From assembly GCF_963921235.1 (NCBI RefSeq), contig NC_086107.1, positions 95,048,001 to 95,112,000 of the forward strand: a DNA stretch of 64,000 nucleotides, read 5' to 3'. Both the position numbers and the translations under genes were made by a program. How positions within the stretch are numbered: the first letter of the stretch is position 1; the number at the start of each line of letters is the position of its first letter. This stretch comes from Mobula hypostoma. Its lineage: Eukaryota. Positions 1 to 64,000 of the stretch are shown here, one piece after another. The notes under the pieces were generated by a model that saw only the letters and a program-made list of their open reading frames with translations, was not told the DNA's origin and made no database searches.

Positions 1-523
1 CGCAGGAAAGCAGCATCCATCATCAGGGACCCCCACCACCCAGGACATGCTCTCTTCTTGCTGTTGCCATCAGAAAGAAGGTACAGGAGCCTCAGGACTC
101 ACACCAGTGGTGCAGGAACAGTTATTACCCCTCACCATCAGGCTCTTGAACCAAAGGGGATAACTTCACTCACCCCCATCATTGAAATGTTCCTACAACC
201 TACAGACTCACTTTCAAGGACTCTTCATCTTATGTTCTTGATTTTAATTTTTTATTTCTTCTTCTTATTGTTTGTTTCTTTTTTATATCTACACAGTCTG
301 TTGTCTCTTGCCACTGTTTGAACACTCAAGTTGGTGCAGTCTTTCATTGATTCTGTTGTGGTTATTATTCTATAGATTTATTGAGTTTGCCCATAAGAAA
401 ACAAATCTCAGGGTTGTATATGGTGACAAATATGTACTTTGATAATAAATTTACTTTGAACTTATTGTTTATCTGCACCTCACTTTCTCTGTAGCTGTTC
501 AATTTATTCTGTATTGTTATGGT

Positions 524-557
524 TTCTGACGAAGGGTCTCAGCCCGAAACGTCGACT
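524..557 (+). ncRNA. Hammerhead core with truncated stem I
   Basis: CTGACGA 526-532, GAAA 546-549, GTC 551-553; the 5' strand of stem I is largely missing. Confidence 0.45.
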
Positions 558-2841
558 GTACCTCTTCCTAGAGATGCTGCCTGGCCTGCTGCGTTCACCA
601 GCAACTTTGATGTGTGTTGCTTGAATTTCCAGCATCTGCAGAATTCCTCGTGTTTGTGTTTTTAAATTATACATAAATTAGTTTGCATATCATAGAGGGC
701 TCAACTAGTTAAATGCCTCACTAAGCTAATCCCTTCACCCTCCACAATGTCCATACAAATCAAGGTAATAAAATGGAAAACTATTTAACAGTTGCAGAGA
801 GGGAGCACAGTACAGGCAGACAATAAGGTGCAAGGACCACAGTGAGGTAGATTGTGAAGTGAAAAGTCCGTCTTATCGTAACTAGCAGATCATTCAATAA
901 AATATAACTGCGGAGTAAAAATGAAAGTAAGTTTAAATTTATTATTAATGCTTATGCCACCATACTCACTGGAATTTAGAAGAATGAGGAGAGATCTCAC
1001 TGAAACCTATCGAATATTGGAAGGTGTAGATAGAGTGGATGTGGAGAGGATGTTTCCTACGCTGGGGGAGTCTAGGACCAGAGGGCACAGCTGCAGAAAA
1101 GAGGGACATCCATTTAGAACAGAGATGATGAGGAATTTCTTTAGCTAGAGGGTGGTGAATCTGTGGAACTCTTTACCACAGGCACTGTGGAGGCCAGGTC
1201 ATTGGGTGTATTGAAGGCAGGGGTTGATAGGTTCTTGATTAGTCAGGGCTTTGAAGGTTATGGGGAGAAGGCAGTAGAATGGGGTTGATAGGGAAATGGT
1301 GGAGCAGACTCGATGGGCTGAATGGCCTAATTCTGCTTCTATGTCCTGTGGTCTTATATGCTACCTTGAGATTCATTTTCTTGCAAGCATGTAGAGGAAA
1401 GTAAAGAAAAACAATAGAACTTGTGAAAAACTGTGCATAACAAAGACAGAGACAATGTGCAAAAGAAGACAAATCATGAAAATAGTAAAAAGTAAATGAA
1501 TAATGTTGAGAATGAGTCACAGAGTCTTTGAAAGTGAATCCATTGGAGTCTGTAGGTTGTGAAGTAGAGGTGAGTGAAGTTATCCACGCTGGTTCAGGAT
1601 CCTGATGGTTGTGGGGTAATAACTGTTACTGAACCTGGCAGTGTGTGACCTAAGACTCTTGAATCTCTTGCCCAGTGGTAGAAGCTATCCTTAAGCATGC
1701 CGGGATGTGCTTTCAGGCGTTTTTATCTTCTGCCCAGTGGGAGGGAGAAGGGAGAGTGTCCGGACTGGGAGGAATCATTGATTCTGCTGACTGCTTCATC
1801 GAGGCAGTGGGAAGTGTAGACAGGGTCCACTGTGTCTGCCACCCTCTGCAGTTTCTTTTGGTGACTGGCAGAAGAGTTACTGTACCAAGTCCTGATACAT
1901 CTGAGTAGGAGCTTTCTGTAGTGCACCGATTTAAAAATCGGTAAGGGTCAAAGAGGACATGCCAATTTTTATCTAGGTGTCCATGTGCGTCTATGGTATC
2001 TGTCTCCACCACCCCCACCACCCTTGGAGCTCATTCCAGGTACCTGCCACTCTCTGTGTAAAAAAAAAAGTTCTCCAAGCACCTCCTTTGAACTTATCCC
2101 CTTCACACCTTAAACGGATGCTCTCAGTTATTAGACATTTCAAACCTGGGAAAGAGATACCAGACAACTACTCTATCTGCACTTCTCAATCATCTCATAA
2201 ACTTTTATTTTCTACACAAAGAACACAGTTAGATCAAAGGCAAAGTCCATGATAGCACACAATAGTGTTGGTTTACTGCGGTGGTGATCAGGGTTGTGAT
2301 TGGGGTCAAGAACCTGCTGGTTGAAGGGAAGTTGCTGATCCTGAACCTGGTGGTGTGGAACTTCAGGCTTCTGTACCTTCTGCCCAGTGGGAGCTGTAGG
2401 GAGATGACAAGGCCCGAACGTTGGAGACCTTTGATGGTAGATGTTGCCTTTTTGAGGCAGTACCTCCTGAAGATACTACCGATGGTTAGGGAGGGATGTG
2501 GTCCTCTACTCCCTGTGCTTCTAACGTTCCTGCACATTCAGATTGCCATACCAGACCATGATGCAACCAGTGAGGGCACTTCCAACAGTGTATCTGTAGA
2601 AGTTTGTTTGTGTTCGGTGACAAACCAAATCTCCTTGAGCTCCTAACCTTAGGACAACCTCACTAGGGGAACTTCCCAGAGTTCTGATCTCGGAATTTCA
2701 GGAAGGTGGCAGGGGAAAGTGTTTGACAAATTGGGATGTCCCATGCCGAGCCTCCAGGATGTTCAGAGAGGCAACACTGGGGTGAGGGAGCTGCCTGGGC
2801 AATGTGTTCACACCCGTCTCCTCTCTTCTCATTGGCTGCAG

Positions 2842-3005
2842 AACAGGCATGTGACCCAGCGCAAAATGCAGATGTGGCGGCTGTGGTGATGCAGGAGGGT
2901 CTGGCGCACATCTGCTTGGTGACGTCCTGTATGACGGTGCTGAGGGCCAAGGTGGAGAGCACGATCCCCAGGAAACGGAAAGGCAGCTGTTCTCAGCACG
3001 ACAAG
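2842..3005 (+). CDS. PELO: Pelota (Dom34/eRF1-like ribosome rescue factor), first coding exon visible in the window; upstream exons lie outside
   Basis: AG 2840-2841, GT 3006-3007; encodes EQACDPAQNADVAAVVMQEGLAHICLVTSCMTVLRAKVESTIPRKRKGSCSQHDK, matching human PELO EQACDPAWSADVAAVVMQEGLAHICLV...IPRKRKGNCSQHD. Confidence 0.96.
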
Positions 3006-3388
3006 GTGGGGTGGTGGGGTGGTGGGGTGATGGTGGGGGAGGAGAGCGGTGTCTGACACCCAGTCCCAGCAGGAGGGAGGAGGATGGTGTGTCCGGTACG
3101 CAGTTCCAGAGGTGGGGAGAGGACGGTGTGGCCAGCACCTGATCCCAGGGGGGTGTGAGAGGGTGGTGTGTCCGATGCCTAGTCCCAAAGGAGTTAGGAA
3201 GAGAAAGGTGTGTCTTACACCTGGTTCCGGAGTGGAGGTGGGGAGAGGTCCCAAGTGGGGAGAGGACGGTGTGTTCAATGCCTGGACTTGGAGAAGAGAG
3301 GGGAAGGGCGAAGATGGTTTTTGATACCCATGGTGGGCTTGGGGAGTGGACATTCACTCACTGACCTGCTGACCACACTCTGTTCTAG

Positions 3389-3449
3389 GCCCTGGAGAGG
3401 TTCTACGAGTCCGTCATGCAGGGGATCATTCGACACATCAACTTCGATG
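3389..3449 (+). CDS. PELO: Pelota coding exon
   Basis: ttctag|gcc...gat g|gtgggt; ALERFYESVMQGIIRHINFD; phases fit neighbouring exons. Confidence 0.95.
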
Positions 3450-4041
3450 GTGGGTGTCCTCTCCACCCTCCCTTCCATCACACTCCCCCTCCCCTATTCC
3501 CCTCTCTCTCCCCACCCCTGTTCCCCTCTGTCCACCCTCTTCTATCACACTCCCTCTCCTCCATTTCCCTCTCACCCCTATTCCCCTCTCTCCCCCTCCC
3601 TCACCCTCTCCTCCCCTCTCTCCCCCACCCTCCCTCTCTCTCTCCCCGTACCCCCTCCTCACTCTCTGTCCCCACCCTTCCCTACTCATTTCCTCTCCCC
3701 AGCCTTCTCTCTCTAACCCTCTCTTTCCCCACCTCCCACCACCTCTCCCTCCCCCTATCCCCCACTCTCCCTCTTCTCCTATATCTTCCACTCTCTTCTG
3801 TCCCACTCCTCCTCCTTTCCTTATTCTCCTCCCTCTCTCCCCTTTCTCCCTATCTCTCACCCCTCTCCCCCTACCTCTATCCCTTCCCCCTTTCTCACCC
3901 CTGCCTCTCCCCTCTTTCTCCCCCGCTTTTCCCCTCTCTCACCCTACCTTCTCTCCTCTTCTCTCTGGCCCCTCTCTCTTCCCCCTTTTCTCTCCCTCCC
4001 CAGACTCTGACACGCTGTTCCCTCTCTCCCCCACACCTCAG

Positions 4042-4203
4042 TGGTGAAGTGCGTGCTGATTGCCAGCCCTGGTTTCGTCAAAGAACACTTCTGCAATTAC
4101 ATGTTTGACCAGGCAGTGAAATCCGATCTCCGGCTCATCCTCGACAACCGCTCCAAGTTCCTACAGGTTCACTCCTCCTCTGGGCACAAGTACGCCCTTA
4201 AAG
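4042..4203 (+). CDS. PELO: Pelota coding exon
   Basis: ctcag|tg...aaa g|gtgagc; VVKCVLIASPGFVKEHFCNYMFDQAVKSDLRLILDNRSKFLQVHSSSGHKYALK. Confidence 0.96.
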
Positions 4204-4225
4204 GTGAGCCTCCTAATTGGGGTTA

Positions 4226-4422
4226 GTCCATGCATTCCACATCAGCCACGTTACCTCTCCCCCATCTACATGTCACTCCCTACTTTCCTGAGTGGGTTTC
4301 GTCCATGCACTCCCCATCTGCCACATTACCTCTCCCCCAACTACATGTCACTCCCTACTTTCCTGAGTGGGTTTCGTCCATGCACTCCCCATCTGCCACA
4401 TTACCTCTCCCCCATCTACATG
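4226..4422. repeat. 75-bp tandem repeat, about 2.6 copies
   Basis: gtccatgca starts at 4226, 4301 and 4376. Confidence 0.9.
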
Positions 4423-4794
4423 TTAGGAGTGTGACGGAACACTCCCCTAGGTCCAACAATTCTCAGGAAGCTCGGTGCCGTTCAGGTGCATGCTTGATCG
4501 GCTTCCTACCCACCCACCCCCCCCCCCAAAACACCACCTCCCTCCATTGGTTCAACACACTGCGGCCGCTCACCCAAACCTCGTGCCTCTCCTGGCCAGC
4601 ACCACATGCAGGTTCCCCATACACCCCACAACCCTCTCTCACCGGCTTCACTGTGGCCAGGACTGAATCCTGGATCTCCCTCAACCAACGGCACCATTGG
4701 AGCCCCGACACCAGAACAAACAGCAGACAGCCCACACTCAACGTTCCCTTTAACTTTTAGTACAGTTGCGTGGACCCAGCATGGCTCTGAGCAG

Positions 4795-5240
4795 CACACA
4801 CAAAATGCTGGTGAGCGCGGCAGGCCAGGCAGCATCTGTAGGAAGAAGTACGGTCGACTTCTTATTTTGTTAATGAAGTCAACGAGCTCAGCATGCGTGC
4901 AGGAAGCAGCACCAACGCAGTTGTCGATGTAGCGAAGCAAAAGTGGGGGACGGATGCCAGTATAGGCTTGGAACATGGACTGTTCCACAAAGCCAACAAA
5001 AAGGCAGGCGGGAATAGTCCATGTTCCAAGCCTATACTGGCATCCATCCCCCACTTTTCCTTCGCTATCTTAGCAACTGCATTGGCGCTGCTTCCTGCAC
5101 GCACGCTGAGCTCGTTGACTTCATTAACAGAATAAGAAGTCGACCATACTTCTTCCTATAGATGCTGTTTGGCCTGTCGTGTTCACCAGCATTTTGTGTG
5201 TGTTGCTTGAATTTCCAGCATCTGCAGATTTTCTCATGTT
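4795..5240. mobile_element. Penelope-like foldback insertion containing an RT fragment
   Basis: ~190-bp inverted arms; minus strand encodes ACLFVGFVEQSMFQAYTGIRPPLLLRYIDNCVGAASCTHAELVDFIN (RYIDD-type RT motif); TSD atggctc(t/c)gagcag at 4781-4794 and 5241-5254. Confidence 0.8.
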
Positions 5241-5559
5241 ATGGCTCCGAGCAGGAAGTTTTTGCCTGAAAATAGTGTGGTGCTATATTTTTGTAATATG
5301 CATACTATGAATATTGGATTGAAAATTGAAAAATCGCATACTTTTTATTTTATTTATTATTTGAAGGGTGTAATGGAATACAGTACAACCAAGAAAAGCT
5401 TTCACGTTTTGTAAACTTTTACTTGCTGCACGGCAACAAAGGCTAAGTGCACGGGAGCATTTCCGTTACTGAGTGGCCGTGTGCCAGCACAGCTTAGCGG
5501 GAACAGTGCTCACATTCACCTTCTCGGAGGTGATTAGGGATGGATGATGAACATAGACA

Positions 5560-5815
5560 ATTTCCCACCTTCGTGAGGGGATGCTTAGGGATGGGTGATA
5601 AATGCTGGCAATTTCCAACCTTCCCAAGGGGTTGATTAGGGATGGGCGATAAATGCTGGCAATTTCCAACCTTCCCAAGGGGTTGATTAGGGATGGGCGA
5701 TAAATGCTGGCAATTTCCATGCCTTCCCAAGGGGGTGATTAGGGATGGGTGATAAATGCTGGCAATTTCCCACCTTCCCAAGGGGGTGATTAGGGATGAG
5801 CGATAAATGCTGGGA
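5560..5815. repeat. 51-bp minisatellite, about 5 copies
   Basis: Unit gggttgattagggatgggcgataaatgctggcaatttccaaccttcccaag; inverted relatives at ~20650-20900 and 60880-60925. Confidence 0.9.
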
Positions 5816-6011
5816 AGATCCAAATAGCGTCCGATGTGCAGATGGGAACAAAAGGAGCTGAGTCCCCTTGGTAGGGGGGTCTGCGCAGACAGGAGTGGGT
5901 ATGGGGGTGGGTGGTGGGTGGAGAGGTGAGGTCAACTAATCTTTGGGTGGCATGCGGGGGAGCTGAAAGATTTCAATCAGTGCCTCATATCCTTCCCACT
6001 CTGTTTCTCAG

Positions 6012-6058
6012 AGGTGCTCTGTGATCCCAACGTGACAGGACGACTGGCCAACACGAAG
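6012..6058 (+). CDS. PELO: Pelota coding exon
   Basis: tttctcag|ag...aag|gtgagg; EVLCDPNVTGRLANTK (human EALCDPTVASRLSDTK). Confidence 0.93.
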
Positions 6059-7045
6059 GTGAGGTGTGGGGCTTGGTCTCTGTTATCCTCTCCCTGACTT
6101 TGTGAACCCTCCCTCCCCCATTGCCATAAATGCCACCAGTCCTTATGCCCCTCCCTCCTCTACACACCTCCCCATCTCTGACACCCTCCTTCCCCTACAC
6201 CACTTCCCTTTTCCATGAACCCTACCCACCCCTACACACCTCATCTCTGACACCTTCCTTCCCCTACACACCTCCTCATCTCTGACACCCTCCTTCTCCT
6301 ACACCCCCCCGTCTCTGTGACCTCTCCCCATCTCTATGAATTCCACCCACCCCTTCACCGTGACTCCTTCCCTCCCCTACTCCCTTGTCGTCTCTGTGAT
6401 CTCTTACCTCCCCTACACCCCTCCCCATTTCCATCACCCCCTGCCTTACCTAGACCCCTCCCCTCCCCTCCCCCACATCCCTCCCTCACTAACTGATGAG
6501 TCCATCCACTTGGAATCAGAGGCTGAAGGATTGTGGAAGTGAAAGTGACAGGAGGGATCATGTGATCGTTGTTTCTAAGGACAGTGTGCGGAAAGGATAG
6601 GGAGCAGAGGGGGAAGGAGAGGGAGAATGAGAGAAGGGGTAGAAGGAGGGAGGAGACAACAATGGAGTGGTAGTGGGGGGGAGGGGAGAGGTTGAGAGGA
6701 GGAGGAGTGAAGGGAGAAGGAAGGAGCCTGTTAAAAGGGAGGGGTTGAGGAGGGGAGAAAGTAGGGAAGAAGGAGGGAGGGGAAAAAAGGAGAGGGGACT
6801 GGAGAGAGAGGGGATTGGAGTGGAACAGAAGGGTGCGAAGGAGGGGAGAGTAGAGAATGAAAGGGGGGAGAAGGAAGGAGGGGTAGGACAGGTAGGGAGG
6901 GTGGAGTTCAAGAAGGGGAATAGATGGGGTGGGGAATTGAAGTAGATATCCACCTTGGTTTCCCTTTCCCACACCCCCAGCCCCATTTACATCTATATTC
7001 TCTGTACCTACTTAACCTGCCCCTCTCCTTCCCCACCCATAACAG

Positions 7046-7119
7046 GCAGCTGGGGAAGTGAAAGCGCTGGAAGATTTCTACAAGATGCTGAAACAAGAGC
7101 CGGACCGAGCCTTCTACGG
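7046..7119 (+). CDS. PELO: Pelota coding exon
   Basis: aacag|gca...tac gg|gtaggt; AAGEVKALEDFYKMLKQEPDRAFYG. Confidence 0.95.
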
Positions 7120-7257
7120 GTAGGTGTGGGCGAGAGGAGTCCGTGCGGTGAGGAAGGGGATTCTGTGGGGTGGGTGAGAGACAACTGAGAAGGAGGGCAG
7201 AGAAGGGTAAGGGGGGGGGGAATGAAGATAAAGAGAGGAAGGGAGTGTGAGGCAGAA

Positions 7258-9170
7258 GCTCCCTCCCTCCTCTGCTCCTCCCCCTCCCTCCCCCTCCCTC
7301 CCTCTCTCCCCCTCCCTCCCCCCCTCTCCCCCTCCCTCCCCCCCCTCTCTCCCCCTCCCTCCCCCTCCCTCTCTCCCCCTCCCTCCCCCTCTCCCCCTCT
7401 CTCCCCCTCTCCCCCTCTCTCCCCCTCTCCCCTCCCTCCCCCTCTCTCCCCCTCTCCCCTCCCTCCCCCTCCCTCCCCCTCTCCCCCTCCCTCTCCCTCT
7501 CCCCCTCCCTCCCTCTCCCTCTCCCCCTCCCTCCCCCTCCCTCCCCCTCCCTCCCCCTCCCTCCCCCTCCCTCCCCCTCTCTCCCCCTCCCTCCCCCTCT
7601 CTCCCCCTCTCCCCCTCCCTCCCCCTCTCTCCCCCTCTCCCTCTCCCCCTCCCTCCCCCTCTCCCCCTCCCTCCCCCTCTCCCCCTCCTCCCCTCCTCCC
7701 TCCCCCTCCCTCCCCCTCCCTCTCTCCCTCCCCCTCCCTCCCTCTCTCCCTCCCCCTCCCTCCCTCTCTCCCTCCCCCTCCCTCTCTCCCTCCCCCTCTC
7801 CCTCCCCCTCCCTCCCTCTCTCCCTCCCCCTCCCTCCCCCTCCCTCCCTCTCCCCCTCCCCCCCTCCCTCCCTCTCTCCCTCCCCCCCTCCCTCCCTCTC
7901 TCCCTCCCCCCCTCCCTCCCTCTCTCCCTCTCCCCCCCTCCCTCCCTCTCTCCCTCTCCCCCTCTCCCCCTCCCCCCCTCCCTCCCTCTCCCCCTCCCCC
8001 TCCCTCCCTCTCCCCCTCCCCCTCCCTCCCTCTCCCCCTCCCCCTCCCTCCCTCCCTCCCTCCCTCCCCCTCCCTCCCTCCCTCTCTCCCTCCCCCTCCC
8101 TCCCTCCCTCTCTCCCTCCCCCTCCCTCCCTCCCTCTCTCCCTCCCCCTCCCTCTCTCCCTCCCCCTCCCTCCCTCTCTCCCTCCTCCCTCCCTCCCTCC
8201 CTCCCCCTCCCTCCCTCTCTCCCTCTCCCTCCCCCCCTCCCCCTCCCTCCCTCCCTCTCTCCCTCCCCCCCTCCCTCTCTCCCTCCCCCCCTCCCTCTCT
8301 CCCTCCCCCTCCCTCCCTCTCTCCCTCCCACTCCCTCCCTCTCTCCCTCACACTCCCTCCCTCTCTCCCTCACACTCCCTCCCTCTCTCCCTCCCTCCCC
8401 TCCCTCCCTCCTCCCTCCCTCCCTCCCTCTCTCCCTCCCCCTCCCTCCCTCTCTCCCTCCCCCTCCCCTCTCCCTCCCCCTCTCCCTCCCCCTCCCCTCC
8501 CCCCTCCCCCTCCCCCTCCCCCTCCCCCTCCCCCTCCCCCCCTCTCCCCCCTCCTCCCTCTCCCCCCCTCCTCCCTCTCCCTCTCCCTCTCCCCCTCCCC
8601 CTCCCCCTCCACCCCCCCTCCCCCTCCCCCTCCCTCCCTCTCTCCCTCCCCCTCCCTCCCTCTCTCCCTCACACTCCCTCCCTCTCTCCCTCACACTCCC
8701 TCCCACTCTCCCTCACACTCCCTCCCTCTCTCCCTCACACTCCCTCCCTCTCTCCCTCACACTCCCTCCCTCTCTCCCTCACCCTCCCTCCCTCTCCCTC
8801 CCCCTCCCTCCCTCTCCCTCCCTCTCTCCCTCCCTCTCCCTCCCTCTCTCCCTCCCCCTCCCTCTCTCCCTCCCAACTCCCCCTCTTCCTCCCCTTCTCA
8901 CACCATTTCCCCTCCCCTTCTCTCCCCATTTCCCCTCCCCTTCTCTCCCCATTTCCCCTCCCCTTCTCTCCCCATTCCCCCTTCTCTCCCCACTCCCCCT
9001 CCCCTTCTCTCCCCACTCCCCCTCCCCTTCTCTCCCCACTCTCCCTCTCTCTCTCCCCATTCCCTCTCTCCCCCTCCCCCTCTACCCATCCCCCTTCTCT
9101 CCCATCCCCCTCTACCCCTACCCTCACTGCCCCCACTCCTCCTCCCCCTCTCCCACCCCCTCCCTCTCTG
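7258..9170. repeat. ~1.9-kb C/T low-complexity tract
   Basis: Almost exclusively C and T on the + strand; similar tracts at ~3470-4035, 18760-19720, 25050-25420, 29915-30340 and 45760-46190. Confidence 0.95.
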
Positions 9171-9716
9171 CCTAAATCACAGCCTCACTGGGCGTGTCTC
9201 AGCACAGAATCAGAAGCCCAGGTGTGTTTTCAGAAGTTTGCAACCTCCCAGATACTGGGAAAGAACCAGGGGATTTCTGCCCAGCTGCTTCATTATCGTG
9301 GGAGGATCATTAACCCTTTGCTATCAGCCTGATAGGACAATGTGGTGGAAGCTTCACTCCGTCTAACCTCAGGAATGTATGATGGGACAGTATGGAGGCA
9401 TCTTCACTCTGTGATTGACCCCAGGGAGTGTGTGATGGGATGGTGTGGAGGAACTTCACTCTGTGTTTGACCCAGGAGTGTGTGATGGGACAGTGAGGAG
9501 GGAGCTTTGTGTCTGACCCCAGGGAGTGTGTGATGGGATGGTGTGACGGAGCTTCACTCTGTGTCTGTCTCTGTGGGTATGCAATAGGATGGTGAGGAGG
9601 GAGCTTCCCTCTGTGATTGATCCTAGGAGTGTGTGATGGGATGGTGTGGAGGAACTTCACTCTGTGTCTGATCCAGGAGTGCGTGATGGGACAGTGAGGA
9701 GGGAGCTTCCCTCTGT

Positions 9717-10782
9717 GGCTATGTCCACACTACGCCGGATAATTTTGAAAACGAAGCTTTTTCTCTTCGTTTTGACCCTCCGTCCACACTGAACCGGCGT
9801 TTTTAGCCCCCGAAAACGGAGATTTTCAGAAATGGTCTCCAGAGTGAATAAATCTGAAAACGCCTAATATCTGTTGCAGTGTGTACGGGGTAACCGGAAC
9901 TTTTTAAAACCACTGTCATGACGTGCCGGAACAAATGGTGGCAGCCCGGCATTTCATTGTTTTCTTCTTCTTATTATTCTTCTTATTATTACTACTTTAT
10001 TGTCGTCAAAGATTGATACTAGAGTGTACAATCATCACAGCGATATTTGATTCTGTGCTTCGCAGAACCTAACAATTTCAGAACAGACGGCAACGAGACT
10101 GAAGCCAGAAGAGTTAGAAATGTACTCACCAAATACTTCGACCCATAGCTTACTGAGTAAATAAGTATACTCACTTTGCCCTGTTTTCTGTCCTTGCTTG
10201 TATGAAGGTAAGGACAGAAAACACCCTCCGCCACCTCCAGTTTAAATTCCGTATGGAATATTTTGGAGGATCAAGAACCAAGGTGGTTTACCTATTTATG
10301 CAAGTACTGTACTTCTCTGACAATAGATGTGTAACAGCCGAATGTAACATTGTATAGAAATACAAGATAACACTGACGCAGACATGTTTTATACATTTAA
10401 CAAGGTGCTTTATTAATGCAACAGAGTTAGTCAGTTTTTCAATGTTCATCGTCAGCCGGGTCATACTGCCCGTGAACTCCCTGTCAGTTGCCTCCATACG
10501 CTCCAGTCTTTGTTTTTTTTAGTTTTAAATCCTTCTGCGTGAGAGCCAAGAGCAATTCCTTTGAAGTTTTTCTACTTTGTAACTGGACAAACGTGCACCA
10601 ACTATACCGTTTCCTCTTCGCTTGTTTTCTGTGTGCCCTGCGCATGCCCAGTAGGAGGAGATTTGCCCAAATATCTGTCTAATGTGGACAGAGATATTTT
10701 GAAAAACGCTTAGTGTGGACGCCTGTCGTTTTTACTCGAAACCGGCGTTTTCAAAATTATCCGGCGTAGTGTGGACGTAGCC
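9717..10782. mobile_element. Non-autonomous DNA transposon, PIF/Harbinger-like
   Basis: 37-bp TIRs GGCTATGTCCACACTACGCCGGATAATTTTGAAAACG (9717-9753; 10746-10782; one mismatch); 3-bp TSD TGT; no transposase ORF. Confidence 0.85.
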
Positions 10783-11303
10783 TGTGACTGACCCCAGGAG
10801 TGTGTGATGGGACAGTGTGACCTCACCAACCAGGGTTTACTGTTGGTGCAGATGTTAATTTTGGTAATTGCTTCTGTGGTGAAGGGTGTCAAAAGTAACA
10901 AAACTAAAACAGTGGTGTTGTGGACCTTGTGGAAGGTAGATGGTCTTTGTAGGTTACAGTGGGGCATTGACAGGACACAGAAGTGGCAGATGGAGTTCAA
11001 CCTGGAAAAGTGTGAAGTGATTTACCTAGGAAGGTCGAACTTGAGAACAAAGTACAGGTTTAAGGTGAGAAGGGGAAGGTGGAAAAATGCAGGCTTTTCC
11101 CATGTAGGAGGCAGTGACATATGGAATGAGCTGCCACAGAAGTGGATAGGCGGCTACAATTAAAAGACACAAAACAAGCACGGACAGGAAAGGTGGGCTA
11201 AATACAGGCAGGTGGGAGCAGCTCGGGAGAGCACAGGGGTCAGGAGTTGGCAGAAGGACCTGCTTCCATGGTGTTAATGAATGAATTCTGACCCCTCCCC
11301 CAG

Positions 11304-11375
11304 GGTGAAGCAAGTGGAGAAGGCAAACGAGGCCCTGGCCGTGGAAACCCTCCTCATTTCCGACAGTCTCTTCAG
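11304..11375 (+). CDS. PELO: Pelota coding exon
   Basis: ccccag|g gtg...ttc ag|gtgagt; VKQVEKANEALAVETLLISDSLFR. Confidence 0.95.
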
Positions 11376-12777
11376 GTGAGTTCACCTGTCACTCCCGTTC
11401 CCCTTTCAGTTGCGGGGTTGGGGTGGGTGAGCGTAATTTGCCCAGATCACTCCTGGCCTTCCATGAGAGGGAAAAGAACTTCTCTCACCATGCCGCCTGC
11501 ACCCCGCCTCTCTCCCCCCACAGCGGACCTGGGGCGAGCGCACAGCAGAATTCCACAAGTGACTGAAGGAGGTGGCTGGTCCCAGGAGAGGAGGGAGGAG
11601 TTGTGGAAGGTGAGGTCTTTCTCCTTCCTCCCATCCATCCCACCCTTCCTCTCTTCCCCCTCTCTGAGCCCTCCACAATCCCATTCCCACCATCCCTCCG
11701 TCTCTAACCCCTCCTGTCACACCACTGACTCTCCCTTTCCCTCCCTGACACACTCACACTCTCTCTCTCTCTCTCTCACTCTCTGTCTCCCCTTCTCCCC
11801 CTCTCCATCACTCCGTCTCTCTCTCCCTTTCTCTGTCTCACACACTCCCTCCTTCCCGTGTCCCAGTCTGCTGAGCTAACCACTGTTGAGTTGTGCTTGT
11901 CGGGCCTAGATGAGTACCTTTGATCCCTCTTGCCTTTCATGTCTCCCTGCCAGGGAATTTTCTGTGCCTGGGCTCAAATTGTCTCCCATCCCTCCCCCTT
12001 GCGTCCCAGATTTGGAATGAATCCAGATTCCCGGCAACTCTACATAATTGGAATACTCTTCACTAACCCACCAATCCCGCCTTACCCTCCCTGCTCTTTC
12101 CCCCCTGCTTGTGTACAGCGAGGTCCCTCCATCCCATTCATGATGTATGTCCTACCCTCTGTCCCTCAACACTCCTCACCATTCACGGTGTGTCCTACCC
12201 TCATACACTGAACTCCCTCTGTCCCTCGTTACTCTCCACCATTCAAGGCGTGTCTAACCCTTGTATACCGAGGTCTCTCTGTTTCTCAATAATCCCCACC
12301 ATTCACTGTGTGTGTCATACCCTTGTATACCGAGGTCTCTGTTCCTCTGTTGTTTGATGTTCTAGTACCAGAACCATGCCGGTGATCCTGCAGTGGGTCT
12401 GACCCAGAGGAATACAGAGACAGGAGCTGTACACGGTGATCCCGGTGTGGGTCTGACCCAGGAGAATATGGAGACAGGAACTGCGCCCACATATCCTGGT
12501 GGGGGGGGGGTCTGACCCAGAGGAATACAGAGACAGGAACTGTGCATGGTGATTCTGGTGTGGGTCTGACCTGGAGGATACAGGGACAGGAACTGTGCAC
12601 GGTGATCCCGGTGTGGGTCTGACCCAGGAGATACAGAGACAGGAACTGTGCACGGTGAACCCAGTGTGGGTCTGACCCAGGGGATACTGAGATGGGAAAC
12701 GTGTGAGCACATGTCTCAGGAGGATACTGAGGCCAGAAACATGAAGACTACTCTTCCTCTTTCTTCCCCTTCAACAG

Positions 12778-12852
12778 GAGCCAAGACATCGCACAGCGAA
12801 ATCGCTATGTCAAACTGGTGGACAGCGTGCGTGATAATGGGGGAACTATAAG
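12778..12852 (+). CDS. PELO: Pelota coding exon
   Basis: tcaacag|g agc...ata ag|gtgagg; SQDIAQRNRYVKLVDSVRDNGGTIR. Confidence 0.95.
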
Positions 12853-13484
12853 GTGAGGGAAGCCTGGGCCAAGGCAGGGAGGCTGGGGCAGTCGGGTCCC
12901 GGCAGAGGTGGGACGTGTCCCTGTGACCTCGCTGCTGGTCAGATCATCCACTGGCCTTGTATTCATTGGTGTCTTAAAGTTCAAGTTCAAAGTAAATTTA
13001 TGAGCAAAATACATGTATTTTACCATATACATTGAGATTATTTACCTTTAGACATTTATGTGAAAAAAAGAAATACAATAGATTTTACAAAAATCTATAC
13101 ATAAACAGCTAAAGACCGACAAGCAAATATGCAAAACGAGACAAACTGTGTACAATAAAGTAAAACTGAGAACATGAGGTGTAAAGAGTCTTGAAAAGTG
13201 AGTCTGTAAGTTGTAGAATCAGTTCAGGGTAGAGGTGAGTGAAGTTATCCATGCCAGTTCAGGGGACTAATGGTTGGAAGGTTGTCACAGTTCCTGAACC
13301 TGGTGGTGTGGGACCAAAGGCTTCTGTATCTCTGACGATGGCAGTAGCAAGAAGAGGACGTGGCCTGGGTGGTGGGGGTCCTTGATGATGGATGCTGCTT
13401 TCTTGTGGCTGGGCTCCTTGTAGAGGTATTCAATGGTGGAGAGGACTTTGCCTGTGATGAACTGGACGGTATCCACCACTTAAG

Positions 13485-15830
13485 AATCATAGAGCCCTAC
13501 AGCACAGAAACAGGCCCTTTGGCCATCTAGTCCATGTCGAATTGTAATTCTGCTTAGTCCCATCGACCCGGCCTGGACCATAACCCTCCATATCCCTCCC
13601 ATCCGCGTACTTATCCAAAATTCTTAAATGTTGCAATCAATCCCGCATCCACCACTTCCACTGGCAGCTAATTCCACTCTCTCACCACTTTCTGAGTGAC
13701 AAGTTCCCCCACAGATTCCTCTTACATATTTCACCTGTCACCTCTAACCTATGACATCTCGTACTAGACTCGTCCAACCTCAGCAGAAAAAGTCTGCTTG
13801 GATTTACCCCTATCTATACCCCTCATCATTTTGTGTACCTCTATCACATCTCCCCTCATTCCCCTACACTCCAGGGGATAAATTCCTAATCTGTTCAACT
13901 TTTCCCGATAACTCAGGTCCTCAAGTCTTGGCAACATTTTTGCAAATTTTCTCTTTATTATTTCATTCTTATTGACACCTTTCCTGTAGATAGATAACCC
14001 GAATTGCTCATAATACTCCAAATTTGACCTCACCAACATCTTATACAACTGCAGTTTAACATCCCAACTCCCTCACTCAGTACCTTGAATTATGAAGGAC
14101 ATGTGCCAAAAGCTCTCTCTACAACCCTATCAACCTGTGATGCCATTTTCAAGGAATTATGTACCTGTATTCCCAGATCCCTCTGTTCTACCCTACCCCT
14201 CAGCACCCTACTAATCACTGGTTAAGTCCTAGCCTGGTTTGTCCTCCCAAAGTGCAACATTTCACACTGGTCTGCGTTAAATTCCATCTGCCATTTATCA
14301 GCCATTTTTCCAGCTGGTCCCAAGCTTTGGTCGTCTTCCTTGGTGTCCACCACACCCCCAGTCTTGGTGTCATCTGCAAATTTGAATCCAGTTAATCACA
14401 TTGTTATCCAGATCATTGCTATCGATGACAAACAACAAAGGACTCAGCACCGATCCCTGTGGCACTCCACTAGTCACAGAACTCCAGTCAGAGAGGCAAC
14501 CATGTATTACCACTCTCTGGTTTCTCTTGTGAAAGCAATATGCAATCCGATTTACTACTCCCATCAGAATGCAAGTGGCTGAGTCCTCAGGACCAGTTCT
14601 CACTTGAGGGACTTTGTTAGAGCCTTGCTGAAGTCCATGGAGACTACATCCACTGCCTTACCTTCATCGACTTTCCTGGTAACCTCCTTGAAAATCTCTA
14701 TAAGATTGGCTAGACACAATCTAAATCATGTTGACTATCCCTAATCAGTCCCTGTCTATCTAAATACTTACGTATCCGGTCTTTTAGAATACTTTCCAGT
14801 GACTTACTCATTACTGATGCCAGCCTCACTGGCCTATAATTTCTTGGCTTATTCTTAGAGTCTTTCTTGAACTAGGAAACAGCATTAGCTATCCTCCCAT
14901 CCTCCAGCACCTCACCTGTTGTTAAGTATGTTTTAAATATCTCTGCCAAGTCCCCCACAATTTCTGTAGTAGCTTCCCACAGGGTCTGAGGAGAGACCTT
15001 GTCAGGGCCTGGGGATTTATCCATGCTAAGCACTTCCTCGTCTGTGATCTGTATACAATCCATGACCTCACTATTGTTTTGCCTCAGTTCTATAGACTCT
15101 GTGTCCGTCTCCCGAGTGAATGCAGATACAAAAATAAATGATTTAAGATCTCCTCATCCCTTTGGCTCCATGAATAGATGACCACACTGATCTTCGAGTG
15201 GACCAATTTTGACCCTTGCAATCCTCTTTACTCTTAATGTATCTGTAGAAGCCCTTGGGATTCTCCTTCACCTTGTCTGGCAGAGCAACCTCATGCTTTC
15301 TTTTAATCCTGTTTTCCTTCTTAAGTGTTCTCTTGCATTTCTTAAACTCTTCAAGTGCCTCATTTGTTCCTCCCTGCCCATATTTGCCATGCCCCACCTC
15401 CTCCCCCTTAACAAGAGCCTCAGTAGATGAGCACTTCAGTATGTCCTGTTGGAGCACTTCACTGACTAGTAATGCTACCCTCCCTCTTTAATCCCCCTCG
15501 CTCTGTCACATCTAACCCTGGAACACCGAGCTGCCAGTTGTGTCCCTCCTGCAACCAGGTCTCACTAATGGCTACACCGTCATAATTCCACATGCTGATC
15601 CGTGTTCTTTGTTCATCTGCCTTAGCTACCACACTCCTTGCATTGAAATAAATGTGACTCAGAACATTAGTTTTGATTCCTGTCTTTGTATGTAGGTTTA
15701 ATATCTACTTCCCCTGCAAACACTCCACTAGCTGCCCTGGCACTCTGGGTCCCATCCCCCTGCAACTCTAGTTTAACCCCCGGAGCAGCACTAACAACCT
15801 TTCCTGCAAGGAAATTCTCTGTAGCCTTTG
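13485..15830 (-). mobile_element. Degenerate CR1 LINE
   Basis: Minus-strand ORFs with GVPQGSVLSPLLF, KSPGPDKV and LVRSNLEYYEQF. Confidence 0.85.
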
Positions 15831-16834
15831 CCATTCCCGCAATGGTGTTTCCATACCAGACTAGGATGCAACAAGTTCAGATACTGTCCACCTTGACTGG
15901 TCTGTTATTGTCTGAGATACAACAAAAAGTCTTTGTCTGCATACTGTCTTGACAGACCACTCCATACATCAGCACACTGAAGTTTGGAAACTGGAAAGAG
16001 CGCTGAGTTTGGGAGAGAGGCTGCACTTGGACTATTGCTCAAGAGGTTTAGATGGGGCAGAATTTGTTAGGTGCATCCAGGAGGGTATCCTATATCAGTA
16101 CGTAGATAGCCCAATGAGAGGAAGAACCATACTGAGCCTGGCCAGATGACTGACCTTTCAGTGGGGAAGCAGATAGTGAACAGTGATCATAACTCATTAA
16201 GTTTTTATGTATGTAGATGCAGATATGTATGGACTTTGAAAAAGAATATTAAATTGGAACAGGGCAAATTATGTGAGTATTGGACAGGAATTAGGGGAAG
16301 TTAATTGGGAACAGCTGCTTTTGGGCAAGTCTTTATCTGACATGTGGAGGGTGGTTTAAAGACCAACTGCACAGAGTACGCGACAGGTGTGTTCCAGTAA
16401 GAAGGGAGGACAAGGATGACATGGTAAGAAAACTTCGAATGTCAGAATAGGTGGTGAGTTTAGTCAAAAAGTGAAAAAGGAAGTGTCCATAAGGTTTAGG
16501 AAGTCAATATCAAACAGAACCATTTGAGGATTATAAAGAAGCCAAGAAGAGGGAATTAAGAGAAACACACACACACACACTATACTAGAGGAATTCAGCA
16601 GGTCAGGCGGCGTATATGGAGGGGAATAAACAGTTGACAACTTGGACCTAGACCCTTCATCAGGACTGCAAAGGAAGGGGGCAGATACTAGAATAAATAG
16701 GTGGGGTGGGGAAGAGGAGTACAGCTGGCAAGTGGTAGATGAGTTCGGGGTGGAGGAGGGGGGGAGGTGCACTGGGTGACAGAGGGGGAGATGATGTAAG
16801 AAGTTGGGAGTGATGGGTGAAGTGCTAGGAGGAG

Positions 16835-17570
16835 GGCAGTGAACACATCTACAACTGTGCTGAGATTGAGAGAGCTGAGAGTTTCAAGTTCCGAAGAGTG
16901 AACATCACCAACGTCCTTTCCAGGTCTAACCATGTTAATGTCACAGCCAAGGAGGCTCACAAATGCCTCCACTTCCTCAGGAGGCTGAAGGAATTCAGCA
17001 CGTCCCAGTTGACCCTCACCAATTTTTACAGATGCACCATAAAAAGCATCCTGTTAGGGTGCATCACGGCTTGGTACGACAACTGCTCTGACCGTGAGCA
17101 CAAGAAACCCTGGAGAGTAGCGGACACAACCCGGCACATCACAGGAACCAACCTCCCCTCCATGAACTCTACCTACACTTCCCACTGCCTCAGTGAAGCC
17201 GCCAGACTAATCAAAGACCCCACCCACCCCGGACATTCTCTCTTCGCCTCTCTCCCATCAAGCAGGAGCTACAAAAGCCTAGAAGCACGTCCCACCAGGC
17301 TCAAGGACAGCTTCTACCCTGCCATTATCAGACTCTCGAATAGACCTCTTGTACAATGAGATGGACCCTTGGCCTCACAATCTACGTTTGTTATGATTTT
17401 GCACCTTGTTTGTTTACCTGCACTGCACTTTCTCTGCAGCTGTAACACTTTATTTTGCAGTGTTACTGTTTTACCTTGTTCTATCCCAGTGCACTCTGTA
17501 ATGATCTGATCTGTATGAACAGTCTGCAAGACAACATTTTCACTGTATCTCAGTATAGGTGACAAAAATA
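16835..17570 (+). mobile_element. Rex1/Babar-type non-LTR retrotransposon 3' fragment
   Basis: HFLRRLK...LTNFYRCTIKSILLGCITAWY...IKDPTHPGHSLF..LPS.R.Y...RLKDSFYP. Related fragments at ~1-460 (+), 1360-1955 (-), 2280-2645 (-), 12980-13480 (-), 21795-22230 (+), 27025-28490 (-), 37495-38600 (-), 46495-46970 (-), 47050-47815 (+), 54705-55510 (-) and 61910-62420 (-). Confidence 0.8.
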
Positions 17571-19740
17571 AACCAATTGCAATAAAGAACCGAAGAAGAA
17601 AGAATCTGATCGGAGAGGACAGTGGGCATTAGAATAAAGGGAAGGAGGTGGGAATCAGAAGAAGGTGATGGCCAGGTTGTGAGAACAGAAGAGAGAAAGG
17701 AGTGAGAGGGTCACTAGAATGGGTGAAAACAAGAAAAGGTGAGGGGAGAATCTCTTATAATGAGTTCTGCCCCTTCCTTTCCAGTTCTGGTAAGGGGTCT
17801 CGGCCTGAAATGTCAACTGCTTATTCCTCTCCGTCGATGTTGCCTGACCTGCTGAGTTCCTTCAGCATTTTGTGTATGCTACTCATGAGTTCCAGCAGCT
17901 GCAGAATCTCTTGTGTCCCTGACTTGGGAGTATTATGTTCCCTCCCGTTTGGTCACCCTGGTGTGGAAAAGAAGACATTAAGCTGGAAAGAGTGCAAGGG
18001 AGATTTCTGAGGATGTTGCTGGGACTTGAGAGACTGAGTTATACAGAAAGGTTGGGCAGGTTGAGACTTTGTTCCTTGGAGTGCGAGGGTGACATTATAG
18101 AGGTGTATAAAGCCATGAGGGGCCAAGGTAGAGCAAATGCACACAAGTCTTTTTCCCTAGGGCTGGGGTGGGGGGGGGGGGAATCAAGAATTAGAGGGCG
18201 CAGGTTTAAGGTGAGAGGAGAGACATTTAATAGGAACTTGAGGGACAACCTTTTCATTCAGATGGTGTCGATATGTGGAATGAGCTGCCAGAGAGGATGG
18301 TACAGTAACACCATTTAAAAGACACTTGGACAACATGTGGATAGGAAAGGTGTAGAGGGATTTGGCCAGATGTGGACAAATAGGACCAGCTTGGAAGGAA
18401 GTCTTGGTTGGCATGGACCAGTTGGGCCAGAGGGCCTGGTTATCTGCTGTGTGACCCTAATCAGTGGTAGGACAGTGGACAGTGTCGGTGGACCTCAAGG
18501 ATCCTCTGGACAAGTCCCTAGCTCCTTGATAGTGGCTGCACAAGTTACCAAGCTCTTCACCTCCTCCTTGTCCAGGGAGTGGCGGTCCCATTGGGATCTA
18601 TCCCAAGTCAGATGAGGCAGAGATTGTTCGGAAGGAGGGATGGAGGTCGAGGGAGTATGAGGGTGGGGGGGGGGAGGGATGGACCAGGGTGAGGGTGGGT
18701 GGTGGGAGGTCATCAGGGGGAGACACTCACTCTAACCTTTTGTTCCACCCTCTCTGTCCTCATCCCTCTACTTCTCCCCTCCTCTCTCCCTCCCTCATCC
18801 CTCCTTCCACCTCTCCTCACCTCTCACCACCTCCTCTTCCCTTCCTGTCCATCTCTTCCTCCTCCATCTCCACTTCCCTCTCCTCCTCTATCTCCACTTC
18901 CCTCTCCTCCCCATCTCCCCTTCCCTCTCCTCCTCTCTCTCACCTCCCTCCCCTCCTCCATCTCCCCTTCCCTCTCCTCCTCTCTCTCACCTCCCTCTTC
19001 TCCTCCATCTCCCCTTCCCTCTCCTCCTCCATCTCCCCTTCCCTCTCCTCCTCCATCTCCCCTTCCCTCTCCTCCTCTCTCTCACCTCCCTCCCCTCCTC
19101 CATCCCCTCTCCTCCTCCATCTCCCCTTCCCTCTCCTCCTCTCTCTCACCTCCCTCCCCTCCTCCATCTCCCCTTCCCTCTCCTCCTCCATCTCCCCTTC
19201 CCTCTCCTCCTCCATCTCCCCTTCCCTCTCCTCCTCCATCTCCCCTTCCCTCTCCTCCTCTCTCTCACCTCCCTCCCCTCCTCCATCTCCCCTTCCCTCT
19301 CCCCCTCTATCTCCCCTTCCCTCTCCTCCTCCATCTCCCCTTCCCTCTCCCCCTCTCTCTCACCTCCCTCCCCTCCTCGCTCCTTCCTCTCCCCTTCACT
19401 CTCTCCACACTTCCCCCTCCCTCCCTGTTCTTCCTCCCCTCTTTCTTCCTTTTCTTCTTCTCCCCCTCTCTCCCCATCCTTCCCTCCCTCATACCCATCC
19501 CTCCTTCCTCTACCCACTTCCTTTCCCTCCTTCCCCTTCCTCTCCTCCCTCCCTCCCATCTTTCTCCCCTTCCTTTTCCCACTCCCATCTTCCTCCCGCT
19601 CTCCTTTTGTCTCCTTTTCTCTCCCCACCCATCCTCCCTTCCTCTACCCACTCCCTTTCCCTCCTTCCCCCTCCCTTTCCCCATCTTCCCCCTCCCTCTC
19701 TCTCCTGCATCCTTACTCCTCCACATTCCGGCCACCACAG

Positions 19741-19772
19741 GATGTTTTCCAGTCTCCACGTCTCCGGAGAAC
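19741..19772 (+). CDS. PELO: Pelota 32-nt coding exon
   Basis: ccacag|g atg...gaa c|gtgagt; MFSSLHVSGEQ (human IFSSLHVSGEQ). Confidence 0.93.
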
Positions 19773-20298
19773 GTGAGTATATCTTACCTCTGTGTGCACA
19801 CCCCTGCCTTCCTGCCCCTCCCCAGCTTGATGGGATCTTCCTCTGCTCCCTCCCCACCAGCTGCTCTTGGCCAGTCCGTGGAGTCGGCCCCTTCTGGATC
19901 GTAGGACTTTATCCCCAAAACCAGCTCACCAGCCTGTGGGTGGGGCTGTGGGAGGCGGGAGGGGGGGTGTTCCCAAGAGGGGTCCTGACTCAGAGTCTGG
20001 ACGGGAGAGAACACTAAGATGAATGTGTGTCTCTTCTCCCTCCCTCTTTCCCAAACCTTTCTCTCCCTGCTGCCAACCCTTCCCCCTTCCATGATCTCCT
20101 TCTCCCCACTGAGCTCTGCCTCTCCCAATTCTCCCCTTCCCTCTCTTTCTGACCCCCACCTATTTCCCATTCATCCCAATCCCCTCTGCACCTTCTCTTC
20201 TCCCTCTCATCTCCCCACCTCTCTCTTCCCCTCTCCCACTTCTATCTCTCCTCCCTCTCTCCTCCACTCTCCCTCTCCTTTCTCCCTTACTCCTCTAG

Positions 20299-20393
20299 AG
20301 CTTAGCCAGCTGACCGGAGTAGCTGCCATTCTCCGATTCCCGGTTCCTGATCTCTCGGACCAAGAAGATGATTCCGGCTCGGATGGCGACTAA
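20299..20393 (+). CDS. PELO: Pelota last coding exon with stop codon
   Basis: ctctag|ag ctt...taa; QLSQLTGVAAILRFPVPDLSDQEDDSGSDGD*; the nine exons total 782 nt and keep frame. Confidence 0.96.
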
Positions 20394-20602
20394 AATGTCT
20401 GGAAGCTACACCTCCCGTTCAGACAGGCCTCTCTCCTGCCTCGGATTTGGGGCTGCAGGAAGTGGGGACGGAGGGGAGAGAGCTTGGAACCCCCTCCCTC
20501 CCCTCGACTGTCTTACTACGATCTCCAGCACAGACTCAAGTTCAGAGGCAGTGGCCTTATGTTGGGACAATGGGGTGGGGTGGGGGGGGCATGTTGGCTA
20601 AT

Positions 20603-20608
20603 ATTAAA
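20603..20608 (+). promoter_or_regulatory. Candidate PELO polyadenylation signal (ATTAAA)
   Basis: ATTAAA ~210 nt after the stop, followed by a GT-rich tract (attgtttctgttg). Confidence 0.5.
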
Positions 20609-22264
20609 ACTAGATGCAGCATTGTTTCTGTTGCTCGAGTTTTGGGGAGCTTTCCAGCATTCATTGCTCATCCCTCATCATCTCTCAAGGAGGCGGGATA
20701 CTTGCCAGCATTTATCGCCAATCCCTCATCACCCCTCAAAAGGTGAGGCACTTATCGGCATTTATTGTCCATCCCTGATCTCCCCTCGAGAAGGTAGGAG
20801 GCTTCCCAGCATTTATTGTCTATCCCTAATCACCCTTTGAGATTGTAGAAATTGCCCGGTATTTATCTCTGAACCCTAATTGACCCTCAAGAGGGTGGCA
20901 AGATTCCCACAATACCCTCAGGGGAGGGAGTTCCGGGAATCAAACCCAGCCCCAGTGAAGTGAGGGTGATGTGTGTTCCAGCCGGGACTTGGAGGGGTGT
21001 GGAGAGCCCGTGAGTAAAGGTGCTGCCCTTGTCCTTCCTGGCAGGAGAGGTGATGGGATTGGGAGGTGTTTTCAGAATAGTCCACGGTGTGTATCGTCAA
21101 TGGTCACCATGCATGCTGGTTAAGGGAGGGGTTGTAGGGAGTGGATGGCGGTGTGGCTGATCAAGCAGACTCCTCTCCTGGATAATGTCGAGCTTCCCAA
21201 GAGTTGTTGGACTCAGGGATGTGGGGAGTGTCCCTGCCACAGTCCTGACCTGCAGATGAGGAGGTGGAAATGTGGTGGATGTAAAGTGCATGGACTAATT
21301 CCACCTGCAGTGGTGGGAGGTCTTGAAGACCGATGGATTCACCCATTCACTCCTTATGTTTTGAGCTTCGACGGGCACTGGAACCAGGCAGGGACTACAG
21401 GACAGCAACATGACCTGTCCCATTCTGGGACCAGAAGTTAGACCCACCCTGCCCACTTCCCCATTGATTAGGCTCTTCTCTGTTCCAGGTATTGGGACAG
21501 GTCTGTCTCGCTCACTCTCTATCCCTATCTCTATCTTGCCTTCACTTTTTTTTGTGTCCCCCCTCCCGAAAGAGGCAATCATTTAATATTTACATTCAAA
21601 TCAAGAGGGCAACTAGTGTGAGAGAGAACCACTCAAGGATAAAGGAGAAAACTCAGGCTTAGAGTCAGAGAATGTGGATGAGGTCCTAAATGAGTGCTTT
21701 GCATAAGTATTCACCAAGCAGAAGGTTTTGGACAACAATGTGATCATGTGGGGTCAGGCATTTTGGGGTCACAAAGTTGGTAGAACACACACCAGTCCTC
21801 ATTGAGGGGTCAGTGGTGGAGAGGGTGAGCAGTTTTAAGTTGCTGAGCATCAACATCCCTGGGGCTCTATCCAGAGCCCATCACGATGAAGGCAGACCAA
21901 CGCTCTGCTTTGTTCGGAGTTTGAAGTGATTTGGGATGTCACCGAAATTTCTACCTATGTATAGTGGAGAGTATTCTGACTGTTCCCATCACCACCTGGT
22001 ATAGAGGCTCCTGTATACAAGATCACAAGAGACTGTAAATTCAGCCAGCTTCTTCATGGACACCAGCCTCCCCACCATTGGGGACATCTTCAAAAGCCGG
22101 TGCCTCAAGACATCCATTATTAAGGACCCTTACCATCTGGGACATGCTTTCTTATTACTACAATCTGGGAGGAGACACACACTCAACAAAACAGAAACAT
22201 CATCTTCCCCTCCACCATCAGATTTACTGAGCGTTCTTCGACACTGATAATGAAACCTGATCCT

Positions 22265-23425
22265 GATATCTGGTGGCGCTGGGCCCCTTGAAGAATATCG
22301 AGGTGGATAAATCCCCAAGGCCACCGGGGATATGACCCAGGTTCTTGAAAGAGATTGCTGGGGTTTTGACCAAGATCTTTGTGTCCTCTTGAGCCATGAT
22401 TGAGGTCCAGGTGGACAAGAGTTAGTCAATAAAGGAAATAAGGATTATCCTGGAAATTATAGATCGGTGAGTCTCATGTCATTGGTAGGGAAGTTGTGAC
22501 GGACAGGCTGAATGCACATTTGGAGGAACGGGGATAACTGGGGACAGTCAGCATGACTTATTAACTTGGTTGAACCTTTTCAGGAGTTGATAAGCATGAC
22601 TGATTTGGAGTAGAGCAGTGAGCATTGTCTACTTGGATTTTAGTAGGGTCTTTGACAAAGTTCCTCATGGGAGGCTGATCCAGAAGATACAGATGCTTGG
22701 AAATCACAGTGACCAGCCTTTTTGATTCAGAATTGATTTGGCCTTAGAAGTTGGAGGGTACTGGTCAATGGAACCTATTCTGGCTGGAGGTCCCTGACTA
22801 GTAGTGTTCCACACTGGGACTGGGATCTCCTCTGTTCGTGAGATATATATAAAGAACTTGGACAAAAACACGGATGGATGGGGTAGTAAGTTCACCACCA
22901 ACTTGAAGTGCTGCTGTGGACAGTGTAGAGGATTGTCAAAGGACTTTCAGGATATAACGAGTGCAGTGGATAGAGGGGAACAGATGGACCTTATTTACTT
23001 GGATTTCCAGAAGGCGTTCGATAAGATGCTGCATAAAAGACTTACCATAAGGATGCATAGAGTTAGAGGTGTTCTATTAGTTTGGATTGAGGATTGGTTA
23101 ACTAATAGAAAGCATAGAGTTGGGATACAGGGGTGTTACTCTGGTTGGCAATCAGTGGTGAGCGGTGTGCCACAGGGGTCGGTGCTGGGCCTGTAACTGT
23201 TAACGATATACATTAACAAGGGGACCGAGTGTAGTGTAGCTAAGTTTGCTGATGATACTAAATTGAGTGGAAAAGCAAATTGTGCAGAAGAGATGGAGAG
23301 TCTGCAGAGAGATATAGATAGATTAAATGAGCAGACAAGGGACTGGCAGATGGATTACAATGTTGATAAATGCGAGTTCATCCATTTTGGAAAGAAAAAT
23401 GGAAGAGTAGATTATTATTATTTAT
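22265..23425 (+). mobile_element. Patchwork of CR1 RT fragments
   Basis: YLDFQKAFDKM, GVPQGSVLG and KFADDTKL motifs. Confidence 0.8.
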
Positions 23426-23429
23426 ACAC

Positions 23430-23724
23430 GTGGCCAAGTGGTTGAGGTGTCGGTCTGGTGATCTGAAGGTCGCTAGTTCGAGCCTTGGCTGAGGCAGCGT
23501 GTTGTGTTCTTGAGCAAGGCACTTAACCACACATTGCTCTGCAATGACACCGGTGCCAAGCTGTATGGGTCCTAATACCCTTCCCTTGGACATTGGTGAC
23601 GTGGAGAGGGGAGACTTGCAGCAGGGGCAACTGCCGGTCTTCCATAGAACCTTGCCCAGGCCTGCGCCCTGGAAACCTTCCAAGGCGCAAATCCATGGTC
23701 TCATGAGACTAACGGATGCCTATA
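23430..23724 (+). mobile_element. tRNA-derived SINE with CORE-like domain
   Basis: A box tggccaagtgg, B box gttcgagcc, cttgagcaaggcacttaacc; TSD ttatacac. Confidence 0.8.
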
Positions 23725-25969
23725 TTATACACTAACAAGAGAAATCCTGCAGATGCTGAAAATCCGAGCAACACACACACAAAATGCTGGAAGAACTCAG
23801 CAGGCCAGGACAGCATCTAGGAAAAGACAGAACAGTTGTAGATAAAGGCGGAGAAATTAGCAGATGGCGTTTAATCCGGCCAAGTTTGAGGTGTTGCACT
23901 TGGGAGTCAAATGGAAAGAGAGAGGACGCAGTTAACGGCAGGACCCTTAACAGCATTGATGTTTATAGGGATCTTGAGATCCAAGTCTACAGTTCCCTGA
24001 AACTGGTCGCAGGCGTAAGCAAGGTGGTAAAGGCGGCGTACGGCATGCTCGCCTTCGGTGGTCGGGGCATTGAATATGCGAGTCAGCTTTCAGCAGTCGA
24101 AAACTCTGGTTGGCCCGCATCTCAAGTATTGCATTCAGATCTGCTCGCATCTTTACAGGAACGGTGTGTGTGTGTGTGTGTGTGGTGGTGGGGGGGGGGG
24201 GGAGCTTTGGGGAGGTTCACCAGGATGCTGTCTGGATTAGAGGGCATGGAGATAGAAGGAGAGGTTGTTTCCCCTGGGGCGGCGGAGGCTGGTGGGGGGA
24301 GAGAGACGTGATATAAGTTTATCAGGTTATGAAAGGCACAGACAGGGTAGACAGTCGGCATCCTTTCCCATATTTGAGATGTCTAATACCAGCGGGTAAG
24401 CACTTAAGGTGCGAGGGGAAAAATTTCAAAGATGTACGGGGCTAGTTGTTTTTTTACACAGAGCGGCGGCACATACGAGTTATTTCTGCGTGGAGAAAAT
24501 GGAGTGATTTGGACCACATACAGGCAGAAGTTCTTTAAATTTAATCTGGAACCATGTTCAGCACAGGCATCGTGGGCCGAAAGGCCGGTTCCTGTGCTGT
24601 ACTATTCTACGTTCTGTGATCTATTTGGGCATGTAGGGGTTAACACAAGCCTTCGGGGTACAAATGGGTACGGGAACTGTTCCAACATCAGGGGCTTTGA
24701 TGAAAGCTCTTCGAGAGAAATCCAAAGAAACTTTCTCTTTAACATCAATCGAAATCTCAAACAGCTTCTCGAGCACAAGGCTCACACTTCAAACGATAGC
24801 AGCGCCGGGAGAAATCATCTCCCTGGAATAGACCCAGTCCTCTCTCACGCACACCTACGTCCGTGCTTTCTACCGAGTGAGTGTACGAGTAAATACCTGG
24901 GGTGAGGGGAGAGGTCGGTGTGTTTGTGGGGAGAGAACGGCGTCTGACGGTCCACGGACGGGCGGGGTCGGAGAAGAGAATTGTGTGTCCAGTGGCAGGT
25001 TCCGGGAAGGGGGGGGGGGGGGATGGTGTGAGGGAGTTGGATGAACATCACCTTTTCCCTTCGCTCGCCTCTCTCTGCCCCCTCCCACTTATTTCTCTTT
25101 CCTCCCCTTTGCCTGCTCCTCTCCAACTCCCACCCCTTTCTTAACCCGCTTCCACCTCCTCTCTTTCATCTCATTCCCCCTTCCCCTCTCTCTCTCACTG
25201 TCGCACTCTCCCTATCCCTCACCTCTCCTGCCCCCACCCTCTCTCCTCTCTCACTCCCCCTCCCTTCCCACTCTTGCTCCCTCTTCTCCCAGTCCCTCTC
25301 TTTCTCCTTCACCCCCTTTCCCCCTTCGCCCTATCCCGCTTCCTCCCTCTCCTGCACGTTCTCCTCCTTCCCCTTTCTCTTTCATCCTCCCTCATTCCCT
25401 TCTCTCCCGACCTCCCACAGACGAGTAAGGAGAGCTCCGCCTCCCCACCCCTCCCACCCCCTGCTCCTCTTAAACAGGGAACAGGTGATGCCTCGTTCAG
25501 TCTGCCTGGATCGGTCCTGCACCCTGGGTAATTCCGCCGGCGAGAGAGACAGAGAGACGGTGGACGTGTCTGCCAGAGTCTCGAACAGACCTACATGCTC
25601 CTGGTGCCGGGTTGGGAACAGACAGAAGAAGAGAGGGTACCGATGCCGGCGGAGGGCAGGTGTCTCCGCCTTGGGGCTTGATCCGTTGCTTGTTCCATCG
25701 TGAGGACTCAGGTCCTGGGACACTGATTAGCTCCTGAGAGGCACTCCCTTTCTATTCCCCCCCCCCCTCCCTCACCCCTCTCTCTCCCCCTTCTCTCTCC
25801 CTTCCTCCTCCCTCCCTGTCCCTCACTGTCACCTCTCCCTCCCTCCTTCCTTCCCCATCTCTCTCCTTCCCCTAACATCGACAACCACTCTCCTCTTCAC
25901 CCTCAATTTTGCTATTTTACCCTCTCTCCCTCCTTCCTCCTGTTGGGTGTTCTTCCAGAAAGACCAGCG

Positions 25970-26042
25970 ATGAAGTTTGAACTCCAGCTTGTGATCTTCA
26001 TCTATGTTCTGCTCCAAGAGTCTCTTTCACTGCAGCACCGAG
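25970..26042 (+). CDS. KREMEN2: Kremen2 first coding exon (signal peptide)
   Basis: Acceptor ttccag at 25953-25958, ATG 25970, MKFELQLVIFIYVLLQESLSLQHR, phase-1 donor g|gtgagt compatible with the kringle exon. Confidence 0.75.
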
Positions 26043-26065
26043 GTGAGTCTCTATGTACACAGGAG

Positions 26066-27010
26066 TCAGACACAGAGTACATCTCCCTCCACACCGTCCC
26101 ATCACACACTCCCGGGGTCAGACACAGAGTGAAGCTCCCTCCACACCGTCCCATCACACACTCCCGGGGTCAGACACAGAGTGAAGCTCCCTCCGCACCG
26201 TCCCGTCACTCACTCCCGGGGTCAGACACAGAGTGAAGCTCCCTCCACACCGTCCCATCACACACTCCCGGGGTCAGACACAGAGTGAAGCTCCCTCCGC
26301 ACCGTCCCGTCACTCACTCCCGGGGTCAGGCACAGAGTGAAGCTCCTTCCACACCGTCCCTTCACACACTCCCGGGGTCAGACACAGAGTGAAGCTCCCT
26401 CCGCACCGTCCCGTCACTCACTCCCGGGGTCAGACACAGAGTGAAGCTCCCTCCACACCGTCCCATCACACACTCCCGGGGTCAGACACAGAGTGAAGCT
26501 CCCTCCTCACCGTCCCATCACTCACTCCCGGGGTCAGACACAGAGTGAAGCTCCCTCCACACCGTCCCATCACACACTCCCGGGGTCAGACACAGAGTGA
26601 AGCTCCCTCCACACCGTCCCGTCACACACTCCCGGGGTCAGACACAGAGTGAAGCTCCCTCCGCACCGTCCCGTCACTCACTCCCGGGGTCAGACACAGA
26701 GTGAAGCTCCTTCCACACCGTCCCATCACACACTCCCGGGGTCAGACACAGAGTGAAGCTCCCTCCACACTGTCCCATCACACACTCCCGGAGACGCACA
26801 CAGAGTACATCTCCCGCCACACCGTCCCGTCACACACTCCCGGGGTCAGGCACAGAGTGAAGCTCCTTCCACACTGTCCCATCACACACTCCCGGGGTCA
26901 GACACAGAGTGAAGCTCCCTCCACACTGTCCCATCACACACTCCCAGGGTCAGACACAGAGTACATCTCCCGCCACACCGTCCTGTCACTCACTCCCGGA
27001 GTCAGACACA
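26066..27010. repeat. 52-bp minisatellite, about 18 copies
   Basis: Unit gacacagagtgaagctccctccacaccgtcccatcacacactcccggggtca; also at 28490-28670 and inverted at ~9330-9716 and 10783-10820. Confidence 0.95.
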
Positions 27011-27557
27011 CTCACTCAAAGGGTCAGAATCAGGTTTAATATCACTGGCATATGTCATGAAATTTGTTGTTATGTGGCAGCAGTATATTTCAATACATAA
27101 TAAAATCTGAATTGTAAAAAGTATATACATATAAAAAGTTAAATTAAATAAGTAGTGCAACAATGAAAAGTAGTGAGGCAGTGTTCATGGGTTCAATGTC
27201 CATTCAGAAATCTCTTGACAGGGGAAGAAGCTAGTCCTGAATCACTGACTCCTGTACCTCCTCCCTGATGAGAAGAGGGCATGTCCTGGGTGATGGGGGT
27301 CCCTAATGATGGATGCTGCCTCTCTGAGGTACCACTCCCTGAAGATGTCCTGCCTGCTGGGGAGGCCAGTGTCCATGATGAAGCTGAGTTTACAACTCTC
27401 TGCAGCTTATTTGGATCCTGTTCAATGCCACCCCCCCCCCCCCCCACAATACTAGGTGGTGATGCAGCCAGTCAGAATGCTCTCCACGATATATCTGTAG
27501 AAACTTACCTGTGTCTTTGGTGACATACCAGATCTCAAGCTCCTAATGAAATATAGC

Positions 27558-27938
27558 CCCCCTCCCCTTCACCATTCCCTTCTCACCCTATCTCCTTAGC
27601 TGCCCATCACCTCCCTCTGGTGCTTCTCTCGCTTCCCTTTCTTCCATGGTCTTCTGTCCTCTCCCATCAGATTCCCCCTTCTCCAGCCCTTTATCTCTTT
27701 CACCAATCGACTTCCCAGATTTTACTTCATCCATTCCTCCCACCTTCCTGGTTTCACTTACCACCTCCCCCATCTTCTTACTCTCACCTCATCTTTTTTC
27801 TCCAGTCCTGATGAAGGGTCTCGGCCTGAAACGTCAATTGTTTACTCTTTTCCACAGATGCTGCCTGGCCTGCTGAGTTCCTCCAGCATTTTGTGTGTGT
27901 TGCTTGGATTTCCAGCATCTGCAGATTTTCTCCTGCTA
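27558..27938 (+). mobile_element. Penelope-like 3' end/pseudo-LTR inserted in a Rex1 fragment
   Basis: 13-bp TSD aatgaaatatagc (27545-27557; 27939-27951); same terminus as copies at ~524-655, 16563-16830, 17780-17915, 23734-23838, 31038-31136, 50232-50330, 50535-50660 and 54635-54690. Confidence 0.75.
27803..27840 (+). ncRNA. Minimal type I hammerhead ribozyme motif
   Basis: cagtc-CTGATGA-agggtctcggcct-GAAA-c-GTC-aattg; stem I has one mismatch. Confidence 0.6.
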
Positions 27939-28892
27939 AATGAAATATAGCTGCCGTCTTGCTTTCTTTGTAACTACGTCGATATGTTGGGCCCAAGTTA
28001 GATCCTCACAGAAGTTGCCACCCAGGAACTTGAAATTCCTCACCCTCTCCATTTCTGATCCCTCAATGACGATTGGTTCGTTTTCCCTTGTCTTAACCTT
28101 TCTGAAGTCCACAATCAATTCTCTGGTCTTATTGACAATGAGTGCAAAGTTGTTCTTGCGACACTGCTCAGCTAGTTGACCTCTCTCGCTCTTGTATGCC
28201 TTCTTGTCATCATCTGAAATTCTGCCAACAGTAGTTCAATTATCAACAAATTTTCAGGCGGTGTTTGAGCTGTGCTGAACCATACAGTCGTGGTACAGAG
28301 AGATTGGAACAATGGGCCATGTTGATAATCAGTGATGAGGAGATGCTATCTCTGTGGTCTCCTGGTATGGAAGTCAAGGATCTAGTTGCAGAGAGAAGCA
28401 CAGAGGCCCAGGTTTTGGAGTTTTTTTTAAAATCAGACCTGTAGGAATGACTGTATTAAACACTGAGCTGTAGCTAATTAACAGTAGCCACAGAGTGAAG
28501 CTCCCTCTGCACTGTCCCATCACACACTCCCGGGGTCGGACACAGAGTGAAGCTCCCTCTGCACTGTCCCATCACACACTCCCGGGGTCGGACACAGAGT
28601 GAAGCTCCCTCTGCACTGTCCCATCACACACTTCCGATGTCAGACATAGAGTGAAGCTCCCTCTACACCTCCATTCTGCTATTCTATTCTGACCTGACTG
28701 TAGTCACTATTCCTGCCTGGGTTTTACGTGCAGTGGTAGTCAGGGTGTTGGTGTTATCTATTCATGCCTCTGTGCCCAACTGTCTTCGCCTCTGTCTGAC
28801 TGTGGTTACAGTGTTGCTCTCTGTATCAATTTGCCTGTTGCTCCCACAGCGTTCATTCCTTGACACTCATTCTCAGGCTGTTAATGTTACAG

Positions 28893-28985
28893 ACCTACTC
28901 CCGTATTCTGATAACCTTACGGAACTGCCAACGAAGAATTCCACACAACTGTCCCGTGATCAAATCAGAATCCCTACACAAAGAG
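28893..28985 (+). CDS. KREMEN2: Candidate extra Kremen2 exon (Ser/Thr-rich N-terminal spacer)
   Basis: gttacag|ac...aga g|gtgggt; 93 nt, phase 1-1, open frame DLLPYSDNLTELPTKNSTQLSRDQIRIPTQR. Confidence 0.5.
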
Positions 28986-29314
28986 GTGGGTGTCTCTGGG
29001 GGAGAGACGGGACTGTAGGGGAAGGAGGCAGAATCAGAGATAGGAAGGGGCACGGGGAGGGTTTGCAGAGATGGGGAGGAGGGGTGTAGGGAGGGCAAAC
29101 ATACACATACACACACACTCTCTCTCGTGCGCAATCTTTCTTGCACTCTCCCTCCAGTGCTCCCCTCTCTCTCTCTCCTGTGCTCCCCTCTCTCTCTCCT
29201 GTGCTCCTGCCCCCCCCCTCTCTCCCGTGCTCCCGCCCCTCTCTCTCTCTTTGTCCTGTGCTCCTTCCCTCTCTCGTTCCTGGTGTGTTCCAAATCAGGT
29301 GGATATGAGGATGG

Positions 29315-29665
29315 GAACTGTGCACGATGCTACTGGTGTGGGTCTGACCCGGGGGATATGGAGACACGAACTGTGCACGATGCTCCTGGTGTGGGTCTGA
29401 CCCGGGGGATATGGAGACACGAACTGTGCACGATGCTCCTGGTGTGGGTCTGACCCGGGGGATATGGAGACACGAACTGTGCACGATGCTCCTGGTGTGG
29501 GTCTGACCCGGGGGATATGGAGACACGAACTGTGCACGATGCTCCTGGTGTGGGTCTGACCCGGGGGATATGGAGACACGAACTGTGCACGATGCTCCTG
29601 GTGTGGGTCTGACCCGGGGGATATGGAGACACGAACTGTGCACGGTGATGCCGGAGTGGGTCTGT
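29315..29665. repeat. 53-bp minisatellite, about 6.5 copies
   Basis: Unit gaactgtgcacgatgctcctggtgtgggtctgacccgggggatatggagacac; diverged related array at ~12375-12700. Confidence 0.93.
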
Positions 29666-29705
29666 CACTGGAATCTCTGACCTGGCTGATCTCCAGTCTC
29701 TCCAG

Positions 29706-29877
29706 GAGTCTCAGAGTGTTTCCAGGTGAATGGAGCCGATTACCGGGGCAACCAGGACCAGACGTCTGTCGAGAACGGGAAGCGGTGCTTGTACTGGAAC
29801 GAAACGCGCCAGCACGCTTACAACACGCGTGTGTACCCCAACGGGGAATGGGGGCTGGGGAATCATAACTACTGCCG
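29706..29877 (+). CDS. KREMEN2: Kremen2 kringle domain exon a
   Basis: GVSECFQVNGADYRGNQDQTSVENGKRCLYWNETRQHAYNTRVYPNGEWGLGNHNYCR; canonical AG/GT; human KREMEN2 has GLSECFQVNGADYRG. Confidence 0.95.
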
Positions 29878-30476
29878 GTGGGTATCATGATCTCGCTCCC
29901 CACCTCGCATATTCCCCTTTTCCTCCACCGTTCCCCTCCTCCCCCCATCCTCCCACCCCCTTCTTTCCTCTCCTCCCCACTCCTCTTGCTCTTCTCCTTT
30001 CCTTCCACTCTCCCCTCACTCTTCTTCTCCTCCTCCCCATCCCCCCCTCCCCTGTCCATTCCCCCTCCTCCCCTCTCCATTCCCCCTCCCCCTCTCCATT
30101 CCCCCTCTGCTTCCCCTACCTGACTGTCTCCCCTCCACACGCCGTCCTCCTACTCTCCCCTCCATTCCTCTACTCCCCCGCCCTCTCTTCTCTCCTAGTC
30201 ATCCCCTCCCCATCCTATCCTCCCTTCCCCACCCCTCACCCCATTACTGCCCTCTCCCTATCTCCCCTCTCACCTCACCCTCCCTCCTTGCTGCCCCGCC
30301 TTCCTCCTCACCACCCCTCAGCGCTCATTACCTCTACCCCCAACTCTCCCTGGTGGACTCTTGCACCCACCCCCCCAGCACCCTGACTGTCACCCCACCC
30401 CAGCCCGTGATGTACAGCCTCACCTTTCCCTCACCCCCCGAGGCTGACGGACTCTCGTCCCTCCCTGGTGTGGTAG

Positions 30477-30568
30477 GAACCCGGACGGTGATGTACAGCC
30501 GTGGTGTTACATCTCGGAGAGCGAGGAAGGCATTTACTGGAAGTACTGCAGTATCCCCAGCTGTACAA
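30477..30568 (+). CDS. KREMEN2: Kremen2 kringle domain exon b
   Basis: NPDGDVQPWCYISESEEGIYWKYCSIPSCT; tag|g...a|gtgagt. Confidence 0.95.
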
Positions 30569-31103
30569 GTGAGTACCCTCACATCGTCGCTGACCCACTC
30601 GCCCCTTGCACGCTCACAAATGTATCATTTCTTGCTTCCTGGTTGACTACTGCACATCCACCAATGCACTAATTCCCTGCACACTCACCAGTGCACTGAT
30701 TTCTACACACTTGCCAACACACTGAATTACTTTCTCACTCACTAATCTATTCACCTCTCACCAGTGCACCCATATCTTCTTACTAATGTGTGCATGTCTT
30801 GCACACTCACCAATGATTGGTTTCTTGTACACTTGCCAATGCACTAATTTCAGGCATGCTCATTTACACACTATTTTCTAGCATACTTGCCATGCACTGA
30901 ATTCTTACCCACTGGTGCACAGAATCCTTGCACACTTGCCATTGCACCATTTTCTCACATGCTTGCCAGTGCGATGATCTCCTCTCACCAAGTGCCCTAT
31001 GCACCAATTTTGTGCACACTCACAAGTGCAGTAGGTTAAGCAACACACATCAAAGTTGCTGGTGAACGCAGCAGGCCAGGCAGCATCTCTAGGAAGCGGT
31101 GCA

Positions 31104-31137
31104 GTCGACGTTTCAGGCCGAGACCCTTCGTCAGGAC
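31104..31137 (-). ncRNA. Minimal type I hammerhead ribozyme motif
   Basis: Minus strand gtc-CTGACGA-agggtctcggcct-GAAA-c-GTC-gac; insertion flanked by 9-bp TSD cagtaggtt (31029-31037; 31137-31145). Confidence 0.6.
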
Positions 31138-31495
31138 AGTAGGTTCTTGCACATACGCACAAATGTGCACATTTCCTGAACCCTTGCAAGCACACTTTTC
31201 TGTGCGCTAATTCCCAAATGCTTTCAGCTGCACCAACTCTTGCAGGCAAGAACACCAATTTCTCCACGGAAATGCAATAGTTTCTGGCACACTCACTCAC
31301 AAATGTACTAGTTTCTTGCACACCCAATGCACTATTCCCTGTACACTATGCACTAGCCTCCTACTCTTACTCACAAATGCACACGTGCACCCCCTTTTGT
31401 GAATGCCCCCACCCCTACCGAACATGCAGCCTGTGGGGGGGGGGTGCAGACCGCTGCCAGTTGGAGCCCCACTTACCCCCCGCCCATCTCCACAG

Positions 31496-31620
31496 TGCCA
31501 GGCTACCTGGGCTGCTTCGTGGATACGGGGAGCCCGGCGACGCTGAGTGGCAGCAGCGGCACCTCCACCAAACTCACGGTCCAGGTCTGCGTCCGGTTCT
31601 GCCGCAGGAAGGGCTACGAG
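31496..31620 (+). CDS. KREMEN2: Kremen2 WSC domain exon a
   Basis: MPGYLGCFVDTGSPATLSGSSGTSTKLTVQVCVRFCRRKGYE; cacag|tg...gag|gtaggc. Confidence 0.95.
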
Positions 31621-32732
31621 GTAGGCTCTGCCACGGACGGTGGGTGTGGGGAACCGTTCACACTCCCCGCTAGCAGTGCATGGCCACCCTGTATACATTA
31701 TCACCTGTGTGCGTGCATCTCCCTGTATACACGCTCGCCAGCAGTGCATTCCGCACACGACTTCATACATGATTCTCCCCGTGTGCATGCAGCTTCCCGC
31801 ACACATCACGCTGCCCGACCTGCTGAGTTCCTCCAGCGTGTTGTGAGTGTTGCTTTGGCCCCAGCATCTGCAGAGTATCATTGCCCGCGCACATCGCCCT
31901 GCATGCACACTCACTGGTGTGCACACGAATCCACGTGCAAATGCTCGCCAGCTCTCCTGCTGCAGTCCGCACCCCAGCTTTGCTGCCCTGTCTACGCGCA
32001 TTTCTTCATAAATTATATTTATGAAATAGAATTTCTTTATTTTCCTGCAAGAAAACGAATCTCAGGGTACCATTTGGTAACATTATATGTATTATGACTT
32101 TGACCTCGTCGCGTTTGTACTTTCCTGTGGTCCTCACGGACTTGCATCGGCTTGCGTTCGGAGGGGTGCTGAGAGAACGTCTCGGCCCTGGTGGCGTCGG
32201 GAGGGGGAGCCAAGTTGCCTGCTTACGGGAGCAGGGCAGGAGTGGAGAGGGGCGCCCCTCCCCCCGCATTCCAGTGGAGTGAGAGCCGATGATAGTGCGT
32301 GTGTGAGTGAGAGTGTGTCTGCCCTTGTGTGCCCGAGTTGTCTGTGTGCATCACTTTGGTGTCTGTGTGTGTGATTTTGAGTGTGCATCTTCGTGTGTGA
32401 GTGTGTGTGCCAATCGTTCTGCGTCGTGTTAGTGTGTACCGGGGTGCTGAGTGTGCGAGGGGTGAGGATGGGCAGAGACCCCAGCCCCGAGATCCGTAGG
32501 AGGGAATAGGTAACGGGGTTGGGGTTGTTAGACCCACCATTGCCGCCCCCCCCCCACCGTAGTGCACAGTACAGGACGAGAGGGGGGCCTTGGAGAGGTG
32601 TGGTGAGTCAGAGAGGTGATGGGAGGAGGGAGACGTGAGTTGGACGAACGTTGGACGGGGGGGGGCGGTTGGCTGAGTCGGGACCACCAGATCTTCATCA
32701 CCGCTCTCCCCCCCCCCCCCCCACCACCTTAG

Positions 32733-32886
32733 TTGGCAGGACTGGAGGCGGGATACGCCTGTTTCTGCGGCAGCCGGTCGGACCTGCGCGGACAGAGACG
32801 GACCAGCCTGCTGGAGTGCAACCAAGTCTGCTTCGGGCAGTCCAGCCAGCTGTGTGGGGGCGACGGGCGTCTCGGGGTCTACGAGG
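32733..32886 (+). CDS. KREMEN2: Kremen2 WSC domain exon b
   Basis: LAGLEAGYACFCGSRSDLRGQRRTSLLECNQVCFGQSSQLCGGDGRLGVYE; ttag|...g|gtgagt. Confidence 0.95.
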
Positions 32887-33383
32887 GTGAGTCTGGGGGG
32901 AGGGGAGAGGGGAGAAGGAGGGAGTGAAGGGGGGAAGGTGGGGAGAGGAGAAAGGGAAGGGAGAAGATCCCAGACAGGGGAAGTCTTTCTCAGGGAAGGG
33001 GAGAAGCAGAGGCTTGAGGGAGAGGGGAGGGTCACAGTGGATTGGGAAGGGAGGGACCGGGCAGGAGAATGGGAACTAGAGGACTGGGAGGGGGAAAGGA
33101 GAGCAGGGATTTGGAAAGGAGAGGATACAAGAGGGGTGGGGGTGGGGGAGGGGGAAGGTCCCAGGAGAAAGAGGGAAGGTGAGGAGAGAGAGGGGAGAGT
33201 GAAGGGATGGGGAGGAGAGTGGAGGGGGAGAGAGGAGATTGGGAAGGTGAGGGGGAGAGAGGGGAGAGTGAAGGGATGGGGAGAGGAGATTGAGGAGGTG
33301 AAGGGTGAGCAGTGTGGATTGGGAGGGAGAATGGGAGAGGGGAGGAGTATTCCTTAACCCTTCCCCTTCCTTCTCTCCCCCAG

Positions 33384-33716
33384 TGTCCGTGGGGTCATGT
33401 GGGGGAGATCTGCGCTCCCGCTCTGGTGTAATCTACTCCCCAGAATACCCGGATACCTACAAGCCAGACTCGGAGTGTTTCTGGGACCTGCGGCTACCAG
33501 CCGCCCAGGCCGTTGAACTGGACATCCGCCTGTTTGAGCTGCGAGAGGGGGGCGACCGGCTGGAAGTGCAGGAGGGGCGGACAGGGCTGCAGCTGGCCAC
33601 CTTCGCTGGGGGGAGCTCCCCCCTGGGGACCCACCGCTTCCACGCCAGCTGGATCCGGCTCCGGTTCCTCTCCAACTCTGTCCACCAGGGTCAGGGATTC
33701 GCACTGGTTTACCGAG
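33384..33716 (+). CDS. KREMEN2: Kremen2 CUB domain exon
   Basis: VSVGSCGGDLRSRSGVIYSPEYPDTYKPDSECFW...FLSNSVHQGQGFALVYRG; canonical splice sites. Confidence 0.95.
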
Positions 33717-34062
33717 GTGAGATCTGGGGAAGGCTCACTCGCTTCACTAATCCCACCTCTTCACTCCGCCTCTCCCTCCCTCCCTCCCTCCCTCCAGTCC
33801 AGCCCCCAAACTCACTCCGTGCCAGTCAACAGAGGCTCCCTCAAAGTGTCATGACCCTCCCTCTTCCCCCTCCTCCTCCCCACTCCTTTCATCCCCTTCA
33901 CACTGATCTACAGAGGCGAGATCTGGGTGGGGGAGGCTAGCTTGCTCCACACAGCCCCAACCTCCTGACCCTCTTCACTTCACCTCTCTCCTCCTTTATC
34001 TTCCTTGCCCCCTCATCACCTCTATTCCCTTTTCCCTCTCCCTCTCTCCCCCACCATCGCTT

Positions 34063-35075
34063 TACACACTCCTGGGTCAGACGTAGAGTGAGGTTCCCTC
34101 CACACACTCCTGGGTCAGGTATATGGTGACGTTCCCTCCACACACTCCTGGGGTCAGACGTAGAGTGATGTTCCCTCCACACACTCCTGGGTCACATGTA
34201 GAGTGACGATCCCTCCACACACTCCTGGGTCAGACGTAGAGTGACGTTCCCTCCACACACTCCTGGGTCAGACGTAGAGTGACGTTCCCTCCACACACTC
34301 ATGGGGTCAGACGTAGAGTGACGTTCCCTCCACACACTCCTGGGGTCAGACGTAGAGTGACGTTCCCTCCACACACTCCTGGGGTCAGACGTAGAGTGAC
34401 GTTCCCTCCACACACTCCTGGGTCAGACGTAGAGTGATGTTCCCTCCACACACTCCTGGGTCACATGTAGAGTGACGTTTCCTCCACACACTCCTAGGGT
34501 CAGATGTGGAGTGACGTTCCCTCCACACACTCTTGGGTCACATGTAGAGTGACGTTCCCTCCACACATTCCTGGGGTCAGACATAGAGTGACGTTCCCTC
34601 CACACACTCCTGGGGTCAGACGTACAGTGACGTTCCCTCCACACACTCCTGGGTCACATGTAGAGTGACGTTCCCTCCACACACTCCTGGGTCAGGTATA
34701 CGGTGACGTTCCCTCCACACACTCCTGGGTCACATGTAGAGTGACGTTCCCTCCACACACTCCTGGGTCAGACGTAGAGTGACGTTCCCTCCACACACTC
34801 CTGGGTCAGACGTAGAGTGACGTTCCCTCCACACACTCCTGGGGTCAGACATAGAGTGACGTTCCTTCCACACATTCCTGGGTCAGATGTAGAGTGATGT
34901 TCCCTCCACACACTCCTGGATCAGATGTAGAGTGACGTTCCCTCCACACACTCCTGGATCAGACACAGAGTGGAATTCCCTCCACACCATCCCATCACAC
35001 ACTCCTAGGATCAGACACAGAGTGGAGCTCCCTCTACACCATTGCATCACACACTTTCGGAGTCAGATACAGGGT
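34063..35075. repeat. 38/39-bp minisatellite grading into the 52-bp unit
   Basis: Unit cagacgtagagtgacgttccctccacacactcctgggt. Confidence 0.95.
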
Positions 35076-35136
35076 GAAGGATTGGGATTGACCCCTGGCC
35101 TCAGTCATACCAACCTGCCTTTGAATTTTGACCCAG

Positions 35137-35247
35137 GTCTGGAGAATGATGACGTCAGAACATGGACAGAAGCCCCAAGATCCTCCCCCACGGAGACCAA
35201 GGGGTTGGAGACCGGACGTTCGAACAGGATGATGACCGGAATAGCAG
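35137..35247 (+). CDS. KREMEN2: Kremen2 juxtamembrane stalk exon
   Basis: acccag|gt...gca g|gtatgg; phase 1-1, GLENDDVRTWTEAPRSSPTETKGLETGRSNRMMTGIA. Confidence 0.75.
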
Positions 35248-35754
35248 GTATGGGGATGGAGAAGGGCTGGGGGAGTCACTCCGTCCTTTCCCCCCCACCA
35301 CGCTCCCCCAGGAACACAGAGGCGGGTACTAGATGGGGCAGAAAGGATGTTGTGGAATGAGGGTGGAGAAGGGGGGGATGAAAGAGAGGAGGGTTAAAGG
35401 AAAGGGGATAGGGGAAAGAGGGGCTGAGGCGGGAGAGAGAGGAGGGTGTAGAGTGTCGGCTGTGAGTGAGGGATGGTAGTGAGAGTGAGGTGCAGGGAGG
35501 GAGGGGGTGTGTCCCCAGTCACTGGGAGCTGCAGCAACACCTGATTCACCAGAGGGGTGAGCTGTGAGCAGGGAAGGAGGCACCATGGGTTGGGTCGGAA
35601 CCAGGTGTCGTCCTCTGTCCCTGTGTCCCTCTTTCTTCCTGCCATTCTTGTCTTTGGCTGTTGCGAGAGTGTTGTTTGGGGCGGGTAGGGAGGATCATCG
35701 GGGGGGGGGTCTCCTCCCAGGTTCTAACTCCCTCCCATTTCTCTCCTGTTCTAG

Positions 35755-35827
35755 CCTGGGCCATGTACACAGCCGTCACTCTAACAGGCATCATTATCCT
35801 TGTCACAGTGTGTCACCTGCACAAGAG
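35755..35827 (+). CDS. KREMEN2: Kremen2 transmembrane exon
   Basis: ttctag|cc...ag|gtaaga; AWAMYTAVTLTGIIILVTVCHLHK hydrophobic segment. Confidence 0.85.
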
Positions 35828-35829
35828 GT

Positions 35830-36710
35830 AAGACTCACCGTCCTCTCCCCCGTCTGAAACTGGGCATCAGACACACTGTCCTCTCCCGTTCCCTCACCTC
35901 CAGGGTCTGGGCATCAGACACACCATCCTCTCCCGTTCCCCCCCCCCCACCCCCAGGGTCTGGACATCAGACTCACTGTCCTCTCCCCCCGTCTAGGACT
36001 GGACATCAGACTCACCGTCCTCTCCCGTTCCCCCTCCCCCCCGCAGGGTCTGGGCATCAGACACACTGTCCTCTCCCGTTTCCCCCCCCCACCCCCAGGA
36101 TCTGGGCATCAGACACACCATCCTCCCCCGTTCCCCCACCCCCAGGGTCTGGACTTCAGACACACTGTCCTCTCCCGTTCTCCCCACCCCCACCCCCAGG
36201 GTCTGGACATCAGACACACTGTCCTCTCCCGTTCCCCCACCCCCAGGGTCTGGACATCAGACACACTGTCCTCTCCCGTTCTCCCCACCCCCACCCCCAG
36301 GAACTGGGCATCAGACACACCATCCTCCCCCGTTCCCCCACCCCCAGGGTCTGGACATCAGACACACTGTCCTCTCCCGTTCTCCCCACCCCCATCCCCA
36401 GGGTCTGGACATCAGACACACTGTCCTCTCCCGTTCCCCCACCCCCAGGGTCTGGACATCAGACACACTGTCCTCTCCCGTTCTCCCCACCCCCACCCCC
36501 ACCCCCAGGGTCTGGACATCAGACACACTGTCCTCTCCCGTTCTCCCCACCCCCACCCCCAGGGTCTGGACATCGGACTCACCATCCTCTCCCCTGTTTG
36601 GGACCAGGGGTCAGGCACACTGTCTTCTGCTCCACTCTGGGATTTGGCATCAGACTCAACATCCTCCACCCCCTTTGGGACTGGGCGTCAGGCACACTGT
36701 CCTCTCCTCT
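35830..36710. repeat. ~50-bp variable minisatellite
   Basis: Core gggtctggacatcagacacactgtcctctcccgtt plus C runs; degenerate inverted relative at ~3040-3290. Confidence 0.9.
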
Positions 36711-36867
36711 ATCTGGGATTGTACATCTATCTCTTCTCCTCCTCCCTCTGTGACTGGATGTTGGACATCTACCTTTCCCCTCGCCGCCTTCTGCCTGTGT
36801 GACAACCCTGTCTGTTCTCTTCCACTGACATTTCTCCCCCCTCTCTCCAACCATGCCCTCCCCCAAG

Positions 36868-37090
36868 CACCTGCACTCGAATTCAGCAGAAGATGGCGTT
36901 GGGCCTCTTGGCATTGAGAAGGCAGTCAGATCTCGGCACTTGCCACACCACCAAAGGCTGGGCAGTCACCTACAAGCATTCGACAGAGGTCCTTGTGGGG
37001 CCTTCCACAGCCCAGAGTGTGGGGGCTGATTTGGCCTCTCCCGACACCCTCTCCAGCTCCTCTCTTAAATCCCTCCTCAACAGCAACTAG
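36868..37090 (+). CDS. KREMEN2: Kremen2 cytoplasmic tail, last coding exon
   Basis: ccccaag|c acc tgc...tag; contains WAVTY and SSSSLKSLLNSN*, resembling the human KREMEN2 tail (WAVWY, SSQSSLRSLISAL); the AAG acceptor is less certain. Confidence 0.8.
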
Positions 37091-39336
37091 ATGCCCCCTC
37101 TCTCCCCACCAGGGGTTGGACACTGATATCTACGGTACCCACTCTCTCCCTCCCCTTCCACTCTCCCGTCTCTTCTACCGTGGGAGAAACACTTCAAGCT
37201 GCCTCCCCACCTGAGAGAGGTGTGTGACAGAGAGAGAGAGGCACACAAGAGTGCCTCGCAGAGGTCTCAATGGAGGGGAGGGAAGAGGAGAGTGTTCTGG
37301 AGCCAGGGTGGGTGGGGAGAGGTTGATGCCATTTGGCCCTAGAGCATCAGAGGCCAAGGAGGTGGAGGGCGCAATGTGGTGCCAATGGAGGACCTTGGGA
37401 GAGGTACGGTCACATCAAGGACGTGTGTACCTGTAACCTGCTGTTGGCTGCTAAAGATCCAAAATCAGACATGGCATCAAATATACTAAATCTGAATCAG
37501 AATCAGGTTTAATATCACAGGCGTACTTCGTGAAATATGTTATTTTGCGGCAGCAGTACATGATGATAAAAAAAGTATAAATTATGATAAGAAGTTAAAT
37601 TAAAAGTAAATAGTGCAAAAATGAGAAGTAAAAGCAGTAGTGAGTTAGTGTTGATGGGTTCATTATCCATTCAGGAATCTGACGGTGGAGGGAACAAAGC
37701 TGTTCCTGTATGCCTTTAGGCTTCTATACCTTCTCCATGGTGGTAGTAATGAAAAGAGGGCACGTCGTGGGTGAGGGGGTCCTTAATGATGGATGCCACC
37801 TTTCTGAGGCATCACCTTTTGAAGATGTACTTGGTGCTGGGGGAGCGAGTGCCCATAATGGAGCTGGCTGAGTTTACAACCCTCTGCAGCAATTTCTGAT
37901 CCTGTGCAGTGGCCCATCCAACTGGACGGCGATGAGAACATCAATCAAACATGCGTCGGGTAGAAATGTTACAGTGGAGAATACCATTAGAACTAGTCCA
38001 CCCGAGAATGAAGTGGTCACGCTGTTGCTGTACTGAGGTAGTGATTACGGTCGTGCCGGGCGGTTCAGAAACCAAATGATTGAAAGGAAGTTGCTGCTCC
38101 TTAACCTGGTGGTGTGGCACTTCAGGCTTCTGTAGATGGGAGCTGTGAGAAGATGGCATGGCCTGGGTGGTGGGGATCGTTGATGAGGGGCATTGGTGCT
38201 TTCTGTTTAAGCTTATGAAGTTTACTTTGATAGGGTCGGGGATTCTGTGATACTTGTATTATTTAAGTAGACGCCTGATTCGTGTTAATCGCGGGGTCCT
38301 AGTTTTGAGAATGTTACTTCTCGCTGTGTACCTTGGCCAAGCCACCGATGTTCTTCTGGAATTAAGAATAAACTTTCCTCTTTGATAGTGCTGCTTTTTG
38401 AGGCTTTGCTTCCTGTAAATACTACTGACGGTGGGGAGGGGATGCACCCGTTACTGTCTGTGGCTTCTTACATTTCTGCATATTTGAATTGCTGGGCCAG
38501 ACCGTGATGCAACCAGGACACTTCCAACAGTGCACCCGTAGCAGTTTGTTAGTGTTCGGTGATAAGCCAAGCCTTCTCAACCTCCTAAGAATGTACAGGT
38601 AGGGTAGATCATCAGGGACTTTTTCTGTGTGGTCAGGGTATCGAACACAAGAGGGAATTCAGTGGATAGTGTGCATTCTCGTTGCCCGGCAGGACAGATG
38701 ATAGATCGTCAGGGCCCTGGGGTTTGCTGTAGAACAGAGAGACCCAGGGTACAAGTATATGGTTTCTTGAGAGTGCAGTCACTGGAAAGGGGAAGAAGGT
38801 GCTTGGCACACTGGCTTTCACCATTTGGAGCACCGAGTACAGTGGTCGGGATGTCCTGTGACAGCTATACATCAGTGAGGCTGCACTTACTGGGAGTAAT
38901 ATGTGCCTTTCTGGTCACCCAGCAATATGAAGGTGGAGAGGGTGGAAGAAAAATTCACCAGGACATTCCTGGGACCGGAAGGCTTGAGTTGTAAGCGGAG
39001 ACTGGGCAATTTGGGACTGTTTTGCCTGGGGCAAACGGAACTGAAGGGGTGACCTGGCAGAGGTTTATAAAATCAAGAGGGGCGTAAATAAGGAGGGTGG
39101 TCATGGTCTCTCTCTCTCTCTCTCTCTCTCCCCCCCTCACCCCTCTCTCCCCCTCCCCCCTCTCACCCCCTTCTCTCTCACCCCCTCTCCCTCCCTCTCT
39201 CTCCCTGCAGTAGGCTGTGGAGAGAGGAAGGTGATTTAAAGGGGACCTGAGAGGTGAGATATTTCACACCAAGTGTGAGTGACATTTGAAATGAGCTGCT
39301 ACAGGAGGTGGTGGAATCTGATGCAGTCACTGCATT

Positions 39337-39752
39337 TGTAATGAGCTCCTCAGGCCTGTGTGGGGCGCCAGAGAGCATTAGGCGCTGAGGCTTTTAGAGC
39401 ACCTGAATTGGTTAATTGTTTAATGAGAGCCGTTAATTGTTTAGAGTTCATAGTGTTTTTCTCAAGCGACTCGCTCTTTGTAATGTGCTGTCCTGGTGCT
39501 TTCTGTTTAAGCTTGTTAAGTTTATTTTGACAGGCTTCGGGATTCTGTGTTACTTGTATTATTTAAGCGGACGCCCAATTAGCGCCAATCATGGGGTCCT
39601 AGTTTTGAGAATGTTACTTCTCACGGTGTCGCTTGGCTGAGCCAAATTTCTTTTGGAATTATTATGAATAAACTCTTGTCGCCGTCTCTATACAACAGAG
39701 TCTGTCTTTCCTCTACCTATGAGTTCTGATATTGTCAGCGCACATCGTGACA
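39337..39752 (+). mobile_element. Solo LTR (416 bp) inserted in a CR1 fragment
   Basis: TG...CA ends, 5-bp TSD gcatt/gcgtt, AATAAA 39667-39672; partial second copy at ~38196-38375. Confidence 0.75.
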
Positions 39753-40542
39753 GCGTTTAAGAGGCATTTAGACAGAAACAGCATGTACAAGGGCAGAGTC
39801 GGAAAACAGGTGAGAGGGATTGGGAGGGAAGGGGTCCATATGGACGTCCTGGGCAGAAGGCTGTACAACTCTGCCATCCTACTGCTTCAGGAGAGAGATG
39901 TGATGGACGCCCTCCTGTCTCACTCTTTGCCTCAATACCTGGAGAACTGAATCAGTCTCAGGTGAGTGACGTGCATCACAAAATTTATTGTCTCGTAGCA
40001 GCAGTACAGTGCAAAATATAAAAAATTATTAGTGATCTCCAGACTACTTCCGGTGCCACGGGCTAGTGCGGGTAGGAATGGGGTGATAGCACGGATGAAT
40101 GAGTAGCTGAGGAGATGATGCAGGGGACAGGGCTTCAAGTTCTTGGATCATTGGAACTTTATCGGGGGGGGGAGGGGTGACCTGTACAGGAGGGACGGGT
40201 TGCATCTGAACTGGTGGGGAACCAATATCCTGACTGGGAGGTTTGCTAGTGTTGCTCGTGAGGGTTTAAACTAGTTTTGAAGGGGGCCAGGAACTGGAGA
40301 CCCAGGTCATTAAGAGAAGGATCAGACCAGAAGGTGGATGTCAGGGAAAGTATTGAAAGGCAAAATTGAAATAACAGGTATGATGGATCAGATAGTTTGA
40401 AGTGTGTATATTTTAATGCTAGGGCTATTCTGGGTACGGGTGATAAACTTAGAGCATGGGTCAGTTCAAGGAGCTATGATGCTGTAGCTATTACTGAATC
40501 TTGATTGAGAGACGGGCAGGAATAGGTGATTAATATACCAGG

Positions 40543-41116
40543 AGCTGAGAGGTAATGTTGCAGCTATATAGGACCCTGGTCAGACCCCACTTGGAGTACT
40601 GTGCTCAGTTCTGGTTGCCTCACTACAGGAAGGATGTGGAAGCCATAGGGTGCAGGGGAGATTTACAGGAATGATGCCTGGATTGGGGAGCATGCCTTAT
40701 GAAAACAGGTTGAGTGAAATCGGCCTTTTCTCCTTGGAGCGATGGAGGATGAGATGTGACCTGATAGAAGTGATGAGAGGCATTGATTGTGTAGATAGTC
40801 AGAGGATTTTTCCCAGGGCTGAAATGGCTGCCACAAGAGAGCACAGGTTTAAGGTGCTGCGGAGTAGGTACAGAGGTGATGTCAGGGGTAAGTTTTTTTT
40901 ACTCAGAGTGGTGAGTGCATGGAATGGGCTGCCGGCAACGGTGGTGGAGGCAGATACGATAGGGTCTTTTAAGAGACTTTTGGATAGGTACATGGAGCTT
41001 AGAAAAATAGAGGGCTATGGGGAAGTCTCGTAATTTCTAAGATAGGGACATGTTCAGCACAACTTTGTGGGCCGAAGGGCCTGTATTGTGCTGTCGGTTT
41101 TCTATGTTTCTATGTT
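40543..41116 (+). mobile_element. 5'-truncated CR1 3' fragment
   Basis: LYRTLVRPHLEYCAQFW...GKFFLLRVVSAWNGLP; ends in a tttctatg repeat tail. Confidence 0.85.
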
Positions 41117-41352
41117 TTTGAAGTTTTAGAAAAGATGATGGAGGAAGTAAAAGAGAGGATGGAGTTACACTACTAATCAGGGACAATATCATAGCTGCAC
41201 TTAGGAGAGACATAGTGGAAAGATCAGACAAGTCCATTTGAGTGAAACTCAGGAATAGGAAGGGTGCAGTCACACAGATGGGATTGTACTACAGACCCCC
41301 CAATAGCCACCAGAACATTGAGGAATAGATATGTAATCAGATGAGGGAAATG

Positions 41353-43603
41353 ACTATAATATGATAAGTTTTAATCTACAATTTGAGAGGGAGAAGGGAA
41401 GATCGGAAGTGTTAGTATTACAGTTGAAGAAAGGAGACTATGGACCCATGAGGGAGGAGCTGGCCAAAGTTGACTGGAAAGATATCCTAGCAGGGATGAC
41501 AGTGGTATTTCTGGGAATAATACAGAAGGTGCAGGATCAGTTCATTCCAAAGAGGAAGAAGGATTCTAAGGGGAGTAAGGGGCGACCGTGGAAGACAAGG
41601 GAAGTCAAGGACAGTATAAAAATAAGAGAGAGGAAGTATAACATAGCAAGGATGAGTGGGAAGCCAGAGGATTGGGAGACTTTTAAGGAGCAACAGAAGA
41701 TAACTAAAAAGGCAATACGGGGGGAAAAGATGAGGTACGAAGGTAAGCTAGCCAAGAATATAAAGGAGGATAGTAAAAGCTTCTTTAGGTATGTGAAGAG
41801 GAAAAAATTAGTTAAGACCAAAGTCGGGCCCTTGAAGACAGAAACGGGTGAAATTATTACGGGGAACAAGGAAATGGCAGACGAGCTGAACAGGTACTTT
41901 GGATCTGTCTTCACTAGGGAAGACACAAACAATCTCCCAGATGTAATAGTGGCCAGAGGACCTAGGATAACAGAGGAACTGAAGTAAATTCACATCAGGC
42001 ACAAAATGGTGTTGGGTAAACTGATGGGACTGAAGGCTGATAAATCCCCAGGGCCGGATGGTCTGCATCCCAGGGTACTTAAGGAGGTGGCTCTAGAAAT
42101 CGTGGATGCATTGGTAATCATTTTCCAATGTTCTATAGATTCAGGATCAGTTTCTGCAGATTGGAGGGTAGCTAATGTTATCCCATTTTTTAAGAAAGTA
42201 GGGAGAGAGAAAACAGGCAATTATAGACCAGTTAGTCTGACATCAGTGGTGGGGAAGATGTTGGAATTAATTATAAAAGATGAAATAGCGGCATATTTGG
42301 ATAGCAGTGGCAGGATAGGTCCGAGTCAGCATGGATTTATGAATGGGAAATTATGCTTGACTAATCTTCTGGAATTTTTTGAGAATATAACTGAAAATGG
42401 ACATGGAAAAGCCAGTGGATGTAGTGTACCTGGGCTTTCAGAAAGCCTTTGATAAGGTCCCACATAGGAGGTTAGTGGGCAAAATTAGAGCAAATGGTAT
42501 TGGGGGTAGGGTGCTGACAGGGATAGAAAATTGGTTGGCAGACAGGAAACAAAGAGCAGGGATTAATGGGTCCTTTTCAGAATGGCAGGCAGTGACTATT
42601 GGGGTACCGCAAGGCTCGGTGCTGGGACCGCAGCTATCTACAATATACATTAATGATTTAGATGAAGGGATCAAAAGTAACATTAGCAAATTTGCAGATG
42701 ACACAAAGCTGGGTGGCAGTGTGAAATGTGAGGAGAATGTTATGAGAATGCAGGGTGACTTGGACAGGCTGGGTGAGTGGGCGGATGCAGTTTAATGTGG
42801 ATAAATGTGAGGTTATCCACTTTGGTGGTAAGAACAGGATGGCAGATTACTATCTGAATAGTGTCAAGTTAGGAAAAGGGGAAGTACAACAAGGTCTAGG
42901 TGTCCTTGTACATCAGTCACTGAAAGTAAGCATGCAGGTACAGCAGGCAGTGAAGAAAGCTAATGGCATGTTGGTCTTCATAACAAGGGGAATTGAGTAT
43001 AGGAGCAAAGAGGTCCTTCTGCAGTTGTACAGGGCCCTGGGGGTGAGACCACACCTGGAGAATTGTGTACAGTTTTTGTCTCCAAATTTGAGGAAGGACA
43101 TTCTAGCTATTGAGGAAGTGCAGTGTAGGTTCACGAGGTTAATTCCCGGGATGGCGGGACTGTCATATGTTGAAAGATTAGAGCGACTGGGCTTGTATAC
43201 ACTGGAATTTAGAAGGATGAGAGGAGATCTGATTGAAACATATAAGATTATTAAGGGATTGGACACGCTAGAGGCAGGAAACATGTTCCCGATGTTGGGG
43301 GAGTCCAGAACCAGAGGCCACAGTTTAAGAATAGGGGTAGACCATTTAGAACGGAGTTGAGGAAAAACTTTTTCACACAGAGGGTTGTAGTTCTGTGGAA
43401 TGCTCTGCCTCAGAAGGCAGTGGAGGCCAATTCTCAGGATTTTTTCAAGGAAGAGTTAGATAGAGCTCTTAAAGATAGTGGAGTCAAGGGATATGGGGAG
43501 AAGGCAGGAAAAGGGTACTGATTGTGAATGATCAGCCATGATCACAGTGAATGGTGGTGCTGTCTCAAAGGGCTGAATGGCCTACACCTATTGTCTGTTG
43601 TCT
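41353..43603 (+). mobile_element. 5'-truncated CR1 LINE with RT domain, relatively young
   Basis: KSPGPDGLHPRVLKE, NYRPVSLTSVVGK, FQKAFDKVPH, GVPQGSVLGP, KFADDTKLGG; few frameshifts; ctattgt tail; TSD aaatg. Confidence 0.92.
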
Positions 43604-45259
43604 AAATGTGTAAAAATAATAGGGTTGTTGTCATGGGGGATTTCAACTTCCCTAATATAAACTGGGACCTTAGTGCAGGGGTTTAGATGGGGAAGAATTT
43701 GTTAAGTGTATCCTTGAGGGTTTATTAAATCAATATGTGCACAGTCTGACAAGAGGAGGGGCCGTACTGGGCCTGGTGTTGAGCCAGGCCAGGTGACTGA
43801 CCTTTCAGTGGGTGAGCAGTTAGGGAACGGTGACCTGCAGGAGAGTTTTAAATTGGATTAGGGCAAATGACAAGGGCATTAGGCAGGAACTAAGAAGCAT
43901 TATTTGGGAACGCCTTTTTTTCTGGCAAATCCCCATCAGACATGTGGAACGTGTTTAAAGATCAATCGCACAGAGTGCAGGAAATATATGTTCCTGTCAG
44001 AAGGAAGGATGAGGATGGAAAGTTCAGAGAACCTTGGATCTCCAGAGAGGTGATAAATTTAGTTAGGAAGAAAATGGAAATGGTATTTAAAGCTTCGGAA
44101 GTTAGGGTCAAATGGAGCACATGAGGATTATAAAGAAGCCAGAAAAGAATTAAAGAAGGGAATTTGGAAAGCCATGAAAAGGCATTAAGATGAATCCCAA
44201 GGCATCCCAATGCATCATGAGCAAGAGGATAACCAGGGAGAAGGTGGGACCACTCAAGGATAAAGAGGGGAACATTTGCTTGGATGTGGAGAATGTGAGT
44301 GAGGTACTTAAAGAGTACTTTCTTCAGTATTTACCAAGGAAAAGGATATGGAGCAACAGCGGGTCAGTGCTGAGTGTAAAAAATATGTTCGGGTGTTTAG
44401 AGGTCAAGGAGGGGGAAGTGTTGGGCCTCCTAATGAGGATTAGTATCAGTCCCCAGGGCCTGATGGGACTTAAAGGAGGCAAGAGACAGAATTGCTGGGG
44501 CTTTGACCAGTATCTTCGTGTCCTCTCTAGCCACAGGCGAGGTCCTGGGGGACTGGCAAGTGGCTAATGTACCTCTATTCAAAAAGGGAACAAGGGAAAA
44601 CCCTGAGAACTATAGACTGGGGAGTCTCATGTCAGTTGTTGGGGAAATTGCTGGAGAAAATTCTTAGGGATAGGATATGTGAACATTTGGAAACCCTTGG
44701 GCTAATTAGAAAGACCCAACATGGCTTTGTGTGGGGCAAGTAGTGTTTTACCAACTTTTTTTTGATAATTTTGACATGGTGACGAGAGAGATTGATGAAG
44801 TTAGGGCAGTGGATGTTGTCTACATGGAATTTAGTAAGGCATCTCACCAAGTCCCTCATGGGTTAATTGCCAATGTTGGGGCAGTGGTGGCGAATGGTGT
44901 GTCCAATGCCTGATTGGGGGCAGGAGAGGATGGTGTGTTTGGGAGAGAAGAGATATTCTGGACGGAAAGTTCACCTACCTCCTCCAGACATGGGAGAGGG
45001 ATAGCAGAGGCTGGATGGATGAAGGGCCACATAGAAGCAGCCTATGCCTTTGAGGCAAATCGGTGGTGAGAGCTTCCCACTTGTGATCTGGTGACTGAAG
45101 CTCTCCATCCAAGGACTGTGGAGAAAAGCCACAGAGTTTCACAGTGAATTCCAATTTATGGAACACGGACAATCCACAGGGATATCATGTATGATGTAAA
45201 TACGGATGTCAATAAACAACACAGCTGTTCAAAGTGGCTCACAAGTTCCTCTTCCTCTT

Positions 45260-45745
45260 CCAGGGATCTGTTATTCTATATATAACCCACCCAGCCCCAC
45301 CCCCGAACCCTGTATTAGCCCATAGCCTGTGTCCTACTCCAGGGATCTGTTATTTTATATATAAACCCTGTGAAAGCCTAGATTAGATCCCAGTTTGTAA
45401 CTCATTCACAGAGATTTATTATCCTATATATAAACCCCGATCCCCTGGATTAGATCTCAGCCTGTAATCCACTCCAGGGGATCAGTTATTCTATACGTAA
45501 GCCCCTAAACCCCTGGTTTAGATCCCAGCCTGCAATCCACTCCCAGGGATCTGTTGTTCTATATGTAAACCCCCAAATCCTCTGGATTAGATCCCAGCCT
45601 GTGACCATTCCTGAGGAATTGTTATTCTGTATACCATATAAACCTCTGAACTCCTTTATTAGATCCCAGCCTGTATCCCACTCCCAGGGTTCTGTTATTC
45701 TATATGGAAACCCCTGTATTAGATCCCAGCCTGTATCTCACTCCT
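45260..45745. repeat. Degenerate ~60-75-bp minisatellite
   Basis: Recurring cagggatctgttattctatat...gattagatcccagcctgta. Confidence 0.85.
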
Positions 45746-47829
45746 GTTGATCCCTGTATCTTCTCTCCTACATATCCCTCCATTTTTCTTTGTCTATGCT
45801 ATCTCCATCTCGTTCCCTCCCCTCTCCCTCTCTGTTTCCCTACCCCCATCCCATATATCTCTTGCTCACCCTTTCTTCCTCTCTCTCGCCATCTCGTTCC
45901 AATGCTCCTTCCTGCTCTCAGTACCTCTCCCACTCTCTCTCTCTCACTGATCTGCTCCCCATCTCTCCAACTCTCCCACTCTCCCCTTCCCAACCTTCTT
46001 TCCTGTCCCTTGCTTCTCCCCTTCCCAACCTTCTTTCCTGTCCCTTGCTTCTCCCCTTCTCAACCTTCTTTCCTGTCCCTTGTTTCTCCCCTTCTCTCCC
46101 ATTTTTGTCCTACCTCCCCCTCCCTTCCCTCTCTCTTCCACTATCTCCCTCCTTCTCTCTTTTTGTCCCTCTCTTCCTCTCCCTCTCCCAGTTATCCTGC
46201 CAGTTCTGGAACCCAGTTTCTGGGTCTCCATCCCAGTGCATCGCCCCACCGGGCACTGGGATTACCGTACTGGAATGGTGTTTGTACACCTCATCTCCTG
46301 TTGTTGTTGCTGCCCCCCCCTCCCCGGTGATGACTTCATTCTTCTTCTACATTGAGATCTTGTTCCCCACCTCCCCGACTTCTGAGGAGAGAGGGAGAGA
46401 GTTAAATGTGCTGGGGCATTGTCTGATCCCTCTTCAGTCTCTGTAAAAATGTGTGATGCAAAATGTTGTAAGGCAAAACGGAAATGTTTTGAAAATCAGA
46501 ATCGAGCTTATTATCGCTGATATGTTGTGAAATTTGTTGTTTCGTGGCAGCAGTACAGTGCAAGACGTAAAAATTGCATTAAGTTACAAAAAATAAAAAA
46601 AAGAGCACAAAAGAAGAATAGTGAGGTGGTGTTCATGGACCATTTGGAAATCTGATGGTGGAGGGGAAGAAGCTGATCCTAAATCATTAAGGTTCCTCTA
46701 CCTCCTCCTTGATGGCAGTAACGAGAAGAGGGCATGTCCTGGATGGTGGAGGTCCTAACAGATGCTGCCTCCTCGAGGGAATGCCTCTTGAAGATGTCCT
46801 TGGTATGTCCTTGTCCTTGGTGTGCCTGTGACGGAGCAACTCTCTGCCGCCCTTTCCGATCCTGTCCGCTCGAGCCTCCATAGCAGGCGGAGACGCCATC
46901 AGTCAGAATGCTGTCCTGTGGAAATCTGCTCGAGTCTTCAGTGACATACCAAATCTCCTCAGAATTCCTACGTTGTTGCACTGCAAGATGACAAATTTCA
47001 CAACCTATGTCAGTGATAGTAAACCTGCTCTATCTCCATCTGCAAGGCTGCAGTTGGCACCACTGTACCTCAAATAACGATGAGTCAGGGTACAGGAAGG
47101 AGGCAGAAAGCTTCGTGACGCAGTGAACCGATAACCTTTCTCTCAATGTTGAAAGGAAAAAAAAGAATTGGTCATTGTCTTCAGGAAAGGGGGGGCAGTG
47201 GGGATGTCTGCATGTGCTACTGTCTACATCAACGGCGCTGAGTTCGAAAGCTTCAATGAACCTCAGAATAACCTGTGCTGCTTCAAATACAAATGCTCCA
47301 TCACCCAAGAAAGCGCACCAACGCCCCTACTTCCTCAGGAAGATAAAGATATTCGGCATGTCCCCATCGACACTCAATTTTTACCAATGCACTACAGACA
47401 GCATCCTATCTGGACGCATTGTGGTTTGATTTGGCAACTGCTCTGCCTGTGACTGCAAGAAAGCAGAGAACATCAGGAAACAGCCCTCCCCACCATAGAC
47501 ACTGTCTACACTTCCCCCTGCCTTAGTCAGCATGATCAAAGACCCCACCCACTCTAGACATTCTCTATTCTCACCCCTCACATCGAGCGGAAGATACAAA
47601 AGCCTGAAATCACGTCCCACCAGGCTCAGGGACAGCTTCTACCCCACTGTTGGAAGACTTGAACGGTTCCCTGGTATGATAAGGCAGACTCTTGACCTCC
47701 CAATCTACTGTGTAGTAGCCCTTATTGCCTGCCTGCACTGCACCTGCCCGCAGATGTTACTCTTTATTCTGCATTCTGTTACTGTTTATCACGAGTCCTA
47801 CCTCAATGTAATGATGTGACAAAATAACA

Positions 47830-48815
47830 GAATGTAGAACAGTACAGCGCAGGAACAGGCCGTTCGGCTCAAAACATTGTCCTGAAGCAAATTGAAAACA
47901 CCCAAACACTAATCCCTCCTACCTACACTATTCCTCCATTTTCCTTACATCTATGTGCCTATCCAAATGTCTCTTAAAAGCCTCTATTGTATTTGCCTCT
48001 ATCACCATTCCAGGCATCCACCACTCTCTGAGTAAAAAAACTCACCCCTCACATTCCCCTTGAACCTACCCGTTCTCACCCTCAATGCATGCTCTCTGAT
48101 ATTAGGCACTTCAACCCTGGGAAACAGACACTTTCTGTTCACTCTATCTATGCCTCTCATAAGTTTGTAAACCTCTATTTACAAATGCGTGGCCAAGTGG
48201 TTAAGGCGTCAGTCTAGTGATCTGAAGGACGCTAGTTCGAGCCTCAACTGAGGCAGCGTGTTGTGTCCTTGAGCAAGGCACTTAACCACATATTGCTCTG
48301 CGACGACACCGGTGCCAAGCTGTATGGGTCCTAGTGCCCTTCCCTTGGACAACATTGGTGGCGTGGAGAGGGGAGACTTGCAGCATAGGCAACCATACAA
48401 CCTTGCTCAGGCCTCAGTCAGCATCAAAAATTGATGGACAGCTGAAGAAGAAACCTCTGTTAGATCACCACTGAGCCTGTACTGCTCCAGAGAAAACAAC
48501 CCAAGTTCATTCAGCCTCTCCTGATAGCTCATGCCCTCTAAACCAGGCAGCATCCTGATAAACCTCATCTGCACCATCTCCAAAGCCTCAACATTCTTCC
48601 TATAGCGGGGGACTGGAACTGCACACAATACTCCACATGTGGCCTAACTAGAGTTTCATAAAGTTGTAACATAACCTCCTGACTTTTTAACTCAATGCCT
48701 CGACAAAGCAAGCATTCCAAAAGCCTTCTTAACCATCTTATCGACCCGTGTAGCCACTTTCAAGGAGCTGTGAACTTGGATCCCAAGATCTCTCTGCTCT
48801 GCAACACTGTTAAGG
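47830..48815 (-). mobile_element. CR1 3' fragment interrupted by a SINE
   Basis: YRKNVEALEMVQMRFIRMLPGLEGMSYQERLNELGLFSLE. Similar CR1 3' fragments at ~960-1360 (+), 1965-2200 (-), 10900-11275 (+), 17920-18460 (+), 23840-24620 (+), 38600-39330 (+), 51945-52160 (-), 52565-53290 (-), 53550-53955 (+), 60395-60870 (-), 61170-61470 (+) and 62540-62900 (-). Confidence 0.8.
48180..48450 (+). mobile_element. tRNA-derived SINE, same head as 23430-23724 but a different tail
   Basis: Near-identical first ~200 nt; (gaa)n tail; TSD aaacctct(a/g)tt. Confidence 0.8.
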
Positions 48816-48959
48816 TGCCCTACTGATCTGTGTTAATGACAAGTGGAGCAATAGATTTTCACTGTGCCTCGGTACGTGTGACAATCTAGTGATTTGTATC
48901 TGAATCAAGTGTATTATCACTGACAAAGAGGCTTATTGAATACTGCTGCAAACAACGAG

Positions 48960-49645
48960 GGTAGAAGGTATCAGAAGTTGTGCGCAGGCGAGCAGAAACA
49001 CGGTAAATGTGGTGGTATTCATGTGAGATGAACGGCAAAACCTCGCAGGCTTGTTCCCCCATCGATTCAACTTTCAAATGTCCGATCGCTAGAAAATACA
49101 CTGCGACTGAATCAGCGTGAGATGAAAGACTGCTGCGTGTTCTTCCTGCCGGAAACATGGCTCCAGGATACCACCTCTGAAGCGGCCATCCAGCTAGAGG
49201 TTTTCATCTCTTTTCAGGCCAACAGAAACTCTGCGACTCTGCTAAGACCCACGGGGGGAGGACTGTATATCCACGCTAATAAGTACTGGTGTCTGAATAC
49301 TTTGGTAGTGTTTACCTGTGGCAGAGCTTTTAACGGGAAGTGCAAGCCCCTCTATTTGCGGGGAGGGGGGACGGGGACGGTTCATTGACATTGTGGTTAT
49401 GACCGTATACATCCCCTCACCTCTGTGCTAATGTTGGGGAGGTATTGCATGAACTCTCTGACACCATCAGTGATCTCCAAGACTCACACACCAGTGGTTT
49501 CTTTACTGTGACTGGCGACTTCAACCAAGCTAACTTAAAACAATCCTGTCTAAATTCTATCAGCATGTTGGGTTTGCTACCAGAGGTGAGAATATTTACA
49601 CCGACCTCTGTGCTACATACAAGGCTTCACCTTGGGTACTCTGAC
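48960..49645 (+). mobile_element. Non-LTR retrotransposon endonuclease remnant (Rex1-like)
   Basis: DCCVFFLPETWL, GGGLYIHANKYWC and VTGDFNQANLK motifs. Confidence 0.7.
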
Positions 49646-50789
49646 TACTTAATTTTTATGCAAACTCCTGTTTTTCTCATCCTAAATGTCAATCTTTGGA
49701 ATATATTTTATTATTTGTTAATTTATTTGCAGTAATATGACATTATACGTTGTGTGTGAGTTTTATAGTTGTGCACCTTGGTCTTTCGTTTGGCGGTGTA
49801 CATGAATGTAGTTGAATGACAATAATCTTGAACTTGGTATGTCATATGTTGTGAAATTTGTTCTTTTTAGGCAGCAAAACAGTGTGATATGTAAAAATAT
49901 GATGTTACTATGACAAGTAGAAGGCTGAGTGCTGGGTGATGAGAAGTGGGGGGCAGGGATCATGGTTGACGGACAGGAGGGTGAGAAGGGGCAGGGCCTA
50001 TGATTGACAGGAGGATATCAAGCAAAGCAAATTTAAATGACGGGTAGATAGGAAGGGGCAGGATCTAGGATTGATTGACAGATAGATGAGAAGGAGCAGC
50101 ATTGACTGACAAGGTGGATGAGACTGTTTGACAGGGGAGAAGGGGCAGACCATAGCACGGACTAATGGATGGATGAGAAGAGGATGTCACCTAGTGTTGA
50201 TTGACAGAAGAATGAGAGCGGGTGGGCCATAAAGCCCTGATGAAGAGCAGCAGCCTGATACATCGACTGTTTATTCCCCTCCATAGATGCTGCATGACAT
50301 GCTGAGTTACTCCAGTATTTTGTGCGTGTGGGCCAAAACATTGACTGACAGGTGGATGAGAAAGGGGCGGGTCTGAGGGAACTAGGGGCGGGGCATATGG
50401 TTGAATGGCAGGAGGATGAGTTGGGGGCTGTCACTGACTGGCAGCAGGATTGGAAAAGGGCGGGGCCTAAGGTTGATTGACAGGAGGATAGGTCGGGGTC
50501 TGTCATTAGAGATCTATCATTGACTGGCTGATCGTTCTGCCGAAGGGTCTCGGCCCGAAACGTCGATACTCTTTTCCATAGATACAGCCTGGCCTGCTGA
50601 GTTCCTCCAGCATTGTGTGTGTGTTGCTCGGGTTTCCAGCATCTGCAGATTTTTCCTTGTTGACTGGCAGGATGCAAAGGGGCGGAACTAATAGTTGACT
50701 GACAGGTGTGCGAGGAAGCTCGGGACATTTCATTAGCTGACAGGGTGAACTGAAGGGCAGGACTTATCAATGACTGACAGGATGACGAT

Positions 50790-51520
50790 AAATGGCGGGA
50801 TTATTCCGTTGCCGGCAGGCGGTCCCGGGTACAGGGCAGCTGGGCGCCGACAGCTTCTTCCGCGCTTGCGCACCTTTTTAAACCACTTCCCCCCCCCACA
50901 AGGTCGTCGCTTCTACATGCTGCTGTCCACGGTTTTAGCGTACTTGCTCACCGCCCAGTACGCATGCACTTCTTCATCGTTCCTCTCTTCCTTTCTGCCA
51001 GTCCGTCTGCGCTCAGCTGTCCCCTCCTACTACCGTATCCTGCTCTCTCCTCAACTCTCCGCCGGTACGCCTGTGCCGTGCCGTCTCTCCTCAACTCCCC
51101 GTCGGTTCCCGTTGCCGGTACGCCTGTGCCGTGCCGTCTCTCCTCTACTCTCCGCCGGTTCCCGTTTCCAGTGCGCCTGCTCACTGCCGACCGAGTAGGG
51201 ACCGCCCCCCTTTTATAGTTGGAAGGGGGAGCGGCGGACAGTTGGCGGTTCGGTGGGTCCGGGCTCTCTGCCCTCTCCTGGCCCGATGCCGAGCGGGCCC
51301 CGGCTCCAGGACTGGGCCAGTAGCCCGGCCCACCTACAGTTCAACCGGTTCGTGCTGGGCGGCTACCGGCCCGTGACCCCGCTGCGAGGCTGTGTGAGCA
51401 GCCTGTTCTACCTGCATAACGAGCTCGGTAACATCTACACCCACGGTCAGTGTCCGAGAGGGGAGTCCCAGAGGGAAGGACGGGATGCTGGGGGGCGGGA
51501 GCGGTCCAGAGCCACTCTCG
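50790..51520. promoter_or_regulatory. CpG-island-like promoter/5' region of PAQR4
   Basis: Dense CpG in GC-rich non-TE sequence around the ATG; 53-bp tandem duplication at 51061-51166. Confidence 0.65.
51286..51445 (+). CDS. PAQR4: Progestin and adipoQ receptor family member 4, first coding exon; later exons not seen in the window
   Basis: MPSGPRLQDWASSPAHLQFNRFVLGGYRPVTPLRGCVSSLFYLHNELGNIYTHG vs human MAFLAGPRLLDWASSPPHLQFNKFVLTGYRP...LFYLHNELGNIYTHG; donor g|gtcagt; adjacent to KREMEN2 as in human. Confidence 0.93.
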
Positions 51521-53398
51521 GTGTGTGTGGGGTGGGGGCAGAGATCCAGGGTAGGGTCATGGGCAGCCAGCTCGGGCCAGTACAACGAGCTCGGTAACAT
51601 CTACACCCAAGGTCCCAGTGACCTAGGGGAGGGATTGTTCCGGGTGGGGGGAGGTAGAGGAGAGGTGGAAAGAGGTGTTGATCTGGGGTGGACGGGGGAG
51701 AGGGAGGTGGGTTTACGGGCCGGGAAGTGGGTTGACCAGGGTGGTGGGAACGGACGGGAGAGTGAGGTGGGGGAGGTTGGTATGATGGGGAAAGGAGGGA
51801 ACGTGGGTTGATGGGATGGAAGAGTTGGAGCAGATTGGTGGGATAGGAGGGGTCGGTGGCTTGCCACGGGGTATGAGGGAAGAGAGTAGGTTGGTAGGGT
51901 GGAGAACCAATCTGTTTCCAGCCTCCCTCTGTGGCCCATCACCTTACAATAGACAATAGGTGCAGGAGTAGGCCATTCGGCCCTTTGAGCCAGCACCACC
52001 ATTCACTGTGATCATGGCTGATCACCCACAATCAGTATCCACTTCCTGCCTTATCCCCATAACCTTTGATTCCACTATCTTTAAGAGCTCTATCCATCTT
52101 TTTCTTGAAAGTATCCAGAGACTTGGCCTCCACAGCCTTCTGGGGCAGAGCATTCCATATATCCACCATTCTCTGGGTGTGGAACCACAGCCAGCCAGCC
52201 AACCTCCTCTGCCCAGCATCCTGTCATCCCAGTCCCCATTTCCTTGAGCCTGTTCCATTCACCCCAACAAATCATCCAATCAAGTCTGTTTGTGTGAAAT
52301 CCCCTTCCCCTCCCCAGAGAAGTGTTGCTTCCTTGCAGCATCCTGGTGGGTTTCCATGAAGGAAGCAGGTGTTCAGCCACCTTCCTGGGGTGAAGGAGGC
52401 TCAGGGGTGACCCGATGTGTGTGAAAGATTATCCCAGGCATCAATGGGGGAAGGAGAATCTTTGTTCCTCCACTTTTCCCCTGTGGAAGCAAATCAAGGG
52501 GTTAGGTTTTGGGAGAGAGGAAGGAAGTTTAAAGAGGACTGTTGGTATGCATGTGTGAGTTCGCCACAAGACATAGGAGCTGAATTAGGCTATTCAGCCC
52601 CTCGAATCTGCTCTGCTATTCCATCATATCTGATTTATTTTCCCTCTCAACCCCAATCTCCTATCTTCTCTCTGTAACCTTTGACACCCATACTAACCAA
52701 GAACCTATCAGCCTCCACTTTAAATATACCTAATGACATGCCTGTCACGGGCATCTGTGGTGATGATATCACAGATTCATTACCCTCTGACTAAAGAAAT
52801 TCCTCCATGTCTGTATTCTAAAGGGGTGACCTCATATTCTGAGCCCGTGTACTCTGGTCCTAGACTCTCCCACTATTGGAAACATCCTCTCCACATCCAC
52901 TCTGTCTAGGCTTTTCAATATTCTAAAAGTTTCAATTACAGTCCCTGCCATTCTTCTGATTCCAGTGAGTACAGGCCCAGAACTATCAAATATTCCTCAT
53001 ATGTTAACCCTTTCATTCCTGGGATCATTCTTACAAATCTCCACTGGACCCTCTCCAATGTCAGCAGGTCCTTTCTAAGATACGAAGCCGAAAACTGATC
53101 ATAGTACTCCAAATGCAGTCTGACCAATGCCTTATAAAGACTCAGAATTACATCCTTGCTTTTTGTATTCTAATCCACTGGAAATGAATGCTAATATTAG
53201 ATTTGCCTTGTCAAAGGCCTTCTGAAAATACAAGTAAACAACATCCACTGACTCTCCTTTCTCTATGCTGCCTCAAAGAATTCCAACAGATCTGTCAGGC
53301 AAACAACAGGAATTCTGCAGATGCTGGAAATTCAAGCAACATACATCAAAGTTGCTGGTGAACGCGGCAGGCCAGGCAGCATCTATAGGAAGAGGCGC

Positions 53399-53434
53399 AG
53401 TCGACGTTTCAGGCGGAGACCCTTCGTCAGGACT
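53399..53434 (-). ncRNA. Minimal type I hammerhead ribozyme motif
   Basis: Minus strand agtc-CTGACGA-agggtctccgcct-GAAA-c-GTC-gact; 4-bp stem I intact. Confidence 0.65.
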
Positions 53435-53450
53435 AACTCTTCCTTCAGTT

Positions 53451-53486
53451 AGTCCTGACGAAGGGTCTCGGCCTGAAATGTCGACT
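53451..53486 (+). ncRNA. Minimal type I hammerhead ribozyme motif (C>T change in the stem III palindrome)
   Basis: agtc-CTGACGA-agggtctcggcct-GAAA-t-GTC-gact. Confidence 0.55.
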
Positions 53487-56068
53487 GCGCCTCTTCCTAT
53501 AGATGCTGCTTGGCCTGCTGCGTTCATGAGATCTGTCAGGCAATTTTTTACCTTTACAACAGAGATGAGGAATTTCTTTAGCTAGAGGGTTGTGAATTAG
53601 TGGAATTCATTGCCTCAGATTTCACTAGAGGCCATGTCATTGGGTATATTTAAAGTGGAGGTCGATTAGTTAGTGTCAAAGGCTAAGGGCTGAATGTAGG
53701 AGAATGAAGGTTCATTTTATTATCAAAGCATGTATGCAGAATATATCTGAGACATCCAGTTAGCCATTGAATATAGAAAACCATACAAGTAGCTGAAAGA
53801 AAGACATCAATTTCCTCCCCCCACATGAAAAGAAAAAGAAACAAAGCCTTGCAAGCCCCAAACACCCTAGTGAGATTGAGAGGGATGATAAATCAGTTAT
53901 GATTGAATGGTGGAGCAGACGCAATGGACCAAATGGCCTAATTCTGCTATGTCAGGAATTTGATGGAAAGGCTTGATCGGTGTGTCAGAGCATCAGGAAA
54001 CTGATGGGAGGTGTTTTTGGAGGAAATATTGTTGGATCATCAGTGAAGCAATTGGTCTGTGCTGTGTATTAACATGGGTTGGAGGTGTGCTGAGAATGCA
54101 CACTGTGTAACGGTCTCTGGCTGCAAAGCTCCAACACCTCCTCCAGGACCTCTGTAAATCAGCCCTGACATGCACTTTGGGCTAATTGGTCCCCAGAGGA
54201 GCCTGCCTGAGTGAGCAACAGGGTAAACACCAGGCACTCGAGGGAGGTCACGGTTGGGGCTGGCTGTGCTTCTCCCAGCTAAGCCGTGCACCTGTCCTCC
54301 CCGTATCACTCATCCTTGTGTTGTTCAAGACCCGTCCGCCGTTCCCCTCCGTAGGTTGTCTGGACTGATGTCTCCCCCCCACCCCCATCACTGCAACAAA
54401 TGCGGTCGGCTCATGGAATGTGTGTGGGTGGGGAGGGGTGCCTTTGGTTTCTCTCCGCTGAAGCTCAGCCATCGGTGTGTGGGGCCCCCGTGTACTCTAC
54501 CATGCTCAGCCCTCAAACAGGCAGTTTGTATCCCTGGACCGGGATGCTGTGTAACTTGGTGTACTCTGTCCGGGTTACAGTAGACATTGAACATTGGCAA
54601 TCGTTTAGGCTGCCTTGTTTACCCATCTCCAGGCTCCCTGACCTGCTGAGCTCCCCAGCATTTTGTTGTGTGTGCATCTGCAAAATCTCTCGCTTATGAT
54701 AGATCAGAATCTGGTTTAATATCACCAGCAGACGTTGTAAAATTTGTTAACTTTGTGGCAGCAGTACAATGCAAAACATGATAATATAGTAAAAAAAACT
54801 GCACTACAGCAAGAATATACATATTAAACAGTTAAATTAAGGAAGTAATACAAAAAGAGAAATAAAAATATGTAATGAGGTAGTGTTCATGGGTTCACTG
54901 TCCACTCAGAAACCGGATGGCAGAGGGGAAGAGGCTGTTCCTGAATTGAGTGTGTCTCTTCAGGCTTCTGTACCTCCTTCCTGTTGGCAGCAACGAGAAG
55001 AGATCATGTCTTGAGAGGTGGGGGTCCTTAATGATGGATGCCCCCTTTTTCAGGCACCACTTCTTGAAGATGTCGTATGGGATACTATGGGGGCTAGTAT
55101 CCATGATGGAGCTGATTAATTTTACAGGTTTCTACAACTTCGATCTTGTGCATTAGCCTCCCCCCCAACCCCGTACCAGGCGGTGATGCTGCCTATGATA
55201 CATCTGTAGACATTAGCGAGTGTTTTGGGTGACAAACCAAATCTCCTCAAGCTCCTAATGAAATGTAGCTGCTGTCTTGCCTTTCCAGCTGCATCAATAT
55301 ATTACGACCAGGTTTGGCCCTCAGAGATATTGACACCCAGGAGCTTCAAACTGCTCACTCTCTCCACTTCTGATTCCTCTGAGGACTGGTGTGTGTTCGC
55401 TCATCTTACCCGTTCTGAAGTCCACAATCAATTCTGTGATCTTACTGATGTTGAGTGCAAAGTTTTTGCAGCACTCGTTTGCTCCTTATGCCCTCTCATC
55501 ACCATCTGAGATGAGATGGTCCTTATTATCTGCCTGACCTGCTCGTTCCACATTTTTTTCTCCCCCCCCCCCCACCCACGCCATCTCTATGTGGGGCAGA
55601 GGCAGATGCTGGTGGGTGGGAGGAGAGGCAGAGAGAAGCCACGGTAAGAAGAAAGGACAGCGGGGGTGGGGGTAAACAGGAAAAAGTGGAAACAACATGG
55701 ATGCAAGGGTGTGTAAAAATGAGAGTCTGTGGCTGAGCGGTAGCAATTGCAGTGCTTTGGGGTAGGGAGAGAGAGGAGGGAGAAGCAGTGTATGTGAGGG
55801 TTCATCATAATGGAAGACACAACAGCAAGCAGTGGGAGGGGTAAATTCTCAGAGTGGGACAGAGAGGGAGGTAAGGTGGGGCAGACAATGCGAGGGTGTG
55901 TCAGAACAAGGGAGAGAGACAGCACTGAGCAGTGGGGCCCCCAGGTCAGCGATAATCTGCTGTCACCCAGTAGATGATTAGGTTAGCCTAGCCCATAATC
56001 CCCACTCAGAGCAACTACTACTCTTCCCCACCCACCACCCTTCACGGTCTGAGGGGTTGAACCCATTA

Positions 56069-59000
56069 TGTTCTGTAACTCCAAATCTTATCGAAAGAAA
56101 AACATGGGAACCATGAGGTGCATGGCTACTTAGTCTTACTTTAATGAGACGCTTACCTGTGACATGGTGGCATAATAATGTATGCCATTTACATACTTTT
56201 ACATATAACCCATAATGAATTATGTAAACACAATACTTAATATATTTACGATACCACTCAAATATTACTGACATATTAAATACACCGCAATCCTCCCAAC
56301 TCAATACAGAATGGATCTCAACTCTCAGCTACTATATAGACATCCACAGCATAATAAATCCAGGAGCAGCATAGCTGGTGAGTTGTTGATTGTGGAGTGT
56401 GTTACATTATAATATGCAAGGAGGAAGTTGCTGAGCTTCTGATTCAGAGTAAGTGTAGTGTGTTCTGCTGACATTGCTCACAGAACGTTCTTTAGACTTT
56501 GGACAAAACTTTCCACCAAGCCATTTCTGGCTGGGTGGTACGGTGCAGATGTAATGCATCTTACTCCATTCATTTTCAGAAATGACTTAAACTGTTCCTC
56601 GACAAACTGGTCCATTGTCACTGACTAAGTGTTCTGGAGCACCAGTACTTGAGAAGAGGCTTCTCAACATATCAGCGGCGTGTGAGGCCATAGTGAAGGC
56701 CACTGGAAACACTTCTGGCCACTTTGTAGCTGCATCCACTACCACCAAGAAATTTGTGCCCATGAACGGTCTTGCAAAATCCACATGTGTCATCTGCCAG
56801 GGTAATGCAGGCCATACCCAGGGATGGAGAGATGCAGCTCTTGGCCTCATCTGGGCATGTCGGCATCCCAAACAGTGCACGGCTGCTCGATCTTCTGATC
56901 TATCCCAGGCCACCAGCAAACGCTTTGAGCCAATGCTTTCAACTTGACCACGCCGAGGTGACCGACGTGTAACTCTTCTGACATTTTAGCTCTCAGCATG
57001 GATGGTACAGCAACTCTCAATCCCCACATAAGGCAACCCCTGTCAAGGGGAAGTTCATCCTGGCACTGGTAAAAATGGGGGGAAATTGGAATTTTTGCTG
57101 CACATTCCAGCCATTTTTGCTTGCCATGTAGACCTGAGACTGTCTTTTTTTCCTTCTGGTTTCCTTTTGGATCAACTCTGCTGTAATTGAGAGATTTTTG
57201 ATTTGCATTGTGAAAAATACGTACAGGGAAGTGTCCTCTATTGTAAATTTTTCTGGTACTTCCTTTTCCAAGGGTAAAAGGGACATCCATCAGCATTTCC
57301 ACGATTAGTTGTCTTCTTGAATTCAATCTTGTAATTGTGTCCTCCAAGAATCAGAGCCCATCTCTGCATTCATTCATGCTGTTGCTGTTAGTGGAACACC
57401 CTTCTGTGGATTGAAGTTGGACACTTGTGGTGGATCAGTAATGAGCGTAAACTCTATCCCATACAAGTACTGGTTGAAACGTTTATACCCCACATCAAAC
57501 CTGAGGCTTCCCTGTCGATCTGTTGGTAATATTCTCTGCAGTGGTAAGGGAATGTGATGTAAAGGCTATGGGGCGTTCACTTCCATCAGTCATAACATGA
57601 CAAGATGGCACCGATACCATAACGCAAGGCTTCACAGGCAAGCTTCACTGGGTGATGTAGATAATGTGTCAGTACTGTGTCTGATGTCACCATTTCCTTA
57701 TTCTTTTGGAAAGCCACCTCCGACTGCTTTGTCCATTGCCATTTCTTCCCGATCTGTAGTAATGAGCCAAGATGTGAAGCACAGTAACCAGGTTCAGCAG
57801 GAGCCTGTGCTGAAATGAAAATGATTGCCTACTATGCCATTGATGTTTAGGGCAGCAATGAAAGTCCTCCATCTCTGATGGTATTCAGGATCTTCATCAT
57901 GTCAAAGCTTGCTCTCGATTTTTCACTACTGTTAGTCATGCAAGTGCTGGGTGGAGACTCAATAATACTGTCACGTTCGGATGTAGAAGGATTCTTCATT
58001 GCTGTTTCTGTAACAATATTGTTTTACAAGTCAGGGTTGTCAGCCCTGAGCTGACCCCACCCCCACCTCCCGAACCTGGAGGACCAGTGGACCACTCCTG
58101 GTCTGGCCTATACACATTGACCTATTTGTCATGGGTGACCCTGCTAAGAGCCAAAGCACAAGGCCTGACTCAGTCAACGTGGCTCTCCAGGATATTGAGG
58201 CATGCGAGCCTCCAAAATCAATGACAAGCTTGTAGTTCTCTTGGAGAAGGAACCTGTTATAGTAATTGACAAAACCTTCCCCTCCAGGAAGATTTGCAAA
58301 GATGTTCTCTATCCCTGGGCAGTGGGTATTGAGCTACTTCCAGTACTGTTTGACGGTGACCTTAAAATCACCACAGATCCTGACAGACCCATTCTTCTTG
58401 GCTACCGGGACCACTGGTATTGCTCAAGGGCTCAACACGACCTTGGAAAGAATTCCTTCAGCCTCCATGTAATCTAGCTCACTTACTACTTTATTACAGA
58501 GGCTATAAGGAACCAGATGGGTTTTTAAAACTCGTGCTATGCTTGTACGCTTCTCTAGCATCATACAGTACCTTTCTTAATTTGCTTTTAGTTGACTCTA
58601 TTGCAGGGGATGTGGCATGCAAATGAAGGATGGATCTCCAATTAAGTTGTTGTTTTCTTAGCCAGTCATAGCTCCACAATGCTGGCCCTCCTGTTTTTAC
58701 CACGTACAAGCCCAATGTGGCTTGTTGGTTGTTGGATTTCACTGATACGAATGACATTCCTATAGGAGTTATCTTTTCTCCAGTATAGTTGGATATCTGC
58801 AGGCTTCAGTTCAGCATCTTTAAAATGCCTTTCAAACTCATTTTGTGTAATGACTGAAACAGCCAAGCAATTGTCCAATTCCATTTTAATTAATTTGCTG
58901 TTCACTTCTGGTGTAAGCCATATTGGTCATTTCTGGTTAGTTTTCACATTGTAAATACCAAGGCTACTGAGTCTTTTATCACTCTCATTATCACATCATT

Positions 59001-60251
59001 CATCAGTAGCATGTAGATTCTTCTTGAAACTGCAATTGGACTTTTTATCTTTTTCTCTTCCCTGTACAGTCCATTTATTTTTGTCTGCCCAATGTGCCCT
59101 TTGTATGTGTCCTACTTTGTTGCATTTCCTGCAAGTTTTGCCTTTAAATCTGCATTGTATGTGAGCCCCTGCCACAACAGTAACACAATTTGTTTGGCTA
59201 GGCAGGTTTCTGTTTAGACATTGTAGTTTTGCTCACGCTCTCTTCATTCCTGACTGCAACTCAATTGCATCTCTAGCCGCGGTTTCCATTGATACAGTGA
59301 TTTAAAACTGCTCTTTTAAATCTGAGTTATGCTCTGGTTAGGAGACATTTTTGAATGCTTTCTTGTAAAATTCCACAAACTAAACAATCTCTCAGTATAT
59401 CATTAAACCCATTGATGAACTGGCAATGCTTAGGCAATTTCTTCAATTCAGCTGTGTAAGCTGAAATAGACTCCACATCCTTTTGATACTGCTTATGAAA
59501 CCTAAAGCGTCTGCAATCAACAATAGTTTCGGTTTTAAATGATCCTGCATTACTTTCATGATATCAGCAAAGCCCATTTTGACTGGTTTGGTTGCAATAG
59601 TCAGACTTCTTGGCAATCTTTATGCTCTTCCACCTATTGCACCCAGCAAAACTGGCACTGGTTTCTCATCGGCTATTCCATTTGCTTTTTAAAAAAACTG
59701 CTCAATTCATCAGCATACATAATCCAGTTATCTATTGTGCAATCGAACATGTCTACCTTTCTGATGTAGCCAACCATTTCTGCCTTTTTAAAAAATTTAT
59801 GATTATCACCTGGTACTCACTGTTTATAAACCCATGAACTTCTTCAGTTTTCCACCTTGTTTAACTTAACGAGTTGAGGTATTTGAAAGCAAATGGAATA
59901 GCCTATGAGAGGTCAATGCCAATTTTGCCCGCTTCTGAAGAAACACTTGCGGCATGTTTTTTTAAAACTTGAACATCTCTCTCTCCCCTTGAGAAGAAAA
60001 AAGAATGTGCTGCACTTCAACAGGTAGGGTTCATTTTAAAACTACCTCATCGCCACTTGTGTTTTGGAACTCCGAAAATTATTGAAAGGAAAACACAGGA
60101 ACTGGGAGATGCACATCTGCTTTGTTTTGCTCACTTATGATATGGTGGCGTAATAACATAACCCATTCACATACTTCATATGGGTTATATGTAAGAGTAT
60201 GTAAACAAAAAATGCTTAATCAAATATTACTGAAATATTAAATACATTACA
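56069..60251 (-). mobile_element. Degenerate Gypsy LTR retrotransposon, Mag-like, with both LTRs (ends approximate)
   Basis: Similar LTRs ~56069-56289 and ~60058-60251; PBS tggcgatgagg (60055-60045); gag start MVGYIRKVDMFDC; two CCHC-like knuckles ~59100-59190; protease IKMELDNCLAVSVI; RT N-terminus VRICGDFKVTV; integrase HVDFARPFMGTNFLVVVDAATKWPEV and LVSDNGP; many stops and frameshifts. Confidence 0.9.
57809..58247 (-). mobile_element. RTE-derived short non-autonomous element nested in the Gypsy element
   Basis: TSD aggagcctgt (57799-57808) / aggaacctgt (58248-58257); 5' part resembles RTE/BovB 5' UTR motifs as recalled, 3' part resembles an RTE ORF end (WRTFIAAL). Confidence 0.6.
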
Positions 60252-62901
60252 GAGCCTATGTGTGGCTGCAAGAGGGCTGCACAGTGCAATCCCACGTAAC
60301 AAGTTTCTGTAAACTTCTGGTTTTGAGAGGCGATGGAAGGTGTCAGATTCAAAAGATACCAACACAATCTCCACTCAATGCGGATCAGTGTCCCAGAGTC
60401 ACGCAGCACAGAAATAGGCCCTTCAGCCCAACTGGTCCATGCCAGCCCACATCCTTTCCTGAGCTTATCCCATCTGCCTGTATTTGACCCATATCCCTCT
60501 GAACCTTTCCTATCTGTGTACCAGTCCAAGTGTCTTCCTCTGGGAGCTCGTTCTGGCTGAAAGTCCTGACCCTTTAAACCTTTCCTCTCTCACCTTAAAT
60601 CTGTGCCCTGGAGGAGAGAAACCATGACCTCCCACTTTATCTATGTCCCTTGTGGTTTTATAAACCTTGGTCAGGTTACCCCTCAGCCTCCTTCACTCCA
60701 AGGAAAACTAGTCCGGTCTCTTCTTGCAACTCAAGCCTTCCAGTCCCGGGAATGTCCTGGTGAAAGTTTCCTGCACCATCTCCAGCTTATTCCCATGCTT
60801 CCTATAGCTGGGCAACCAGAACTGCACGGTGCAGCCTCACGGACATCATGTATAGCTGTCATCTCCCACTGAGGGTGGGGAACTTGCCAGCATTTATCAC
60901 CTACCCTTCATCTCCCTCTTGAGAAGGGGGAAGATAGGGGAGAGTTAAAGTGGCAGATGTGGAAAGAATTGGGGAGTGTCCCATGCAGATGGAGGTTAAG
61001 GGGAACTATTCAGAAACCAGTCCTGCAGTGAGAGACACCAAATGTTCTCAGGATAAGCTGCACAAACAAGCCACTGTCTCCGCTGTCAGAGCAGGAAGGG
61101 ATTTTTGTTAATAATTACTATTAAAATGCCTAAAGTGGGGATGTGGAGAGGGTGAGTCCAAATTTGTCCAGGACCATGAGCACAGCCTCAGAATAAAGGG
61201 AAGTCACTTTAGAATAGAGATGAGGAGAAATTTCTATAGCCCGAGAGTGGTGAATCTGTGGAATTCATTGCCCAACACAGCTGTGGAAGCCAAGTCATTG
61301 GGTATATTTAAAGAGGAATTTTAGAAGTTCTTGATTAATGTAGTAAGGGAGTCAAAGGTTATGGAGAGAAGGTGGGAGAATGGGGTTGAGAGGGATTATA
61401 AAATCAACCACTATTGAATGGTGGAATGGACCAGAGGAGAAATGTCCCGATTCTACTTCTATGTCTTATAATCTTAATCTTTCCCAGCCAGCAGTGTCCC
61501 CATTTCAAACTGTAGAGCTGGTCACCTTGAGGGGAATTAGCTGACGCTCCATTCCCTGTGATTGGATTAGCACACTGAGCCCCCGCTTGATGCACATCGC
61601 GTCCACTCCCATCTGCATCAGCCTCGTAGCCAGTGGGTGAGCCTATCCCCTGCCACAGACTGGGTGGGGGGTGGGATGTGATGGGTATTGGGTGCAGTAT
61701 TGCAGTTATTCAGGGCTGTGGGTGGTTGGAGAGGGAGCAGTGTTGTAAAATTCAACCCTCATCCCAACCATAGCGCGTCAAGAGTTTGAATAACACTGCT
61801 GTTAGGGCTGGGAAATCCCTCCCTTAACCTGCTTAATTCTCTTTTGTTCTCTATCTTTTAATCTCTCTCATTCTGCTGTCTGTCTCCATTTGCTTCTCCT
61901 TTTCTCCTTAAAGTCAAAGTGGAGTTTATTGTCAATTGCACAAGTATGTGACTTTCTCCAGCAGTTTGAAAATCAAAATCAAAAACTGTTTATTGTCACA
62001 CATAAGTACAGGTTCAATGGAAAAACTTCATACAACAGAATCTCAGACAGATAGCATCAGATATACAACATTCACAGGAAAAGCATCAACTAAACAGATG
62101 GAAAATGCAACAAAAATAAATAAAGTACTTTTTCGCGTAAAGTGATCAAAGTTAAGTAGCTGTTCTCAAGTCTGGTGGGATGTGCTTTCAGGCTTTTATA
62201 TCTTCTGCCCGATGGGAGAAGAGAGAATGTCTGAGGTGGGTGGGGTCTTTGGTTGTGTTGACTGCGTTACAGAGACAGTGGAAAGTGCGGACGGACTTCA
62301 TGGAGGGGAGTCTGGTTCCTGTGATGTGCTGAGCTGTGTCCTCACTCTCTGCAGTTTAATGCAGTCACAGGCGGAAATATGCCGTACCAAACTGTGATAC
62401 AGCTGTGGTGCATCAATTAAAAATGACAATGAAGGACACAGTCGGAACAAAACAAAATCTATTTTAGTGCTAAATAGTCACCTTATTGCTCTTCTGGTGT
62501 AATGATTAGGGCTGTGCAGATTGGTTCAAGAACTGAATGGTCAGTCATGGAGCATTGTAGCATTGAAATAGGCCCTTTGGTCCATTTACCCCATGCCGAA
62601 TGGTTATTCTGCCTAGTCACATCGACCCACACATAGACCATACTCCTCTCATCAATGTGCACATTCAAACCTTTCTTAAATGTTGCAGTCGAACCTGCAC
62701 CCACCACTTCCACTGGCGTCTTGTTCCAAACGCATACCACCCTCTGAGTGAAGAAGTTCCCCCTCAACCTCCCTTTAAATATTTCACCTTTAACCTTCAA
62801 CATGACTTCTAGTTCTGTGGAAATTTGCCCATCTATACTCATAATTTTGTATATTTCTATCATATTCCTTCGCCCTAGGGAATACAATCCTAACCTATTA
62901 G

Positions 62902-63499
62902 TGTCGTGGTTTCTCGTTTCTTACAAACAACAAGGAGACGCAGAAAATCCTTCAAGACGTTTTAAACTTTAATTTGCAAATCAAAGCTGAGACAATCAGA
63001 AAGCTAGTAGCTGACTGCCCATCGAGGCTTGTACACAGCATTTTTTATAGCAATCTCCTATCTTAGCTACATTATCATATCCAGACGGCCTGTGATCACA
63101 TATCATCAATACATCTGCTCTCGACCTTCCACTATCGTTTTACTCCCCAATTTAATCATGTCCTAGTTTACTTTTTAGACCAGATGTCCCCTCATCCCTA
63201 ACCACAGTTATTTCTTAATTGGTCTTGTTTTGACATACTGCCACATATTTCATTACCTTACTCGCCACCGTTATCTTCCTACTTGGTTTCATTCTAGTTC
63301 TCTTCATGAATTAATAGTGATTAGGTCAAAAGTCATGGCTACATAGTGAATACCCTCTATTCAGCTAGCAGTGGTTACATAGTAAATATAGAAAATATAA
63401 TGTGTGCATTTGAGTGAATACTGAAATACTGTTGAGTAAATATTGTAAATACTGTAATACATAGAAAATACAATGTATGCGTTTACATTTTCCAATATA
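62902..63499 (-). mobile_element. 3' LTR of an endogenous retrovirus (~600 bp)
   Basis: Minus strand: PPT aaagggcggat (63510-63500), TATAAAA ~63049-63043, ATTAAA 62973-62968, ends ...gaca at 62902, where it interrupts a CR1 fragment. Confidence 0.75.
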
Positions 63500-63725
63500 A
63501 TCCGCCCTTTGAGACCCACAGGGTCTCATACAGAGAGAGAGAGGACTGAGAGTCTATGCACAAAAGCTCAAATAAAGCCATGCATTTACTCCCAAATTTG
63601 GGTTAAACTATAGTTTTCTGCGCTTAAGACTCAAAGTGTTCTCTCCCTAACTCCCTAGGCCGCTGAGCCAAAAACCCATCCCTTCGTAACTGAGACAGGA
63701 AAAAAGACTCGGGAGCCTTCACAGC

Positions 63726-64000
63726 CTAATCCCCACATATCTCATCTCTCTCCTGTTCGTCTTGCGTGTCTCGTAGACTGTACGAATACATCATTGGTGT
63801 CTCCTTCTCCATAGGGCTCGACCCAACAATTTCCAGGAGCATTGGAAACCGTTTCATTGCAGCACGCACTACAAGCGACTTGAGGCATGGAAGAAAACAG
63901 CACAGAATGACCGCACAGCTTAGCAATACAATACCAATGGTTACTGCAATCTTGGTCAGCCATGCTCCCCATCCTCCTAGTTTACTATTTAACCAGTCAA
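63726..64000 (-). CDS. env: Endogenous retrovirus env C-terminus (membrane anchor and cytoplasmic tail), runs off the window edge
   Basis: Open frame DWLNSKLGGWGAWLTKIAVTIGIVLLSCAVILCCFLPCLKSLVVRAAMK...*; Trp-rich membrane-proximal segment, TM and CCxxPC; followed by a PPT and LTR. Confidence 0.8.
   Translation of the reverse strand, partial: DWLNSKLGGWGAWLTKIAVTIGIVLLSCAVILCCFLPCLKSLVVRAAMKRFPMLLEIVGSSPMEKETPMMYSYSLRDTQDEQERDEICGD

What the first reader, a model, noticed from the sequence alone, without database searches (positions are those of the whole stretch)
524..54690. Dispersed Penelope-like terminus carrying a minimal hammerhead ribozyme
Seen: about ten copies of one short repeat. 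The best copies read agtc-CTGA(C/T)GA-stem-loop-GAAA-C-GTC-gact (27803-27840 +, 31104-31137 -, 53399-53434 -, 53451-53486 +, 524-557 +). This gives both conserved hammerhead boxes, a GUC cleavage triplet, a stem I formed by the flanks, and a stem III reduced to the palindrome ACGT. Several insertions have 9-15-bp TSDs, and one is fused to an RYIDD-type RT fragment. Known: Penelope-like elements carry minimal type I hammerheads with palindromic stem III that cleave as dimers. Inference: this abundant repeat is a ribozyme-bearing PLE terminus, and sense copies sit in the KREMEN2 and PAQR4 pre-mRNA introns.
Basis: partly seen in the sequence, partly recalled or inferred. Interest (0 to 1): 0.8.

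Follow-up and report, generated by a model that had tools for sequence, protein, structure and literature searches.

The report
Penelope-derived hammerhead repeat in a ray
A short repeat scattered through this ray genome window is the tail end of a Penelope-like jumping gene and carries a minimal hammerhead ribozyme motif, a known kind of element whose copies here look like decaying leftovers, not working ribozymes.

Summary
The repeat is real. There are 14 loci in 64 kb. Nine keep the hammerhead segment, four of those keep every core box, and one meets a full minimal-hammerhead descriptor.

Several features tie it to a canonical Penelope-like element (PLE):
- Two copies are fused to a 55-aa reverse-transcriptase piece. 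Its full-length relatives carry RT plus a C-terminal GIY-YIG nuclease.
- Insertions have 9-15 bp target-site duplications.
- There is an optional 31-33-nt 3' tail.
- Two insertions are inverted twins, each bounded by one duplication.

Contigs of two related species hold the repeat in tens of thousands of pieces, some as head-to-tail tandems.

The motif matches the published PLE minimal hammerhead, including an unpaired base after A9 and a palindromic ACGU in place of helix III (PMC4209133).

Cleavage is untested. The window gives no covariation, and the hammerhead is not significantly better conserved than the rest of the repeat.

The core-intact copy in the Kremen-like gene is antisense to it, and PAQR4 was not found.

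Verdict: a new member of a known kind. This scan has noted PLE hammerheads before, in rotifer genomes.

The parts
524..654 (+). Repeat copy. Hammerhead core intact (526-553), helix I 5' strand missing, body ends at 622, tail 623-654. It is nested next to another repeat family.
4781..4794 (.). Left target-site duplication of the inverted twin insertion (14 bp, 1 mismatch to 5241-5254).
4795..5017 (-). Arm 1 of the inverted twin. PLE RT fragment (4851-5015, LRYIDN) joined at about 4859 to the repeat body. No hammerhead 5' part and no tail.
5018..5240 (+). Arm 2 of the inverted twin. Shorter RT fragment, the same junction (5138-5149), repeat body, and tail ending at 5240.
5241..5254 (.). Right target-site duplication of the inverted twin insertion.
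16558..16760 (-). Old long copy. Hammerhead segment has 3 of 12 core positions changed. A pyrimidine-rich upstream part ends in CAG just before helix I. The 5' limit is approximate.
17760..17917 (+). Old copy with 2 of 12 core positions changed. Tail ends at 17917. The 5' limit is approximate.
23734..23880 (-). Copy with a decayed hammerhead remnant. Body and tail (ends at 23734) are kept. The 5' limit is approximate.
27740..27937 (+). Long copy. Pyrimidine tract plus CAG, hammerhead 27803-27840 with intact core but an A.C mismatch at the first helix I pair, tail 27906-27937. The 5' limit is not defined.
31029..31037 (.). Target-site duplication (9 bp), repeated at 31137-31145.
31038..31136 (-). 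Short tail-less copy with intact core. It begins 2 nt before the first box and lies antisense in an intron of the Kremen-like gene.
31790..31880 (+). Partial copy, 3' part only, no hammerhead. Limits are approximate.
50233..50327 (+). Short tail-less copy with 1 of 12 core positions changed and helix II decayed. Flanked by an 11-bp duplication with 1 mismatch.
50529..50661 (+). Copy with A6 changed to C. Tail ends at 50661. The 9-bp flanking repeat is ambiguous.
53288..53302 (.). Target-site duplication (15 bp, perfect), repeated at 53529-53543.
53303..53438 (-). Arm 1 of the second inverted twin. The only copy that meets the full minimal-hammerhead descriptor (core 53403-53430, helix I 5 bp). 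Tail 53303-53333.
53447..53528 (+). Arm 2 of the second inverted twin. Reads GAAATGTC (palindrome broken) and is cut short at its 3' side.
54620..54691 (+). Partial copy, 3' part and a tail remnant, no hammerhead. The 5' limit is approximate.

Best explanation
These are dispersed copies of the 3'-terminal (pseudo-LTR) part of a canonical, endonuclease-bearing Penelope-like retroelement of a ray, or of a short non-autonomous derivative that uses the same machinery. They are mostly short or 5'-truncated.

A complete copy reads, 5' to 3':
- a pyrimidine-rich stretch;
- a minimal type I hammerhead;
- about 65 nt of body;
- an optional 31-33-nt tail.

The hammerhead consists of a helix I of about 5 bp (AGUC/GACU plus one more pair), CUGAYGA, one unpaired A, a 4-bp helix II with a 4-nt loop, GAAA, then ACGU in place of helix III, with the cleavage triplet GUC.

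Inferred: the copies were made by target-primed reverse transcription with the element's RT and GIY-YIG nuclease. That would give 9-15 bp duplications, two alternative 3' ends, and twin inverted insertions.

Inferred from the published family: with no helix III, one copy cannot form an active site. Two copies on one RNA must pair their ACGU palindromes. Solitary and inverted copies in this window would therefore be inert relics. Many have also lost core bases, mostly by CpG decay. Any cleavage would belong to tandem source copies elsewhere in the genome.
For: Repeat family:
- 14 loci.
- The strict core pattern occurs 4 times against 0.01 in shuffles.
- The proposed pairs hold in 87.9% of cells, against 18-44% when partners are slid.

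Motif features that match the published PLE minimal hammerhead and were not part of the search:
- an unpaired base after A9, in 8 of 9 copies;
- a short helix I;
- a palindromic 15.2-16.2 pair, CG in 5 of 9 copies. The published features are from PMC4209133, read.

Link to PLEs:
- The RT piece at 4851-5015 is 70-89% identical to 6 ray proteins.
- One of them has a CX4CXXC linker and a GIY-YIG match.
- 21 of 95 full-length relatives carry a precomputed GIY-YIG domain.
- P0011 scores RVT_1 29.4 bits and GIY-YIG 25.0 bits against a cut-off of 22.6. The window fragment aligns to its residues 428-478 at 53% identity.

Insertion signature:
- TSDs in 5 of the 8 boundary pairs tested.
- Two inverted twins, each inside a single TSD.
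- A 31-33-nt tail present in at least 6 copies and absent in at least 3. PMC11167929 (passages) describes this as a signature unique to PLEs.

Other genomic copies:
- 59,432 and 36,684 contig records of two species fit the repeat.
- Loose ends show both the tailed and the tail-less 3' end, the latter next to A/T-rich DNA.
- Joints show head-to-tail tandems (steps back of 103, 75 and 34 nt) and strand-switch junctions.
- No position inside the hammerhead (31107-31137) shows another letter at a share of 10% or more. Seven of the 64 positions in the rest of the repeat do.
Against: - No copy in the window lies next to a complete PLE ORF. tblastn finds only the one RT region. The link therefore rests on an internally deleted fusion and on insertion signatures.
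- There is no covariation. 500 shuffles do as well as the real alignment.
- In the window the hammerhead columns are not significantly better conserved than the rest: 0.868 against 0.824, one-sided p = 0.11.
- The 0-of-31 against 7-of-64 contrast is weak, and the tool says some differences were not counted.
- The 10.1-11.1 pair is G.U in 6 of 9 copies, not the G-C stressed in PMC4209133.
- Rfam's hammerhead models do not match, at gathering score over the whole window or at E up to 10 on 27700-28000.
- Folding energies are no better than shuffles, z from -0.77 to +0.63.
- The predicted monomer fold pairs part of the first box with CGUC.
- Published PLE minimal hammerheads cleave poorly in vitro even as dimers (PMC4209133). 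In the Anolis element, ribozyme mutants did not affect insertion in vitro (PMC11167929, passages).
Confidence: 0.8

Rival explanations
1. The family is a non-LTR retrozyme in the strict sense. Short tandem units, each with a hammerhead, would be transcribed, cut to unit length, circularised and copied back. The dispersed monomers in the window would be its dead offspring, not truncated ends of autonomous PLEs.
For: - Contigs of both species contain head-to-tail junctions with steps of 103, 75 and 34 nt.
- Five independent short insertions begin within 2-8 nt of the first box, not at random points.
- Density is very high, 14 loci per 64 kb.
- A 2026 preprint argues that animal retrozymes are non-autonomous PLE derivatives and found them in its one chondrichthyan sample (10.64898/2026.07.22.740005, results section).
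Against: - There is no tandem copy in the window.
- Only a handful of tandem-junction contigs appear among tens of thousands of records.
- Published retrozymes carry canonical type I hammerheads with loop-loop contacts, whereas this motif is the minimal PLE type (PMC7229834, passages).
- Copies that keep the whole hammerhead cannot come from RNA cut at that site.
- Circular RNA could not be tested.
Confidence: 0.15
2. The repeat is an ordinary SINE or LINE tail unrelated to PLEs, and the hammerhead-like boxes are a chance resemblance.
For: - Rfam hammerhead models do not match.
- There is no covariation.
- Folding is no more stable than in shuffles.
- All copies descend from one family, so the four strict matches amount to one independent occurrence.
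Against: - 13 fixed bases at the right spacing, plus helices I and II in register.
- An unpaired base after A9 and a palindromic ACGU.
- Fusion to a PLE RT piece.
- The PLE-type tail and inverted twin insertions.
- No tRNA-like sequence anywhere in the window.
Confidence: 0.04
3. The intronic copies are working ribozymes that cut host pre-mRNAs (Kremen-like gene, PAQR4) and so regulate them.
For: Sense-strand copies exist near or in the Kremen-like gene (27808+ and 31810+).
Against: - The copy at 31810 has no hammerhead.
- The copy at 27808 has a mismatch at the first helix I pair and lies upstream of the first exon detected.
- The core-intact copy inside the gene (31038-31136) is antisense.
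- No two sense copies lie close enough together to pair as a dimer.
- PAQR4 was not found.
- The copies show neutral-looking decay.
Confidence: 0.02

Closest known systems
Minimal hammerhead motifs in the pseudo-LTRs of metazoan Penelope-like elements (Xena, Poseidon and Neptune of fishes; coelacanth, Xenopus, reptiles). Cervera and De la Pena 2014, PMC4209133.
   Same: - Type I topology with no helix III.
- A palindromic 15.2-16.2 pair.
- An unpaired base between A9 and 10.1.
- A short helix I of 4-5 bp.
- Mostly solitary copies spread through the genome, plus some pairs on opposite strands about 100-700 bp apart.
   Different: - Helix II is 4 bp, not the 6-8 bp described for several families.
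- The 10.1-11.1 pair is G.U in most copies.
- The host is a ray, a group not named in that paper's main text.
- Density here (9 hammerhead-bearing loci per 64 kb) would extrapolate far above the 4,000-9,000 motifs reported per genome.
Poseidon element of Anolis carolinensis (PAc), with internal initiation of reverse transcription. PMC11167929.
   Same: - Two alternative 3' ends about 30-40 nt apart (the 'tail').
- A/T-rich flanks next to tail-less ends.
- A hammerhead near the unit's end.
- Insertions that keep an uncut hammerhead.
   Different: - In PAc the ORF starts inside the ribozyme. Here the position relative to any ORF is unknown.
- The ray RT relatives have a CX4CXXC linker, which PMC8557442 (passages) ascribes to the Neptune and Nematis clades, not to Penelope/Poseidon.
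Non-LTR retrozymes of animals. PMC7229834 and bioRxiv 10.64898/2026.07.22.740005.
   Same: - Short non-coding units with a type I hammerhead.
- TSDs longer than 4 bp.
- Co-occurrence with PLEs.
- Many solitary monomers.
   Different: - Retrozymes are defined by tandem arrays and canonical hammerheads with loop-loop contacts.
- Here the window has no tandem, and the motif is the minimal PLE type.
Penelope of Drosophila virilis: the hammerhead variant whose helix I starts where the element's intron ends. PMC4209133.
   Same: In 3 of 3 long copies here, a pyrimidine tract ending in CAG abuts the 5' strand of helix I.
   Different: No intron has been shown here. The resemblance to a splice acceptor is by eye only.

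Membership tests
PLE minimal type I hammerhead (min-HHR) | Core boxes CUGANGA ... GAAA ... UH at hammerhead spacing. | tested here: met
   4 of 9 hammerhead-bearing copies are exact. The other 5 each differ at 1-3 positions of the motif: core changes in four of them, and a broken ACGU palindrome in 53455+.
PLE minimal type I hammerhead (min-HHR) | Helix I (4-5 bp) closed by the flanks, and helix II closed by a loop. | tested here: met
   Helix I has 80% and helix II 97% of cells paired across 9 copies. Only 1 of 9 copies has a contiguous helix I of 4 bp or more, because several copies are truncated or decayed there.
PLE minimal type I hammerhead (min-HHR) | An unpaired nucleotide between A9 and 10.1, and a G10.1-C11.1 pair. 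| tested here: inconclusive
   The unpaired A is present in 8 of 9 copies. The 10.1-11.1 pair is G-C in 3 copies and G.U in 6. An A-U register without a bulge is also possible.
PLE minimal type I hammerhead (min-HHR) | No helix III; palindromic 15.1-16.1 (ACGU) that allows pairing between two copies. | tested here: met
   A-U is found in 8 of 9 copies. The inner pair is C-G in 5 of 9 and U-G in 3.
PLE minimal type I hammerhead (min-HHR) | Self-cleavage after H17 as a dimer. | not testable with these tools
   All runs laid were contigs, which cannot show RNA ends. ViennaRNA could not score the dimer because the pairing is pseudoknotted.
Rfam hammerhead families | A match to a curated covariance model. 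| tested here: not met
   There were 0 matches at gathering score in the whole window. No hammerhead family matched at E up to 10 on 27700-28000. That these models require a helix III is recalled, not checked.
Canonical EN+ Penelope-like element | An ORF with a PLE-type RT followed by a C-terminal GIY-YIG nuclease. | tested here: inconclusive
   The window holds only a 55-aa RT piece, present twice. Its relatives have RT plus GIY-YIG. No nuclease sequence occurs in the window.
Canonical EN+ Penelope-like element | The hammerhead-bearing repeat forms the pseudo-LTRs that flank the ORF. | not testable with these tools
   No genome is held. Scans of metagenome and viral collections gave only chance seeds.
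Canonical EN+ Penelope-like element | An optional 30-40 bp tail at one end of insertions. | tested here: met
   The tail is 31-33 nt. It is present at 526, 5139, 17787, 27808, 50537 and 53430 (measured) and also at 23827. It is absent at 4858, 31134 and 50237. Both 3' ends are also seen among other genomic copies.
Canonical EN+ Penelope-like element | Partial tandems and inverted 5'-truncated twin copies. | tested here: met
   Two inverted twins (4795-5240 and 53303-53528) each lie inside one TSD. Tandems are seen only in contigs of other loci.
Non-LTR retrozyme | Tandem array with a type I hammerhead in every unit. | tested here: not met
   There is no tandem among the 14 loci of the window. 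A few tandem junctions appear in contigs from elsewhere in the genome.
Non-LTR retrozyme | Unit-length circular RNA. | not testable with these tools
   No raw RNA reads were available.

The most novel reading that the evidence does not exclude
The repeat is a SINE-like element mobilised by a PLE that has reached several hundred thousand copies in ray genomes. That would be the largest load of hammerhead motifs known in any genome.

Its source copies would carry two hammerheads about 35 nt apart, so the dimeric ribozyme could form within one RNA.

A splice-acceptor-like signal abuts helix I, as at the intron end in Drosophila virilis Penelope. This would mean that coupling between splicing and ribozyme assembly is an old, conserved PLE trait.
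Probability: 0.15. Interest if true: 0.6.

Novelty: new member of a known kind. Interest (0 to 1): 0.35.

Why it matters
- It extends the known association between Penelope-like elements and minimal hammerheads to rays, and it suggests an unusually large amplification there.
- Contigs from elsewhere in the genome point to natural tandem and double-hammerhead arrangements. These could be used to test whether such minimal motifs cut only as dimers.
- For annotation, hammerhead-like boxes in the introns of this genome are retroelement leftovers and should not be read as host regulatory ribozymes.
- The insertions give clean examples of the PLE-specific tail and of twin inverted insertions bounded by a single duplication.

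Tried and rejected
- **Rfam.** No match at gathering score on the whole window. No hammerhead family at E up to 10 on 27700-28000.
- **Own genome.** Not held. I could therefore build no genome-wide consensus and could not look for a full-length PLE carrying this repeat.
- **Metagenome contigs.** The hammerhead pattern gave 0 hits. A 19-mer from the repeat body gave 114 loci, plus 1 viral locus. BLASTN showed every match limited to 19-32 nt around the seed, and tblastn with the PLE proteins found nothing. These are chance matches.
- **Sequencing runs.** No RNA holder was listed. Two runs guessed to be RNA (X16, X18) laid 1,754 and 5,383 records on the repeat but had zero depth on the flanks. 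This shows only that sequences bearing the repeat are in those libraries. All runs were contigs, so RNA starts and ends, and hence cleavage, could not be read.
- **Empty-site test in the related species.** No contig skips the 31038-31136 insertion. Flank contigs of X5 run 23 nt into the repeat from each side, which is under the tool's 31-letter rule for bridging. The insertion is probably shared by the two species, but this is not proven.
- **Covariation.** No better than shuffles.
- **Conservation, hammerhead against the rest of the repeat, in the window.** Not significant.
- **Folding energy against shuffles.** No signal.
- **Dimer energy.** Could not be evaluated.
- **PAQR4.** No HlyIII hit in 499 ORFs. 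These came from 612 ORFs of 45 aa or more that passed an entropy filter, out of 777. Left out were ORFs of 45-61 aa between 17.6 and 43.4 kb, and 23 ORFs overlapping repeat copies or the LTR-element remnant.
- **tRNA-like head.** None.
- **Supplements of PMC4209133.** In the 2 files searched, there was no occurrence of the first box joined to this family's next four bases, and none of shark names. One file could not be searched.
- **RT-to-repeat junction as a trace of ribozyme cutting.** The junction at 4848-4859 and 5138-5149 lies next to GTC|GAC. I rejected it as evidence because the GTC itself is retained, so the junction lies upstream of the cleavage site.
- **Earlier notes of this scan.** None exist for this genome.

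Full report
**What is there**

BLASTN with two copies of the repeat finds 14 loci in the 64-kb window. A 19-mer from the repeat body matches 9 times at up to 3 mismatches, against 0.01 expected. A MAFFT alignment shows a unit of about 100 nt, or about 135 nt when a 3' extension is present. Copies fall into two sequence groups: a younger one (526, 31134, 53430, 53455, 4858, 5139) and an older one (27808, 50537, 17787, 50237, 16664, 23827, 31810, 54633).

Five keep only the 3' part or a decayed remnant. All five copies named in the finding are at the stated coordinates.

**The hammerhead motif**

The strict pattern CTGANGA-N8-20-GAAACGTH occurs four times (526+, 27808+, 31134-, 53430-). The mean over 200 shuffles was 0.01. 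Because the copies are related, this is really one independent occurrence.

In hammerhead numbering, the best copy (53430-) reads in this order:
- helix I 5' strand, UAGUC;
- C3-A9, CUGACGA;
- one unpaired A;
- helix II, GGGU/GCCU, with a 4-nt loop;
- G12-A14 and A15.1, GAAA;
- C15.2-G16.2;
- U16.1-C17;
- helix I 3' strand, GACUG.

There is no helix III, only the palindrome ACGU. Across the nine copies the proposed pairs hold in 87.9% of cells, against 18-44% when the partners are slid by 1-3 columns. Shuffling does as well as the real data, so there is no covariation.

A fuller descriptor asked for both boxes, a helix II of 3 bp or more, a palindromic centre and a contiguous helix I of 4 bp or more. 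Only 53430- meets it, and 100 shuffles gave none. The other core-intact copies fail at helix I. The copies at 31134 and 526 start only 2-3 nt before the first box, and 27808 has an A.C mismatch at the first pair.

Five copies have lost core bases or the palindrome. Several of the changes are C-to-T or G-to-A at CpG sites. These include the Y in CUGAYGA, GAAACG to GAAATG, and GTCGAC to GTCAAC.

Rfam hammerhead models do not match at any threshold tried.

**Comparison with the published family**

I read the main text of Cervera and De la Pena 2014 (PMC4209133). It lists features of PLE minimal hammerheads that emerged without being part of their search:
- an unpaired base between positions 9 and 10.1;
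- a palindromic 15.2-16.2 pair;
- a short helix I of 4-5 bp;
- a G10.1-C11.1 pair.

The first three are present here. The unpaired A occurs in 8 of 9 copies, and the inner pair is C-G in 5 of 9. The fourth is only partly met: G-C in 3 copies and G.U in 6. The paper also describes mostly solitary copies, and pairs on opposite strands 100-700 bp apart, which is what this window shows. It reports only low cleavage in vitro for dimeric or trimeric constructs.

**Link to a Penelope-like element**

At 4795-5240 two copies lie head to head. Each is fused at the same junction to a reverse-transcriptase piece. The RT motif reads LRYIDN in one arm and LRYLSN in the other.
- The 55-aa piece (P0001) hits six ray proteins at 70-89% identity.
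- One of them shows a CX4CXXC linker and a weak GIY-YIG match.
- A search for longer relatives gave 95 proteins of 654-2000 aa. Of these, 21 carry a precomputed GIY-YIG domain.
- P0011 (806 aa) scores RVT_1 at 29.4 bits and GIY-YIG at 25.0 bits, against a cut-off of 22.6.
- The window fragment aligns to P0011 residues 428-478 at 53% identity.

RT followed by a C-terminal GIY-YIG nuclease is the canonical PLE architecture. Passages of PMC8557442 ascribe the extra cysteine linker to the Neptune and Nematis clades. The window contains no other PLE coding sequence, so the physical order ORF-then-repeat is not shown.

**Insertion signatures**

A script confirmed flanking direct repeats:
- 9 bp around 31038-31136;
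- 15 bp around the whole inverted pair 53303-53528;
- 14 bp with one mismatch around the whole inverted pair 4795-5240;
- 11 bp with one mismatch around 50233-50327;
- an ambiguous 9 bp around 50529-50661.

None was found for the copies at 526, 23827 or 27808.

Each inverted twin sits inside a single duplication, so each arose in one event. This is the arrangement drawn for PLEs in PMC8557442 (passages).

Copies end at one of two places. One is after the GT-rich stretch of the body. The other is 31-33 nt further on. This extension is present at 526, 5139, 17787, 27808, 50537 and 53430 (measured) and also at 23827. It is absent at 4858, 31134 and 50237. PMC11167929 (passages) traces such a 30-40 bp tail to two adjacent start sites of reverse transcription and calls it a signature unique to PLEs.

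**Other genomic copies**

No genome was held. I therefore laid contigs of four public runs on 30800-31400. The DNA run of the window's species (X1, possibly its own source) laid 59,432 records on the repeat. A related species (X5) laid 36,684.

Summed contig depth over the repeat is about a million times that of the flanks, but the tool warns that this is not a copy number. The window's own density is one locus per 4.6 kb. If the window is typical of a genome of a few gigabases (size recalled, not checked), that extrapolates to several hundred thousand copies. This is an inference.

One search also showed the following:
- Loose ends at the 3' boundary fall into a class that continues with the tail and a class that continues with A/T-rich sequence.
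- Joints include steps back of 103, 75 and 34 nt, which are head-to-tail tandems. Among them are hammerhead-only units directly in front of a full unit.
- Several joints switch strand.
- No position within the hammerhead (31107-31137) shows another letter at a share of 10% or more, while 7 of the 64 remaining positions do.

The last point is suggestive only. The tool notes that some differences were not counted, and positions near alignment ends are under-called. In the window itself the hammerhead columns are not significantly better conserved than the rest (0.868 against 0.824, p = 0.11).

**Host genes**

I scanned 499 stop-to-stop ORFs against Pfam. A Kringle-Kringle-WSC-CUB gene lies on the + strand at 29.7-33.9 kb. 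This is the Kremen architecture.
- The core-intact copy at 31038-31136 lies between the second Kringle exon and the WSC exon, on the opposite strand.
- The copy at 27808 is in the sense orientation but upstream of the first exon detected.
- The sense copy at 31810 has no hammerhead.
- The inverted twin at 4795-5240 lies after two + strand exons with eRF1 domain 2.
- No HlyIII (PAQR) domain was found.

**How it most likely works**

Shown:
- the family and its hammerhead motif;
- the RT homology;
- the duplications, the tail and the inverted twins;
- the abundance in two species;
- tandem junctions elsewhere in the genome.

Inferred:
- Copies were made by the PLE's RT and nuclease acting on RNA that still carried an uncut hammerhead. 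This agrees with the in-vitro finding, for the Anolis element, that unprocessed RNA is the main template (PMC11167929, passages).
- The motif needs a second copy on the same RNA to build helix III.
- Solitary copies are inert, and inverted twins would instead fold into a long hairpin (-180.7 kcal/mol for 53303-53528).

**Novelty**

Five literature searches listed no paper that describes this repeat, or PLE hammerheads, in rays or sharks. A 2026 preprint sampled one chondrichthyan for retrozymes and PLEs (results section). Its supplements are closed and might name related families. The kind of element is well described, so this is a new member of a known kind. Earlier notes of this scan report PLE hammerheads in rotifers and nothing for this genome.

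Noticed in passing
27780-27805 (+), 16669-16695 (-), 17762-17783 (+): In all 3 long copies, a pyrimidine-rich tract ending in CAG lies directly before or overlaps the 5' strand of helix I. It looks like a 3' splice site. The loose-end consensus of other genomic copies also reads T-rich and then CA before GTCC. In Drosophila virilis Penelope the intron ends at helix I (PMC4209133).
   Followed up: partly
526, 31136, 50233, 50535, 53438/53447: Five independent short insertions begin within 2-8 nt upstream of the first hammerhead box, not at random points. Their template RNA or source unit may therefore start at helix I. No copy starts at the base after GUC.
   Followed up: partly
4848-4859 (-) and 5138-5149 (+): The junction between the RT fragment and the repeat lies within about 10 nt upstream of GTC|GAC and is identical in both arms. 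About 10 nt at the junction match neither the RT relatives nor the repeat.
   Followed up: partly
53303-53528: The inverted twin would fold into a hairpin of about 75 bp in any transcript (-180.7 kcal/mol). It is a possible source of double-stranded RNA.
   Followed up: no
29690-33937 (+): A Kremen-like gene: Kringle exons at 29690-29887 and 30448-30669, a WSC domain within 31357-32094, and a CUB domain within 33302-33937.
   Followed up: partly
2727-3053 and 4011-4223 (+): Two exons matching eRF1 domain 2, from a pelota- or eRF1-like gene. The inverted PLE insertion lies just downstream of them.
   Followed up: no
14373-14657 (-), 41988-42792 (+), 16829-17356 (+), 55125-55301 (-): Fragments of other reverse transcriptases (RVT_1) and ALKBH8_N-like pieces. 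They are not PLE-like by tblastn and are probably LINE remnants.
   Followed up: no
56481-57828 (-): Remnant of an LTR retroelement: integrase core, integrase zinc-binding domain, and an RNase H-like domain.
   Followed up: no
28489-28668 and 29315-29664: Tandem repeats with periods of 52 and 53 nt, in 3.5 and 6.6 copies at 95-97% match, just upstream of the first Kringle exon.
   Followed up: no
200-525, 12983-13208 (-), 17410-17472, 47535-47787: Another dispersed repeat family. The copy at 526 is inserted next to, or into, one of its members.
   Followed up: no

What the first reader, a model, noticed from the sequence alone, without database searches (positions are those of the whole stretch)
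4781..5254. Foldback PLE insertion whose RT/terminus junction lies at the predicted ribozyme cleavage site
Seen: a near-perfect ~190-bp inverted repeat with a ~24-nt spacer and a 14-bp TSD inside a PELO intron. In both arms an internal RT fragment (SMFQAYTG...RYID...ELVDFIN) is joined through a short filler (agaataagaa) to gtc|gac... (5139-5142; mirror 4855-4858). The terminal repeat therefore starts at the GUC site and lacks the upstream hammerhead core. Inference: RT ran off the 5' end of a self-cleaved RNA, switched template to the ORF, and the product was then duplicated in inverted form. That would be a fossil record of ribozyme activity in vivo.
Basis: partly seen in the sequence, partly recalled or inferred. 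Interest (0 to 1): 0.72.

Follow-up and report, generated by a model that had tools for sequence, protein, structure and literature searches.

The report
Ordinary head-to-head Penelope-like element insertion
This is an old insertion of two truncated, inverted copies of a Penelope-like retrotransposon in a PELO intron, a usual shape for this element family, and its odd internal junction beside the hammerhead ribozyme site is not good evidence that the ribozyme cut the RNA.

Summary
Arms 4790-4986 and 5011-5207 are 197 nt and 90% complementary. They are flanked by a 14-bp duplication (13/14) and lie in a PELO intron. Both arms carry the same junction: RT fragment, 10-nt filler, then GTC|GAC. In 25 of 28 longer copies the two joined parts lie 1265-1465 nt apart. 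GTC|GAC there follows CUGAYGA...GAAAC, a minimal hammerhead, so the predicted cleavage site is placed correctly.

- The junction keeps GUC, which lies 5' of the scissile bond.
- Neither arm can be a copy of the other. The "spacer" is RT sequence continuing the left arm, and only the right arm has the 33-bp PLE tail.
- A genome-wide pattern census shows no peak at the site. Breaks number 335 at -9..-5, 493 at -4..+1 and 627 at +3..+7, against 31,965 intact copies. The 5' edge of the hammerhead gives 10,349.
- Most junctions at GTC/GAC are foldbacks or small deletions with GAC/GTC microhomology.

Inverted 5'-truncated copies with a one-sided tail are published PLE features.

Verdict: this is a new member of a known kind, made by priming on both target strands from one aberrant template. 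Ribozyme run-off is possible but unproven, at about 0.2.

The parts
4781..4794 (.). left copy of the target-site duplication (ATGGCTCTGAGCAG); its last bases overlap the end of the left arm
   Evidence: sister-species contig spans this junction (X5 record 17, 4301-4846)
4790..4858 (-). left arm, 3' terminus of the element from GTC|GAC to the short (tail-less) 3' end
   Evidence: profile positions 87-159; 43 of 118 family hits end at this short class
4859..4868 (-). left arm, 10-nt filler (reads AAAATAAGAA on the - strand)
4869..5009 (-). left arm, RT-coding fragment (reference copy positions 154-294), including the so-called 24-nt spacer 4987-5010
   Evidence: 92.9% over 141 nt; translation
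5011..5128 (+). right arm, RT-coding fragment (reference copy positions 177-294), ends ...ELVDFIN
   Evidence: 90.7% over 118 nt
5129..5138 (+). right arm, 10-nt filler AGAATAAGAA of unknown origin
5139..5207 (+). right arm, terminus beginning with GTC (5139-5141) and GAC (5142-5144); the predicted hammerhead scissile bond lies between 5141 and 5142
5208..5240 (+). 33-bp PLE 'tail', present on the right arm only
   Evidence: 59 of 118 family hits carry it; matches the 30-40-bp one-sided tail of PMC8557442 and PMC11167929
5241..5254 (.). right copy of the target-site duplication (ATGGCTCCGAGCAG)

Best explanation
This is one old insertion event of an endonuclease-bearing Penelope-like element (PLE) of the Penelope/Poseidon type, in an intron of PELO.

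Proposed course of events:
1. The target was cut with a 14-bp stagger.
2. Both 3' ends primed reverse transcription. One started at the inner RT start site and gave the left arm without a tail. The other started 33 nt further out and gave the right arm with a tail.
3. Both cDNAs copied the same short aberrant template, about 330-360 nt long. In it an RT-coding piece was already joined, through 10 unexplained bases, to the element's terminus at GUCGAC.
4. The two cDNAs ran to within 23 nt of each other and were joined head to head.

The internal junction is best read as a template switch, or a deletion, at the palindromic GUCGAC. It does not need ribozyme cleavage.

Shown: the anatomy, the family, the non-native junction, the uniqueness of the junction, and the lack of a peak at the site.
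Inferred: priming on both strands, one common template, and a template switch as the origin of the junction.
For: Family. Longer copies encode RT followed by GIY-YIG. Both matches are weak: RVT_1 E 0.0014 and GIY-YIG E 0.00065-0.015, below Pfam's cut-offs. They end with a minimal hammerhead plus about 70 or 103 nt.

Shape. Head-to-head partners occur in many sampled loci, for example L003, L011, L015, L030, L050, L059, L064, L066 and window 53301-53526. Among the first 100 of the 31,965 intact matches, 4 tight inverted pairs appear.

3' ends. They are bimodal: 59 long and 43 short of 118.

Literature. PMC8557442 (section 6 passages read) describes 5' truncation, an adjacent inverted 5'-truncated copy and a 30-40-bp tail, often at one end only. 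PMC11167929 (main text read) shows a PLE protein that cuts and extends both strands and starts RT at two sites, with the tail lying between them.

Common template. Only the two arms carry the whole junction (40 scored of 92 candidates). The arms differ at both ends.

Age. The arms differ at 20 of 197 positions. A sister-species contig spans the left junction.

No need for cleavage. Break counts are 335, 493 and 627 in three adjacent 5-nt windows, against 31,965 intact copies. By my eye, about 65 of the 100 shown junctions at -4..+1 join other parts of the same element, often sharing GAC or GTC.
Against: - Nothing shows directly that both strands primed here.
- Two cDNAs from one RNA molecule is an unusual demand. 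No master copy with the deletion was found.
- The filler is unexplained. The 10-mer with up to 1 mismatch is common in the sample (55 hits).
- Within -4..+1 the breaks with unrelated upstream sequence sit at -3 (8) and at -2..+1 (13) of 100 shown, with 5 of those 13 having C at -1. Among 100 shown of 2,729, I count about 5 clean breaks at +1 against 1-3 at each of +2..+7. A small true excess at the scissile bond is therefore not excluded.
- Class counts were made by eye from 7-17 bases of context. Only the commonest sequence variant, with exact 28-nt anchors, was counted.
Confidence: 0.6

Rival explanations
1. The hammerhead cut the RNA at GUC|GAC. RT ran off the new 5' end and jumped to the RT-coding region. 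On this reading the GTC in front of GAC is not the ribozyme's GUC. It belongs to the filler, for example as a few bases copied in inverted sense from the terminus.
For: - The junction sits within 3 nt of the predicted scissile bond.
- The filler plus GTC shares AAGAAGT..C with the reverse complement of the terminus start (read).
- Ten of 69 junctions that break exactly at -3 are perfect palindromes centred on the bond, so a GTC can come from an inverted GAC.
- Unbiased sample cases start at or near +1: window 23734-23838(-) and the L045 foldback.
- I count about 5 clean +1 breaks against 1-3 at each of +2..+7 among 100 shown.
- PMC11167929 reports protein-assisted cleavage by a PLE hammerhead in vitro.
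Against: - There is no excess at 5-nt resolution: 493 against 335 and 627.
- Breaks at the site are about 1.5% as many as intact copies before correction (493 against 31,965).
- Another palindrome, GTAC at +5..+8, is also a foldback centre (8 of 100). This points to microhomology and not to cleavage.
- The 7-base match of the filler needs a gap and may be chance.
- PMC11167929 found that uncleaved RNA was the main template in vitro and saw no RNA-seq reads ending at the site in Anolis.
Confidence: 0.2
2. A deleted, non-autonomous master copy existed in the genome. Its deletion arose at the DNA level or in an earlier round of copying. Its transcripts supplied two identical RNAs for this insertion.
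For: - Both arms share the deletion and the filler.
- Non-autonomous PLE derivatives are described (PMC8557442 passages; abstract of bioRxiv 10.64898/2026.07.22.740005).
- Other copies have internal deletions: L025 has a gap of 882 nt in place of about 1,326.
Against: The junction search found only the two arms (40 scored of 92 candidates). An amplifying master would be expected to leave more copies.
Confidence: 0.13
3. Snap-back or later inverted duplication. One arm was made first, and the other was copied from it, either as a hairpin cDNA or by a later genomic rearrangement.
For: - The arms have nearly equal length with a short offset.
- Foldbacks with 14-24-nt offsets recur in the family, for example the CCAGGCAGCA|CCTCTTCC class, 13 of 100 shown.
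Against: - The left arm holds reference positions 154-176, which the right arm lacks.
- The right arm holds the 33-bp tail, which the left arm lacks. Neither can be the full template of the other.
- The duplication flanks the whole unit.
Confidence: 0.07

Closest known systems
Canonical EN+ Penelope-like elements (Penelope/Poseidon clade), as described in PMC8557442 and for the Anolis element PAc in PMC11167929
   Same: - RT followed by GIY-YIG.
- Frequent 5' truncation.
- An inverted 5'-truncated copy joined head to head.
- A 30-40-bp tail on one side.
- A hammerhead about 70-100 nt before the unit's end.
- Two classes of 3' end.
   Different: Both arms carry a 1.3-kb internal deletion with a filler, which is not a described regular feature. 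Clade assignment was not tested by phylogeny.
Minimal (dimer-type) hammerhead ribozymes of PLEs (PMC4209133)
   Same: - CUGAnGA and GAAA core.
- An unpaired base 5' of helix II.
- A 4-bp helix II.
- No real helix III, but a short palindrome (ACGU within GUCGAC).
- Very many dispersed copies, often in pairs on opposite strands.
   Different: The copy in this finding lacks the core altogether. No Rfam model detects the family's motif in the window at E up to 10. Activity was not tested.
L1 twin priming and 5' inversions (recalled, not read here)
   Same: The second target strand primes reverse transcription, giving an inverted segment within one pair of target-site duplications.
   Different: In L1 the inverted part is a different, more 5' segment primed internally. 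Here both arms start at the element's regular 3' start sites and cover the same region.
R2 and other non-LTR elements whose 5' ends are set by an HDV-like ribozyme (recalled, not read here)
   Same: The idea that a self-cleaving ribozyme defines the 5' end of the RNA template and so leaves a mark in genomic copies.
   Different: Here 5' ends cluster at the 5' edge of the hammerhead, not at its scissile bond.

Membership tests
Penelope-like element (EN+) | Reverse transcriptase domain | tested here: inconclusive
   A longer copy (L018), read through 3 stops as X, gives RVT_1 E 0.0014 and 18.8 bits, below the cut-off of 29.6. The arms match the RT-coding part of that copy family at 90-93%.
Penelope-like element (EN+) | GIY-YIG endonuclease C-terminal to the RT | tested here: inconclusive
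   GIY-YIG E 0.00065 (20.4 bits, cut-off 22.6) on L018 2285-2620, downstream of the RT part. It is absent from the arms themselves.
Penelope-like element (EN+) | Insertion anatomy: 5' truncation, inverted or tandem partial copies, one-sided 30-40-bp tail | tested here: met
   compared with PMC8557442 section 6 and PMC11167929.
Penelope-like element (EN+) | Hammerhead motif in the terminal repeat | tested here: met
   Most of the 118 family hits carry CUGAYGA-A-GGGUCUCGGCCC-GAAAC-GUC before GAC. The MFE fold gives helix I and helix II. The two arms of this locus lack it.
Hammerhead ribozyme (Rfam type I/III models) | Match to a curated covariance model | tested here: not met
   No hammerhead hit in the window at the gathering score or at E up to 10, although the window holds several full motifs. 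Minimal PLE variants lack helix III.
Hammerhead ribozyme | Self-cleavage at GUC|GAC | not testable with these tools
   No RNA holder was listed. No raw reads were available.
Ribozyme-defined 5' end (template ends at the scissile bond) | The junction or 5' end coincides with the first base after the scissile bond, and copies pile up there | tested here: not met
   The junction retains GTC. Break counts are 335, 493 and 627 in adjacent windows. The hammerhead's 5' edge gives 10,349.

The most novel reading that the evidence does not exclude
The small classes of copies that begin exactly at the base after GUC are genuine genomic footprints of in-vivo hammerhead cleavage of PLE RNA. These classes comprise simple 5' ends, perfect palindromic foldbacks centred on the bond, and this locus if its GTC is an inverted GAC. 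That would mean a minority of templates, at most a few per cent, were cleaved before or during reverse transcription.
Probability: 0.2. Interest if true: 0.6.

Novelty: new member of a known kind. Interest (0 to 1): 0.27.

Why it matters
The role of hammerhead ribozymes in endonuclease-bearing PLEs is an open question. PMC8557442 calls it unclear. PMC11167929 found cleavage dispensable in vitro and saw no cleaved RNA ends in Anolis.

A genome with tens of thousands of copies can serve as a natural record of where templates ended. This locus alone says little. The census made to test it suggests that templates were overwhelmingly uncleaved at the hammerhead. It also suggests that their 5' ends lay at the ribozyme's 5' edge. 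That fits the in-vitro picture and gives a concrete, checkable prediction.

The locus also places a 197-bp hairpin in PELO pre-mRNA. No effect of that hairpin was tested.

Tried and rejected
- Rfam scans of the window, at gathering score and at E up to 10: no hammerhead.
- A terminus-only DNA query on the own genome: 0 candidates, because its words are too common. I used pattern searches instead.
I obtained 80 kb. They held few copies.
- Origin of the filler: the 10-mer with up to 1 mismatch has 55 hits in 324 kb and is purine-rich low complexity. No source was identified.
- RNA evidence for expression, editing or small RNAs of the hairpin: no RNA holder was listed. The laid runs were contigs dominated by other copies of the repeat, so nothing could be said about A-to-I editing.
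- Earlier findings of this scan: nothing for this place.
- Splicing as the cause of the deletion: rejected, because there is a filler and no GT...AG at the edges.
- A paper search for Penelope + hammerhead + 'template switch' gave 3 papers, none on this question (listing only). I therefore found no published map of PLE 5' ends against the hammerhead site. This rests only.
- A second literature search failed on a term format and was not repeated.

Full report
**What is there.**
- The window is part of a 3.48-Gb eukaryotic assembly.
- At 4790-4986 and 5011-5207 lie two arms of 197 nt, 90% complementary and 24 nt apart.
- They differ at 20 positions, of which 18 are transitions and 8 lie in CpG context.
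- The unit is flanked by ATGGCTC[T/C]GAGCAG at 4781-4794 and 5241-5254.
- As RNA the stretch folds into one long hairpin of -374.9 kcal/mol, z -35.

**Host gene.** The host gene is PELO, on the + strand.
- ORF 2727-3053 matches Pelota residues 125-180 (5lzw, E 7e-24).
- eRF1_2 positions 73-121 lie at 4011-4223.
- eRF1_3 positions 2-25 and 26-49 lie at 7043-7120 and 11281-11376. Both are weak but colinear.
- The insertion is therefore intronic.

**The family.**
- The RT-like part of the arms (window 5011-5128) has many relatives in the genome. A search gave 2,937 first-look candidates, of which 40 were scored, all at 90-92% identity.
- Longer copies carry an RT-like region followed by a GIY-YIG-like region. 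Both score only below Pfam's cut-offs in one decayed copy read through three stops.
- In 25 of 28 fetched loci, the point where the arms' RT fragment ends and the point where their terminus begins lie 1265-1465 nt apart. One locus has 882 nt and two have no terminus in reach. The junction in the window is therefore not native sequence.

**The hammerhead.**
- In the longer copies the bases before GTCGAC read ...AGTC CTGAYGA A GGGTCTCGGCCC GAAAC.
- This has the hammerhead core boxes, an unpaired base before a 4-bp helix II, and a short palindrome in place of helix III.
- It fits the minimal, dimer-type hammerheads of PLEs described in PMC4209133 (passages read).
- An MFE fold gives helices I and II.
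- Rfam's models do not detect it.

**Anatomy of the two arms.**
- Aligned to a longer copy, the left arm covers reference positions 154-294 (window 5009 down to 4869). The right arm covers 177-294. The 24-nt 'spacer' is thus the continuation of the left arm.
- At the outer ends the right arm runs 33 nt further (5208-5240), up to the duplication. The left arm stops at ...GTGTGTGCTGC.
- In the family these are two regular kinds of 3' end. Of 118 profile hits in 294 kb, 59 end with the tail and 43 end 25-40 nt earlier.
- PMC11167929 (main text read) shows for an Anolis PLE that RT starts at two internal sites, with the 30-40-bp 'tail' between them. It also shows that the protein cuts and extends both DNA strands.
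- PMC8557442 (section 6 passages) lists inverted 5'-truncated copies and a one-sided tail as typical.
- Neither arm can be a complete copy of the other, yet both share the deletion and the filler. The simplest reading is that both target strands primed on the same aberrant template.
- Only these two arms carry the full junction in the genome search (40 scored of 92 candidates).

**How common the shape is.**
- Head-to-head pairs occur in many sampled loci.
- A second one lies in this window at 53301-53526.
- In the part of the sample not chosen through a search (the window plus eight 10-kb stretches), I count about 7 foldbacks among about 22 insertions, by eye.

**Is the junction a mark of ribozyme cleavage?**

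First, the arms keep GTC, which belongs to the 5' cleavage product.

Second, I counted junctions genome-wide. The patterns require an exact 28-nt anchor and three leading bases that all differ from the family's usual bases. Random sequence passes that filter in 27 of 64 cases.

| Class | Count |
|---|---|
| Intact copies (AAAY GTC GAC...) | 31,965 |
| Breaks at -9..-5 | 335 |
| Breaks at -4..+1 | 493 |
| Breaks at +3..+7 | 627 |
| Breaks in the 9 nt before CUGA | 10,349 |

So there is no peak at the scissile bond at this resolution. The strong hot spot is at the 5' edge of the hammerhead. In the local sample many short copies and foldbacks also begin at that edge.

**Classes among the junctions (my counts by eye).**

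Of the 100 shown junctions at -4..+1:
- about 38 have an antisense piece of the hammerhead or terminus upstream, sharing GAC or GTC;
- about 27 are sense deletions or tandems;
- 12 have a pyrimidine run plus GTC;
- 8 have unrelated sequence plus GTC;
- 13 have unrelated sequence without GTC;
- 2 are unclear.

Of the 69 junctions that break exactly at -3:
- 10 are perfect palindromes centred on the bond;
- 12-15 have unrelated upstream sequence.

A second palindrome, GTAC at +5..+8, is also a foldback centre (8 of 100). Palindromes and 3-nt repeats therefore explain most of the pattern.

- Among 100 shown of 2,729, I count about 5 clean breaks at +1 against 1-3 at each of +2..+7.
- The window holds one copy that starts at about +1, at 23734-23838(-). 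L045 holds a foldback whose arms start at about +1 and +3.
- The palindromes show that a GTC before GAC can be an inverted GAC.
- The filler plus GTC shares seven bases with the inverted terminus start, but only with a gap.
- A small share of cleaved templates is therefore not excluded.

**Age.**
- A DNA run of a second species holds 0.37 of the locus's sampled words.
- One of its contigs spans the left flank and 52 nt of the left arm, with 16 differences and 5 gaps over 546 nt.
- Another contig covers 5215-5315. It reaches only 26 nt into the tail, which is under the 31-letter rule for bridging.
- That run reads T at 5248, which makes the duplication perfect there. The insertion therefore predates the split of the two species.

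**Limits.**
- Counts cover only the commonest sequence variant.
- Classes were assigned by eye from 7-17 bases of context.
- No RNA data were available.
- Supplements of the cited papers were not read.

Noticed in passing
genome-wide; examples window 524-655, 31036-31137(-), 50233-50331; L062 1575-1707: 5' ends and foldback centres of this family pile up within a few bases of ...AGTC|CTGA, the 5' edge of the hammerhead. There are 10,349 pattern matches, and most of the 100 shown keep (A)GTC. This gives very many copies of about 100-130 nt. One possible reading is that the RNA's 5' end (transcription start in the terminal repeat) lies there.
   Followed up: partly
window 53301-53526: A second short head-to-head foldback of the same family. 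Both arms keep the hammerhead and meet just 5' of it.
   Followed up: partly
L018 1349-2284; L021 1264-1887(-); window 4869-4985(-): Copies read RYIDN where an RT catalytic YxDD would be expected. I saw this in two longer copies and in the left arm. I did not check whether it is the family's true state.
   Followed up: no
terminus of family copies, e.g. window 554-655: From the ATG about 22 nt after the cleavage site, the frame stays open to the end of the unit. This recalls the Anolis element, whose ORF starts inside the hammerhead region (PMC11167929). Seen by eye only.
   Followed up: no
genome-wide, e.g. L065 2747-2892: A recurrent foldback junction, CCAGGCAGCA|CCTCTTCC, makes up 13 of 100 shown. 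One arm starts at about +22 and the other at about +8. Either it is a hot spot or it is an amplified variant.
   Followed up: no
window 5526-5700: Three copies of a 73-nt unit spaced 51 nt apart, 77% alike (GGGGATGCTTAGGGATGG...), just downstream of the insertion.
   Followed up: no
window about 7100-9400 and 18500-20000: Long strand-asymmetric, GC-rich, low-complexity tracts (GC skew down to -0.62). They give spurious plant-miRNA Rfam hits below threshold. They lie around the PELO eRF1_3 exon at 7043-7120.
   Followed up: no
window 31357-33937 (+): ORFs with a WSC domain (E 9.4e-7) and a CUB domain (E 4.4e-16). These are probably exons of another gene downstream of PELO.
   Followed up: no
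window 41988-42792 (+), 56850-57350 (-): Other retroelement remains. These are RVT_1 pieces (E 2.4e-5 and 9.6e-13) and an integrase zinc-binding domain (E 3.6e-8).
   Followed up: no
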